Assembly (NCBI GenBank): GCA_000388065.2
Contig: KB932206.1
Length of the DNA: 64,000 nt
Strand: one strand, 5' to 3'
Origin: Fonticula alba ATCC 38817
Lineage: Eukaryota; Protista; Nucleariida
A model generated the notes under the pieces. It had not been told where the DNA came from. It ran no database searches and saw only the letters and a program-made list of their open reading frames with translations. Both the position numbers and the translations under genes were made by a program. This document shows positions 1 through 64,000 of the stretch, piece after piece (the first letter of the stretch is position 1; each line of letters opens with the position of its first letter).

Positions 1-937
1 GACTGCCTGGCCTGCTCGTTGCCTCGGTGCAGGGCGTGCAGCCGGTCGGCCATCACACCCACCTGCTCGTGCATCACCTCGTAGAAGGGGCCGCGCAGGG
101 CCTCCTGGTGCTGGAAGACCGGGCTCAGGAGATGCCGGTAGTGCTGCCACCGGGGTCCGCCATCGCTCAGCAGGATCCCCTCGGGCCCGAGCCAATTCGC
201 CAGCAGGTCGTACGAGAAGGACTTCGCCGCGTTGGCCATCTGCGAAGCTGGCACCGCGCCGGGTGTGAGCCAAGAGAAGAGGCATCCCCAGGGGATCTCG
301 GTCAGAACATGGCTGTACTTTCAACCACTGCGGCGAGTGGACAAGGGGGCGTGGGGGACTCGGCGCGTCGCGCGCACCACCGATGACGGCCTTGATGGCA
401 TTCGGCGAGTAGACCTCAACCCCGGGGATGGGGCCAATCCAAAACTGCCCATACCCCGGGGTGTTGGGGTGGCAGGAGAGAGCCGTGAAATGGGCCTCCT
501 GCTTTTTGGGGTCCCTCGGGACCAGGCCAATGTGACCCATAAGCAGGGAACAGGGGCGCGAGGGCAGCTGGAGGATGGCTGGGAATTTCTGCGCTCGGGA
601 CAGGGAACAGGGCGGGTAGGGGGGGGGGGGGGGAGGTGAGTTGGTGAGCCACACCGATGGCCGGGTGCAGACATCCAGGGCAGCGACCGAGGCCGGCAGC
701 GGGGGGAGGGCAGGAACAAGCAAAGCCACACGATCAAGGTCGCACCCTGCGATTGGTGATGTAGATGTTGGCCACGAACAGGGTGCCGCAGACGATGACC
801 GCAAGGATCCCGGCCGCGGCCGAAGTGGAGAGCATGCCGATGGCGGCGATGCAGCCAGCACCAACTGCGCCGGCCGTCAGGGGCAACAGCAGCGCCGGCT
901 TTTGGTCCGGGACAGGCAAGGTGTTTTGGCCCATCAT
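1..937 (-). CDS. Cytochrome P450, CYP4-clan-like, copy A (5' part only; continues beyond the left window edge)
   Basis: Exons 937-746, 588-378 and 247-<1, with GT-AG introns in the same positions and phases as copy B. N-terminal TM anchor (MMGQNTLP...ILAVIVCGTLFVANIY). Exon 3 is nearly identical to 6748-6994 (WLGPEGILLSDG). Confidence 0.85.
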
Positions 938-1797
938 CAGAAGACCGGGAAGGTAGCTGCCCGGTAATAGGTGAGCAAAGAAGGGGGAGGGGGCCGGGGA
1001 GGACAGTGAGGGAATCGACGACGGCCTGGGTCGGGAAGGTGCCCGCTCTTTGGTGCCCCGCTGGGGCCAGGAACGAGGCACGGGGGGGGGGGGGGGGGGG
1101 CTTTCGCGTGGGCGTGTGCCGGAGTACTGCCAGGAGGCCTCCCGGGGCCGGGGGCCGGTGGAATCCAGCAAGAGGTGTGCCACGCCAGCTGACGAGCCAA
1201 GACACGGGTGTTGATTATGAGACAGATCATGGCAGGAAGAAGAAGCCACGGGAAAGGCGCAAGTCCGGGATCGAGCCGTGGCTTTCAGACAGGGGGGGCC
1301 ATCTTACACCGACGACAGCCCCCGGAGTTCGTCCCCCTGGGCGCCGCCCGACGCTCGGCACCAGGCATACGGGCAATGAGATGGCCTCCCATCGGGGGAG
1401 GGTGGCCGGGGGGGGGGGGGGGGGGGCAGACACACAGGCACCCGGCGACCCACTGAAGGGGTCGCTGGCTCCTCCAAACCCACGGGACTCCCCTGTCGGC
1501 GAGCAACGGGCCGGGGCAACGAGTCCGCGTGCGGCCCTTTCCCGGGAGCAATCTACTTTGCTCATACAAACACACGTGCATCGAGTGCCGGCCGTGAGCG
1601 CCCCTCCCTCCCCCTGGGAAAGTGTGAAGGAACCTCCCCCCCTCCTCCCGGTTCCCGACCGACGCCAGCCGCGGGTTGGCCGGGGAGGGCGCNNNNNNNN
1701 NNTGGGGCTTGGCATTGGACCTCGAGGGGGGGAACATGCTCGGCCGAGGAGGAGAGGGAAGGAGAAGGGTGGGCGAGGGCGGCGGGGTTGGACGGAC

Positions 1798-2431
1798 AGC
1801 GAGTGACAATCCCCTCGATACTGACTAGACTACCGAGGTAGTGCGCGGCCAGCATCCGAGGGTTGAGCGAGTGCGCCCCAAGTGGCCCGGTGATGCCGAT
1901 GCGCAACTGGCCCTCGGTCTCGCGCGCGTACAGATGGTTGATGGACTCGACCATTTCACGCAGGGCCTGCTCGAAGGCAATCAAACGAAGGGACGGGTTT
2001 TTCAGGAGGCTGCAAGACGGATTAGTGGCCGGGAAGACGGGGGGGGGGAGCGACAAGCAGGCACGGGGTGCTGCTGGGCGGCTGCAATCGGCCGTACATC
2101 TTGGCCTCGGCCGCGTTGAAGGCGCGCAGATCGTCAATATTTACAATCAGCCGAGTTTGGCGCTTGTTGATCATCTGGGCGACCAGGTCGCGGTAGTTGA
2201 CCGAGAGATCCTGCGGGCAATGAAGAGTCAGGGGGGTCAGGAGCCCGGCGGCGACAGCGAGGGCAGGCAGGAAGGGGGGGGGGGAGGGCGGGGCAGGAAG
2301 AAGCCCAGGATGGGTTTTCCTCAGCAACGTACCGTGCTATCGAGAAACTGCGCATACAGTCGAACGACCAGCGTGTCGATGTCGACATCGCCGCTTGCCA
2401 CGGCGGAGGAGGTCGAGAGGAAGGTGCTCAT
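1798..2431 (-). CDS. MCM3: MCM3 DNA replication licensing factor, N-terminal fragment only (about 140 aa), ending just before an N-gap
   Basis: Exons 2431-2333, 2210-2098 and 2009-1798 splice in frame. They encode QTRLIVNIDDLRAFN and LGAHSLNPRMLAAHYLGSLVSIEGIVTR, typical of the MCM3 N-domain. No AAA+ exons were found downstream. Confidence 0.8.
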
Positions 2432-4526
2432 GCTGTCTTGCTCTCTCGGCTGCGAAGGACAAAACCGCGGATGCTGAGTCTCGCTAACAGGGGCCCTGGG
2501 CAGAGAACACTGGATCGAGCGAAGGAAGGGGGAGGAGGGGAAGGAAGGGAACGGGGGAAGAGAGTCTGAGGGGGGGGGGGAGGTGTGTGGGGGTGTGGAG
2601 CAAGCCCGAGAAGTTCGCATCCTGTCAGGGTGGTGGCCCTTCTCCCTGGAGGAGGGCGGAGGGCGGAGGGCGGAGGGCGGAGCGAGACAGGGAGAGCGAG
2701 AGAGAATTGCTGGCAGGGAAATGTGCGGCATCCCCCCTCCCCGCACGGAGCGGGCCATGGGCTGACATGCCAGATCGCCGACACAGACACGCCTGGAGCA
2801 CCCACCCGGCCAGCGCCCCACCCCACCCCCCNNNNNNNNNNGGGGGGGGGGGGGGGGGGGGGTTGGATCATGAGGCCTGCCTTGGTAAACGCAACCGCCT
2901 CCTGTGTCTAACCCGCTCGATGGGCACCCAGTCCCAGCCAATGAAAGGCTGGAGCCCTCATGGGCCGAGCGCAGAGACGTGCTTGTGCGCGTACATGGGC
3001 GCAGGAGCGGGTGAGCATGCTGCCTTCAGCAAGGGCACGCACCCTTGGGACGCGGCATCGAGTGCGAAGCTGCACGGCCCTCTTGCTCCCCTCGCAGGGA
3101 GCACAGCGGCCAGTCCCCATGTCTGGTCACGAATAAGAAGGGCTGCGCGCCGTGAGCCGGGCCGGGCGGTCCCTTCGACCTGTCCGGGGACAGGAAAAAG
3201 AAAACAACCCAGCTTCCGAACCGGCTGGCAAGAATGCCTTGCCACGGACGGACGCTCCGGGCGCGGGGGGGGGGGGGGGGGCGTTCGGAGCGCAGGTGCT
3301 GGTCTGCTCAAACCGAACAGCCCCGCTCCTCGGTAAATTTGCAAACTACATCCCTCCGGCGCCAGGACGCCCCGACAGGGAGGGCCTCATCTGATTCACC
3401 GGATAACAGTAACCCTGGAACGGGGGGCTGCACGCGGCCAGGCAGCCACTCGGCGCTGGGGGGCGGAGGGGGAGGACGCCCAGGCCTTCGAGCGCGAATG
3501 CCCAACAGGCAACGGGAAGGGCCAGGGAGGAGCTCGGGCTGCACGAATAGCTGTGTCCCATCGCGAATTACATCCCCCGGCCGCGCCCCGCCCGGGGGGG
3601 GGGGGGGAGCCACGGCCTGCCGGGGAGGGCCCGCGCGCAGCCATTGAAGGCGTGCCACGAGACTCGTGCTGGGACGAGCCCCGCCCCCCGGGGGAGTCCC
3701 CATGCCGGTCCAATGGCTGGCCCGACCTCCAAAAGGCACACTTGCCCCCCGCCCGGCCCCGCCCCCAGACGGGGGAAGTCTGTCGCCCGAAAAAGGGCCC
3801 AGCGGCCACAGGCGCGTGTGCGCACACCCTCGGGACTCGGATACACACGCATGTAGGATGACCTGGCTGGCCGGCGAATAGCTCCACTTTCTGGGGGATG
3901 TCTCGCGAGCCTGCTCCCATCGCTCGACATGCCCCTCCCCCCTGGCACCCACCCGGCCCCGCTTTCTCGGACGAATGCACTCGGCCACCGCGGACCTTCC
4001 GCGCGGCGTGCTGGCCCCACCTGGGGCTGATTCGCCCCCGGGCTCTTCTTCACGCGCGAAGCCCGCACGGGCGAGGGGGGATTTTCGGTATGGCTTGTGC
4101 CAAAGCGCCTGTCCGTTTCACCTGAACGGCGCGGGCGCAATCCGCCCGTGTGATGGCCAGATCATGTGCCTGTGGGGCGGACTCCCATCCGAGAACCCAT
4201 TTCTCGTGGAGCTTGCTGTTCTATTCACCGAGCTTGAACCTTCTGGGCCTTCCTGGCACCGGTGACCGCCGCCTCTCGCCCCCGGCATGTGGTGGCAGGA
4301 TGCCTGGCACAAGCGCCCGGAGAAACGGGCAACAGGCTGCCCCCACGAGAGGCTCATGAGAGGACAGCCGCCGACAGTGTGAGCCCAGCGGCGCCTACAA
4401 GCATGGGTGCTCGCTGGCAGGGAGCCGCGTGTCTCGGGGGGGGGGGGGGGCTCTGCTCCCTCGCCCAGGCCCCGATTTTGCATGCTTGCCTGGGCCGCCG
4501 CCCGAGTCCCGACTGATAAGATCACT

Positions 4527-4527
<1 letters not shown>

Positions 4528-4591
<64 letters not shown>
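4528..4591. repeat. 64-nt poly-G homopolymer
   Basis: Directly visible run of G downstream of the CYP copy B stop codon. Confidence 0.9.
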
Positions 4592-4592
<1 letters not shown>

Positions 4593-4818
4593 AGCTGTAT
4601 TTGCGATATTGGCCCGGGTATACGCCGGCCTGGGCGAAAGGGGACGCCCAGGAGGGCGGACAGCAACCAGGACAAATGGCAGGACATTGGTCCCCGAGTG
4701 TGGTGTGGCAGCCACACCAACCGTGGGCATGGCAATCGACTGGGACCGGAGCCCGGTGGTCGGCGTACTGAGTGCACGGGGTGCCATGCTGATCGGCGGC
4801 GCCAAATGCCCCATGCAC

Positions 4819-6026
4819 TCAGGCCTCGGTGGGGGGAACACTGGCGCGCGGCTTGGCCTGCAGCCAGACTGGGTCCACCGAACCAAGGGCCACCTCCAGC
4901 AGGGCCAGCGCCTCGGAGCCCTCGACCGGCTTCTCCGACCCGGTGTTGTCCGGGCCACGCTGGCTGGCGGCCCCGAAGAACTGGAACTCATGCAGCAGCC
5001 GGGCCATCATGACGCGCTGGCCCAGCTCGGCGTACCGGCGACCGAGGCAATTGCGCGGCCCGGCCGAGAAGGGCATGAACTCGTACGGGCTGATGGGCTT
5101 GTCCTTCTCGCCCGGGGGGAGGGGCTGCCCGGCGCGGTCGTGGTGCACGTCGAAGCGCAGCGGCTCGAAGCGCAGGGGATCCGGCCAGACCGCCGGGTTC
5201 CGGTGGAGGGCCAGGATCTCCACATGGCAGTTGACCCCGGCAGGGATGGTGTGCCCATCGATGTCGACCTCCTGCGTGGTGGTCTTTTTTTTTTCCGAGC
5301 GGGCCGGCAAATCGCAGCGTCGTTAGAAACCGAGCATGGTCTGCCCGGGGAGGGGGCGGAGGAGGGGAAGGGCAATAAAGATCCGCCCGCCCGAAAGGCG
5401 ACGGCTGGCGCGCCAAGTGTGGCGGAGTGGGGTAGGGGGACATGTGGGGCGGGAGGGAGCAAGAATACGCACACGGGCGATGGTCGGCACGCTCGGGTAC
5501 ATGCGCATGACCTCCTTGATGAAGCAGTCCAGGCGGTGGAGCCGGCGCAGCTCGTCCGGCCCGGTCGGGGGGTAGGCCTCGTCGCCGCCATGCTGGCGGC
5601 GCTTCTCGCTCCAGAAGGCATCCAGCTCCGCCACAACCGGCTCCAGCTGACGGGGATGCCGCGACGCCAGGTACAGCGCCCAGCCGGCGAAGCTGGAAAT
5701 GGTGTCGTGCCCGGCGAACATCAGCGTGTCAACCTCCTCCCGAAGGGACTTGTCGTCCAGGAGCAGGGCCTCGATCTTCTGGCGGGCCTCCTTGGTGGGC
5801 GCCTCGGCCAGCTGCTGGCGGAGCTTCCCCTGCTCGAAGAGCAGCACGTCCAGGAAGGCCGGGCGCTGCTTGGGCTTGCCGGAGAAGGTGTCCAGCTGGG
5901 CGGCGGCGGCGGCGGCGGCGGCATCTTCGCCGGCGACGCCGATGCTGGACATGTCGATCTGGCTCTTGGCCAGCAGCTCGCGCCGCTGCTGGATGACCTT
6001 GTTGGTGAAGTCTTGGTGGTGATGAT

Positions 6027-6068
<42 letters not shown>

Positions 6069-7386
6069 CCACGCCCATGCAGGCCGACAGGGATGATGAA
6101 GAGAGCAAAGTGGCGGCACATGAGAAGGTTGGTAAAGGGGCCGGAAGTGCCGATGCAGGAGCAAGGGCGACAGGCTGCCGGGGGGGGGGGAAGTCGCTGA
6201 CGGCGCGTTTAGAGGGCTCTGCAAGGGGACCGCGCACCGTGAATGATCTTCAACTCGCGCTGGTAACGTCTGCCCAGCGGGGAGAGGCCGAAGATCAGCG
6301 GGCTCATCAGCCACGGCTGGCGGAAGCGCACGATGGACATTTCCTTCATAAAGTCCACGGCTCGGGTGTAAGCAATGTGGGCTTCCGAATGCTGGGCTGC
6401 GTGGGTTTTTTTTTGAGGTGCGTGGTCAGGCGAGCGAAGCCGGCTGTGATGTCGAGCAAGACGGACAAGCCGGCACAGGCACATGAGGGGAAGGCAAGGG
6501 AGGAGGGAAACAAAACACCCCTCGCACGAGCCCCATGTCGAACGCACAGTTCAGCTGGAAGCCCATGGCGGCCTCGCAGATGATGTCCAGCATGCAGGAG
6601 GAGAACCAGTCAAACACATCGAAGGCCGTGGCCGGCTGGCCNNNNNNNNNNCAGTTCAGCTGGAAGCCCATGGCGGCCTCGCAGATGATGTCCAGCATGC
6701 AGGAGGAGAACCAGTCAAACACATCGAAGGCCGTGGCCGGCTGGCCTGACTGCCTGGCCTGCTCGTTGCCTCGGTGCAGGGCGTGCAGCCGGTCGGCCAT
6801 CACACCCACCTGCTCGCGCATCACCTCGTAGAAGGGGCCGCGCAGGGCCTCCTGGTGCTGGAAGACCGGGCTCAGGAGATGCCGGTAGTGCTGCCACCGG
6901 GGCCCGCCATCGCTCAGCAGGATCCCCTCGGGCCCCAGCCAATCCGCCAGCAGGTCGTACGAGAAGGGCTTGGCGATGTTGGCCATCTGGGAGGCTGCCG
7001 TCCGAGGCCGGGCAGGCATTTGCCGGGGGGCGAGTGTCAGGAGGTCATGGCAAGGGAACTTCGGCAGACCGAGAGCTGGCGACCCATACCGCCAATGATG
7101 GCCTTGATGGCATTCGGCGAGTAGGTCTCCACGCCGGGGATCGGGCCAATCCAATACTGCCCATACTCCGGGGCGTGGGGGTTGCCAGGCAGAGATGTGT
7201 AATGCGCCTCGACCTTCCGCGGGTCAGCCGGGACCAGGGCAACATGCCCCATGATGAGGGGATGCGGCCGGCTGGGCATTTGGAGGATGGAGGCGAATTT
7301 CTGCCCCACAGGCGAGGGTCAGTTGCGCAGGAGAGGCGAGGCGAGGCGAGGGGGACAGGGGGCGGGGGGGGGGGNNNNNNNNNNNN

Positions 7387-7420
<34 letters not shown>

Positions 7421-7649
7421 CTGGAAGAAGCGGCCGGCACGAGCATGTGCAAAGGGGTACCCTGCGGTTGGTGACATAGATGTTGGTGACATAGAGAACA
7501 CCGCAGACGATGATGGCCAACAGTCCGGCAGCCGCCGGCGTGGGAAGCATGACGACCGCCGCCACAAGCCCGGCACCAAGGCCCCCGACCGCGAGAGGGA
7601 GGACTGGCACCTGCAGGCTGTCTTCGGACTCCTGATGACTTGAGACCAT
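4819..7649 (-). CDS. Cytochrome P450, CYP4-clan-like, copy B (about 634 aa, 6 exons)
   Basis: Exons 7649-7461, 7300-7090, 6994-6548 (includes a 95-bp assembly duplication plus gap), 6396-6238, 6011-5473 and 5283-4819. Motifs: I-helix EEVDTLMFAGHDT, ExxR EVMR, PLRF, heme FSAGPRNCLG. Confidence 0.93.
6028..6065. repeat. (CA)n microsatellite in CYP copy B intron 4
   Basis: Visible perfect dinucleotide repeat about 15 nt from the acceptor. Confidence 0.9.
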
Positions 7650-9284
7650 TGGCAGGGAGGAACAGGAAGTGGGGAGCTGGAAGTGGGGAGAGGAGCAGGG
7701 AGGAGGCGAGGAGAAGAGCGGGCAAGGAAGGTCGATCGAGTGTGCGGAGAGCAGGAAGTGGAGCTGCGTTTGTTTGGGGGGGCGGGGGGGGGGGCTTTTT
7801 TGGTCACATCCGCGCATGGATGTCGATGCACAGGGAGCACGCCGCCAAGCGGCCTTCATTTATATCTCCCAGAGCATCCAGGCATTGAGAGTGCCTCCCC
7901 ATCGAGAGCCAGGGCGAGGGGAGCAAAGGGGGCCAGGGGGGAGGTGCGAAAGGCCAAGCGGGGGAGCAGGAGGGCGAGGAGAGAGAGCGAGGCAATGGGG
8001 GGAGGGAGGCGGGGGGCAGCATGTTTGTGTTGGCAATCGGGGACAGGGAAAATCCGACGCCCGGGCGGGGGCCGCCGAACGTGGAGGAGGAATCGCCTTC
8101 GGGGCTGGCGACAATCGCCCATCGGTCAAGGGATTCACGCCCAAACATCAGCCAGGCAGGGAGCCATTTTCTCGACTGGCAGGGGCGCGTATTTGGCGAA
8201 AAAGGGGCAGGGATTGAGGCATGGCTGGGGGGCATCAGCTTATGTCCGGGCGTCCACCCACAAAGGAGCCCTGCCCGGGTGGGGGGGGTGGGGGGGAACC
8301 CATGCCAGGCGGGCCGCCGGGGTGCCTTTCCAGGAGGGAATTGGATAAACTCGGAACACAAGAAACACTGGCATACCTGCGACGAAGGGGGAATGCCACA
8401 CACAGTGGGCAACAGCACCATCATCCAGGGGGTCCGCCCGGCCACCTGGCATGGGTTCTCTCCCCCAGGGCAGGACATGGTGGTGGGGTCAACATGCCGC
8501 CGCAGATTGTGGACCAAGGGTTGGCATGCGCCCCGGCCTCGGACCCCTGCCCGCCGGGTGTGGCCGCCGCGGCCCGGCCAGGACGCAGCCATTGTCGCGC
8601 CACTGGGGAACGCGAATGGCGTGGGCCCCCGACATTGGAGCATGGCGCGGGTGGCCGGCACACGCAACCCCTGCCCTGCTGGGATTGGGCGCCAAGCGGC
8701 GGACTCACAAATCCCCGGACCCATGCACATGATGCCCGCGTGAATGCCGGTCGGCCAGCAGTCGCACATCAGGCAATCATCCCCCCCCCCCCCCCTCCCT
8801 TTGGCTGCTTTTGATGAGAGGCTCCCCCTCTCCACCTGCCCAGCCCCCACTCAAGTGCTTGGACCGCGCCCTGCCTTGCTTCCTGCCAGTAATCCTCTCT
8901 TCGACAGCGGTGGCTGCCCTTCCCAGCAGAGACGCATGCCCATCGGAGCCGCCCATGCCCCTGCCCGCGTGCCCCCCTTTGTCCCTGCTTCCCGCGCCCG
9001 CACCTGTGCCTCCACAGAGGAGGGGGCAACCCGGAAGACCCACAATGTTGGACCATGTTTCCCCCCGAATCCCAAATACAGCTGCATAGCAACCCTGCTA
9101 CGATGGGAGGAAAAAGGAGGAAAAGGAGGAAAGACAGAAGACGCATCGAGAGGCGGGGAGGGAGAGGGAGAGGGAGAGGGGAAGGGATGCATACTCCCCT
9201 TCCCCCCGCCCCCCTGCCGCGTCTTTACCATGCTGCTCGGGCCCTCCTCCACCACCCCCCGCACATGATGTGTACCGCGCGATC

Positions 9285-11893
9285 TCACTGGTCACCCAGG
9301 GTCGCCTCGCCAGTGGGCGCCTGTGGCAGGTGGAAGAGGTCCGAGATGATGCCGTCCACACCGAGGGAACGGGCCTTGGTAGCCTCCTTGGCGTCGTTGT
9401 TGTGCGAGCCCCACGTGAAGAGGCTCAGGCCCTTGAGGCGGAGTCGCAGGGAGAACGGGGTGGGCGATCAAGACAAAGGCCGATGTCAGCGTTTGGGCGG
9501 GGGGGAAAAAAAAACACGGGCGCCGCTGCACAGGCGTCTCCCCTGTGCGTGGGGGGGGGGGGCAACACCGCCAGCGAAGAAGGGAAAACACATGACCGGG
9601 GCGCACAAATTTCTTGACCAAAGTAATGAGCTCCGGCTGCTCGACCAGCGGCGCGGTGAAAGAGCAGACCCCATGCAGGCGCGCAACCCGCGCAAAGGAG
9701 ATGGCCGCCGCAACTGACATGGACCGAACATCGCCATATGCCCCGTACACAGGATGCCCGCCGGTGGTCAGGAAGATCACCGGAATGGCCGACTGCTTGA
9801 GACGAGCGCTTTTGCACGTCGCACAAACGAGGGGAGGGTCAATTGGGGGCGGGGAAACACCATGTGCAGGGGGAGGGGGAGGGGGGGGGGCAACGGCGGG
9901 ATTGTCGCGAGCGAGCAAGGGCCGAGACAGTGGCCTGGCCTCACGTACAGGTAGCAAATCTCGGGGTCGAAGCTGGAGATGACGATCGGCCGGGCACAGA
10001 TGGGCTGCGGGGCCAGGGCCACGCGCAGGATCTCGTCCAGCATGAAATTGCGATCGGCCCACTGGTCGAAGGTGTTCACCTCATCCGGGACAATGGCCGG
10101 CGTGGGGAACTTGATCTCGATGTTGAACATCAGCCCGGGCGGGAGAGCTTGAAGGGGTGGCGTGGGGGAGCGAGTGAGTTGCCGACCAACCAGGAGGGCG
10201 AGGGATGGAGGGGGGGGAAGCGCGAAGGGCGAGGCGCCACGCAAACGGGCCGGATGCCGGACGCCCCCTTCCTGCCGAGATGCATCGATACACACACACA
10301 CACGCAAACATGGGCACAAAATGGGGGACGCACTGTCGAAAAGCTGCTGCAGAGACGGCATGTAGCCGGGGGCCGGGACACATGGGGTGGTGCTGGCTTG
10401 ACCGGAGGCAGTGGCCACGCCGCTGGCATTGGGGTCCTGGTTGATGGGGCAGACAGTGCCGGCCGCGCGGCCGTGACCCGGCTCGGTGGACATGCACTCG
10501 AAGCCCGGATCGCCGCCGAGGTCCGCCGGCTGGCCATCCGCCCCGGGGACCTCGCCAGTCAGGCCCAGGTGCAGGGAACGCAGCTGCTTGGTGGACATCT
10601 GGTTCAGATTGATGACCACATCCTCGAAGCCCTGGGCACCGGCATCGCCATCGGAGCGCACGGTGCCACGCACGCGAGCATCAGTGTTGTGGTAAACGAC
10701 CACCTGCTTGCACTTGCTCAGGAGCACATCGAATTCCACGCCATCGGCGCCGTTGCGCGATGCGCGCAAAAGAGACAGGAGGGTGTTCTCTCGCAGGGGA
10801 GACAGCCAGGCCGGCGAGGGGCTGACATTGCGATCGGATGCGCCGGCCCCCCGGTGCCCCACCCGCCGGGCCCCCAGCCCGCTGACTGGCCCGTAGGTTG
10901 GAGCCGGCAGGGTGACCCCGGCCAGCTCGTCGGCCGAGGACCCCGCCGTCGAGGGGAGGCTGGTAAAGGGGAAGTCCGCCTGCATGCCGGGCGAGGGGAT
11001 CGTGGCCGAGGCGGCCAGGGCCAGAACGGACGCCGGGAGCGCCCGGCCAATGAGGACATCCGCCCGCAGGCGCCCGGCCGGCCGCGAAGGGCAGCCAGCC
11101 GAAAGGAGGGCCGCCTCGATGATGTCGGCCGACTTGCCGGCAAACTGCCCGGGGGTGACGGTGGCCGAGGCCAGCAGCATGGGCACCGGCGAGGTGCTGC
11201 CCTCGGGCCCGCTCGGGGCGGAGAAGATCTCGAAACACATGAACACCTGCTTCAGGGCGGCCTCCTGAAGCCGGAGTGTGAACTCGAAGCTGTCGCCGGC
11301 CGACTGAGTGGGCAGCAGAGCGAGGGCACAAGCCGCCCAAGGGGAAACCGGGTGTCAGGGGGTCGATCGAGACGGGGGGAGAGGGAGGGGAGGGAGGAAG
11401 CAAAGGAGGACTGGGGGAAGGGGCGGGAGAGGGAGAGAGGGAGATGGAGAGATGGAGAGAGGGGGAGAGAGAGAGAGAGAGAGAGACTCACCCAGGGGAC
11501 GCCGAACTCCGGCTGGATGGTCGGCACGAAGGAGGGGAACGGCCCGACCGGGGTCCTGGCCGAGGGGGGCTGGGGGCCAAGAGCCTCCAGCAGTGCCAGG
11601 TACTTGTCGCACTGGCTGTCGGAGAGGGCGCCATAGTTGCAAATGTTGATCTTCGAAAGGCCACACGAGAGGAGTGAGTGAAGCGGAAAGGGGTGGGGGA
11701 AGCGAGAAGAGGGAAACCCCATGAGACGCAAGGAGCAAGCCAAGGGAGCTGTACCTGCGGAAGGAGTGCCGCCGGCGCGTTGGCTTCGCCCGCCGAGAAG
11801 ACGCTCATTTTGACCGAGAGGGCCGAGGTGTCGGCGCCATTCGGGAGTCCAGCGGCCAGCAGCTCGATCGGGTTCGTGTCGCTGAGGCGTACA
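9285..11893 (-). CDS. Glycerophosphodiester phosphodiesterase, GPCPD1/Gde1-like (5' incomplete)
   Basis: In-frame exons 11893-11755, 11650-11492, 11303-10334, 10147-9949, 9808-9607 and 9431-9285. Motifs VGHRG, ENT, EFDV..YH, NIEIK, SSFDP, LFTWG, GVDGIISD. The first visible exon starts in phase 2, so upstream exons lie in or beyond gap 12055-12549. Confidence 0.85.
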
Positions 11894-12054
11894 CTTGTCA
11901 GGGCCGGAGGGGGGAGGACATGGTGGGAGGGGGGAGACGGAGGGTGTCCCATGCGCACCGAACGCCGAAGCGAACGCGAAGCTCGGCCTGCCCCTCGGAT
12001 AGAGGGAGCATTTGGTCATTGGCCGACTTGGGACGGAGAACCGGGAGGGGGGGG

Positions 12055-12549
12055 NNNNNNNNNNNNNNNNNNNNNNNNNNNNNNNNNNNNNNNNNNNNNN
12101 NNNNNNNNNNNNNNNNNNNNNNNNNNNNNNNNNNNNNNNNNNNNNNNNNNNNNNNNNNNNNNNNNNNNNNNNNNNNNNNNNNNNNNNNNNNNNNNNNNNN
12201 NNNNNNNNNNNNNNNNNNNNNNNNNNNNNNNNNNNNNNNNNNNNNNNNNNNNNNNNNNNNNNNNNNNNNNNNNNNNNNNNNNNNNNNNNNNNNNNNNNNN
12301 NNNNNNNNNNNNNNNNNNNNNNNNNNNNNNNNNNNNNNNNNNNNNNNNNNNNNNNNNNNNNNNNNNNNNNNNNNNNNNNNNNNNNNNNNNNNNNNNNNNN
12401 NNNNNNNNNNNNNNNNNNNNNNNNNNNNNNNNNNNNNNNNNNNNNNNNNNNNNNNNNNNNNNNNNNNNNNNNNNNNNNNNNNNNNNNNNNNNNNNNNNNN
12501 NNNNNNNNNNNNNNNNNNNNNNNNNNNNNNNNNNNNNNNNNNNNNNNNN
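12055..12549. other. Assembly gap, probably hiding 5' exons of the GDPD gene
   Basis: N-run flanked by G runs. Confidence 0.95.
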
Positions 12550-15500
12550 GGGGGGGGGCGGTGTTTACACGTGCGCATGAGTCGGCTGCGACACCGGGGG
12601 ACGGGCGTCCCAATTCTTGTCCATCGGTAGTTTCAGGGCCTCTGTTGGCAGCTGTGCGCGCGTCCTGCGCCGCCCCCCTTGCCGTGGACGCGGGGGAGGG
12701 GGGGCGAGCACAGCAACCGGCGGAGAAGACCAACCTCGAGCCAAGGTTTTCTTGACATGCGAACTCGTGGCGTGTAGATCGGTGTGCCTGAGCATGCGCC
12801 TCGCCATACGCGCGGGGGCTGGTAGTATTTTCAGCTCCATTCCCGGGGGATGATCGGTCTCGGGGCCGGGCACCCCAATCCAAGGCCCAGGGGAATAGTT
12901 AAGCACGGGTGCCCGTGATATAACGGAACGCTGTTCTGGGTATTCAGTTTGACGAGTGCCGGCCCCGACCATCTTGCCGCTTCCATGGGGAGGGCAGAGG
13001 GAGACAGGCGCGGGTGGGGGGGTGATCCTAACATCGGAAAGTCCGGGGCAGGGCGGCGCACGCCACAAAGCCGCCGGACCGAGGCACAGCCGGGAGCGCC
13101 GGCACGCTGACCCGTGCCGGGGTGGCCTGAGAGCAGCGGGGTCTCGAGCTATGGACGGCCGCGGGGGGCGAGGGAGCCCTTGTCAGGACATCACGTAGGC
13201 GCAGGCATCCCCCCCCCCCCCACCAGGACGCGTCGGGCATCCCCACCGGGGCGCCGGGCGTTCGCCCGGCTGCGGACCAATCACCGCCGGGGCTTGGAAC
13301 GAACTCCCCCCCCCCCCCGGCAGCGCTTTGGCCCCTGTCGGGCTAGCGGAACGGGGTGGTGCTCCTGGCAAGGGCCTCCCCGGTCGAATAGCGCCGGCAG
13401 AGGGAGGGGGACATTTGGGGTGCAACCACCGGGCCACCGAATGGGTCGCGGGCCGCGCACCGCTCTGGGGGTAAACGAGCTGGCCCATAGGGAGGCACGC
13501 GCGCCGGGAGCAGGCCATTGGCGCAGAGGCCAAAATATGCGCCCCTCAGAGGAGGGGGCTGGCGGCCGAAAAGGGCGGGGCCTCGGAGCGGGCGGCAGGC
13601 GGGAGGGGGGGGGGGGGCACCAGTCGGCCCATGGCGAGCCCTCTCCCCGGGGATGGGACGTGTCGCAGCCGGCGAAGGGTGAAGCGGACGGGCTCGGCCG
13701 GCCCCCCCCCCCCCCGGCCCCGGACATGCGCGTCACGCGCCCTGGGGGATGGGGGAGGGGGTGCCGACCGGAGCGGGCACGGCACATTCCAGCGGACGGA
13801 TGTGGCAAGCGCCTGGCGAAGGGAGTCCTTGCGCCGGGGGGGGGGGGGGGCTGAGAACGAGGGTCGCCGGCCTGGGGCAGCTGGCTCGGGCGAGAGCATC
13901 CTGGTGCCGGGAGCCGGCTGCGCCCCTTGCCGTGAGGGGGGGCGGCACTGGCCCTCGCGGCAGGGACCTTGCGGGCGGCTGGCCCACGGGGGGAGGGGGG
14001 GGGGCGCCGTACGTGTGGCGTGCGGCGCCCGCGGAGGGGGCAGCCCGCGCGGGGTGCGGCCAGGAGGTTGCCATGACGCAGGCAATTTCCCGCGCCATGG
14101 AGGGCAATGAAGGGCATTGTGCTCGGTCCGCCTTGCGGCGCGGATGCGCGGCTCGGGCGCAGGAGCGCGCAGGAGGGCGGCGGCGGGGCGGCCGACGGGG
14201 CCGCCCGAGCGTATCATCTCCCTGGCGAGGAAACACACGGCGCCTTGGAGGGCTCCCTCCTTCCCGAAGAGACAATGGCCGAGGGGGGAGGGTCCTACCC
14301 GGGGGGGGCGGGGGGGCGGGGGGGCGGGGGGGGGAATGGTGTGCCACAGAGCAGGGGGAAAGTCCGGCCGCGCGGTGCACAGGGAAATAAGACAAATAAG
14401 GGTCGGCGTGCACGACGCGCAGGCGCACCGAAAGTCAATATTGCCGCGCCCCCGGGGAGCGCGCGCGCGGGGGGAGGGAACCCAGCTGCTGATCCGCCCG
14501 CATGCGTGTGCATGTGCGTGTGTGTGTGTGTGTGTGTGTGTACACACAGATGCAAACATCCATACACACATATGTAGGTGTGTGTGTGTGCGCTCACGGA
14601 TAAAACACGGAAACATGCATCCTCAGTATATTTGCATTAATAAATATTGGGCTGTGGCAACGCCCTGGTCGCTTTCTCGGGCCGCAGGCCGGGCCGGGGG
14701 CGCTTGTTTGTGCGCGCGCGCCCCCCTCCACCCCTTGGTGCACCCGGCGCATGGCACGGAGACATGGGTGTACTGTTGCGCCCGCGTACTACCAGGATGG
14801 GTGTGGGTGTTTTCAGCCGAATCGCCGAGTGGGCCCGGGGGAGGGCGGTTTTTGGCCCGTCTCCATGTGCTTTCCCGGCCCGGCCCGGCCCGGGCGTGCG
14901 CCGCATCGTGCGCCATGCGCGTGCGTGTAGCGCACGGCCGGGCCCTTCCGCGAAAGTCGGCCCCCCCCCCTCCCTCCGCCCCGCCCGCCCCCCGACCCTG
15001 GACATGATCCCTCGGACAAGGGTCAACTCTCTCTGTTGTCGCTGCCTTGTCAGGCGTGCAGGCAGCCCGGGGGGGCGCCTGGAGACCGCTTGCGCCTGCA
15101 ACAGGGGGCGGCCGGGCGGGGCTGGGGGGGGGGGGGCGCGACAGCCTGACAGCGCGGGCCAGGGCGTCTGGGGCCCGCCCTTGCTCCTCCTTCCGGGCCC
15201 GAGCCCGACTCCGGTGGCGGCCGGTGGCGGCGTGGTTCCCCCCCCGGCAGGCCAGGGCCCTTCTGGCGTTCCGGCAATTTGCCGGGTCCCCTTCTCTTAA
15301 CCTTTGGTGCTTCGGGCGCCGACGCTCCCCGGCCGGCGGCGGAGCCTGCCGCAGGCGCGGGAGCCCCTACGCGGGGGCCATCCCAGCGCCCAACTTCCCG
15401 CGGGAGCCCCCCCCCCCCCCCCCCGGCTCGCTCTCGCCGCGGTCGGAGGAAACATGCCTCGGGGGCCTCTTTCCCGCCCCCCTCCCTCGGGCGTAGATTA

Positions 15501-17205
15501 AGAGACTGCGGCCTTGTCCTGATGCCCGGGCTCTCCCGACCGTGTCTGGGCCGCGGTGCGTCGGGCCGCGCCCTCAGGGATTGCCCGTGCGCGTCTGTCT
15601 GCCCGCGGGGGGGGGGGCCTCTCCCTGGAAGAGGCGGCCCACCGGCCAATGAGACCACATTAGCGATGGCCGGGGACGGCGCACCGACACAGGTCTCCAT
15701 GTGAGGCGCCTCTGTGTCCTGTGTCGCGGCCCGGCCGGATGCCGGGCGCCCTCTTCTGCGCGGGCGGCAAGGGGTCTTTGTTGGGCGGTCCCCCTGGTGG
15801 CCCCGCCCCCGCCCCCCCCCCCCCGGGGCCGCGCGCACACAGGGGAACGGCAGCTCGTCCGCCAGGAGGACCCTTGCTGCCCCGCTCCTGGTCCCTGCAT
15901 GCTAGCCCGCGGCCCCGCCGTCCGGCGACTGGCGCCGCGGCGGTTGTGCCCACCGTTTCTGCCCGCCCTTGAGCTCCCCCGGGGCTGTGCTTCGGAGTGC
16001 CTCGCGAACAGCTCCCAAGGCGCCGCGACCCGTGCCTGTGCGTGCCGGAGGCCGGGGGGCGGAGGGGCTGCCGGAGGAATGGGCTGCCCAGTGCCCCTGT
16101 TCCCCCTGCTTGGGGACGGCGGGGGGGGGGGGGGGGGGCGGGGCGCAAGGCCGGANNNNNNNNNNNNNNNNNNNNNNNNNNNNNNNNNNNNNNNNNNNNN
16201 NNNNNNNNNNNNNNNNNNNNNNNNNNNNNNNNNNNNNNNNNNNNNNNNNNNNNNNNNNNNNNNNNNNNNNNNNNNNNNNNNNNNNNNNNNNNNNNNNNNN
16301 NNNNNNNNNNNNNNNNNNNNNNNNNNNNNNNNNNNNNNNNNNNNNNNNNNNNNNNNNNNNNNNNNNCCTGCTTGGGGACGGCGGGGGGGGGGGGGGGGGG
16401 GGGGGGGCCAAGCGGGGGGGGGGGCCCCCCCCCGGGGGGGCGGGGGCCCCCGGGCCTGGGGCCGGGGCGCGGGGGGCCCCCTCTCCCTCGCCCCCCCCTG
16501 CCGGCCGGCCGTTGTTATTGTTCTCCGTCCCGCCGTCGCCGCCGGCCGAGCCCCGGCATCTGCGCCCCGCACGACCCGCCCCTCGCCCGGGTGGCCGCCA
16601 CCCGGAGGCCGGGCTCAGGCCCGGGGAAGGGGACCGGGAGCCGACATATGTAGGACATGACTGGTAAACAGGCGAGGATGGAGGCTCACGGCTTGGGCGA
16701 CATGGCCCCGGAGGCCCGGTCCGTCCCTCCCCCCCACGCACACACACACACACACACAAGGACGTGGCCCGGGCAGGTGTGGAGAACGGGGCAGGAGCGG
16801 CGCAAGCTCCGGCGCCGGGGCGGGGTGTCACAGACAGCGGCCCGGCCCGCCCTTCCCCCTGGCAGCAGCAGAGGGAGGGGGCTCGGTGCTTGTGCGCAAG
16901 CACGCGCGCGCCCTCCCACACACACACACACAGGGGCAAGCAGGGGAGGGGGGATGCCGGGCATTCCTCGGCCGCCCCAGGGCCCCCGGCCTTCGGCACC
17001 CGGCCACCCCGCCTCCCGGCCTCCCTCCCGCTGGATGTCCCACACCCCATCCCCGTGCCGGGTCGTGCCTGCTGGACGAGGCCACTGCCGCCAGGCGTCC
17101 GCCCTCGCCTGCCCCCTTGAAGAGACCCCCCCTTGGGAGCGGTACACCCCTGGCCGGAGTTCATACTTCGGTCTTTTTCCCCCTCCCCCCTGTGTTGTTT
17201 CCTGC

Positions 17206-17967
17206 NNNNNNNNNNNNNNNNNNNNNNNNNNNNNNNNNNNNNNNNNNNNNNNNNNNNNNNNNNNNNNNNNNNNNNNNNNNNNNNNNNNNNNNNNNNNNNN
17301 NNNNNNNNNNNNNNNNNNNNNNNNNNNNNNNNNNNNNNNNNNNNNNNNNNNNNNNNNNNNNNNNNNNNNNNNNNNNNNNNNNNNNNNNNNNNNNNNNNNN
17401 NNNNNNNNNNNNNNNNNNNNNNNNNNNNNNNNNNNNNNNNNNNNNNNNNNNNNNNNNNNNNNNNNNNNNNNNNNNNNNNNNNNNNNNNNNNNNNNNNNNN
17501 NNNNNNNNNNNNNNNNNNNNNNNNNNNNNNNNNNNNNNNNNNNNNNNNNNNNNNNNNNNNNNNNNNNNNNNNNNNNNNNNNNNNNNNNNNNNNNNNNNNN
17601 NNNNNNNNNNNNNNNNNNNNNNNNNNNNNNNNNNNNNNNNNNNNNNNNNNNNNNNNNNNNNNNNNNNNNNNNNNNNNNNNNNNNNNNNNNNNNNNNNNNN
17701 NNNNNNNNNNNNNNNNNNNNNNNNNNNNNNNNNNNNNNNNNNNNNNNNNNNNNNNNNNNNNNNNNNNNNNNNNNNNNNNNNNNNNNNNNNNNNNNNNNNN
17801 NNNNNNNNNNNNNNNNNNNNNNNNNNNNNNNNNNNNNNNNNNNNNNNNNNNNNNNNNNNNNNNNNNNNNNNNNNNNNNNNNNNNNNNNNNNNNNNNNNNN
17901 NNNNNNNNNNNNNNNNNNNNNNNNNNNNNNNNNNNNNNNNNNNNNNNNNNNNNNNNNNNNNNNNNNN
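17206..17967. other. Assembly gap upstream of the DD3-3-like gene
   Basis: N-run. Other gaps: 1693-1702, 2832-2841, 6642-6651, 7375-7386, 16156-16366, 32214-32341, 45284-45603, 50159-50568, 55756-55815, 61208-61283. Confidence 0.95.
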
Positions 17968-18040
17968 CTCTTCCCTTTTCCCCCCACCCCAACCCGCAGT
18001 CCCCCCCCCTCTCCCCCCCTCCCCCAAACACCGGAGCACC

Positions 18041-20179
18041 ATGGCCCGCCCGAGTCGCCTCGCGCTGGTCGCCCTCCTGGTGGCGGCCCTCCTGGGCACC
18101 GTCCTGGCCGACACCTACATGATGTTCCCGCCCGGCTCCAACAACCGGTGCGATGAGCGCAGCAACAACCGCAACAATGCCAACCGCCTGTTCGACTCGC
18201 AGAACAACGCCGCCGGTGGCTACCAGGTCTGCGACCGCGAGTACCGCTTCTACGAGGACACCGAGATCAACATCGAGTGGACCACGCAGCACGGTTGCGG
18301 CAACGGCGCCAGCAACAAGGCCGACAACTCGGTCCCCGAGTCGGTCGGCTGCCAGCAGACCATCCAGATCGGCTGCGAGGACACCTTCCGCAAGTATGCC
18401 GGCCCGCAGGCCGACTCCTACCGGCTGACCGACGGCATCTCCCTGGGCCGTGGCTGCGCCGACCGGCCGAGCGAATGCCCGGACGGCAACATGGACAATG
18501 CCTACAAGATCTTCGGCAACTCCTGCACCCAGACCCACCCGACCACCGGGCTGACCGAGGTGGCCTACCGGTCGCGCGGCCAGAACATCGACCAGGGCAA
18601 CCACTGCCCCAACGGCTTCTCCAACAGCGAGGAGTGCAACAACCTGGACCTGTCCAACTCCATGGGCACCTTCAACAGCAACACCTGCCGCTGCTCCACC
18701 CGCAAGCAGAAGACCTTCGGTGTTCACGAGCCGGAGATGGTCTATGCCAAGTGCATTTGCCGCGACCGCAACCTCGGCCTCTTCGTGGCCGACCGTGGTT
18801 CGTCCAATGTGCTGGGCGCCACTCGCACTCGCGAGAACCCCGGTGGTGCTCGCTATGGCTTCCAGTGCGCCGAGGAGGCCAACTACGCTCCCTACTGGCA
18901 CTGCACCCCCTGGATGGATGTGGCCTACGTCGTGTCCGACACCAGCCGGTGCGACTTCTACCGCAGCGAGTCCCAGAATGTCAAGGACAAGTGCGAGTGC
19001 GTTCCCAAGGCCGGCGACGATGCCACCCTGGAGCAGATTTGCGAGGCCCAGCGCTACAACACCGCCGTCGATTGCACCACCAACGACCACAAGTGGAAGT
19101 GCGACTGCAAGTGGAACATCCCGGCCCCGGATTGCATCCAGGCCCCCTGGCAGCCGGACAACCGCCTCGGCAACACCCTGGCCACCAGCCGCAGTGCCGA
19201 GGAGCTTTCCCACACCTTCTCCCACTACAAGTGGCACATTCCCCGGAACTTCGTGCCCAAGGGCATGGATGAGCGCCGCTGTGTTCTGCGCATTCGTTAC
19301 AACATCACCAATGCCGAGGTCCCGCACGACTTCGACTACACCAACAACGACCAGATCAAGAACAACCCGGTGTACGTGTTCGGCACCCCGGGCAGCTCCA
19401 CCCCCACCGAGGCCATGCCCCTGCGTCTGGCCATCAACACCGCGCAGTTTGGCCGCACCTTCGAGGACCGGTCGTATGTCTTTGTGGTGGCCAAGCGCCC
19501 CTCCAACCTGAAGGGCGCCCGCATCCACAACATCAATGTTCGCGGCAAGCGCGGCAACATTGCCCAGGTCCGCAACTGCGTCGAGTACAACTTCACCCCG
19601 GATCACAAGCATGTGAATGTCGGCGATTACATCCACTTCCAGTGGTGCCTCACCGAGTATGACGACCCGAACAACGCCGGTAATGGTCTTGCCGGTACCG
19701 GTCGTGCCAATGTCGTCCCCATCCACAACTACGCCTCCAACATCTTCCAGAACCAGGCCGAGGAGGAGCGCTGCCGCATGTTCACCGAGGAGGACGAGCG
19801 CCGCCTGGCTTGGCTCGATCAGACCGAGTGCCTCTCCGTGGAGGCCATGCTCCAGGGCTCGAATGACAACAACAACATCCGCGCCTGCCAGTTCCTGAAC
19901 GGTGTCCGCGACCCGGAGACCAAGATGCCCACCGCCTACTTCTCCCACGTGGCCAAGGTCCAGAAGGCTTGCTCCTACAAGTACATCTCCACCCGGAACA
20001 ATGACTTCTCCAACCGCGCCCAGAAGGGTGTCATCAACGCCACCCCGGCTGGTGCCACCCTCGGCATGGCCATCGGTATTTCCATCGGTGCCATTGTCGT
20101 CGTCGGTGCCATCGTCGCCGTTGGTGTTCTTGTCTACACCGGCAAGATGACCATCGGCAACTTCGGCAAGAAGGTCTAA
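18041..20179 (+). CDS. DD3-3-like Cys/Asn-rich type I membrane protein (712 aa, intronless)
   Basis: Signal peptide, then PPGSNNRCDERSNNRNNANRLFDSQNNAAGGY, which I recognise as the DD3-3 family N-terminal motif. Also RLAINTAQFGRTFEDRS, NVRGKRGNIAQVRNCVEY and a C-terminal TM helix. Strong C-ending codon bias. Confidence 0.85.
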   Translation: MARPSRLALVALLVAALLGTVLADTYMMFPPGSNNRCDERSNNRNNANRLFDSQNNAAGGYQVCDREYRFYEDTEINIEWTTQHGCGNGASNKADNSVPESVGCQQTIQIGCEDTFRKYAGPQADSYRLTDGISLGRGCADRPSECPDGNMDNAYKIFGNSCTQTHPTTGLTEVAYRSRGQNIDQGNHCPNGFSNSEECNNLDLSNSMGTFNSNTCRCSTRKQKTFGVHEPEMVYAKCICRDRNLGLFVADRGSSNVLGATRTRENPGGARYGFQCAEEANYAPYWHCTPWMDVAYVVSDTSRCDFYRSESQNVKDKCECVPKAGDDATLEQICEAQRYNTAVDCTTNDHKWKCDCKWNIPAPDCIQAPWQPDNRLGNTLATSRSAEELSHTFSHYKWHIPRNFVPKGMDERRCVLRIRYNITNAEVPHDFDYTNNDQIKNNPVYVFGTPGSSTPTEAMPLRLAINTAQFGRTFEDRSYVFVVAKRPSNLKGARIHNINVRGKRGNIAQVRNCVEYNFTPDHKHVNVGDYIHFQWCLTEYDDPNNAGNGLAGTGRANVVPIHNYASNIFQNQAEEERCRMFTEEDERRLAWLDQTECLSVEAMLQGSNDNNNIRACQFLNGVRDPETKMPTAYFSHVAKVQKACSYKYISTRNNDFSNRAQKGVINATPAGATLGMAIGISIGAIVVVGAIVAVGVLVYTGKMTIGNFGKKV

Positions 20180-21797
20180 GCGTGCCGCCGCTGTGCATGG
20201 CAATCGCAGTTCCGCGAGCGGCGGCGCGGAGAGAAAGGGCCCCCGACAGAGGGCCGGGCCGGGGCGGGGTTGAGCGGCGGCGCGCGAGGAGCAGAGACCG
20301 TAGAGGGGGGCCCATCACTGGGGGGTGGGGGAAAGACTCCCCGCTTCTGCGGGACTTTCCTCCCCTCTGCCCTGTCTTGCGCTCTCTCTCTCTCTCTCTG
20401 TCCCTTCCCCTCCTCCCTCTCCCCCTCCCCCTCCCCCTCCCTCCCCCTTTCCCTCTCCCTTCCTCCGCTGGTGGCGGTGATGTGTGTGTGTGTGTCAGCC
20501 CCAGCTACTGCAAGCCGCCGGTCGGCCCTCAGCTTGTGCGCGCGCGTGCCTCCCTCCCCTGTTCCCCCCCCCCTCTCCCGCCTCTTCTGGCATGTGCTGG
20601 CGGTCCTCCCTCCCCCTGCGTGCATCGCATCCTCCCCGTCTCTCCCTCTGTGCGCCTTCCTTTTGTGCATGGCGCACGGGAGCACGCGTGCAGGAAAAAG
20701 GCATCCTCTCTCCCTCTCTTTTCCTCTCTGTCTCTCTCCCCCATTCCAACTATCACACCCTGGCATCATCCAGCCCCCCCCCCCCGTTCGAGGCAACTGC
20801 TCCTCGCGCTTTCCTCTTTCTCTCGTGTGTCTGCGCTTGCTTGTGGCTCGTCTTTTTCCTCCTCGGCCCCCCCCCCTTTTGCCCCCTCCTCGCCCTTCCT
20901 TCCTTCCTCTCCCTCTTCCCCCTATTTCCCTGCGCGGGTGTCTTTCACCACACGTACGCGCCCAGCTCGCGTGCTGTCGGGATTATCGGGGTGGAGTGTG
21001 AGGGGGAGTGTTGTTGTGGCGGGGCCAGAGGGACAAAGAGAGGGGGGAGGCCCAGAGGCCGGCAAAAGGCGCTGCCATGCAGTGCAGAGCACTCATGTGG
21101 ACCCAGGAGGGCCTGAGGCGTGCGCGCGCGATGCGTATGTTGTTCTCGGCCTGGCGGTTGGCAGCGTGCTGTGCTTGTTGCTTCTCGCGTGTGGTTGTAT
21201 GTCGCCCCCCCCCCCTCTCGACGAGGGTCGGCGTCATGTGTCCTCACGCGGGGAGGGCGAGAGCGGATGGACGAAGGAGGCATGCCTTTGTCTGTTGATG
21301 TGCGCGAGGGGGACGGTACGCGCCCGTTCCCCCCCCCCCCCCCCTCCGGTGTTTATGCTCTCCCTCCCCTGCCGCGTCGCTCATGCGTGTGCTTCGGGAG
21401 TGCCGAGGGCCGTTGCCCCCCCCTCCCCTGGAGACCACTACCTTTTGTTGGCGTGTGGTCTCCTCCCGGGATGCTGTGTGCCCCCCACTCCCGAAGCGCG
21501 CCCTTTCCCCCCCTTCTCCGGCCACGCGCGCCCCGCAATATACACTGTCGAGTCCCCCGAAGATCTTCCCCCCTTCTTTTCGGCTGTCCCTCTTTTTTTT
21601 TGTCCATCGCCGTCGGGCGGGGGAGCTTTCTTTCGCCCTCGCGCCGTCGCCGCTGGCTGCCGATCATTCATTCTGAAGGGGTCCAGAACGATGGGCGGAC
21701 GCGTGGGAGGGCTGGGCGCGGCGCACCCCCTGCGGGTTGCCCATGTATCGCGCGCGCGCGCGCGCGCGTGCGCCACAACCCCCACACGATTCGCCCC

Positions 21798-21799
<2 letters not shown>

Positions 21800-21837
<38 letters not shown>

Positions 21838-21849
21838 CTGTGTGTGTGT
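21800..21849. repeat. (TG)n microsatellite
   Basis: Visible dinucleotide repeat in the intergenic region. Confidence 0.9.
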
Positions 21850-22136
21850 CTGTAAAGTGCGTGTGTATGTGGGGACCCGGACGTTTGCCCTGGCAGGCCA
21901 TCCACCTGGGCGATCTGCCCTGCATCGCCGGTCCCCCTGCCCCTGGGGATGAGCTGCAGGTTCGCAGGCCCCCCCCCCCCCCCCATGAGACCCCCTAGTG
22001 CCATAACCATGTCCCAGGGGAAGCCACCCACTCCACTCCTCTCGTCCCTGTCGCCGTTTCACATCCATCCTGGCCTCCTCGCTTGCCCACTTCTCGCGCC
22101 CGCCCCCTCATTCTCGCCCCATCTCCAGCCGCAATC

Positions 22137-25100
22137 ATGTCCAGTGACAGTGCTGGCAATGATGTGACCACCGCCGCCGGCTGTGTGTCGCCACCGGTCA
22201 TGTCGGACACCGAGCCCAAGTCTGCCCCTGCGGCCGAGTCCGACTCCAGCGCCAACCTCGAGCCCGGCGCCCCGGCCGCTGCCGCCGACCCATCGGCCGC
22301 GGCCGCCGCCGCCGCCTCCGCCGCCACCGAGGCCACCGAGGCCATGTCTGCGGAGGAGATCGAGCAGGCGACGGCCCTGTTGAGCCGGATTGACGCTCTT
22401 GGCGAGGAGGTATGGAAGGGGAAGCCCTTCCGGAAGTTCCGCGTGGCGCTGATGCCCTTCGTCCAGAGCATCGTCGAGTCCTCCGACGGGCGCATCGACT
22501 CGAAGCGCCGCCGCGAGTGGTATGTGGAGAAGCGCGACAAGCTCGCCCGTCGGCAGCGCTTCGCCGGTGCGTCATCCCATCACAGTGGTCTCGCTGGCGG
22601 CTTGGCCTCCCTCATTCCGCGCCCCGTCGGCGTTTGATGGCTAACCCTGATAATTTGCCACAGCCGCCGACCGTCACTCCATCGAGTCGCGCAAGCTCTG
22701 GTCCACGCGCATGAACAACATGGCCACCATCCATGCGAACATCCAAAATGCCCTTCCCGGGGCCGAGGCCGTCCCTCTGTTCCCCGATGGCGTGGGTGGT
22801 GCGTGTGCGAGGAGCTGTTCCCCGCTATCCGGAGAGCCATGCCACTCCCCCTCCTCTCTTTCTCTCCCTCCCTCCCTCTCTCCCTCCCTCCCTCTCTCCC
22901 TCCCTCCCTCTCTCCCTCCCTCCCTCTTCGTGTCTCTCTTCACATCGAGCTGACCATGACTCGACTTCCGCGGCTTTCCTCACGGAATGCCCCCTGCCCT
23001 CGCCTATCCAGAGAACATGCTGATCGGTGATCACCGGCTTCTGGACGCCCCGAAGGTGGACACTGCCAAGGTGGCTGACGTGGCTTCGGATGCCGAGCCC
23101 ATGTCCGATGGCGAGGCCACTGCTGACACCGGGTCTGCCGCCGCCGGCGATGCCCGGCCCGAGCCGGCCTCCATGAGCAACCCGCGCTTCACGCCGCAGG
23201 GGCCGCAGCCGGCCTCGGTCCTGCGGGACATGGTCACCCCGCCGGCTCCGAGCATCGCCGGTGGCCGGGCCGAGCCCCAGGTCGCCGACGCCGAGGAGGC
23301 CGGCGAGCCGGACGGCGCCAACCCTTCGCTCAACCGGCCCATCGGCTGCTACATTTGCCGGGCGCGCTTCCGCCATCTCCACCACTTCTACCACGCCCTG
23401 TGTCCCTCGTGTGCCAAGCTCAACTACGAGAAGCGCCACCAGAGCGCCGACCTGACGGATTACATTGCCCTGGTGACCGGGTCGCGTGTCAAGATCGGCT
23501 ACCAGGTGCGCCTGCCGGCCCCCTCCTCCCTCGCATTCCGGCGATGCCCTCCCCGGCGCATGCGTGCCGCCCTTGCTGCTCGTGCCTTTCTTGCTTGCCT
23601 CCCTCTCTGACCCTCTTCATGTGGCTGCCTCGCCGGTCTCCATGCCGGCATCCTCCGTTCCCTTCCTTCCCGGGCTCCACCGCTGCTGTCGGGCCTCGCA
23701 GACCGCGCTCAAGCTTCTGCGCTGCGGCGCCACGGTCTATGCGACCACGCGTTTCCCGGCCGACTCGCTGTCCCGCTATGCACGCGAGGTGCGCGCCCCT
23801 GCGCATGGGCATCCGGCGCCTCCCGTGACCTCCCTTTCGCCCGGTCTCACCTAGGCCCCGTCCTCTGACAACCCCCCCCCCCCCCCCGCCCCCCAGCCGG
23901 ACTATGCCAAGTGGAAGGACCGCCTGCATGTGATCGGCATCGATTTGCGCGATGTGGTGGCCATCGAGCAGCTGTGCACCTTCCTCAACGGCACCCTGCC
24001 GCACTTGGACATCATCATCAACAATGCCTGCCAGACCATCCGCCGGCCGGCATACTACTATCACCACTTGATGGAGCGCGAGACGCAGCTGCTGGGCATG
24101 CTGGACGACCCGGCCAAGGAGGCCATTCGGTGGTCGGCGCATGCCAATCGCGGGCCGGCCAAATCCCTCCCGGCCGCCGACCCTGCGTCGGCCGTGGTCG
24201 AAGAGCTGGAGGCCGACGGATCGTCGACCGGCGGGCCCCCGGCCCCGGGCCCGGCGCTGGATCTGGCCAACGGCGATGTCAACATCATGTCGCTGGCCGG
24301 CAATATGATGGCCATGGCTGGGAGCTTCTCCGAGGCGCTGGCCGACGCGCCGGGCGATGCCACCGCCGCGGCAAGCAGCGTGGTCCTGTCTGCCGCCACC
24401 TCGACCCGGTACTCGTCGGCGCACCTGTCGCAGCTGCCCCTGCTGCCGGAGGACGACGAGCGTCGGGACTGCGTCTTCCCGGCCGGCGCGCTGGACATCA
24501 ATGCTCAGCAGGTGGACCTGCGCAAGACCAACAGCTGGATGATGAAGCTGGCCGAGGTGTCAACCCCGGAGCTGATCGAGGTGTTCACGGTGAACTCGGT
24601 GGCGCCGTTTGTGCTGAATGGCCGCCTGCGGCCGTTGTTGGAGCGCTCGCCCCGTGCGGCGCGGTACATCGTCAACGTCAGCGCCATGGAGGGTGCGTAG
24701 TTGTCGCCATGGTCCCTCGGCCGGCCCTCGCCCGCGCTGTCGGCTTCCCAGTGGGTTCTTCCCTTTCCGGGTCCTTCTTCTGCGTGTCTGACATTCCGCC
24801 GCGCCCCTCCTCTCCCCTGCCTCCACTCCGATTCCTCTCCCGCGTCCGCCGGGGGGGGGGGGGATTACCTGGCGCAACCGCGCGAGCAGGCAAGTTCTAC
24901 CGCTTCAAGAGCCCCAACCACCCGCACACCAACATGGCCAAGGCCGCGCTGAACATGATGACCCGCACCAGCTCCCAGGATTATGCCGAGAGCTCGATCT
25001 ACATGAACTCCGTGGACACCGGCTGGATCAATGACGAGAAGCCGCTGGAGCTTGCGGCACGCCACGCGGAGTACTTCCAGACGCCGATCGACGAGGTCGA

Positions 25101-25200
25101 CGCCATGGCGCGCATCCTGGACCCGGTGTTCGACGGGGTCTCCCGGGGGAAGCTCTATCATGGCCTCTTCATGAAGGATTACTTCCCGACCGAGTGGTGA
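22137..25200 (+). CDS. Atypical short-chain dehydrogenase/reductase with N-terminal CxxC...CxxC Zn finger (about 750 aa, 6 exons)
   Basis: Exons 22137-22566, 22664-22798, 23012-23505, 23702-23788, 23897-24692 and 24890-25200 splice in frame. Motifs CYIC..CPSC, ALVTGSRVKIG, IIINNA, IVNVSAMEG, HPHTNMAKAALNM, VDTGW. Confidence 0.85.
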
Positions 25201-25498
25201 GGTCCCTTTGCCTCACCTCCGCCCCCCCCCCCCCCCCCGCTGCCGGGCCTCCCGCTCCGCCCCTCTTCTTCCTGTGTGTGTGTGTGTGTGGGGGGGGGGG
25301 GGGGGATCTTTTGCCCCCCTTCTCGGCTTCGGCCACTTCTCATTCTCTTCCCTCTCGGGTGTATTCCCTTGTGCCGGGCACACGCCGCCCCTGCTCTTTT
25401 GTGGGGCGACGCCAGCACACAATAGACAAGGCCCAGTGCCTCGGTGTGGTGTCTTCCATGGGTCGCGCCTCTGCGCCGGGTGCCCCCTCGCGCCCCCT

Positions 25499-27692
25499 TC
25501 ACCGGTAGGCGGCGGTCACCTCGGCCCAGGAGCTGGTTTGCGGGGCGATCAGCAGGATGGCCAGCCACACGGCCCCAAAGAGGCCGACCCCGGCGAGGAT
25601 GCGCCGGACCCAGGGCTCCAGCCGGCCGCCTGGCCCGGGCCCCTTGGCCCCGCCGGAGCCCGGGGAGGCCACCATGCCGCCTGGCAGGAGGGCCTTGCCG
25701 GGGCCGGGACGCGGCGGACTGGGGACAAGCATTTCGCACAGGGTCCCGCTGGCCTCGGCCAGATAGTAAGACACGGCCAGGAAGATGATCGAGTCGAACA
25801 GGAAGTTGGTCAGGGTCATGGTGGCGGCCAGGCCGCTGGCAGCGGCGTGGCCCCAGGCCCCCGGCCACAGGAGCCCCAGCAGCCGCGACCGGGCGTCATC
25901 CGTCAGCCAGAGGTGGAACTGGGTGACATATGTTTCGAGGGAGATGCGCCCGCTCCACATGAAGAGGGCGATGGACTGGCGCGACACGTGCGCCGAAGGG
26001 GGGCGGGGGGGGGGGGGGGGGGCCAGCCGGCGGTGATGTGGGGTCAGTACTGCGCGTGAGGTGTCCTCCTTTTCGGCCTTCTTCTCGCTCTCTCGCTTCC
26101 TCGCCCATCGCCGGGGGTGGCCATGGCTGGCGCGTACCTTGGCCCGGAGCCGCCGGCTGAGGTTGCGCAGGACCAGGTAGCAGGTGATGGGGATGACGCT
26201 GGTGAAGGGGTGCAGCCGGTTGTAGGCAAACTTGTCCATGTACATGAGGCTGGTGAACCACCACACCAGCCCGGCCAGGGCCAGGGCCGCAATGAGCCCC
26301 TTGACGCGGTAGCGGCGGCCGGCCGGGCCGAGCTCCAGCCGGGCCAGGGCCCGCTCGGCGGCCGGCAGGGCCAGGGCCGTCAGCATGCCGGCCAGGATGA
26401 CATATCGATCGAGCCCGGCCCGGAAGCGCCACTCATGCAGGGATCCCTGGATGGAGAGGATCGAGCTGAAGGGGGCGCTGAGGAGGGTGAAGAGCCCGGC
26501 GCCGGCCCAGCCCCGGCCGGCGAAGGGCAAGTCGAAGAGGGCAAACTGCACGACACCGGCGAGGGCAATCTTCAGGAGGACACGCGCCGGGGAGCGGTTC
26601 CACCCGGGCCGGATGCCATATGTCCCGAGGACCAGCAGGAAGTAGAACGTGTGCAAGGGGCACACATAGTACAGCATGTACGGCCGGGAGAGGGCCAAGC
26701 AGCTGGCCACGGCCAGCATGTTCAAGCGCAGGAGCATGCGCACCACGCGCCGGGCGCTGAAGTCCCCGGTCTTGGTGAAGTAGATGGCATTTCCGAAGCC
26801 GGTGAGCCAGATGTAGGCGGCGATGAAGACGCGGACCAGGTTGTATGCCTCGCGCGCATTGAAGAAGTGGTACAGCACGAAGACCAGCTGCATGGCGCCC
26901 TTCCACTCGTCCGACTGGTCGCGTCCCAGGATGCTGAACCATTCCGGGGCCAGGAGGGCCGGTGTCGAGCCCCCGGCCTGGTGCTCGCCCGGCGTCGGGG
27001 ACAGGGCCCGGACGATCGGCGAATTCCCCGGGCCCGGTTGCGGGTTGGGGCTGACGGCGCTGGAGGTGGAAAGCGCGGCGGCGGCCGCCGCGGCGCGGGC
27101 CTCCGGGATGCTGACCACCACGCCGGCCTGGCCCAGAGCCGGGACCGCCGACAGGGGCACCGACTCGGCGGGGGCCGTGAGCGGGGGGCTGCGCTTGTGC
27201 GGGGTGGCCAGGCTGCCATCTGGGTCGGCATCGCCGTATGCCGGGCCATCGGCCGCCTGCTGGAGGGCGCGCACCTCGGCCGGGGCCAGTGGCATGCGGC
27301 CGGGCTGGACCGCGCGAATGGTCAGCAGGGCGGCCACGGCCACCGCGCCGCACACGAAGAAGAAGTAGTCCCCATCAAAGGCACGGCTGCCGGCGGTGGC
27401 GGCCCGCCAGGCCAGCGGCCCGTCCGCCGCGAAGAATGCCAGCACCGCGGCCGCGAAGAAGGCACCGGCGCGCAGGCCAGCCAGCCCCGGCGGGGTCCGA
27501 AGCCGGGCCAATTCCCCGGCCGACAGGGGCACCGTGGCCAGGGCGTGGCGGACCTCGGTCGCCAGCCAGGCGCCCATGCCGAGGACCAGGGCCACGGAGA
27601 GCGTCAGCTGGGGGGCCGTCGGGGCCGATGGGACCCGCGCCGGGTCGTCAGGGTCGGCGCCCAGCGCCCCGGCCGGCGACTTGGCAGGACCA

Positions 27693-27730
<38 letters not shown>

Positions 27731-28123
27731 ATGCGCATCGTCCACTCCCCGCCGGCCGAGGATGTGGGCCAGGCGCTGGTCGGTGGTGACAAGTCGCTGG
27801 TCGGTCATGCCGGCCGGGCCGATGAGTGCCCATTCCTGCAAGCTGCCGAGGCTGGCCACCTGATCGGCGCGGATCCAGGACTGGCTGCCGGTGGGGGCCG
27901 CCTGCGCGGTGCGCATCACCAGCACGGCTTCACCTTGGAGGAAGGCCTGGGCCTGGTCGGCGCGAAGGCGATTCCGGCTGAACTGCACGAGGCACACGAT
28001 CAGGCAGCTGAAGGTCACCAGGGCCAAAGCCATGGCAGGCAGGAGGCGGGTGAGGGCGGCCACCGGCGAGCCGGGCGGCCGTCGCCGGCCCCGAGGCGTG
28101 AAGCCGGGACTGTGGACGAACAT
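25499..28123 (-). CDS. Cas1/CASD1/RWA-family multi-TM O-acetyltransferase (about 820 aa)
   Basis: Exons 28123-26138 and 25975-25499. Motifs DEWKGAMQLVFVLYHFF, RVFIAAYIWLTGFG, YMLYYVCPLHT, EWRFRAGLDRY, GRISLETYVTQFHLWL, characteristic of Cas1_AcylT. Confidence 0.88.
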
Positions 28124-31100
28124 GACGGCGGCAAGCGGATGTGGGCGGGCGAGGGGAAAGAGAGAGAGAGAGAGAGAGAGAGGCCAGGGGGCGAGGGAGG
28201 GACTGCCAGGCCAGGCGTCTTGGCGAGCAAACCGAGGGAGGAGCAGCCACTCGTAGACAGGGCAGGCAGCGGGCAGGCAGCGGGGCGAGGTGTGGAAAGG
28301 CAGGGTGGTGTCCGTGGCTGGCGGCAGTTCAGCGGCCGGAGGAGGGGGCGTTTTCCCCTTCCCTCCGCCCGGACCCTCATCTGGGCGGTGCCCATCGGCG
28401 GGCACATGCCATGGCGACCGGCTGCATGCGGGGTGTACCACGGGCAGAGGGCACCCGCCTTGGGTCGAGGGCCTGATAGTGGGCGACATGCGCCTGGGCG
28501 GCAACAGGCGCCCGGCAGCACGCGTGTGCGCGCGCCGACGCGCGGCCCTGCGCAGCTGCCAGCACCCGGTCGCGCCATTAACTTCCGGCCGATGCGGCGG
28601 CCAATCGGACACCTTCGGGCCGGGGCCGGGGCCGGGATCGGCCGGGATTGTGGGTCAGGCGCCGGCGAGAATGACAGATCACACCGCGCCACGTGCCACG
28701 GGATGCGAACCGCGTGCGTAACTCGCTTGGCGATGGCCGGCGGCCGGGCGGGCGCCGTGCTTAACCCACCTCGGCTCGCGCCTTGGCATTTTCCCGGCCC
28801 TACAAGCATGCGTCTGCCTGGTCCCTGGAATGGTGCCCCCACCCCCCGCGGTGCTGAATGTGCGCCCTGCCCTGCTTTGGACCCAGCCGGGATGTGGGCG
28901 TGCGCGCGCGCGCCGTGCGGTGTCTGTAGACGTGCGTGTGCGTGTGCGTGTGTGTGTGTATGTGTGTGTCGCGCCCCGGCCCGAGGGGGCCGCGCGGTGG
29001 CTGTCGCCCTGGTGCCTGGCCAGGCATTGGCGTCCCCACCAACGGCGCCATCCCCCCGCCCCCCGCCCGCGCCCGCGCAGCCGAACACGATTTGCCGGGG
29101 GTCCACACCCCGGCGCGAGAGCTGGCCCGAAACCTCCCGACCGGGCCCATGCGGTCGGGCCGCTCGTTCGCCGGTGCGAGAACCGGCTGAAAGTCGCGCG
29201 CCTACGACAGCGGGAGAGCGTGGGCGAGGGAGAAGCGGCCGGGTGGGGGCGGAGGCAGGGGGGGGGGGGGGGGGGGGGGGGGGGGGATTGGCGAGTGGCT
29301 GCTCAAATGGGCGACCAGGACGGGTGGGCGACAAGCCGGCCGTGCCCCTGGCGCATGAGGTGCCAACTTGGCGGGCTGGCGCGCTGGCACCCTTGCCGGT
29401 CGCGGTCGTGGCGGCCCGATTGTTTCAGGAGGGGCCAGCGGCCTGTAAGACGGTGTGTGTCGGCGTCTGTGCGCATGTGTGTGTGTGGGTTATGCGGGCA
29501 TGCGTGCATCCGCAGGGGGCAGACGCGCGGCACAGTAGGTGCGCCGGCCCCCCTGTGCGCCCCCCCTGCCGCTCGATGAAACGGGCGCATTCGGGCCCGC
29601 CGCCGGTACATCAACGGCCGCGCGCGCGCGAACACGTCCTCCCCCCCCCCGGACAAAGACACGCCTTCTGGCCGGGGAATGTGCCGGTGCATCACCGGGG
29701 CGGCCGGGGAGAATGGAGGGGGGCGGGGGGGGGGGGGGAGCCCCTGCGCCCTGGGAGCCGGCATCCCAGTGCGCACTGTCAGGAGGCTGTTGTGCGTGCG
29801 AGCCCGCGGGCGGCCGCGCGAAAAGGGCCGCGAGGGGCGCCCCGCCCCCGGGCAACCTGGCGAAGTGCCGGGAAGGCACGCCCCGAGGGAGGGCCGTGTG
29901 CGGGCGGGCCAGTCGCCCGGGCCGTGCCCCCAGGCACGTCCGCGGCATGCGGCGCCGGGGCGCGTGGTGGCCGCGGGCGTCAGCAGCGCGGTCCCCGCCC
30001 GGCTTATGCCTGCAGCCAGGATGCTCTTGCCGGCCCGGGGGTCCCGGGCTGCAGTGCCTTCTCCACGGCCTGGCGTCCTCCCCCGGCCGGGGGCTCGGAG
30101 GAGGACCCGGGGGAGGGGGCGTGTGTGTGTATGTGTGTGTGCGTCTGTGGGGGGGGGGGGGGAAGGAGCATGGACCCCCCGCCCCTCCTCCACCTCCTCC
30201 GGGTGTCGGCTTGACATACCGGCACACATAATATCTGGCAAGCATTCCAGCCACCCCCCGGGGGGCAGGGACAGGAGCCCGTAGCGAGCCGGGCCGAGGG
30301 GAGCAACCCCCCGGCGGTGGACTGGCGACCGGGTGCCGGGGGAGCATCAATGTGCGCACTTGACGAGGGCGCACATTCCTGCTTGTCGGCGCGGGCGGGG
30401 CCGTACGCCCCCGCCCACGCCGGCCGACCATCGATGCGCCGATCATCCTCGAGGCCCCGGGGCGGCTCGGGGGCGACGCCAAGCTGATCGCCTCGGGGCC
30501 GCACGCCGGGGGCCGGGAATTTCGACCCTCATTTCCGCCGCCGGCCAGCGGCTCCCGGACACTGGTCTCTCCAGTCACCGAGGTGCGCCCGGTCTTCTGG
30601 CGCTGATTACCTGGCAACATGGGTGTGCTGATGTTCTCTTTGAATTCCATAGCCGCGCCGATCTTCTTTTCGGCGCCCCCTTTTGCGCCCGCCCTTCGGG
30701 GCAGCCACGTCGCCCCGGCAGCCATCCCGAAAGCGTGCCCTGTCCCAACCCGACAACCGATCGAGCCCTCACCCCGGGGCCATAGCCCGCACACGGGCGA
30801 GCAGCAAGCGGCGAAGGTGCGGCCGAGGGGGGGGGGGGGGGTGCGCGCGCCCGCGCGAGAGCGCGTGTGCCGGGCTGGCGATGCACAACGTGGGCCCCCC
30901 CCCCCCCCCCCCCCCCCCCCCGATGGAAGAGAGGGTGGGGCTCCCGCTGCCTCATCCCGCCCGGCCGGGTCGTTTTCGCCGGGGCCCTGGGCCCACCCTC
31001 TCGCCCCTCTGCGGGGGGAGCGGCCGTTTTCGTGGGTCGCTCCTCGGGCCGGAGCCGGTCCTCGCACCATCCCCCCCCCAGGCACCGCCCACTCGGCGGG

Positions 31101-31639
31101 GCTTCTCGACGGGCAACAGCCAGGCACGCATGCCTGCCCATTCGCCCGGGCCCCCCTTGCCCCCACACCCTCGATCGTGCCATCTCGTATGTGCGGTCGA
31201 GGCACTGGCCGCCGGTCTGTCCCCTTGTGGTGTGCCCCTCCGCCGGTGACCGAGCCGGCTCGAGTTGGCGGCGGCGGCGGCGCCCTGCATAGGCGGGGCG
31301 AGGGGCAAGGCCGGAGGTGGCCGTGGTCGTGGCGGCGGCCGTGGTGGTGGTGACGCGGGGGCAGGGCGCGAAGAAGGCGGCCCGGCGCAGGTAGGCCACC
31401 GAGGCACACCCCCCGGCGGACCGGGCCAAGAGACATGAGACACCCTGGCACCAGGCGCCGAGGCTTGCCCTTGGCACCGACACATGCCTCTCGAGGTCAC
31501 TTTTTCCCATCCGAAGCACCCGCCTCCGCCAACCTTCCCTCCAACCGGTCTCGGTCCCTCCCTGCGCTCCTCCGTTGCTCTTGCCAGCTACACAGTGTCC
31601 GGCAGCAGCACCGCCTCCCCTCCCTGCTACCTGCCCTCG

Positions 31640-31646
31640 CCCCCCC

Positions 31647-31743
<97 letters not shown>
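31640..31743. repeat. About 100-nt poly-C tract immediately upstream of the myosin ATG
   Basis: Visible C run with single interruptions at 31647 and 31702. Confidence 0.9.
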
Positions 31744-31758
31744 ACCGCGCCGTTCCCC

Positions 31759-34700
31759 ATGGCGTCCCTCGGTGCGGCCGGCGTCTCCGGCGCCCCCGGC
31801 GCCGCCAGCAAGCGCCCCATGAACCTGACGGTCAATTCGCGTGTCGGAGCCCTCAGCTCCGGCACCGGCCCGCGGTCTCCCCGGTCGCCGCGCTTCCGCC
31901 AGCCCCAGCCGGAAGAGCAGCCCGGCATCAACCTGGCCAAGGACCACGATCAGGTCCAGCTCCAGCGCGGCGACCGGGTGTGGGTTGCCCACCCTACCCA
32001 GGCATACACCCTGGCCACCGTCAAGCAGATCGAGGAGGGTGGCAGCAAGATCACCATCTTCGACGAGGCCTACCAGACCTCGACTCTGCCTCGGTCGAAG
32101 GTACGCCCGGCACGATGGTGTGCCCATGCGCCTGCGCCTGCCGCAGCGCTGCGACGAGCGGCCAATCCCCCCCCCCCCTCCCCCCCCCCCCCGCCTCCAG
32201 ACGCCTGCTGGAANNNNNNNNNNNNNNNNNNNNNNNNNNNNNNNNNNNNNNNNNNNNNNNNNNNNNNNNNNNNNNNNNNNNNNNNNNNNNNNNNNNNNNN
32301 NNNNNNNNNNNNNNNNNNNNNNNNNNNNNNNNNNNNNNNNNGCGCCTGCCGCAGCGCTGCGACGAGCGGCCAATCCCCCTTTCCCCTGCGCGCCCGCCGC
32401 TGACCATCCCCCCCCCCCGCCTCGCAGATCCTCCCCGCCTCCAACCCCCTCAACACCAAGGGCGTGGATGACAACACGGAGCTCATGTACCTGCATGATG
32501 CTGCGCTGCTGGACAACCTGCGCGTTCGCTATGACATGCAGAACTACTACTCCTACACGGCGTACATCCTGATCGCTCTCAACCCGTACCACCAGGTCCC
32601 GGGTCTCTATGGCCCGGAGCGCATCGCCGAGTACAGCAACAAGCCCATCGGCCGCAAGCCGCCCCACATCTATGCCCTGGCCGACCGGGCGTACCGGAGC
32701 CTGCGCGCCAGCAAGTCCAACCAGACGATCGTCGTGAGGTGCGCTCGTGCCCCTGCTCGCCTTGGCAGGCGTGCCTCCTCCCCCCCCCCTCTCCCTCTCC
32801 CTCTCCCTGCGTGTGCATCTCCGCCCCCAGCATGGCCCGAACTTGAGCAGTCCCACTGACCGACCCCCCCCCCCCTCTCCCCCCTCTCCCACCATGCGCG
32901 CACTCAGCGGCGAGTCCGGTGCCGGCAAGACCGAGTCCTGCAAGCTCATCACACGGTTCCTGACCACGGTGGCCAGCCCGGCCTCGGCCTCCGGGCAGCT
33001 GCAGCAGCTGGAGGAGCGCATCCTCCAATCCAACCCCCTGCTGGAGGCCTTCGGCAATGCCAAGACCGCGCGCAATGTCAACTCCTCGCGCTTCGGCAAG
33101 TACACCGAGCTCCTCTTCGATCGCAAGGACCTCCATGTGGCCGGTGCCACCATCGAGACCTACCTGCTGGAGACGTCGCGCGTGGTCCGCCAGTCGGCCA
33201 TCGAGCGCAACTTCCACATCTTCCACTACCTGCTGGCCGGCGCGTCGGACCGCCAGCGTGCCGAGTTCCACCTGGCCTCCGGGGCCGGGGCCGGGAAGCT
33301 GTACGCCTATCTGGCCGGCGCGGCGCCCACCATCGACGGGGTGGACGATGCGGCCGAATTCACCCGGGTCATCCAGGCCATGGATGTGCTGGGCGTGTCG
33401 CGCGTCCACCAGAATGAGATCCTCCGCATGCTGGCCGCTACCCTGCACCTGGGCAACATCCGGTTCCTGGATGCCGATGAGAATGCCGCCGCCGGTGGCG
33501 GCGCCTCCGAAACGGCCGACGCCTGCAAGGTGTGCCCCACTTCGCAGAAGGCCCTGGAGCATGCGGCCGAGCTGCTCTGCCTGCCGGCCGATGCTCTCAA
33601 GCGTGCGCTGGTCACCCGGACCATGGTGGCCGGCACGTCGGCCCGGCGCGATGTCTATACCCTGCCCCTGCGGCCGGCCGAGGCCCAGGGCTCGCGCGAC
33701 TCCCTGGCCAAGCACCTGTATGCCGGCATCTTCCGGTGGGTGGTGGATTGTGTCAACCGCGCGGTGCCGGTGGCCGCCGGGGCCGCCTCCGGCACTCGGA
33801 CCATCGGCCTGCTGGATCTCTCGGGCTTCGAGATCTTCGAGACCAACTCGCTGGAGCAGTTCTGCATCAACTTCGCCAACGAGAAGATCCAGCAGTATTT
33901 CGACCGCCAGGTTCTGGGCCAGGAGCAGGAGATCTACGAGCTGGAGGGCCTGCGCTGGCGCCGTGTCGAGTTCAAGGACAACGCCGCCATCATCGACCTG
34001 GTGGAGAACAAGCGCTTCGGCATCCTGTCGTTGCTGGATGAGGAGTGCCTGATGGTAGGTCCTCGTCTTTGTTCGCTCCGCCCCATCGGCTGGGCTCGCG
34101 ATGCTCCTGCCTGCTGTTTTCCCCCTCTCTAACACATCCCCGCGTCCTCTTGCCCCCCCCCCCCCCCTGCCGTAGCCCAAGTCCACCGATGCCTCGCTGG
34201 CCATCAAGCTCCACACTACGCACACCAACAACGAGTACATCAGCAAGCCCAAGATCGGCCAGGGCCGCAAGCGCATCACCGACCGCGAGGGCTTTGTCAT
34301 CCGCCACTTCGCCGGCGAGGTCACCTACGAGGTGGCCGGCTTCCTGGCCAAGAACAATGACACCCTGCATGATGACCTTCTTGGCCTCTTGACCCGGGCC
34401 ACGGAGAACCCCTTCATCTCCGGCATGTTTGCCACCCAGGTGGCCGACGACCCGACCAGCGCCCAGCTGACCACCGGCGGCCGGTTCAAGTCCCTGGCCG
34501 GGGGCTTCCAGCTGCAGCTGACCTCCCTGATGTCCAAGCTGTCGGCCACCACGTCGCACTTTGTCCGGTGCGTCAAGCCCAATGACCGGCAGCAGGCCGG
34601 GCTCTTTGAGCCGGTTCGCGTGCTGGAGCAGCTCCGCTACTCCGGCATGTGCACGGCCTTGGTGCTCATGCAGTCGGGCTTCCCCACTCGCATTGGCTTT

Positions 34701-36980
34701 GACGAGCTGTATGAGCGCTATGCGCCGCTCATGCCGGAGCCCATCGCCCGGCTGGCGCCGCAGACCTTCTGCGAGGCGCTGCTCGTGGCGCTGGATCTCC
34801 ATGGCGGCCGGGACTTCCAGATGGGCCTGACCAAGGTCTTCTTCCGGGCCGGCAAGCTGGCCCTGATGGATGAGTTGACCAGCGAAAATCGCGAGTCCAT
34901 GCAGCTGGTCGTCGGCAAGGTGCTCAAGTGGCTGGCGCGCAAGCGCTTCCGCACGGCCATCTGGTCGGTCATCGCGGCCAACCGCCTGGCCGGGGTGCTG
35001 GAGGGGGTGCGCCGGGTCCGGGCTTTCCGTCGGGCTGTGCGCCTGCAGGTGATCCTCGTCCGGGCCATCTACCGGCCACTGGCGGCCGTCCGGCGTCGAC
35101 TCTACAGCGAGGAGGCCCTGCGCCGGCGTGAGGCCGAAGCGGCCCGTCGCGCGGCCGAGGCCGAGGCCCGTCGTGCTGCGGAGGCCGCGGCCGAAGCCGA
35201 GCGCCAGGCGGCCGAGGCCGCTGCCCGTGCCGCGGCCGAGGCCGAGGTTCGCCGTGTGGAGGAGGCCCGGCGCCAGGCCGAGGAGGAGCAGCGCCAGATG
35301 CTGGAGTCGCGGATTTCCGAGCTCCAGGCCGCTGGTACCAGCTTGCGCGAGGAGCTGAAGAATGCCGTCACCGACCGCGAGAGCAGCCGCGCCCAGGCCA
35401 ACATGCTGAATGAGCGCATTGCCATGCTGGAGGGCGAGGTGGAGCGTTTGACCACCGAGCGTGACAGCCTCTCCGGGCAGGTGGCCACCGAGCAGCAGAC
35501 CCGCGCGGCTCGCGAGGCGGACCTGGCTGCCACGCGGGCGGCCCTGGCCGCGGAGCGTGACTCGCGCGTGTCGGCCGAGGGCGCCCTGGCGGCCGAGCGG
35601 TCGGCCTCCGCCGAGGTGACCAAGACCCTGGAGTCGGTCAAGCGGCAGAAGGAGTCCGAGCTGGCGGCCCTGCGCCAAGCCACCGAGTCGGATGTGTCGG
35701 CGGTTGGTGCTCAGCTGTCGGCGGTGCTGGCCGAGAAGCATGATTTGGAGAATGCCCGGCGTGAGGCTGCGGCTGAGGGAGCTCGGCTGGCCGAGCGCCT
35801 GCAGGCCGTGGAGCAGCAGCTGGCCGCCGAGCGCCAGGCGCACCAGGCCACCGCGGCCCAGGCCGAGCAGGCACGCCAGCAGAGCGAGGCCCAGCTGGCC
35901 ACCGAGCGCCAGGCCGCCACCGAGCGGACCAACGCCGTGCAGGCCAACCTGGCCCGCGAGACTCAGGCTCGCATTCAGGCGGCCGCCGATCTGGAGACCA
36001 CGCGCGGGCTGCTGCAGCACACCGCGGCCGAGGCCTCGGCGGCGCAGGCTCGCGCTGAGGCTGACCATGCCAGCCAGCGCCAGCAGCTGGTCCAGCTGGC
36101 CACCGTGGTCAAGCAATTCCGCGACCAGCATGAGGCCCAGGACCGGGAGATCACCCGTCTGCGTGGGCTGGCCGGGCAGCTGGAGACCGGGCTGTCGCAG
36201 GCGCGCGCCGTCGGCGAGCGTCTGGGCTCGGAGCTGGCCGTCGAGCGTGCCGGCCGCATGGAGGATGCCGAGCAGGCGTCTCGCCAGGCGGCGGAGCTCC
36301 GTGCCCAGGCCGCCGCCGAGGTGGCCAACAAGCAGGCCGTCATCGATGCCATGGCCATCGACCGCCGGCGCTTGGATCAGCGCGTGGCGGAGCTCACCTC
36401 GCAGTTGTCCATCATCGACGACCTGGAGGCCCAGCTGCAGGAGGAGCGCACTCTGCGCGCGGAGCGCGAGCTGGAGCTCAGCCGCCTGCGTGCCGAGTTC
36501 GAGGAGCTGCAGGATGCCAACCGCAAGATGAATTACGAGCGCCAGCGCCTGATCAACATTGCCATCCGCTGCCAGGAGGCCCAGCGCCAGCTGCACAATG
36601 TCTACGAGAAGTTCCCCAAGGAGTTGGATCTGCTGAAGCTGCTCTTCGGCGACTCGTCCTATGCCACGGCCATGCGCGGGCAGTCGCTGGCCGGGTCGCT
36701 GCAGAAGCAGAGCGGCAGCAGTGCCAAGAAGTGGAACTCCCGCCTGTGTGTGCTGAACGACATCTTCCTCATGTACTTCGCCGACAAGAAGGACAAGGAG
36801 CCGCGCGGTATCATTCGCGTGGATCAGGTCCGGTGTGTGGAGCCTGATGACAATGTCGGCAAGCCGCACACCATCCGCGTGAGCATGTTCAACGGCCGGG
36901 ATTACTTCTTTGCCTGCGAGGATGCCGCCGACCGGGACCAGTGGCTCCAGGCCCTGGAGCGCGCCATGACCCCGGCCTGA
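31759..36980 (+). CDS. Myosin VI/XXX-like heavy chain: SH3-like N-terminus, motor, insert-2/IQ-like neck, SAH, long coiled coil, C-terminal PH domain (about 1534 aa)
   Basis: Exons 31759-32100, 32428-32738, 32908-34054 and 34176-36980. Motifs GESGAGKTE, NSSRFGK, LLDLSGFE, FVRCVKPN, MGLTKVFFRAGK. PH domain LQKQSGSSAKKWNSR...DQWLQAL. Confidence 0.92.
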
Positions 36981-37397
36981 GTACTCTGTCGGCCCGGCGC
37001 CCCCCCCCCCCCCCCCAGTGCATCGCATGCGCGGTCCAGGAGGAGGAGGAGGGAGTGCGCGAGACAGAAGGCCCGCCCTCACCTTTCTCTCTCTCTCTCT
37101 CTCTCTCTTCCCCCTGTTGCGTCATGCGCCTCCTTCACCCTTGCTCCCGGCATGGAAAATGCGCACACACAAGTCCGTGCATGTGCGTGGCCGGTCTCCC
37201 TTCTTTGAATTTCAATATCAATTTCACGACAAACTCCCAAAAAAAAAATACACGCCCAATGCGCGCGCGCATACACACACACACACTCCAGGGGGTGCTC
37301 GGCTTTATGTGGCGGCACACGCGTCTGGCTCGGCCAACAGGAGGAGGGGGGGAGGGGCGGGTCTGCGAGGATTGACGGTCTTTTTTGGTGTATTGTC

Positions 37398-38873
37398 TCA
37401 CAGGGTGTCCCAGCTGGGGAAGAGGCCGCCCACGCCGGAACCGCCGCCGGAAAGAGGAGCGGCCGGCGGGAGCCCGACCTTCACGCCGAAGCTCGGGGAA
37501 AAGACCGTCTTGGAGATGGCAATCAGGTCGGAGTAGGCCACGCGCGAGTTGTGGCTCGAGTCCTGCAGGGGGGGGGGGGGGGGGGGGTCGGGGCCACACA
37601 TGTCGAGTGCACCACGGGAGACGCGAGTGAAATAAACGCGCGAAGGGGGTGAATATGGTGCAGGAGAGAAGTGAACCGCATGAGGATGGCCAGAGCACCA
37701 TGAGGACGACGTACACGCAGGGCATCGCCCATCGGGTCCGAGCTACTCCCATAGGCCAGGGCCGTAATGCGGGAGAGGCGTGAGGAGCCGGCGGCGCTGG
37801 CGGCGGCGCCTGTCCCACCGGGCGAGGCGCCGACCCCCGAGGAGGCCCCCCCAGGGAGAGGCCCCTCATCCGAGGCAGAGGCGGAGGCGGAGGCAGAAGC
37901 GGACGTCGGGTCGCCTCCGGCTGGGCCCGCGGCGGCCCGCTGCGCGGCCCACTGACGCTGGCGGCTTTGAAGGTGGGTGGTGGTATCCACACCGGTGGCA
38001 TTGCCCAATTGCCGGAGCACCTGCCGCAAGGACGCGGCAATGCGCCCGTCAATATTTTGCGTGAGGGACTCATTCAGAGTGACTGGCGGTGGGGAGGGCG
38101 CATCGGGAGTGAGCGGGCCTGGCGGCTGGGATGTCAAGTGGTCGGCGGCTCGAAGCAGGCGACAGAGATCGGCAAAGCGGCAGAAACGCACCCAGACGCT
38201 TGTAGTTGGACGACCGCGCCGGACCGGGCCCAGTGGATGGGCGAATGCCGGCGGCATGGGCCTCGACAGCCGACGTGGTTGAGGTCCGGCGCGCCGGCGA
38301 GCCCTGCCCCGGTGAGGCCTGCCCCGGCGACGCAGAGGCCGTCGGGTAAAGGGAACCGCTTGACGAGCTGGACGGTAGTTGGGGCTGTGGGGTGGCCGGG
38401 CACGCATCGCCATGATCCAGGGAGGCTGGCAGGGGGGCAGGCGGCGCAGGCTCCTCCAGTTTAGCGCCCGGGTCGATGTCCGACGCGGAAGCGCCCGAGG
38501 TGGGGGCGGGGCCGGGCCCGGCCGGCTCGCTGGGCGCCTCAGCTTCGGCCGGCTCGGGAGGTGCCTCACAAACCTGCTGGCCGGCGCCGGAGATGTCCTC
38601 GGCAGCAACTTCGGGAACACCAGGAGTGTCTGGAACAGGAGCCGAATCAGGCTCAGCTACGGTGCTCTCGGCTGGAGCTGCGCTGACATCGGACTCAGCG
38701 TCGGCCACAGGCGCGGCCACAGGCGCGGCCACAGGCGCGGCCACAGGGGCGGATACAGAGGCGGATACAGTTGCCTCAGTGGGTGCGGTGCCGGCAGGGT
38801 CGGGGCTGGCGACAGGGTCCGCCTCGCCGGCAACGACGCGACGCCGGCGTCCAGCAGCACGCGGAGGGGCCAT
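37398..38873 (-). CDS. Hypothetical protein with Ala/Pro/Glu-rich N-terminus (about 404 aa)
   Basis: Exons 38873-38192, 38082-37715 and 37562-37398 splice in frame with GTGCGT/GTACGT donors, and GC3 is high in the last exon. No family recognised. Contains a 12-bp tandem repeat (PVAA)n near 38700-38750. Confidence 0.5.
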
Positions 38874-39475
38874 TGGATGGGGAGAAAAAGAAGGAGAGAG
38901 AGAGGGGGGGGGGGGGGAGGGGGGGGGACGGCCATGCACCCGCCAATACGAGGCGCCCCCGGTGTCGGTGGGCTTTTCTCGGCATTTGATCCCCGGCCCC
39001 CTTTCCTCGGCCCCTCGTCCTCTGTATGGTCGGACGATCAGTCGCATCTAACTTGGGCAGGGGCCCCGGGCGGGCGCGCAAGGGGGGAGAGCGAGAGGTG
39101 GACTGGTGCGGCCCGCTGTGCGGGGGAACATTGTTGTGCGCGCTCTGTTGCGTGCGGGCCGACGTACCGAGCGCCGGCAGACGGTTCGTGACACGATCAT
39201 GTGTGGAGTTGCAGTTAATGCGGTGCTCCCTGGCCGGGGCGGCGATAGTTAAGGCCTGGGGCCATTTAGCTGGCCGATCACTTCCCAGGGACCACGCCGA
39301 GCAATCGCCCCCCGCACCCGCCCTTGCATGCCCCCTCCCCCCCTCCCCCCCCCCCCCCCCCCCCCTCCCGCCTCCCCTCCCTGCTCCACTCTCGCACCTG
39401 AACCTTTTTTTCTCTCTTTCCCCCCCTCTTCCCCTCTCGGGAGCAAACAAGAAAGGCCCCCTGCTGTCTCGCGCT

Positions 39476-40461
39476 ATGGATCGCGGCCGATCGTCATCCA
39501 ACATCCGCCAGTATGATCCCCTACTGGCGGGGGCACCTACTGGGCAAGCGGTGCTCTACCATGACCGGGGGCTGATCCGCGCGGCACAGGCACGGCCGAT
39601 GCATCGGAAGCACTTGCGTGAGCTGCGATTCCCTCCGGCGCCGGAACAGCCGCCAGGGGAGGCCCCTTTGTCCCGGCGCGTGGCGGTCCGGTCGCCTGTG
39701 ACCTCGGCCCTGACGCCAGGTGACTTTGGGCTGTCAGCCGAGGCGCCGGCCCCGGCCCCGGTATGCGCCCCTCCGCCACCATCACCGGCCCCCCCTCCAC
39801 GGCGCCGGGATCCCACCCCCGACGACGCGGCCAATGCGGCGCACATCCTCCACACGAAGAGTCTCTTCCTTGGCCGGCTGGTCCCTGCATTGGACACCTT
39901 CGACCTGGAGGGGTTCCTTACGGCTGCCGCCGGCCCGGTGGAGCATCTTGACCGGGTGGTGGACCAGCGTGCGTACATTGCGACGGCCTTCTGCCTGGCT
40001 CTGGCCTTGCCCTTACGTGCTTTTTGTCCGCCACTCCCTCTCCCGCCCTCTCGGCGCACATCCCCCCCCCCTCGCCCTCCTCCGCATGCCCGACAGGCGA
40101 TGGGTCCCTCCGGCCGTATGCTTTCGTCACATTTCGCTACGCCCACCATCGGGACCGGCTATACCACGCAGCGGACGCCGGGTCCGGGCTGCTTCCCCTG
40201 GGCAACGGCTTTTCCATCTTGGTGGATGCGGTGCGCGGGGCCGGGCCCCGTATGGAAGCCCCGGTCGAGGGCTGCCCTGGCCGCCGGCGTACCCGGCTGG
40301 CGGACACCCTGATGCCGGGCTGGGTGCCACGACGCCTGGGTGGCGGTCTCGGGGGGCGCATCCAGAGCGGGCAACTGCGCTTTGGCGGCCGGACAACGCC
40401 TTTCCGCTCGGGCCCGGTGGCGCCCCGACGGGGGCCCCCCTTCCGCACTCGCCCGCGCTAG
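39476..40461 (+). CDS. SNRNP35: U11/U12 snRNP 35-kDa protein (minor spliceosome, RRM), about 285 aa
   Basis: Exons 39476-39968 and 40097-40461. N-terminal RQYDPLLAG...HDRGLIRA, RNP1-like RPYAFVTF, and [30 protein letters not shown]. From memory, this matches SNRNP35 [30 protein letters not shown]. Confidence 0.88.
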
Positions 40462-40521
40462 TGCCGGTGCACCCGAGCCCATGGTCTTTATCGGTGTATT
40501 GTCTCAAGGAAGGGGGCTGCC

Positions 40522-43500
40522 CTACACGCGCAGGGCAGCTGGACGGCCGGCCGCCGGGTCTGGTCCTCCGCCACCTGGCACGACATCCGGGTAGCCGAAG
40601 TCCAGGAGAATGCGGCGACGCAGGGCCGGCTCTAGGTCCGCGGTGTAGGAGATCACTCGGCCATCCCGGCCGGCGCTTACCAGGAAGGTGTCCCCATCAG
40701 GCCCGGCCCCCAGGCCCAGGTCGGCAAGCTGTGCCATACAGGCGTCCGGCAGCAGATGCCCGATGGGTGTCGGGGTGGCGACACTGGCGGGGGCGCTTCT
40801 GGCAGCGACAGAAGCAGCGGCCGCAGCGGCCGCCGTGGTGGTGGTATTGGTATTGGCAGCGGTGGCAGCCGGCCATCCTGGTGACTGGTCCGTTGGCCAC
40901 CCTGCCGGCACCGACTGGGCCGGCGCCGGGATGGCTGCCAAGGCGGCTGTCCCCGGGAGGGTGCCATTCTCCGCTGGGCCGCACCGCCGGCGCCGGCGCC
41001 GGCGAGCATCGGCCTCCGGCGAGGAACGGGGCGTGTTGGGCCCGGCGGCCGGGCGCTTGGCGTCCATCCCCGAGCCGGGGGCCCGGCGCCGAGTGGCCGC
41101 CAGCAGCGGGCTTGCCAGGTGCTTGAGCCCGGTGACCACATGCCCGTGAGACTCCCAGCTGTATGCCACTTGTGGGGCAGGCTGGCGGCTGGGATCGGCC
41201 AGGGATACGGCCAGGCGCCCGGGAGAATTGGCGCCAGCCACTCGGGCTGACAGCAGGCTACGCAGCTCATAGGTATATACCCGGCCGTCGGAGCCCCCGA
41301 GGAAGAGGAGTCGCGCGTCGGCCTCACGACCGGCGGCCGCCGCGGCACTGGCCTCATCCTCGCCTCCGTTGGGGGTGCAGGGCTCTGTCTCGGCCCCGGG
41401 GCGGATCTCATCGACCAGGAGCAGCGAATGCTCGGTCAGTGGGGTGGTGGCGATGCTTTTGGCCCACACGCCCTCCGGGAGGGTGATTTCCAGGAGCGGG
41501 CTGTCAGCCAACCGGGCGCTCGGGTCGGCGGGGTTGACAACTGCGCCCATGTGCAGGAAGGGTGTCAGTAAGAGCCGACATGTGTGACTTCCCTCCTCCC
41601 GTCCAGGAGGGAGGGGGGGGCGGAGCAGGAACGGCACGGGCGAAAGGGCGCGCTTTTCGCCGGGCCCCGGGGAAAGACCGCGAAGAGGATCACAGGCCAC
41701 CACAACGCACAGACCACCTTGCCGCAGGACAGCGAGCAGGCCACCAGGGAAAAGGCGCTGACCGACACGCCTGGGACCTCGCACAGGGTCACCACCGGCG
41801 AGGCGAACAGCCATACCGCCAGCTCGGTCGGGGCGGTTTCCTCCTCCGGGTGCAAGCGCCAGAGGCGCACGCTCCGGTCGAATGAGCACGTCATGACCAG
41901 TGGCAGGCCGCCATGCGAGTATGCCGCGCGGATGGCCGCCGGGATGGACCGCTCCCCGGGGACAAGGCCCTGCTGCTGTGAAACATACTCCGGGGCAAAC
42001 AGCTCCAAGGTGGCCGGGAACCGCAGGAACACCGAACAGTAGATGTCCGACGCGTGCCCCGCAAGCTGGTGGGCGACGGCAGGGGCACGGAGGGCAGCGA
42101 AGGGCACGGGCGATGAGATGGCCCGAGGAGGGGACCGGGGGGGGGGGGGGCAGGGGGGCGGCCACATGCGACCGTGGGTCCGGCATGGGCGAGGGGCACA
42201 GGAGGCGGGCGTACGGTGCAAAGCTGGCGCAGTTCGGGCGTGCTGGTCCGGCCAGCGGCCGACACGGTCCAAATGTGGACCATGGTATCGAAGCCGCCGG
42301 TGGCGATGAGGACATCCACGCCGCCGGACCGGGCCGTGTCGAGACCGGCGGTTTCCGGCCGCGTCCATGAGCCGATGGTCACCAGCGGGCCCTCGTGGGC
42401 CGGAAGGGCGACATGGGCCGGTGATCCGCCGAGCGCCAAGGCCGGGAAGAGATCCCGGCCGGGGGCGGCGGCTGGCCCGGGGTGCGCCGAGCTGGCCGCC
42501 GGCAGGAGCCACGTGTAGGTGACGGACAGCCAGCCGTGCGAGTCGCCGGTCAGGGCGATGCTCCGCCCTGCGGCCGGCTCATTCGCCGGGGCCGAGGCGG
42601 ATGCCCCCCGATCGAGAGACACCAACCGCACGGCCAGGCAGGGCCCGCGAGTGGGAATGCTCCCGCCACGAGCCGGCGCCCGGCGCAGTGGCAGCGCCAG
42701 CACCTGGCCGGCGGGTGTCGGTGCCGCGGCCGGCGGCGGCGGCGGCGGCGGCGGCGACTGGTCGCGACCCGCGCGCGCGGCCTGGGGCGACAAGATCAGT
42801 GACAGCTTGTCGCCCAGCTGGCGGAAGAAGGCCAGCGCCGGGCGCACACTCTCGGGCCGAGGCATGCCCTCCTCCAGGGCGGGCAGCGGCGGAGCCGGGG
42901 GGACATCGCCCGGGGCCTGGGGCTGGGCCTCATCGATGGGGGGGCCGCCGGCGGCCACCGGCGACATGCCCAGATCGTCGGTGGAGTTGGGCCCCGTCGG
43001 CCCGGGGCCTGGCGGCGCAGCGGGGCTGGCAGGCGGCCCCGTGTCGAACCAGCTAAGCAGACGCCGAATGCCCGGGGGGACGTTGGAGGGCCCCTCGGCC
43101 TGGGAGGCCGGGGTGGCCGAGGCAAGGGGTGCTGTGGCTGCGGCCGGGGCAACGCCGGCAGCGGCATCTGATCCGGCCGGCGAGATGCCCTCGGGCGTGG
43201 GCGGCACCACGCGGCCCGGGCTGGCCTTCGCCTCGCGCTGGCATGTGGCCACGGCAGTGGCGTCGATCGTTCCGCCGGCCGACTTGGCCAGGTGCCGGAG
43301 AATTGGCGAGTCCGGCAGGGTGATCTGGCTGAGGAGAACCCCCTCTTCGGGGTCCAGGCCGGGAGTCGGATCGCCGAGGTCCATCCGACTGACCAGGATC
43401 GCGCGGCTGTCCTTGGCTGCGACGAGTATCCACCCTGCGTCGACGTCGAGATCGAACAGGTCCACCGGGTCGGGGCGGGTGTCGGGACTGTCCTCGCGGT

Positions 43501-44231
43501 GGGTCTCCGGTGGCACACTGAGCGGCCCGGGGGCCAGGCACGAGGAGGCATCTTTCGGGTGAATGCCAGGAGCCGGGTGAGTTAGTGCGAGGGCAGGGAG
43601 CGGGGCGGCATGACAATGGGGTGATGCACATGTGTGCGTGTGCATGTGTGCGTGTGCATGTGTGCATGTGTGCATGTGTGCGTGTGCGTGAATGAGGCAG
43701 CGGACAGCGAAGAGGCAGAGGAGGATGAAGAGCGAGCACAGGGCGCAGAGGGCCGAGGCAAGCGGGAACATCGCGCGCACCGGACTCGGGTGTGGGAAGT
43801 AGGGCCGTGGCCGCCTGGCCGGCGAGCAGGCCGCGCAGGGCAGCCCGCTGCCCGGCCTGGCGGACAAGGAAGTAGTTGGCCTGCGCCAGACCAAAGCGAA
43901 AAGCCAGGCTGCGGTGGCAGTGCTCCATGTACACAAAGCGCCACAGGTTGAAGGGTCGCGGGGGCCGGTCGCGCGGGGCGCTGAGATCATTGCGCCAGAT
44001 GTTGACGTCGCATTGGTCGAGCTCCGGCGCAAGCCAGCCCTGGCGAGCGCAATGGGCACGCCAAAGGACCGGGTCATCTTGACAAGCCACGCGCCAGCGT
44101 TCACTGACCCCGGCGCAGGCCAGCAAGTCGGCCACCGGCAGGTGGAGGAGCACGCGACGAAAGAGGTCTGCCGGCAGGACCACAGCCGGGTCGGTGCACG
44201 GTTGTCGGAGAGGCGAGGGGGCTGGTGTCAT
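40522..44231 (-). CDS. F-box protein with WD40-like repeats and long low-complexity insertions
   Basis: F-box LPADLFRRVLLHLPVADLLACAGVSERW. WD-like motifs ATGGFDTMVHIW, TCSFDRSVRLW, GGSDGRVYTY, VSAGRDGRVISY. Exons 42065-41711 and 41540-40522 are well supported; intron 1 boundaries (about 43880-43551) are uncertain. Confidence 0.75.
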
Positions 44232-44719
44232 GTCGCGGGAGCCGCGCACCGGCTGGTCATCGGAAGGGCGCGATGCGACGATAGGGCGATAGGGGGCGGG
44301 AGAGGGGAAGGAGAGAGAGAGAGAGAGAGAGAGACCGAGGGAAAGCTAGTGAGCTGGGACGGGCGGGAGGATGTTGGCGGAGAAGGAGGTGGATGATGAC
44401 ATGAAGTCTGTCTGCCGGGGAGGGGGGGGGGAGGGTGGGAGTATGTCGCTGCCACTTGTTCTCGGAGCCTTGGTCATGTTGTCGGCGGCCATGGGGCCGG
44501 GCGGAGGCACTGCCGGATCTATGGCGCTGCTGAGGGCGGTGAACAGGAAGGTCCGCTAGCGCCGGGTTGGATGTCAGATCGCGAATGAGGGCAGCGAGCG
44601 GGGGAGATCTTCGCCTCGCGGGGGTCCGAACGGGAGCCAAGCAAGCGTCCGCGGTCCTGTAAGAGGGGCAGATCGCCAGCAGCCTGGGGCCGTTGCAACG
44701 CACAAAGATCGGGAAAACC

Positions 44720-44723
<4 letters not shown>

Positions 44724-44760
<37 letters not shown>
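44724..44760. repeat. (GA)n microsatellite
   Basis: Visible dinucleotide repeat; several shorter GA/CT runs occur elsewhere. Confidence 0.85.
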
Positions 44761-44762
<2 letters not shown>

Positions 44763-46959
44763 GGGCGGGTCAGCAATTGAGACCCCCTTGTCCCGGACGG
44801 CAGACGGACAGAGCATCGGAAGGGGGCGGGCCAGCAGCACAGTGTGCCCGTCGCAACCGGCTTATTTTCCGGCAGGTTGAGCAGGGACCCGCACGATCGG
44901 CACAGATCGCGCCCCGGGACCCCCGCTAAAAGGCCGGGGCCGCATGAAAATGCCACCCACAGCCACGTACGGGGGGGGGGGGCAGGGAGTGCAGTGGAGT
45001 GGAACATTAGCGGCGCGCCCCCCCCCCCCCCTCTCCGGAAGGCCGCCAGGTCCAACGGCCAGTCCTGCGAGGACCTGGGTGGTGCGGCGACGAGGTCACG
45101 AACACCCAGAGCCTTCCGGTGCCCCGGCCAGCGGCAGGGTGAAGTCCCGACAAGAGACTCCCCCGCCACTTAGCTCCCAGTGATGTGCTCGCTCGCCCAA
45201 AGGAGCTGGCAGCGCCCATATGATGGACAGCTGCTCCAAACACATGTCTATATTGCCCCTCTGCTCTGCGCGAGAGGGGGGGGNNNNNNNNNNNNNNNNN
45301 NNNNNNNNNNNNNNNNNNNNNNNNNNNNNNNNNNNNNNNNNNNNNNNNNNNNNNNNNNNNNNNNNNNNNNNNNNNNNNNNNNNNNNNNNNNNNNNNNNNN
45401 NNNNNNNNNNNNNNNNNNNNNNNNNNNNNNNNNNNNNNNNNNNNNNNNNNNNNNNNNNNNNNNNNNNNNNNNNNNNNNNNNNNNNNNNNNNNNNNNNNNN
45501 NNNNNNNNNNNNNNNNNNNNNNNNNNNNNNNNNNNNNNNNNNNNNNNNNNNNNNNNNNNNNNNNNNNNNNNNNNNNNNNNNNNNNNNNNNNNNNNNNNNN
45601 NNNCGCCAACGCCCCCCCCCCCCTCCCCCCTGGTAGCGTGCCGATCGCTTTGATCCCTGCCAGGGGCTCACGCTACGAACTCCCCAAAAGCCCCCGGCCC
45701 CGGCCCCGGCCCCCAGCCAATGATGCTCCCTCACTTGCTCCTGACCAGGGCTCCACCTGTCCATCTATGAAAAATGATTCACTCGCCCTCCCGGCCCGGG
45801 GGAGAATCCCCGGCCAACCGTTGGGCGTTGCTCGGGTCCTGGTGAGCCGTTCGTCCTCGGCATGAATGCAAGCATGCACCCACACGGCCGCCCGCCCGCC
45901 CGCCCGCCCGCCCGCTGGAGGCCCTGCCATGATCGCGGCCTGGGCGCGTGAATCATCCCCCGCCCGCCTCCCGCTGGGCCATCTAGGGCGGCCACTACCG
46001 CCGGCTAGACCCAGCCAGACAGGCACCCACGCACCCCCCCTCTCGTGCATGTCTTTTCTGGTAGATTTATATTTAATTGGTTCGGGGCGTAGTAATATTA
46101 CAGGGGGCAGAGAGAGAGAGAGAGAGAGAGAGGAGGGGGAAGTAAAGGAGGGGCAGATACCACGAATGCATGACTGAGAGACGCTCCTAGAGGTGGAGGG
46201 AAGAGGAGGAAAAAAAGCCCCAGGAACATCCCACCGCGCGCACGCACGCACACACGCGCACCCTTCCCGGAAATCTTGGCCCCTGGTAGGGGGGGGGGGA
46301 TCAGATACGAAGGCAGGGAAGGGTGGGGGGCGCCACGGCTGGTGGAGGAGGAAAATGGAGAGGCGTCATCTCAAACGAGCAAACGGGGGGGAGGAGGAGA
46401 GGAGCATGACGGGGGGGGGGGGGATAAAGGAGTGTCTCCCCTACACGGACCCGCCCCCTCCCCAACTCATCGGGTAACGGAGAAGGGGGCCGTGCGCGGG
46501 GAGAGGTGCGACAGCGACGAGATGGCAATGCGCCCACCGCGGCGCATGGCGCCCCTACCTCCGCAAGTGATGCACTTTCCCCGTCCCATGCGGAGGAGGA
46601 GGGAGAGGACACACAAGAGGGGAACGCACGCGTGCGCACTGGCCCACCCGATGCCTGGCCGGGCTGACCGGCACAGGGACGAGAAAGGCAGAGGGGAGAG
46701 AGAAGGAAAGAGGGCGTCACGAGGCCGGCTTGTGACTGTGAAAATGGAAGGGGAGATGTGCGTTTGCGCCCCGTCCCTCGCCTCGTCCTGCCTCCGTCCG
46801 GCTCCCCTGCGCGGTCTCCAAGGAGAAAGGTGGAGAGAACATGTGCGGACAGCATATGGAGGGCGAGAAGGGGAGAGGAGAGATGAGCGGGCTCTCATGC
46901 ATCGGAAGTGCGCGGCCGCGCGGCCGCGCGCGCACCGGAGGAACATCGCGCCTTCTCAC

Positions 46960-48522
46960 TTACAGGAAGTAGTCGGTGGTGGTCCGGCGGTGAGGGGTGT
47001 CTGGCCCGGGCTGGTTCGGGGCATCCTTGAAGATGGTGAACTGCGGCATGAGCGACTCATCCAGCTTGAGGATGGCGGCCACATTGTTGCACCGGTAGCA
47101 GTAGTTTGGCGCCGACCAGACGGTGACGATGCGCTGGTCGAACATGTACTTGTAGCCCTCCATGACCAGCTGATGTGCACGAGCGATGAGCGAAAGGCCG
47201 TTGGCATCGTTAAACTGTGAACGATTCCGGGCAGGAGGGAAGGGAGCAAAGATGGGACACGTGTGTGCGTGTGTGCGTGTGTGCGTGTGTGCGTGTGTGC
47301 GTGTGTGTGGAGGGGGTGGTGGTAGAAGAGCGGCGAATGAGTCAGCGAACACCGAAGGACCGAACGGAAAGGGCGACCCGGAGGGAGGATGAAAGGAAAG
47401 CGCAACGAGGAGAAGGGAGCAAGAGGGGCAAACAAGCAGGCACGCACGCCCTCCACCACGTCGCGGCCGAAGAGGAAGCCAGCCCCTCGAGGGCTGACAC
47501 CCCAACTGCTGATTTCCTCCGGGTCGGACCAGAGCAGGTCGCACATGGCACCCTCGTGCGGGACCTCCTGCTTGCGGTCAATCGTCCGGATCTGATCCAG
47601 GGTGTTGATGGACGGCGACAGACCACCATGCACACAGAACACCCGGTCGGACACAATGGCCGAGAGACTCAGGTGGTCGAACACCTCGCAGCAGTAGCGC
47701 CACACATTGACCGAGTTGTACTTGCGCACACACTCGTCGTAGAAACCGTAGATCTGGGTGATCTGTCGCGACTCGTGGTTCCCGCGGATGAGGGTGATCC
47801 GGTTGGGGTAGCGAACCTTGAGGGCCAGCAGCAGGAGGAAAGTCTCGATACTGAAGTGGCCACGGTCGACGAAGTCACCTGTCGGGGCAGCGAAAAAGGG
47901 AGGCAGAAAGGAAGGTGTGTCGGGAAATCAGTAAGGAGGCACAGGCGAGGGGGGCCGGAAGGCGGAGGAGGAGGGGAGGGGGTAGAGGGGAGCGGGCTTG
48001 AAAACGCACCCATGAACATGTAGTTCTCGTGGGGCACCTCGCCACCAATCTTGAAGAGCTCCATCAGGTCCCAGAACTGGCCGTGAATGTCGCCGCAAAT
48101 CTGCCAGTCGCAAGCCGGGCGGGAGGGAGGGAGGGCGGGAGGGCGATGGGGGGGGGGGGGAGTCAGCTCCGGGCGCGAGGACGGGAACAACAGCACACAA
48201 GGGGGCAACAGCAACTGGGCAAGCCCCGGAGCAGCGGGGGCGCAGGCGCACAATGACCGGCGGGTCGACGCGCTGGACGTTGCTCTCCTCGACGAGGATC
48301 TCCCGCGCGCGAGAGCACAGCTGCTTGACCTCCCGCTCGGAGATCAGCTCGCAGCGCTTCAGCTTCTCGATGGCGCTGCGAATGGCAGTCCAGCAACGAG
48401 GCGGATGATTAAGCGATGTCAGGGGAGACAGCGGATGATGTCGAGCTGGCAGCACATGGGAAACCAGGAAGAGAGGGAGGCAGAAAGAGGGAGAGAACGC
48501 ACGCATCAAGATTGAGCGACAT
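46960..48522 (-). CDS. PPP4C: Serine/threonine protein phosphatase 4 catalytic subunit
   Basis: Exons 48522-48503, 48375-48252, 48100-48010, 47878-47448 and 47214-46960, all phases consistent. Motifs [27 protein letters not shown]-terminal DYFL. Confidence 0.93.
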
Positions 48523-49073
48523 GATGGAAAGAAAGGGAGCTCAGCCTGTAATGGCACACCGATAGGTGGAGGGGCGGGGCCCGAAGAGAGGACAGGGGGA
48601 GGCAACGGACACGGGTGCAGCGATGAAAGGGCGGCGCGCCGTCGAGGTGCCGGGGAGCAAGCGAGTCAGACAACGGGGCGGCTTGCCCAAAGGGAGGCGC
48701 ACAAAAAGCAGGGCCGCGCGGGAGCAGCACAGGGCCGAACGGACCAGACACGGGCGGGCCGGTGGACGTGAGCGGGGGGGGGGGGGGGGCAGGCAGACAG
48801 CACGGAACCGGGGACTGGGGGGGGGAGGGGTAGGCGGGTGGCAACGACGGCAGCGGTGGCGGCGGTGGCGGCGACGGCGGCGTGGGCACAGAGCAAGGAA
48901 CAGGGGATGGGGGAGGGGAGTTGGAATCAGGGAAGAGGAGTGGTAAACAGGAACGCCCATCCGCGGGCCGGAGGGGCTCGTCCCTGTAAATGCCCCTGAG
49001 GTGGGCCCGGCCCGGGCGGTAAGCGGGCGCGAGCAGCCGTTGTTGGCCGGATAGAGGGGGGGATTACCCAATT

Positions 49074-49108
<35 letters not shown>

Positions 49109-50568
49109 TGCGGGGCACAGTCGCTGGCCCGCCGTCCCGCGTCCGGGCCACTCCAGCCGTCTATCTCCCCCCGTGTGTTTCCCCCTGCGCGTGCCCCACG
49201 CCCGGGGGGTCTCGCACCCCCCCCCCCTGACCGCCCCCCAGGGCCGACCCAATACAGGCGCATGCACATGCATCAAGGGGACCCCAGCCCCGCGCGCTGT
49301 GCGCATGTACGTGCGTGTGCGCGCCTGCCCTTCCGACGGCCCGGGGCGAGGGCGCTCCGGGGCCGGGATGCGCTACCTGTGATCAACGGCGGGAGTCGTC
49401 GGGCGGAGGAGTGGCCGCCCCTCCTCCCGGCCCCCCGTTACAAAGGCCGGGCGCCGTGGGGCCCGGCCGCCAGGTACTCTCACCGGCCGAACTGAAAACC
49501 CAGCCAGACGCACATTGTACCCCGCCCATGCCGGGCCGCACCCCCCCCCCCGAGCGAGGGCCGCGACACTTGCCAGCGAACGAGAGGAACACAGTGCGCG
49601 CCACGACCAAAAGGGCAAGCGACTCGCTGCGGGGGGGGGGGTGGGGGGGGCGCGGGTGGAGAGAACGGGAGAGAGAAGGGCGCGGAGAAAATGAAAGAAC
49701 AACACACACACACACACAGACATGGGACTGGTGTCTATCGGCCGTCCAATAAGACCCCGTCTGTGGCCACCAAGACGACGGGGCCTCCCCCGGGACCCGT
49801 GCGAGAGCAAGCAACAGGGCCCAAGGTGCAGCTGACGCACTGCGCCAGCTCCCCGGCGTCCCGCTCGGACCTTGGGGCCGGCGACGAGGCGCGTGAGTCA
49901 CTCGGGCGCCGCCTCTGTCCGGGGGCCACAGGACAAGCAAAAAGGCGAATGGGCGCGCGACCGGTCGGCACACGCGGGACCTGTCGCGAAGCGCGGCCTA
50001 GGTCCGCTGGGCCGGCCGCCGGTGCTGGGTCGCCCCCGAGACAAGGCCCCCCCCCCCCGCCAGGCCCGGCCACGGCCAGAGGTGCGCAGGTGCGAATACC
50101 CGAGGCTCGCCACGCTCGCCGCACGACAGGGCCGGCACGGTACAGGGCGGCACGGCCGNNNNNNNNNNNNNNNNNNNNNNNNNNNNNNNNNNNNNNNNNN
50201 NNNNNNNNNNNNNNNNNNNNNNNNNNNNNNNNNNNNNNNNNNNNNNNNNNNNNNNNNNNNNNNNNNNNNNNNNNNNNNNNNNNNNNNNNNNNNNNNNNNN
50301 NNNNNNNNNNNNNNNNNNNNNNNNNNNNNNNNNNNNNNNNNNNNNNNNNNNNNNNNNNNNNNNNNNNNNNNNNNNNNNNNNNNNNNNNNNNNNNNNNNNN
50401 NNNNNNNNNNNNNNNNNNNNNNNNNNNNNNNNNNNNNNNNNNNNNNNNNNNNNNNNNNNNNNNNNNNNNNNNNNNNNNNNNNNNNNNNNNNNNNNNNNNN
50501 NNNNNNNNNNNNNNNNNNNNNNNNNNNNNNNNNNNNNNNNNNNNNNNNNNNNNNNNNNNNNNNNNNNN

Positions 50569-50601
<33 letters not shown>

Positions 50602-53018
50602 CGGGACAACAACACGGAAACACTATTCTCGGGACCGGGCCACCCGCGGGGCGCCCGGCCTCCGGAGGCGGCGGAGCAACGCACGCAAGAGCACCGCCGC
50701 CTGTGCCCTCGGCCGCCGCCGCTCTTGCCCCCGCGGCTGAGGCTCGCTCGCCGGCGGGCCAGCTCGCTCGGCCAGTGCGGTCCGACAGGGGCGCGCGCGC
50801 GCGTGTACGCACCTGCCAGCACGCATGCCAGCCCAAACACACACACACACACACCCTCTATCACTCTCACGTACACCGCGGCCTGCCGCGCAGCCTGCCA
50901 ACCAACCGGCAGACCACCATCACCGCCACTGGGGGCGCGCCTTCCAGGCGACGAGAGGCCGCAGGGGAGCCGGACTAGCGGACGGCCGAAGCACGTCGGC
51001 GAGCGCCCCCGGGGGCACTCGCGGGGCATGACGAGCTATCCGATCGAAAACGTGTGTCCGCCCACACCCCCCCCCTGCCCGCTCTGTCCGCCCGTCGGCC
51101 GCAAGGGCTTCCGGCCGAGCCAACTCCCTCACGGACCGGCGCAGGTCGGCGCCCGGCAGAGAGCCGCGGGGGGAGGGGAGGCGCACGCGCGCGCAAGGCC
51201 ACGTTTATTTCTTGCAACTCCGGCAGACGCTTTTTTATTGTTGTTTATATTCCTCCTGCCCTTTTTCTCGGTCTCCAGAAGTAAGCGCTCCGCCACATGG
51301 CGAGCTCATGAGCAGGGCCGCCGCCGGAGGGGCGAGCTTTCTCTCCGCGCCCACCCCCCCCCCCCTCCCCGGCTGACAACGGCGCAGAATGGAGACGGGC
51401 ACCCCGCCCGCCCTGGGGGGGGCGGGAGCCGCCCCCGATGGCCTCCCTTGGGGGATTGGGCGCCCGGGCCGGGAAATGGCCTGACCCTTCCGGGGAAGCT
51501 GCCTGCTTCCTCAGGCCCCACCCTCTCCCGAGCGCCCGACCGCAGGACACCCCGCGCCAAGGCCGGGCGCCCACGGCGGGCGTCAGGCCCCGGGCGCGCG
51601 GGGCCGCCCTTGCCGCCGGAAGCCAGTGCACACCCGCGCGCGAACACGGTAACGTCTAGCCCCCTGCGCCAACCCCCAGCCGGGCACACGACACAAGATG
51701 GGCCACGCGAGGCCCGACAGGGGTGCGCGGGGCTTCGGGCGCAACACGCGCCTGCTCACCTGGCCCCGGCCCCGGGGCCTCGCCTGGCCGATCGCTCCTC
51801 CGCCAGGGGATATGCGGCCCGTCTTCGCACCCGTGCACGCAAACACGAACACACGCGCACGCGCACACAGGCGCGGGCATGGTCCCCCACACGCGGTTAT
51901 GGGGCGGACAAACCAGAGAGAGAGAGAGATACGCTTGCACACGGGGATGCACAGACACACATGCTTGGGAGGGGCAGGGGCTCGAACGGCCCTGACGCCG
52001 TGCTGCCACTGGCACACGGTCGGGAGGTACCGACGCACCTCCCCGCCCCCTCTACACCCACCCAGGGCTGGCCCCGCAAACACCCCCCCCCCCCCCCCCC
52101 CCCCCCCCCCGCCTCCGCAGGCCCCGAGGAGAGAGCACCGGCACACGCGCTCGCCCCCTGGCAAAGGAGACCGGGCTGGGGCGAACAGCCGCCGGTTGTC
52201 GAGTCCTCGGTGCAAAGTCCCCGCCTGTCGGAATGGGCGCCACAGTTAAGGGTCTTCGCGGCGGGAATCACACGACCACTGGATGCATATTCCGGATGGC
52301 CATCCCAAATGATTTTCCCTGCCAAAAGGACATCTCCCGCCGGCTGGGACCGGAAAACTTGTCCCGCACCGCCCCTCCCTCGTCTCTAGATGCTTCTCAG
52401 GCGGAGCGGACGGTGATTGCCGCCGCTCGCCTCGATTGGCGCCCCGGGGGCTTGATCCCGGCGGTGCGGCCATCTCCGCGAGGACTGGTGGCACCTCACG
52501 CGCACCTTCACGCCCGGCCGACGTGTCAGCCATATCTCACTCGCTCGTGCCCATGCTCCGTGGCTGAGCCGCCCCCCCGCCCCCGCCCCCGCCCATTTCC
52601 CCGCAGTCGGTCTAGCGCACAGGACAGGCAGAAAAGGGGCAGCACACCGGCATGCGCAACATGTCCGCGCCTTTGTCGGAGGTGTCGCAGGGACGGGCCG
52701 CCGCCCGCCCCCCGGGCCGGGGCATCATCGCCATTAGTTCCGCCTCTGTCGCTCGGCGGCCCTCGTTCCCGCCCGCCCTGGGCAGCCGTTCTCGATCTTC
52801 GCCCCAGTGGAAGGGTCGGGGAGCTGGCGCGTGCGTGGAACCGTTTTCGGCCAGATCCGCACCCCCCGCGCCCCTCCCGGCGCCGCCTGCACACGCCCCC
52901 TTCTCGCCCTCGCCCTGCCCTACCCTCCCGCCGTGCCCCCCTCCTCCAGCCTCCCTCCCCCCTACCGCTCCTCCCCAACCCTTCTCTCCCACTCGAGACA
53001 GTTCTCCCCCCGTCCACC

Positions 53019-55192
53019 ATGTCGCTCGTGCGTCTCACATTGCTGGCATTTTTTTTCTCTCCTCGCCTCCTCCCCTGCCCCAGTGTCCCCCCCCCCCCCC
53101 CCGGCCAGTGAGTTGCTTACTCACCCACCCTCGCACAGAGCTTCAAGACCGCCGTCGGCAACGTCGTGGAGGGCGCCCTCACATACCCCTTCGTCAAGCT
53201 GGCCCAGCTGAAGTTCACCCTCCAGGCGACCAAGGACTGCCCGGACCTGGCTGCTGCCCAGGAGCAGGCTGTCACCGAGCTCTTCGAGCTCATCAAGAAG
53301 CACGGTACGGTGGCCCTGCCATGTCGTGCCTTGGCGCGCCCGTTGCCTGTCCATGCTCCTCCCCCCCCACCCGGCCCATGGTGCCACTTGCCGCTTGCTC
53401 TGACTCACCAGCGGTCCCGACTGATCGCCTCAGATATGGCCCCCTTCTATGAGGCGATCTGCGCCTCCGGCCTTTGGCCCAAGCCTCTGGACGCGACCCT
53501 GCTTGCTCAGCTGAAGGAGAGTGCGTATGCTGTCACCATGTGGCCGCCACCGCCGCCGCCGCCGCCCCATTGCTAAATGCCCCCCCCCCCCCTTCCCCTC
53601 CAGGCAACACGGCTGCCCTTGCGCGCTTCGATGCCGAGCTTGAGACCGCCAAGGAGTCCGCTGGACCGTCCGAGGTCCAGGCGGCCAACCAGAAGATCGC
53701 CGAGTACAAGGCCTTCATCGGTGCCCCGGTGCGTGCGCGCGCGGCCTCCTGTCGTCCGTGGCCTCGCCCGTTGATTGTGCCCCGAATGCTGACCCCCCCC
53801 CTGGGCCCTTCCCCCGGCTGCTGCTCCCTTCGCCGATGGGGTGCGGCGGTGCACATGCAATCAGGACGCGGCCGCCGCCCTGGAGACCGTCCTCGAGAGC
53901 ACGGTCGGTGCCGGCCCCCGCCTGGACAACGTCCTCCTGCTGGCTCGGTTTGCCTTTTCCCTGGCTGACAATGCCCTGATTGGCAAGTACATTGACCGCG
54001 CCAAGAAGTGCGTTTGCCCCCCCCCCCCGTCCCCCCCTGCCCACGGCACACAGGGGCCGCCCCATCGCACCCCCTCCCCATTTTGCCCCGTCTGCGCGCC
54101 CTGCCTGTGTGCACCGCTCACCTCCCCCTCCCCCCATTGGCTTCTCCTGCCCTCTCGTCTTCCTTCGTGCCCCCCCCCCCTTTCTCAACCAGGCTGATTG
54201 ATGCCGGTGGCGACTGGGACCGTCGCAACCGCCTGAAGGTCTACGAGGGCACCTATCTCATGTCCATCCGGGACTTTACTCGCGCGTCGGAGCTCTTCCT
54301 CTCGGCCCTGCCCACCTTCACCAGCACTGAGGTACCTTGCTTTGGCATTTCCTCGCACCCCCCCCCCCCCGCCCTCGCGCCGCTTTCTCACATCCTCCCC
54401 ATCCCCACCATCCCACAGCTCCTGCAATATGACACCTTTATCTCGTACTCCATCCTGATGTGCCTGTTCACCCTGGACCGCGAGATGCTCAAGTCCAAGG
54501 TGCGCCCTCGCCTCTCTGTCTTGCGCCCGCTGCCTTGCTTCTCCGCCCCTGACGTCTAACCCCGCCCTGCTTCTGTGGACCCCCGTCAACACACGCAGAT
54601 TCTCGACTCGCCCGAGGTCCTTGAGGTCGCCATCAAGGTGGCCCCCTTCCTGAACCTGGCCGAGTCTTTCTACAACTGCGAGTACCGGGCTTTCTTCACC
54701 CACCTGGCCGAGGTGGAGGCTCTCCTGAAGAAGGATCTTTTCCTCTTCCCCCACTACAAGTATTACGTCCGCGAGATGCGCATCCGGTACGCGACGGCCA
54801 TGCCCCCACGCGGCCACCCTTGCGGCGCCGGTCACCGACCCATTTGGCCCCCATCCATTCACCTTCTCCCTCCCTCCCTCTCGCTCTCCCTCTTTCTCTC
54901 TGCCTTCCCCCTCGCCACTCTGGCCAGTGCTTACGCCCAGTACCTGGAGCCGTACAAGTCGGTCAAGCTCCAGAGCATGGCCGACACCTTTGGCGTGTCG
55001 CCGACCTTCATTGATGAGGAGCTGTCGCGCTTCATCTCGGCCGGGCGCATCCACTGTGCCATCGACGCCGTGTCGGCCACCATCGCCACCCGGCGCCCGG
55101 ACAACCGCAACAGCCACTACCGGTCGATTGTCCAGGAGGGGGACCTGCTGCTGAACCGCATCCAGAAGCTGGCGCGTGTGACCGATCTGTAA
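53019..55192 (+). CDS. RPN7: 26S proteasome regulatory subunit RPN7 (PCI domain), 9 exons
   Basis: GGDWDRRNRLKVYEG, YVREMRIRAYAQYLEPYKSV, GRIHCAID, QEGDLLLNRIQKL. The first coding exon is 9 nt (ATGTCGCTC, 53019-53027). Confidence 0.93.
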
Positions 55193-55496
55193 GGGAGAAC
55201 CGCCGCCAGGAGCGGGCCTTCCAGCGGACGGGGCACCGGCCTCGCCGCTGCTCTTCCCCCGCCCTCTCCCGGCGTGCATTCCGTGTCCTCTGTTTGTCCC
55301 TCTTTCCAATGCTCTCTCTCTCTCTCTCTCTCCCTCCGTCTCTCTTCCTGTCCGGGGCTGATTTTGCCGCCGCGCCCGTCCCTGCATTCTTTTGGGCCAG
55401 AGCGCACCTCACACAGGCAGGGATCGAAGATGAAGGCCGAGGGTGAGAGGGGGGAGGAACACGCCCCCGTCCCCCCCGTTGTACAATATAAAAACA

Positions 55497-55533
<37 letters not shown>

Positions 55534-55967
55534 CCACTCCGATACTCCTCCCCTGTTCCCCCGGCGGGCCGGGGCGCGCACCAATGTAATCGGCCTACAC
55601 AGGTGTTTGGGCTGGCCATCCGATTTGGACAGGTGCCACCGAATGCACATGCGATGGCACTTCGCGAGGCGCCTCGTGTGCCTTGTCCGCGCCGGGTCGT
55701 GTTCTACGCCAGGCCGGATCGCACCGCGTCTCACACCCAGAGGCCGGATGCAGGGNNNNNNNNNNNNNNNNNNNNNNNNNNNNNNNNNNNNNNNNNNNNN
55801 NNNNNNNNNNNNNNNCCTTTTAGCCAGCCCGCGTGCAGTGGCCGCCACCCCCCGCCATTTGACATTCCCCTCCACACACCTCCCCCTCGTCCTGTTTTTC
55901 CTCCTCCCTCCCCTCCACCCTTTTCCCCCCTTCCCACCGGTTTTGCCCCTCGACTACCACACCACAC

Positions 55968-58900
55968 ATGCCGCCCGGCAAGAAGCCCGCCCCGTCGTTG
56001 GACGACTGGGCCGATGACCTGCCGGAGGCCGTCCTCAAGCAGGCGGCCGCCCAGGCTGGCCCCGCGCGCGCGGTGGTCTCCTCCCTCTTCACCAATAACC
56101 CGACGCTCGCCAAGCGCTCGGACCCGCTGCCGGACGTCAGCACCCTCGAGCGTACGAACGCCGCGTTGGCCGAGGCCAACTTCGACACCATGGGCCTAGA
56201 CCCGCGGGTGGTCCGCGCCCTGCGAGATCGCCTTGGTGTCCAGCGTCCGACAGCCATCCAGCACCAAGGTACACATCGCGAGCCCCATGTCCCCCCCCCC
56301 CTCCCCCCCTCCCTGTCCCCGTCCCCGTCCCCGTCCCCGCCCTGTGGCTCGTGCTCTCCCGCCTCATCCCCTGCGACTTGCCTGCTCCCCCCCCCCCTCC
56401 CCCACTTACCTTTTGTTCCTCCCCTCTTGCCAGCCATCCCGGCCATTCTCAGTGGACAGGATGTCATCATGCGCGCGCAAACCGGCTCCGGCAAGACGCT
56501 GTCCTTCCTGCTGCCGATTCTGCAGCATCTTTTGACCCTGTCGCCGCAGGTCTCCCGCGGTGATGGCGCGCTGTGCATGGTGATTGTGCCGACGCGCGAG
56601 TTGGCCGCCCAGACCCAGGCGGTGCTGGAGCGCCTAATCCAGGCCGCCGGCTGTGTGTGGATCGTGTCCGGGGCTCTGGCCGGTGGCGAGCGCCGCAAGG
56701 CCGAGAAGGCTCGCCTGCGCCGGGGGCTGAACATTGTCATCGGCACGCCGGGTCGGCTGAAGGATCACCTGGATCGGACGGCCGGCATGGACCTTTCGCA
56801 GGTTGGGTGGGTGGTGCTGGATGAGGCGGACCTGCTTCTGGATCTGGGTTTCGAGAAGGACGTCCGTGAGATCCTCAAGACCATCGACGAGGTGCGTGCT
56901 CCTCCCTTGCCTCCTTCCCTCTCGCCCTCTCGCCCTCTCGGCCTTCGGCCTTTGCCTTTTGGCCTCCCTGTGTTTTGTGTTAGGCGCCAGGACTGACACC
57001 TTGGCGGCACCATCGTACCCCTGCCGGGCCTGCTGTCCCTCTTCTCCAGCGTCGGGCTGTTCGCCGGATCGGCGTCCCGCGGGATCGGCGTCAGACTATC
57101 CTCTGCTCGGCCACCATCTCCAAGCGCCTGCAGGCCATCACGCAGTCGGCCATGGAGTCGCCGGTGTACATCTCCACCGACGAGACTCTGGTGGCCGGGG
57201 CTCAGCCGGCACCGGATGCCGAGGCCGCCAGCACCACCGCCCCGATGGTGATTGAGCCCGCCCCCGACATGGCGCCCGATGCCGGGTCGGATGTTGCCGG
57301 CGATGCCCCCAGTAAGGAGGGCGAGGATGCCAAGATGGTGGACACTGAGCTGGGTGAGCGCTTCCACGTGCCGGCGCAGCTGCTGCAAATCTACTATGAG
57401 CTGCCGACCAAGCTTCGTCTGGTGACGCTGGTGACGCTGCTGCAATCGCGTCTCGGCGTGACCGAGGATCAACTCCAGCGCCTGGACCAGACGCTCGCCG
57501 CACAGGCGGCTTCCGAGACCGCCGGTCCGGAGGGTGCCGATGCGGATTCGACCTCCAAGCCCACGGCCGCGACTCCCAAGCCGGCTGGCACGGCTCCCAA
57601 GTCGGCCGCGGCGCTGGCCGCCGAGAAGGCCCTCGGCAAGCGGCCCTCGGCCACGGACAAGCCCGCGACTGATGGCGCGCCGCCGGCTGCGGAGCCGGCC
57701 GATCCGGCCCTCGGCTTCGCGGATCCCAAGCGTGGCATTGTCTTCCTCAGCACCACCGACAGTGTGGACTTCCACTTTGCCCTGTTGACTCATGCGGCCA
57801 GTCGGCCGGTGCGCATCGACAACTCCGGTGCGGTGGTCCTCTTCGGGGAGAAGCCCGCCGATGGCGAAGCCGCTGGCGACGGGTCCGGCAGCGATTCCGA
57901 CGACGACGCCGCCGCCGCCGGGGCCCAGGGGTCCAGTGCTTCCGGGCCGGCCGACCCCGACCAGGGTGCGTCTCTCTTCGATTCGGACGAGGAGGATGGC
58001 GGTGCGGCTGGAGGTGGGTCGCGCGCGGCGCGGGCCCGTCGCCAGGGCCGTGCTCGGCACATTGCAGAACTGTCGAGCTCCTTCGACCCGGTGACCGGGA
58101 AGCCTCTGCAGCGCCAGGCGGCGTTGACCCTGTCGGCGTGGGCCACGGCCCCGATCCTCGGTGGGGCACGGGTATACCGCCTGCATGGGGACATGGCGCA
58201 GGCCGATCGGATGGCCACCTTCCGAGCATATCGCGAGGGCGCGGCCCGGGGTGAGGCGGCCGTGCTGCTTTGCTCGGATGTGGCCGCGCGCGGAGTGGAC
58301 CTGCCACAGGTGGACTTCGTGGTGCAGTACGACGTGGCCACCAGCGTGCGGGACTACGTCCACCGGATTGGCCGGACCGCGCGTGCCGGGCGCGAGGGGA
58401 CGTCCATTGTCTTCCTGATGCCGCACGAGGCAGCCGGGTACACGGAATTCCTGCGCACCAACCATGAGTTGGTCCTTCTCCGGTCGGACTATGAGGCCAT
58501 GCTGATTGGCACCTGGGGCGGTCGCGCCAAGCGCGCGCACCGGCTGGCCGTCAAACAGGCGGTAGACCGGGCTCAGCGGCGTGCGGGACCCACCGCGCGG
58601 CTGAAGCACGAGGAGCGGGAGCGCATTCGTCGCGCGGTGCGCATGCCGGATTGGCGCGAGCTGTTGACCGGCTTGCAGCGGTCCTTCGAGCGGCAGACGT
58701 CGCACCGAGCGGTACGCCAGGACATCCTCGCCTTTTTGTGCCTTTCTTCCCTCCCCCGTCCCCCCCCCCTCTCTCTCTCTCTCTCTTTCATACACATGCA
58801 TACACTCTCTTTCTCTCACCAGCTGACCTTTTGTCGGTCTTGTGCCCCCCGGGGGGGTGGTTTGCTTCCTGCTGTGCCACTCAGTTCCACAAGCTTTCTG

Positions 58901-59435
58901 TCCGCGCGCTGCGGTCCTACATTCGTGCGTATGCCACGCATCCGAAGGCCATGCGGGCCTTCTTCCACCCGAAGCAGCTCCATCTGGGGCATTTGGCCAA
59001 GAGGTACGTCTCCCCGGGGTCTTTTGGTGGCATACCTTTGGTGCGGGTGCCCGCCGGGTGACAGGGGACATTTACTCACATTGGCATGTGTTCAGCTTTG
59101 GCCTGGTGGATGCGCCGTCTCGCTTTGCCGCCGGCAAGGGCAAGGCCGCCAAGGCTGCCTCCGGCGGTGGTGGTGCTGGCGGCGGCGGGTCTTCCCACTC
59201 TGCGAGCGCCGGGAAGAAGTCCGCCAAGGCCCTGGCGGCCGCGGAGAATGCAGGCACGGCAGCCATCGCCGCACACGAGTACAACCGTCTCTCCTTCGTG
59301 AAGCCCGTGCACGTGGCCCGCGAGGAGGTCAAGCGTGCCAAGCGCAAGGCGGCCTCCGATGAGTTCGGCATTAGTGCCGGCATCGGTGGCATGCTTTCGG
59401 GTCCGATGACGCGCAAGGCCAAAAAGCAGCGTTGA
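55968..59435 (+). CDS. DBP7: DEAD-box RNA helicase DBP7/DDX31 (about 959 aa)
   Basis: Exons 55968-56268, 56434-56891, 57050-58711, 58885-59003 and 59096-59435. Motifs AQTGSGKT, PTRELA, GGERRKAEKARLRRG, DEAD, SAT, ARGVD, HRIGRTAR and FHPKQLHLGHLAK. Confidence 0.92.
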
Positions 59436-59884
59436 GGCTGCCCTCCTCCCCCCCCTTCTTGTGTTTCCGGACCGGTCCGAGTGTCGCTCTTTCCTCTCTC
59501 TCTCTCTCTGCCCATCCTCAGAATCACGGATAGGCTGGCCTCATTAAAGATAGACGCGCATGTGCCTTGGCCGGGTCTCTCCTGCTGTCCTTCATGTTGC
59601 CCGTGGCCGTGGTGAGATGAAGACGGATCATGTGGGGATATGTTACATTGTTGGGGGCAGGAGGGGGAGGGGAGAGAGGGTACAAGGGAGGGAGGGGGGG
59701 GGGGGATGTGGTGCGTGTGTGCGTGTGTGCGTGGGGGAACTAGGGACACGGCGCGTGTGCGCGTACGCAAAAGCACACGCACACATACACACAAGGTTAT
59801 GGCGGAGCGATGGGCGGAGAGGACCGCAGGCAGGCGCCAGGGGGGGGGGGGGGGGGGGGGGGGCTGGCAATGCCGGGCCCATAC

Positions 59885-60557
59885 TCACTCCAGGGTCTCC
59901 AGATGCCGGAAGCGCGTGAGGATGAGCTGCTTCTGGGTCTCATAAAGCTCACCATTGAGGATCAGCTCGTCCAGGATGTGGTACACCTTGTGGAAGAAGA
60001 AGATCAGGTCCAGCTCCGAGACATTCTGGAAGTACTGGTCCAGGGTCTCAACGAAGAGGTGAATGGCCTCCAGGTAGGCGAGGACGTTGTCCTCGGAATC
60101 CACACACAGGCAGAAGAAGAGCCCGGCGTAGCGCTTGTACACGAGCTTGTGGGTGCGGAACTGAGCAACGCGGCATCAGTTTACCGAGCAAGTCAGGAGA
60201 GAGGGAGAGAGGGAAAGGGGGGAGAACGGGAGGGGGGACTGGGCTTGAGGCCCCGCCGCCGTGCGCGAGAACGAACCTCAACAAAGTTGGACTGGTACTT
60301 GTTGTCGCGGGCGGCGACAACGCGATGCACGTCGTTCTTCAGCTTGATCTTCTCCGCATCATCGAAGGGGACATACCACTTGGCGAGACGGGTCTTGCCC
60401 TGGCGGTTCTGGACAAGCAGGAAGTGGATCTGCGCAATGGGCGCGCCGGGAATGCCCAATCCCAGAGCGGCCGGGTGAAGGCGGTGTGAGTGGGAAAGTG
60501 CTGGCGCAGGGGGCGAGCGGGGAGCGAGCGGGGAGCGAGGCCCAGGGCGCGCACCAT
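59885..60557 (-). CDS. AP2S1: AP-2 adaptor complex sigma subunit (143 aa)
   Basis: ATG-only first exon 60557-60555, then 60429-60277 and 60160-59885. NRQGKTRLAKWY, RDNKYQSNFVEF, YKRYAGLFFC, NVSELDLIF. Confidence 0.92.
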
Positions 60558-61171
60558 TGGGAGGGGGCCGATGGCGATGCGGCGAGAAGGGGGGCGGTGT
60601 GGGAGGAGGGCGAGCACAGGAAAGCAGACGGGGTGGGGGGGGGGGGGGGGGGGGGGGGGAGGAGGAGAGGGTGCCCGGCGCCCGGGGGCCGGGGCGTGGA
60701 CGCGCAGACCCACCTCTTGATAATCCTCCCCCGCCCTCCTCCGCCCGCCAGGGGAAAAGAGAATGTGGCCGTGACAGATCATCCACCCCAGGGGCCGGCG
60801 AGCCGGGGAGAAGGGAGATCCCGCACAGGCCTGTGGGGCGGCGGCATCCCCCCCCCCCCCCCCCCTTGCTCTCGGCCCGGGGAGAAGAGGGCCCTGGCCA
60901 ACCACAGCCCACGGACGGGCGACCGGCGGCAGTTGGAGATCGAATCACACGGACATCACGCGCCAGGCCGGCGCTCGGGCCGGAGGCATTTGGCCCGGCG
61001 CCTGGCGGCTGCGTTTCCCCCTGGAAAAAAAAGCCTGCCCCTGGAGAAGGTGCTGGTTGCCTCGAGGCCAAGAGGGAGAGGCGGGGAGGGGCCTGCAGGC
61101 CCCGGGCGTGGTGGCCGCCCAGAGATTAGCGGTCTCTCGCCTCGGGGGGGGGGGGGGGGGGGGGGGGGGGT

Positions 61172-61207
<36 letters not shown>

Positions 61208-62142
61208 NNNNNNNNNNNNNNNNNNNNNNNNNNNNNNNNNNNNNNNNNNNNNNNNNNNNNNNNNNNNNNNNNNNNNNNNNNNNGGGGGGGGGGGCAGGGT
61301 GCTTCTCGGGCGAGAGTTGCTTGAGCTGTGGTCTTTTTTACTGCAGCTAATCTTCCGGAACGCGGCGATCGGCCTTTGGGCTGTGTGCCCCGGCGTGGGA
61401 GGGCCGTTCGTCGGCAACTGTGCCGAGAGCGGGCCGCGGCTGCGGCCGAACGTTGGGGTGTGGGCGCGGCAGCCTCCAGCGCCCGCCCCCCCCCCCCCCC
61501 GGAGGGGGTCAGATCGCCCGGCCCAAGCCACCCGACGAGTTGCCCGTGCTCCCTGCCCCTGGCCGGTTGCCCCTTCGGCACGTCTTGGAGACTAGACGCA
61601 GCGGGCCCGTGTTCCCGGTCGCTGTGTCGGGATCTCGATCTGTGTGCGCGAATGGGCGACTCTATTGGGGCGAACCCGGCCCCCTCCCAACCTGCGCGTT
61701 CCTCCCTCCCCCCCGGAGGCTTGGTGCCGAGTAAGCCCCGGTACCCAGGGTGGCAAACCGGTTTGCGGTCGTGCCTACGGTCGCTTCCGGCGGTGGCGGG
61801 GGGGGGGGGGGCGGGGGGGGGGACGGGAAAATTGCCGGCGTGCCTCGTCCGTCAGTCTTGCGGGGAGATCGCTTGGCCCGGCACTAGTGAATGTTCGCAC
61901 AGGCTGGCTCGGTCGGGAGTTGCACAGGAGCCACCAAGGACGGAGTGCGGGGGGCGGGGGGCGGGGGGCGGAGAGGGGGAGGGTGGAACAGACTCGGTCG
62001 CGCCCCTCTGCTGAGGATTGCTCCTGGCGACACCTTTCAAATTCCACAACGTCCCGCCCGGGCGAAGCGGTATCTCTCTCTCTCTCTCTCGCTCCCCCCC
62101 TCCGCTCCTTCGTTCCACGTTGCTGCTGGTCTTCGACCGTTC

Positions 62143-62175
<33 letters not shown>

Positions 62176-62333
62176 ATTATACTCGCACACTCCACACTCT
62201 GTCATGGATGTGTGTGTGTGTGTGTGTGGCCCGCTCATGCACCGGCCCCTTCCCCGCTGACGACGCCCGCTCTTTCTGCCACCACCCTCCATCCCTCGGC
62301 TTCCAGCCCTCTCCCCCCCCCTCTCCCCAAAGC

Positions 62334-63247
62334 ATGCTCTCCCGCATTGCCACTTCCGGTATCACCGCCACTGCTGCCCGGACTTTTACCACCTCCGCTG
62401 CCGTCGCCGCCGCCAACATGCCCAAGGATTTCAACCAGATCGCCAAGTCCCTCGAGGAGCACAAGGACTCCGCCGGGAACCTCCCCCTCCTGCGCTTCGG
62501 CGACGTTTCTGACCCCGCGGTCATCGTCCTCCAGGTCCGTGCCTCTTCCGGGCTCCTGCCACGCGCCCGGCCGTGTCTTTTGCTGACCCCTCTGCATGCA
62601 TCCCCCCCCCCCCCCCCCCCCCCCCCCGCCCCCCACCCCCGCCCCTATCCTCATGCACCATGTCGCACCAACAGGAGTGGTGGGGCATCAACGGCGACGT
62701 CAAGGACCACGCCCGGCAGATCGCCGCGCGCGGCTACGAGGCCGTCATCCCCGACCTCTATCGCGGCAAGTCCACCCTGGAGGTGGCCGAGGCCGAGCAC
62801 CTGATGAACGACCTGGACTTCGCCAAGGCCATCACCGACCTGGACGCCCTGATCAAGCATGTCCGCGAGACCAAGGGCTGTGCCGGGGTCAACCGCCCTG
62901 TCGTGCTGACTGGCTTCTGCATGGGCAGCATTCTGGCCCTGGCCACTGCTGCCAAGGCGGAGAACCGTGTTGACGGTGTTGTTGGTACCTACATCCTCCT
63001 TGTTCCTTTCTTCTTCTTTTTTTCCCCCCCCTCGGTGCCTGGCCACGGCTGGCATGTCTCTTCTCCCGTCCTCCTCTCCCGTCCTCCTCTCCCTTGTATC
63101 GCACGTGTTGACCACGATCGCCCGACGTCCTCTTGTCTCCCCCTTCCTCCTCCCTGCCCGATGCTGGTCATTCACGCATAGGCTTCTACGGCGTCCCCTC
63201 GGCCGATGTTGCCGACCTGACCCAGATCAAGGCGCCGGTCCAGGTAC

Positions 63248-63311
<64 letters not shown>

Positions 63312-63875
63312 GGTTGTCCTCGTGCCTTGCTCCTGTCGTCGCAAAATGAGCCCAGATTGCCACGCCACATGCTCCTGCTGCTGCGCCTGCCCATGCCCCA
63401 CGTCCAGCGACGCATGAGGAAGTCCACCACTGACACTGCCATTCCCCCCTGCCCTAGGCTCACTTCGGTGTCAAGGACCCCTTCGATATCTCCGACCCCA
63501 AGGCCTCGGCTCGCGTGCGTCCGCCTCCTCTCCCCCTGCCCCGCCGTCTCTTTTTTTTTTCCCCATCCGCGCCACCTCCATTCCTTCCTCTATCTATCTC
63601 TCTCTCTCGCCGTGCCTTTGCTGACTGCCGGCGGTGCATCTGCCTGGCCCATGCCCTGCCTCCCGATCCAGCTGGCCGTCATGCTGGCCGCCTCTGGCGT
63701 GGAGCACGAGATCTTCAACTATGAGGAGCAGGGCCACGGCTTCCTCAACAGCTCCGAGTGGTATGCCGGTATGCGGCCGATCCTCGGCGCCCCGCCCACC
63801 GACCCGACTGACATCGAGCTGGCCTGGTCTCGCTTCTTCGCCTTCGTCGATAAGGTCACCAACAAGGAGAAGTAA
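62334..63875 (+). CDS. Dienelactone hydrolase family protein (carboxymethylenebutenolidase-like) with predicted mitochondrial presequence
   Basis: Exons 62334-62534, 62675-62984, 63182-63243, 63458-63514 and 63672-63875. Motifs QEWWG, PDLYRG, GFCMG (Cys nucleophile), AHFGVKD, QGHGF. Confidence 0.9.
63246..63309. repeat. (CA)n microsatellite directly after the donor of dienelactone hydrolase intron 3
   Basis: Visible dinucleotide repeat. Confidence 0.9.
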
Positions 63876-64000
63876 GCGGCATGGCAAGATGGAGGATGTC
63901 CATCTGGCAAAATGTGCCCCTTCCTTCGGGAGGGCAGCGAAGTAGTTGCTGCGTTCGCATGTGCACCTCCCCCCTCTCGCTGTGTTCCTGTCGCGAGGGG

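What the first reader, a model, noticed from the sequence alone, without database searches (positions are those of the whole stretch)
740..63520. Non-canonical 5' splice-site consensus: GT[G/A/C]CG[T/C] with near-invariant C at +4
Seen: in about 51 introns delimited by frame continuity, about 48 donors have C at +4 (GTGCGT, GTGCGC, GTACGC, GTACGT, GTCCGT, GTACCT, GTACAC). All 8 RPN7 introns, all 4 PPP4C and all 4 DBP7 introns do. The exceptions are GTATGG (7089), GTAGGT (34055) and GTGAGT (11491). Established: most eukaryotes prefer A at +4 and budding yeast prefers U. This position pairs with U1 nt 5 and faces the m6A-modified A of the U6 ACAGA box, which is linked to METTL16/SNRNP27K. Inference: this lineage may have a rewired donor-recognition code, through altered U1 or U6 sequence or loss of U6 methylation. 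Caveat: where several GTs were possible I chose the frame-consistent one, which could add some bias.
Basis: partly seen in the sequence, partly recalled or inferred. Interest (0 to 1): 0.8.

Follow-up and report, generated by a model that had tools for sequence, protein, structure and literature searches.

The report
Unusual intron-start code in Fonticula
Almost every intron in this stretch of the amoeba Fonticula alba starts GT-(G/A)-C-G-(T/C) instead of the usual GTAAGT; this is a real splice-signal dialect already known from a few other GC-rich protists, probably read by a matching one-base change in the U1 splicing RNA.

Summary
The window is Fonticula alba scaffold KB932206.1 (100% protein matches).

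I rebuilt the gene models with a dynamic programme that knew only GT..AG, codon bias, and each annotated gene's range and product length. It saw nothing of donor positions +3 to +6. It gave 52 usable introns, and 49 of them (94%) have C at +4. C makes up 47.5% of intron interiors and 37-40% of position +4 at non-donor GT sites (p about 5e-13).

cDNA contigs confirm 11 of the 12 RPN7 and DBP7 junctions. Gap-free homology confirms 10 more junctions.

- No U1 or U6 gene lies in the window, and I could not reach U1, U6, METTL16 or SNRNP27K of this genome.
- A U1 5' end with G at position 5 would separate real donors from decoy GT sites far better than the canonical one (AUC 0.96 against 0.75).
- An earlier follow-up in this scan, on other DNA of this genome, reports such a U1. 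I did not test that.
- The same U1 change with +4C donors is published for Mastigamoeba. Thecamonas and Mamiellales have +4C with a canonical U1.

This is a new member of a known kind.

The parts
1..937 (-). Partial P450 paralogue that runs off the window start. Introns 502-745 (donor GTGCGA at 745) and 248-377 (donor GTGCGC at 377).
   Evidence: Read from the minus strand and placed by its match to the exon ends of the neighbouring P450. Both intron positions and phases are shared with that gene. The annotation fuses this piece to an MCM gene.
1285..2431 (-). MCM_N gene model (191 aa). Introns 2211-2332 (GTACGT) and 2010-2097 (GTACGG). A third modelled intron, 1303-1663 (GTCGGT), is rejected.
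   Evidence: Constrained DP. Gap 1693-1702 lies in the third exon and no frame scores as coding beyond it, so the last intron is probably an artefact of the model.
4819..7649 (-). Cytochrome P450 (640 aa as annotated). Donors at 7460 GTACCC, 7089 GTATGG (exception), 6547 GTGCGT, 6237 GTGCGC and 5472 GTGCGT.
   Evidence: Range and length, model. Pfam p450 stretches end and restart at the 5284-5472 intron. The first two intron positions are shared with the paralogue. Gaps were dealt with.
9285..12011 (-). GDPD phosphodiesterase (618 aa). Donors at 11958 GTGCGC, 11754 GTACAG, 11491 GTGAGT (exception), 10333 GTGCGT, 9948 GTACGT and 9606 GTGCGC.
   Evidence: There is only one exon chain that translates exactly to annotated protein P0135. 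The blind DP gives the same chain. No RNA check was made. Four of the six acceptors are AAG.
22137..25200 (+). Short-chain dehydrogenase-like gene (750 aa). Donors at 22567 GTGCGT, 22799 GTGCGT, 23506 GTGCGC, 23789 GTGCGC and 24693 GTGCGT.
   Evidence: Annotated range and length plus the blind DP. The fully unconstrained DP found the same exons apart from three bases at one donor.
25499..28123 (-). Cas1-type acyltransferase (820 aa). One in-frame intron, 25976-26137, donor GTACGC.
   Evidence: The best Pfam Cas1_AcylT stretch stops at ORF residue 839, which is the last codon before the donor.
31759..36980 (+). Myosin with PH domain (1534 aa). Donors at 32101 GTACGC, 32739 GTGCGC and 34055 GTAGGT (exception).
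   Evidence: The model equals annotated protein P0123. All three junctions align without a gap to the Capsaspora homologue, in LPRSK/IL, in the P-loop and in EECLM/PK.
37398..38873 (-). Hypothetical gene (404 aa). Donors at 38191 GTGCGT and 37714 GTACGT.
   Evidence: Annotated range and length plus the DP. The coding score is weak, so this is lowest-tier support.
39476..40461 (+). Hypothetical gene (285 aa). Donor at 39969 GTGCGT.
   Evidence: Annotated range and length plus the DP. The coding score is negative, so this is lowest-tier support.
40522..44231 (-). F-box protein gene (1053 aa). Donors at 43780 GTGCGC, 42214 GTACGC and 41710 GTGCGT.
   Evidence: Annotated range and length plus the DP, with the same result at both intron penalties.
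46960..48522 (-). Donors at 48502 GTGCGT, 48251 GTGCGC, 48009 GTGCGT and 47447 GTGCGT.
   Evidence: Exons 2 to 5 align end to end to residues 13-52, 53-82, 84-226 and 227-292 of chain 2nyl_C, with no residue lost. That fixes three of the four introns.
53019..55192 (+). RPN7 (400 aa). Donors at 53028 GTGCGT, 53305 GTACGG, 53521 GTGCGT, 53729 GTGCGT, 54008 GTGCGT, 54332 GTACCT, 54500 GTGCGC and 54787 GTACGC.
   Evidence: The blind DP reproduces the annotated length. cDNA contigs show six GT..AG joints, and a loose end joins exon 1 to 53139. Intron 3 was hidden by the tool's repeat filter.
55968..59435 (+). DBP7/DDX31 helicase (959 aa). Donors at 56269 GTACAC, 56892 GTGCGT, 58712 GTACGC and 59004 GTACGT.
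   Evidence: The model equals annotated protein P0121. cDNA contigs give three joints and a loose end at 59003 that continues with the sequence at 59096.
59885..60557 (-). AP-2 sigma subunit (143 aa). Donors at 60554 GTGCGC (directly after the ATG) and 60276 GTTCGT.
   Evidence: Exon 2 aligns to residues 2-51 and exon 3 to residues 52-142 of solved AP-2 sigma chains, end to end.
62334..63875 (+). Dienelactone hydrolase (277 aa). Donors at 62535 GTCCGT, 62985 GTACCT, 63244 GTACAC and 63515 GTGCGT.
   Evidence: The Pfam DLH match ends about where exon 2 ends and restarts 40 profile positions later in the last exon, which fits the two small middle exons. A heavier intron penalty gives a different model, so the two middle introns are less sure.

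Best explanation
The introns here are ordinary U2-type GT..AG introns of Fonticula alba, 77-327 nt long with a median of 150 nt. Their 5' splice-site consensus has shifted to G|GTRCGY with near-invariant C at +4. This is shown.

The most likely reading is that this GC-rich lineage (window about 67% GC) replaced the A/T positions of GTAAGT:
- +3 became mostly G, which can still wobble-pair with U6 of U1.
- +4 became C, which is read by a compensating U-to-G change at position 5 of U1 (5' ACGUAC), restoring a continuous 6-7 bp U1/5'ss helix.

This second step is inferred here. It rests on an earlier, separately followed-up finding of this scan and on the Mastigamoeba precedent. How U6 ACAGAGA and its m6A deal with +4C after the hand-over is open.
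For: - Organism identity.
- 49 of 52 donors have +4C against 47.5% C in intron interiors and 37-40% at decoy GT sites.
- The models were blind to +3..+6.
- 11 of 11 cDNA-confirmed junctions have +4C. 9 of 10 homology-fixed junctions have +4C.
- +4 is C, not G (1 of 52), and +3 is a purine in 50 of 52. That fits pairing to G5 and U6 of a U1 better than plain GC pressure does.
- Mean duplex energy with AUACGUACCUG is -9.4 on real donors against -3.8 on decoys (AUC 0.96). With the canonical end it is -4.5 against -2.4 (AUC 0.75).
- Roy and Bowser 2022 report U1 ACGUAC with GUGCGC donors in Mastigamoeba.
Against: - I did not see U1, U6 or METTL16 of this genome. The U1 statement rests on another agent's unchecked note.
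- Thecamonas and Mamiellales carry +4C with a canonical U1, so compensation is not required.
- The duplex calculation is partly circular, because the complement of a consensus always scores best.
- +6 is C in 19 of 52 donors, which pairs with neither U1 version.
- Three real exceptions (GTGAGT, GTAGGT, GTATGG) show that the machinery tolerates other bases at +4.
- Only one 64-kb window was measured here.
Confidence: 0.72

Rival explanations
1. The +4C consensus is real but U1 is canonical or irrelevant. Donor choice would be made mainly at the U6/U5/protein stage, as proposed for other lineages that prefer a pyrimidine at +4 (Thecamonas, Mamiellales).
For: Roy and Bowser 2022 found a standard U1 in Thecamonas and in five Mamiellales despite their +4C preference. 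U1 ACUUACC is invariant across Saccharomycotina despite A/U switches at +4.
Against: The earlier follow-up s1-065344 reports a U1 with G at position 5 in this genome. A canonical U1 would bind the real donors at only about -4.5 kcal/mol and would barely separate them from decoys.
Confidence: 0.15
2. The driver is on the U6 side: loss or change of METTL16 or SNRNP27K, or a changed ACAGAGA box. That would make a pyrimidine at +4 preferable, and GC pressure would turn U into C. This is compatible with a U1 change as a second step.
For: Parker et al. 2023 link a pyrimidine (U) preference at +4 to absence of METTL16 and to SNRNP27K M141. +4 is a pyrimidine in 50 of 52 donors here.
Against: It was not testable here. 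The ACAGA box is invariant in every surveyed lineage. METTL16 is widely conserved in eukaryotes. T at +4 occurs only once, so this is not the yeast-type +4U state.
Confidence: 0.12
3. The pattern is an artefact, from the reader's or annotator's choice among several GT sites, or simply from C-rich introns.
For: Introns are 47.5% C on the sense strand. The public annotation may have been trained on a donor model.
Against: The DP used no donor information beyond GT and still returned the pattern. cDNA joints fix 11 donors and homology fixes 10 more. 94% is far above the 37-48% background.
Confidence: 0.01

Closest known systems
Mastigamoeba balamuthi donors GUGCGC with U1 5' ACGUAC (Roy and Bowser 2022, bioRxiv 10.1101/2022.06.08.495308)
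   Same: C at +4, mostly G at +3, and G at +5. It is an intron-rich, non-reduced genome.
   Different: It is an unrelated lineage (Amoebozoa against Holomycota). Mastigamoeba prefers C at +6, whereas here T (28) outnumbers C (19).
Thecamonas trahens and Mamiellales (Micromonas): +4C / GYGCGY donors with a canonical U1 (same paper)
   Same: A preference for C at +4.
   Different: Their U1 keeps ACUUAC.
Saccharomycotina switch from +4A to +4U, linked to METTL16 loss and SNRNP27K (Parker et al. 2023, PMC10581693)
   Same: The same intron position departs from A towards a pyrimidine. It is the same interface (U1 position 5, U6 m6A43).
   Different: There the base is U, introns are few, and U1 and U6 are unchanged. 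Here the base is C, genes carry up to 8 introns, and METTL16 status is unknown.
Entamoeba GUUUGU donors with U1 ACAAAC (Roy and Bowser 2022)
   Same: Co-evolution of the donor consensus and the U1 5' end.
   Different: Different bases at +3 and +4, an AT-rich genome, and massive intron loss.

Membership tests
U2-type GT-AG spliceosomal introns | GT at the 5' end and AG at the 3' end, with removal from mRNA | tested here: met
   The ten joints at modelled introns in cDNA contigs read GT..AG, and two loose ends match the next exon. All modelled proteins are open and match annotated lengths.
U2-type GT-AG spliceosomal introns | A branch-point-like CTNAY motif shortly upstream of the acceptor | tested here: met
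   39 of 52 introns have CTNAY in the last 70 nt, mostly CTGAC or CTCAC, at a median of 28 nt from the 3' end. This is a motif count only, with no chance control.
U12-type introns | Donor [AG]TATCCTT | tested here: not met
   None of the 52 donors carries it.
+4C donor lineages with compensated U1 (Mastigamoeba type) | C is the majority base at intron position +4 | tested here: met
   49 of 52, p about 5e-13 against intron composition.
+4C donor lineages with compensated U1 (Mastigamoeba type) | U1 snRNA 5' end reads ACGUAC instead of ACUUAC | not testable with these tools
There is no U1 in the window or in fetched loci.
+4C donor lineages with canonical U1 (Thecamonas, Mamiellales type) | U1 keeps ACUUAC | not testable with these tools
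Same limitation.
METTL16-loss-associated +4 shift (Saccharomycotina type) | U preferred at +4 | tested here: not met
   T at +4 in 1 of 52 donors.
METTL16-loss-associated +4 shift (Saccharomycotina type) | Absence of METTL16, or a change at SNRNP27K M141 | not testable with these tools

The most novel reading that the evidence does not exclude
Fonticula alba has re-coded 5' splice-site recognition at both steps, convergently with Mastigamoeba and under GC pressure. U1 would carry G5, and the U6 side would also have changed (METTL16, SNRNP27K or m6A status). That would make it a natural system, next to the fungi, in which the U1-to-U6 hand-over works on a C at +4. It would also suggest a general rule that GC-rich genomes drive donors to GTGCGY and the snRNAs follow only in some lineages.
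Probability: 0.2. Interest if true: 0.7.

Novelty: new member of a known kind. Interest (0 to 1): 0.5.

Why it matters
The U1 5' end and the GTAAGT-type donor are among the most conserved RNA-RNA contacts in eukaryotes, and documented departures are very few. A verified +4C consensus in the closest cellular relatives of fungi adds an independent lineage to Mastigamoeba, Thecamonas and Mamiellales. Together with the reported U1 G5, it would be a second, convergent case of the same compensatory change.

There is also a practical side. Gene finders and splice-site scorers trained on fungi or animals will mis-score Fonticula donors. A canonical-U1 model separates real sites from decoys at only AUC 0.75 here.

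The full-text library I searched holds no description of Fonticula splice signals.

Tried and rejected
- My first unconstrained gene-finding DP fused neighbouring genes, split others into separate single-exon genes (RPN7 was not assembled) and read through stop-free GC-rich introns. I replaced it with a DP constrained by annotated range and product length. Without an intron penalty that version invented micro-exons. A penalty of 8 reproduced the three proteins whose sequences I hold.
- The look-up of the 865-aa DBP7 variant found nothing. That variant turned out to be an intron-4-retention isoform.
- The metagenome scan for a U1 with 5' ATACGTACCTGG followed by the 70K loop gave 5 loci. None is a U1 by Rfam, three are one identical non-U1 sequence and two look like coding DNA.
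- Rfam on the window gave nothing at gathering threshold. At E-value threshold it gave only (TG)n matches to mir-297.
- The U1 5' 11-mer is absent from the window.
- Literature strings such as ACGUACCU returned only siRNA papers. The Acanthamoeba genome paper says nothing on U1.
- I could not obtain U1, U6, METTL16 or SNRNP27K of this genome by any permitted route.
Full report
**What the window is.** The window is about 67% G+C with twelve N gaps. It holds no tRNA or Rfam family. Long open frames with high third-position GC carry clear Pfam domains: P450, GDPD, Cas1 acyltransferase, myosin head plus PH, RPN7/PCI and DEAD helicase. A 554-residue exon of the helicase is 100% identical to a Fonticula alba protein. 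Its cluster holds the 959-residue H696_04010 and an 865-residue variant. Exact-protein look-ups place the window on GCA_000388065.2 scaffold KB932206.1, where window coordinate equals record coordinate minus 1527662. They also give the range, strand and product length of sixteen annotated genes.

**Gene models made without donor information.**
- the annotated gene range,
- the annotated product length,
- a codon log-odds table trained on Pfam-confirmed frames.

It allows any GT..AG pair as an intron and sees nothing of positions +3 to +6. It reproduced my by-eye RPN7 model. It returned exon chains that translate exactly to the annotated myosin and helicase. With an intron penalty of 8 it gave the only chain that translates to the annotated GDPD protein.

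I dropped one, 1303-1663 (GTCGGT), which follows gap 1693-1702 where no frame looks coding. That leaves 52.

**The observation.** Base counts at the donor positions:

| Position | Counts |
|---|---|
| -1 | G 35 |
| +3 | G 31, A 19 |
| +4 | C 49, A 1, G 1, T 1 |
| +5 | G 46 |
| +6 | T 28, C 19 |

GTRCGY fits 38 of 52 donors.

Intron interiors are 47.5% C on the sense strand. At non-donor GT sites, +4 is C in 39.6% of cases inside introns and 36.5% inside exons. The excess has a binomial p of about 5e-13. Across the whole window GTGCGT is 2.5 times more frequent than a first-order model predicts.

**Independent evidence for the junctions.** Four small runs from 2012 (two samples, one study) hold about half the sampled words of the RPN7-DBP7 stretch. 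Laid on 53015-59014, their contigs skip the modelled introns:
- Nine GT..AG joints lie at 53305-53433, 53729-53864, 54008-54192, 54332-54418, 54500-54598, 54787-54927, 56269-56433, 56892-57049 and 58712-58884.
- A loose end before 53139 carries the sequence of exon 1.
- A loose end after 59003 carries the sequence that starts at 59096.

That is 11 of 12 introns, all with +4C. RPN7 intron 3 was hidden by the tool's repeat filter.

Homology fixes ten more junctions:
- The four larger exons of the PP2A-family phosphatase align end to end to one solved chain.
- The two coding exons of AP-2 sigma align to residues 2-51 and 52-142.
- The three myosin junctions are gap-free against the Capsaspora homologue, including the GTAGGT exception inside the conserved EECLMPK motif.
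- Pfam stretches end at the Cas1 donor and at one P450 intron.

Nine of these ten have +4C. The remaining introns rest on annotation plus the blind DP. The two hypothetical genes (404 and 285 aa) and the middle of the hydrolase gene are the weakest.

**Assembly gaps.**
- Gap 6642-6651 lies between two perfect 95-nt copies. The annotated P450 therefore contains a spurious 35-codon duplication around four X residues. The frame is kept and no donor moves.
- Gaps 7375-7386 and 32214-32341 sit inside introns whose donor sides are supported by the paralogue and by homology.
- Gap 1693-1702 breaks the MCM_N model.
- The other gaps named in the finding are outside coding sequence.

Within the window I could only ask which U1 5' end would fit. 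With G at position 5, the mean duplex energy is -9.4 kcal/mol on real donors against -3.8 on 1511 decoy GT sites of the same genes (AUC 0.96). With the canonical U it is -4.5 against -2.4 (AUC 0.75). A or C at that position does no better. This is partly circular.

The base choice is still informative. +4 is C and almost never G, although G would be equally GC-rich and could wobble with a canonical U1. +3 is a purine in 50 of 52 donors, as expected for pairing with U6 of U1.

An earlier follow-up of this scan, on other DNA of the same genome, reports a genuine U1 gene beginning ACGUACCU (s1-065344, and a second locus s1-065360). I could not reach those loci and did not test this. At least seven other first-stage notes report the same donor pattern in other windows of this genome. 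The scan has therefore found this before on other DNA.

**What is known.** Roy and Bowser (bioRxiv 2022) describe:
- U1 ACGUAC with GUGCGC donors in Mastigamoeba balamuthi,
- a +4C preference with a standard U1 in Thecamonas trahens and in Mamiellales,
- U1 ACAAAC with GUUUGU donors in Entamoeba.

Fonticula is not mentioned there, in Parker et al., or in the Fonticula-citing papers I opened. The kind of thing is therefore known. Fonticula appears to be a new member, and the first in the lineage that leads to fungi.

**Limits.** Only one window was measured. The RNA evidence is assembled contigs from one study. U1, U6, METTL16 and SNRNP27K were not examined. A metagenome scan for the variant U1 found nothing usable.

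Noticed in passing
window 6547-6746: The 10-N gap 6642-6651 is flanked by two perfect 95-nt copies. This is an unmerged contig overlap. The annotated 640-aa P450 therefore carries a false 35-codon duplication with XXXX in the middle.
   Followed up: yes
window 1-2431, minus strand: A P450 paralogue fragment lies at 1-937. It is about 94% identical in protein to part of the P450 at 4819-7649 and shares its intron positions. It sits between an MCM N-terminal gene model (1285-2431, cut at gap 1693-1702) and the rest of an MCM gene. The annotation starts a 944-aa MCM product on the P450-like exons. This looks like a chimeric model or a mis-join.
   Followed up: partly
window 7089 and 7460 against 377 and 745, minus strand: At homologous introns of the two P450 paralogues the donors differ: GTATGG and GTACCC in one copy, GTGCGC and GTGCGA in the other. 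Donor sequence turns over quickly between recent duplicates.
   Followed up: partly
window 59004-59095: The public annotation carries an 865-aa variant of the DBP7 helicase that retains intron 4 and ends in it. That intron's donor, GTACGT, is the perfect complement of ACGUAC.
   Followed up: partly
window 54119-54141 and 54836: Contigs of three runs join 54141 to 54836 with 38 unrelated letters between and non-canonical TT..AC ends. Loose ends also occur at 54119 inside RPN7 intron 5. This may be a chimeric contig or another transcript. It is unexplained.
   Followed up: no
window 4819-12011, minus strand: AAG acceptors are frequent in the P450 and GDPD genes (7 of 11), while all 12 RPN7 and DBP7 acceptors are CAG. 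Two of the three donor exceptions also fall in these two genes, which have no RNA check.
   Followed up: no
window 4531-4591, 1081-1100, 2842-2863 and others: Long homopolymer G (or C) runs of 15-60 nt and (GT)n or (CT)n tracts are common in intergenic DNA and beside several gaps. The (TG)n tracts give weak false matches to mir-297.
   Followed up: no
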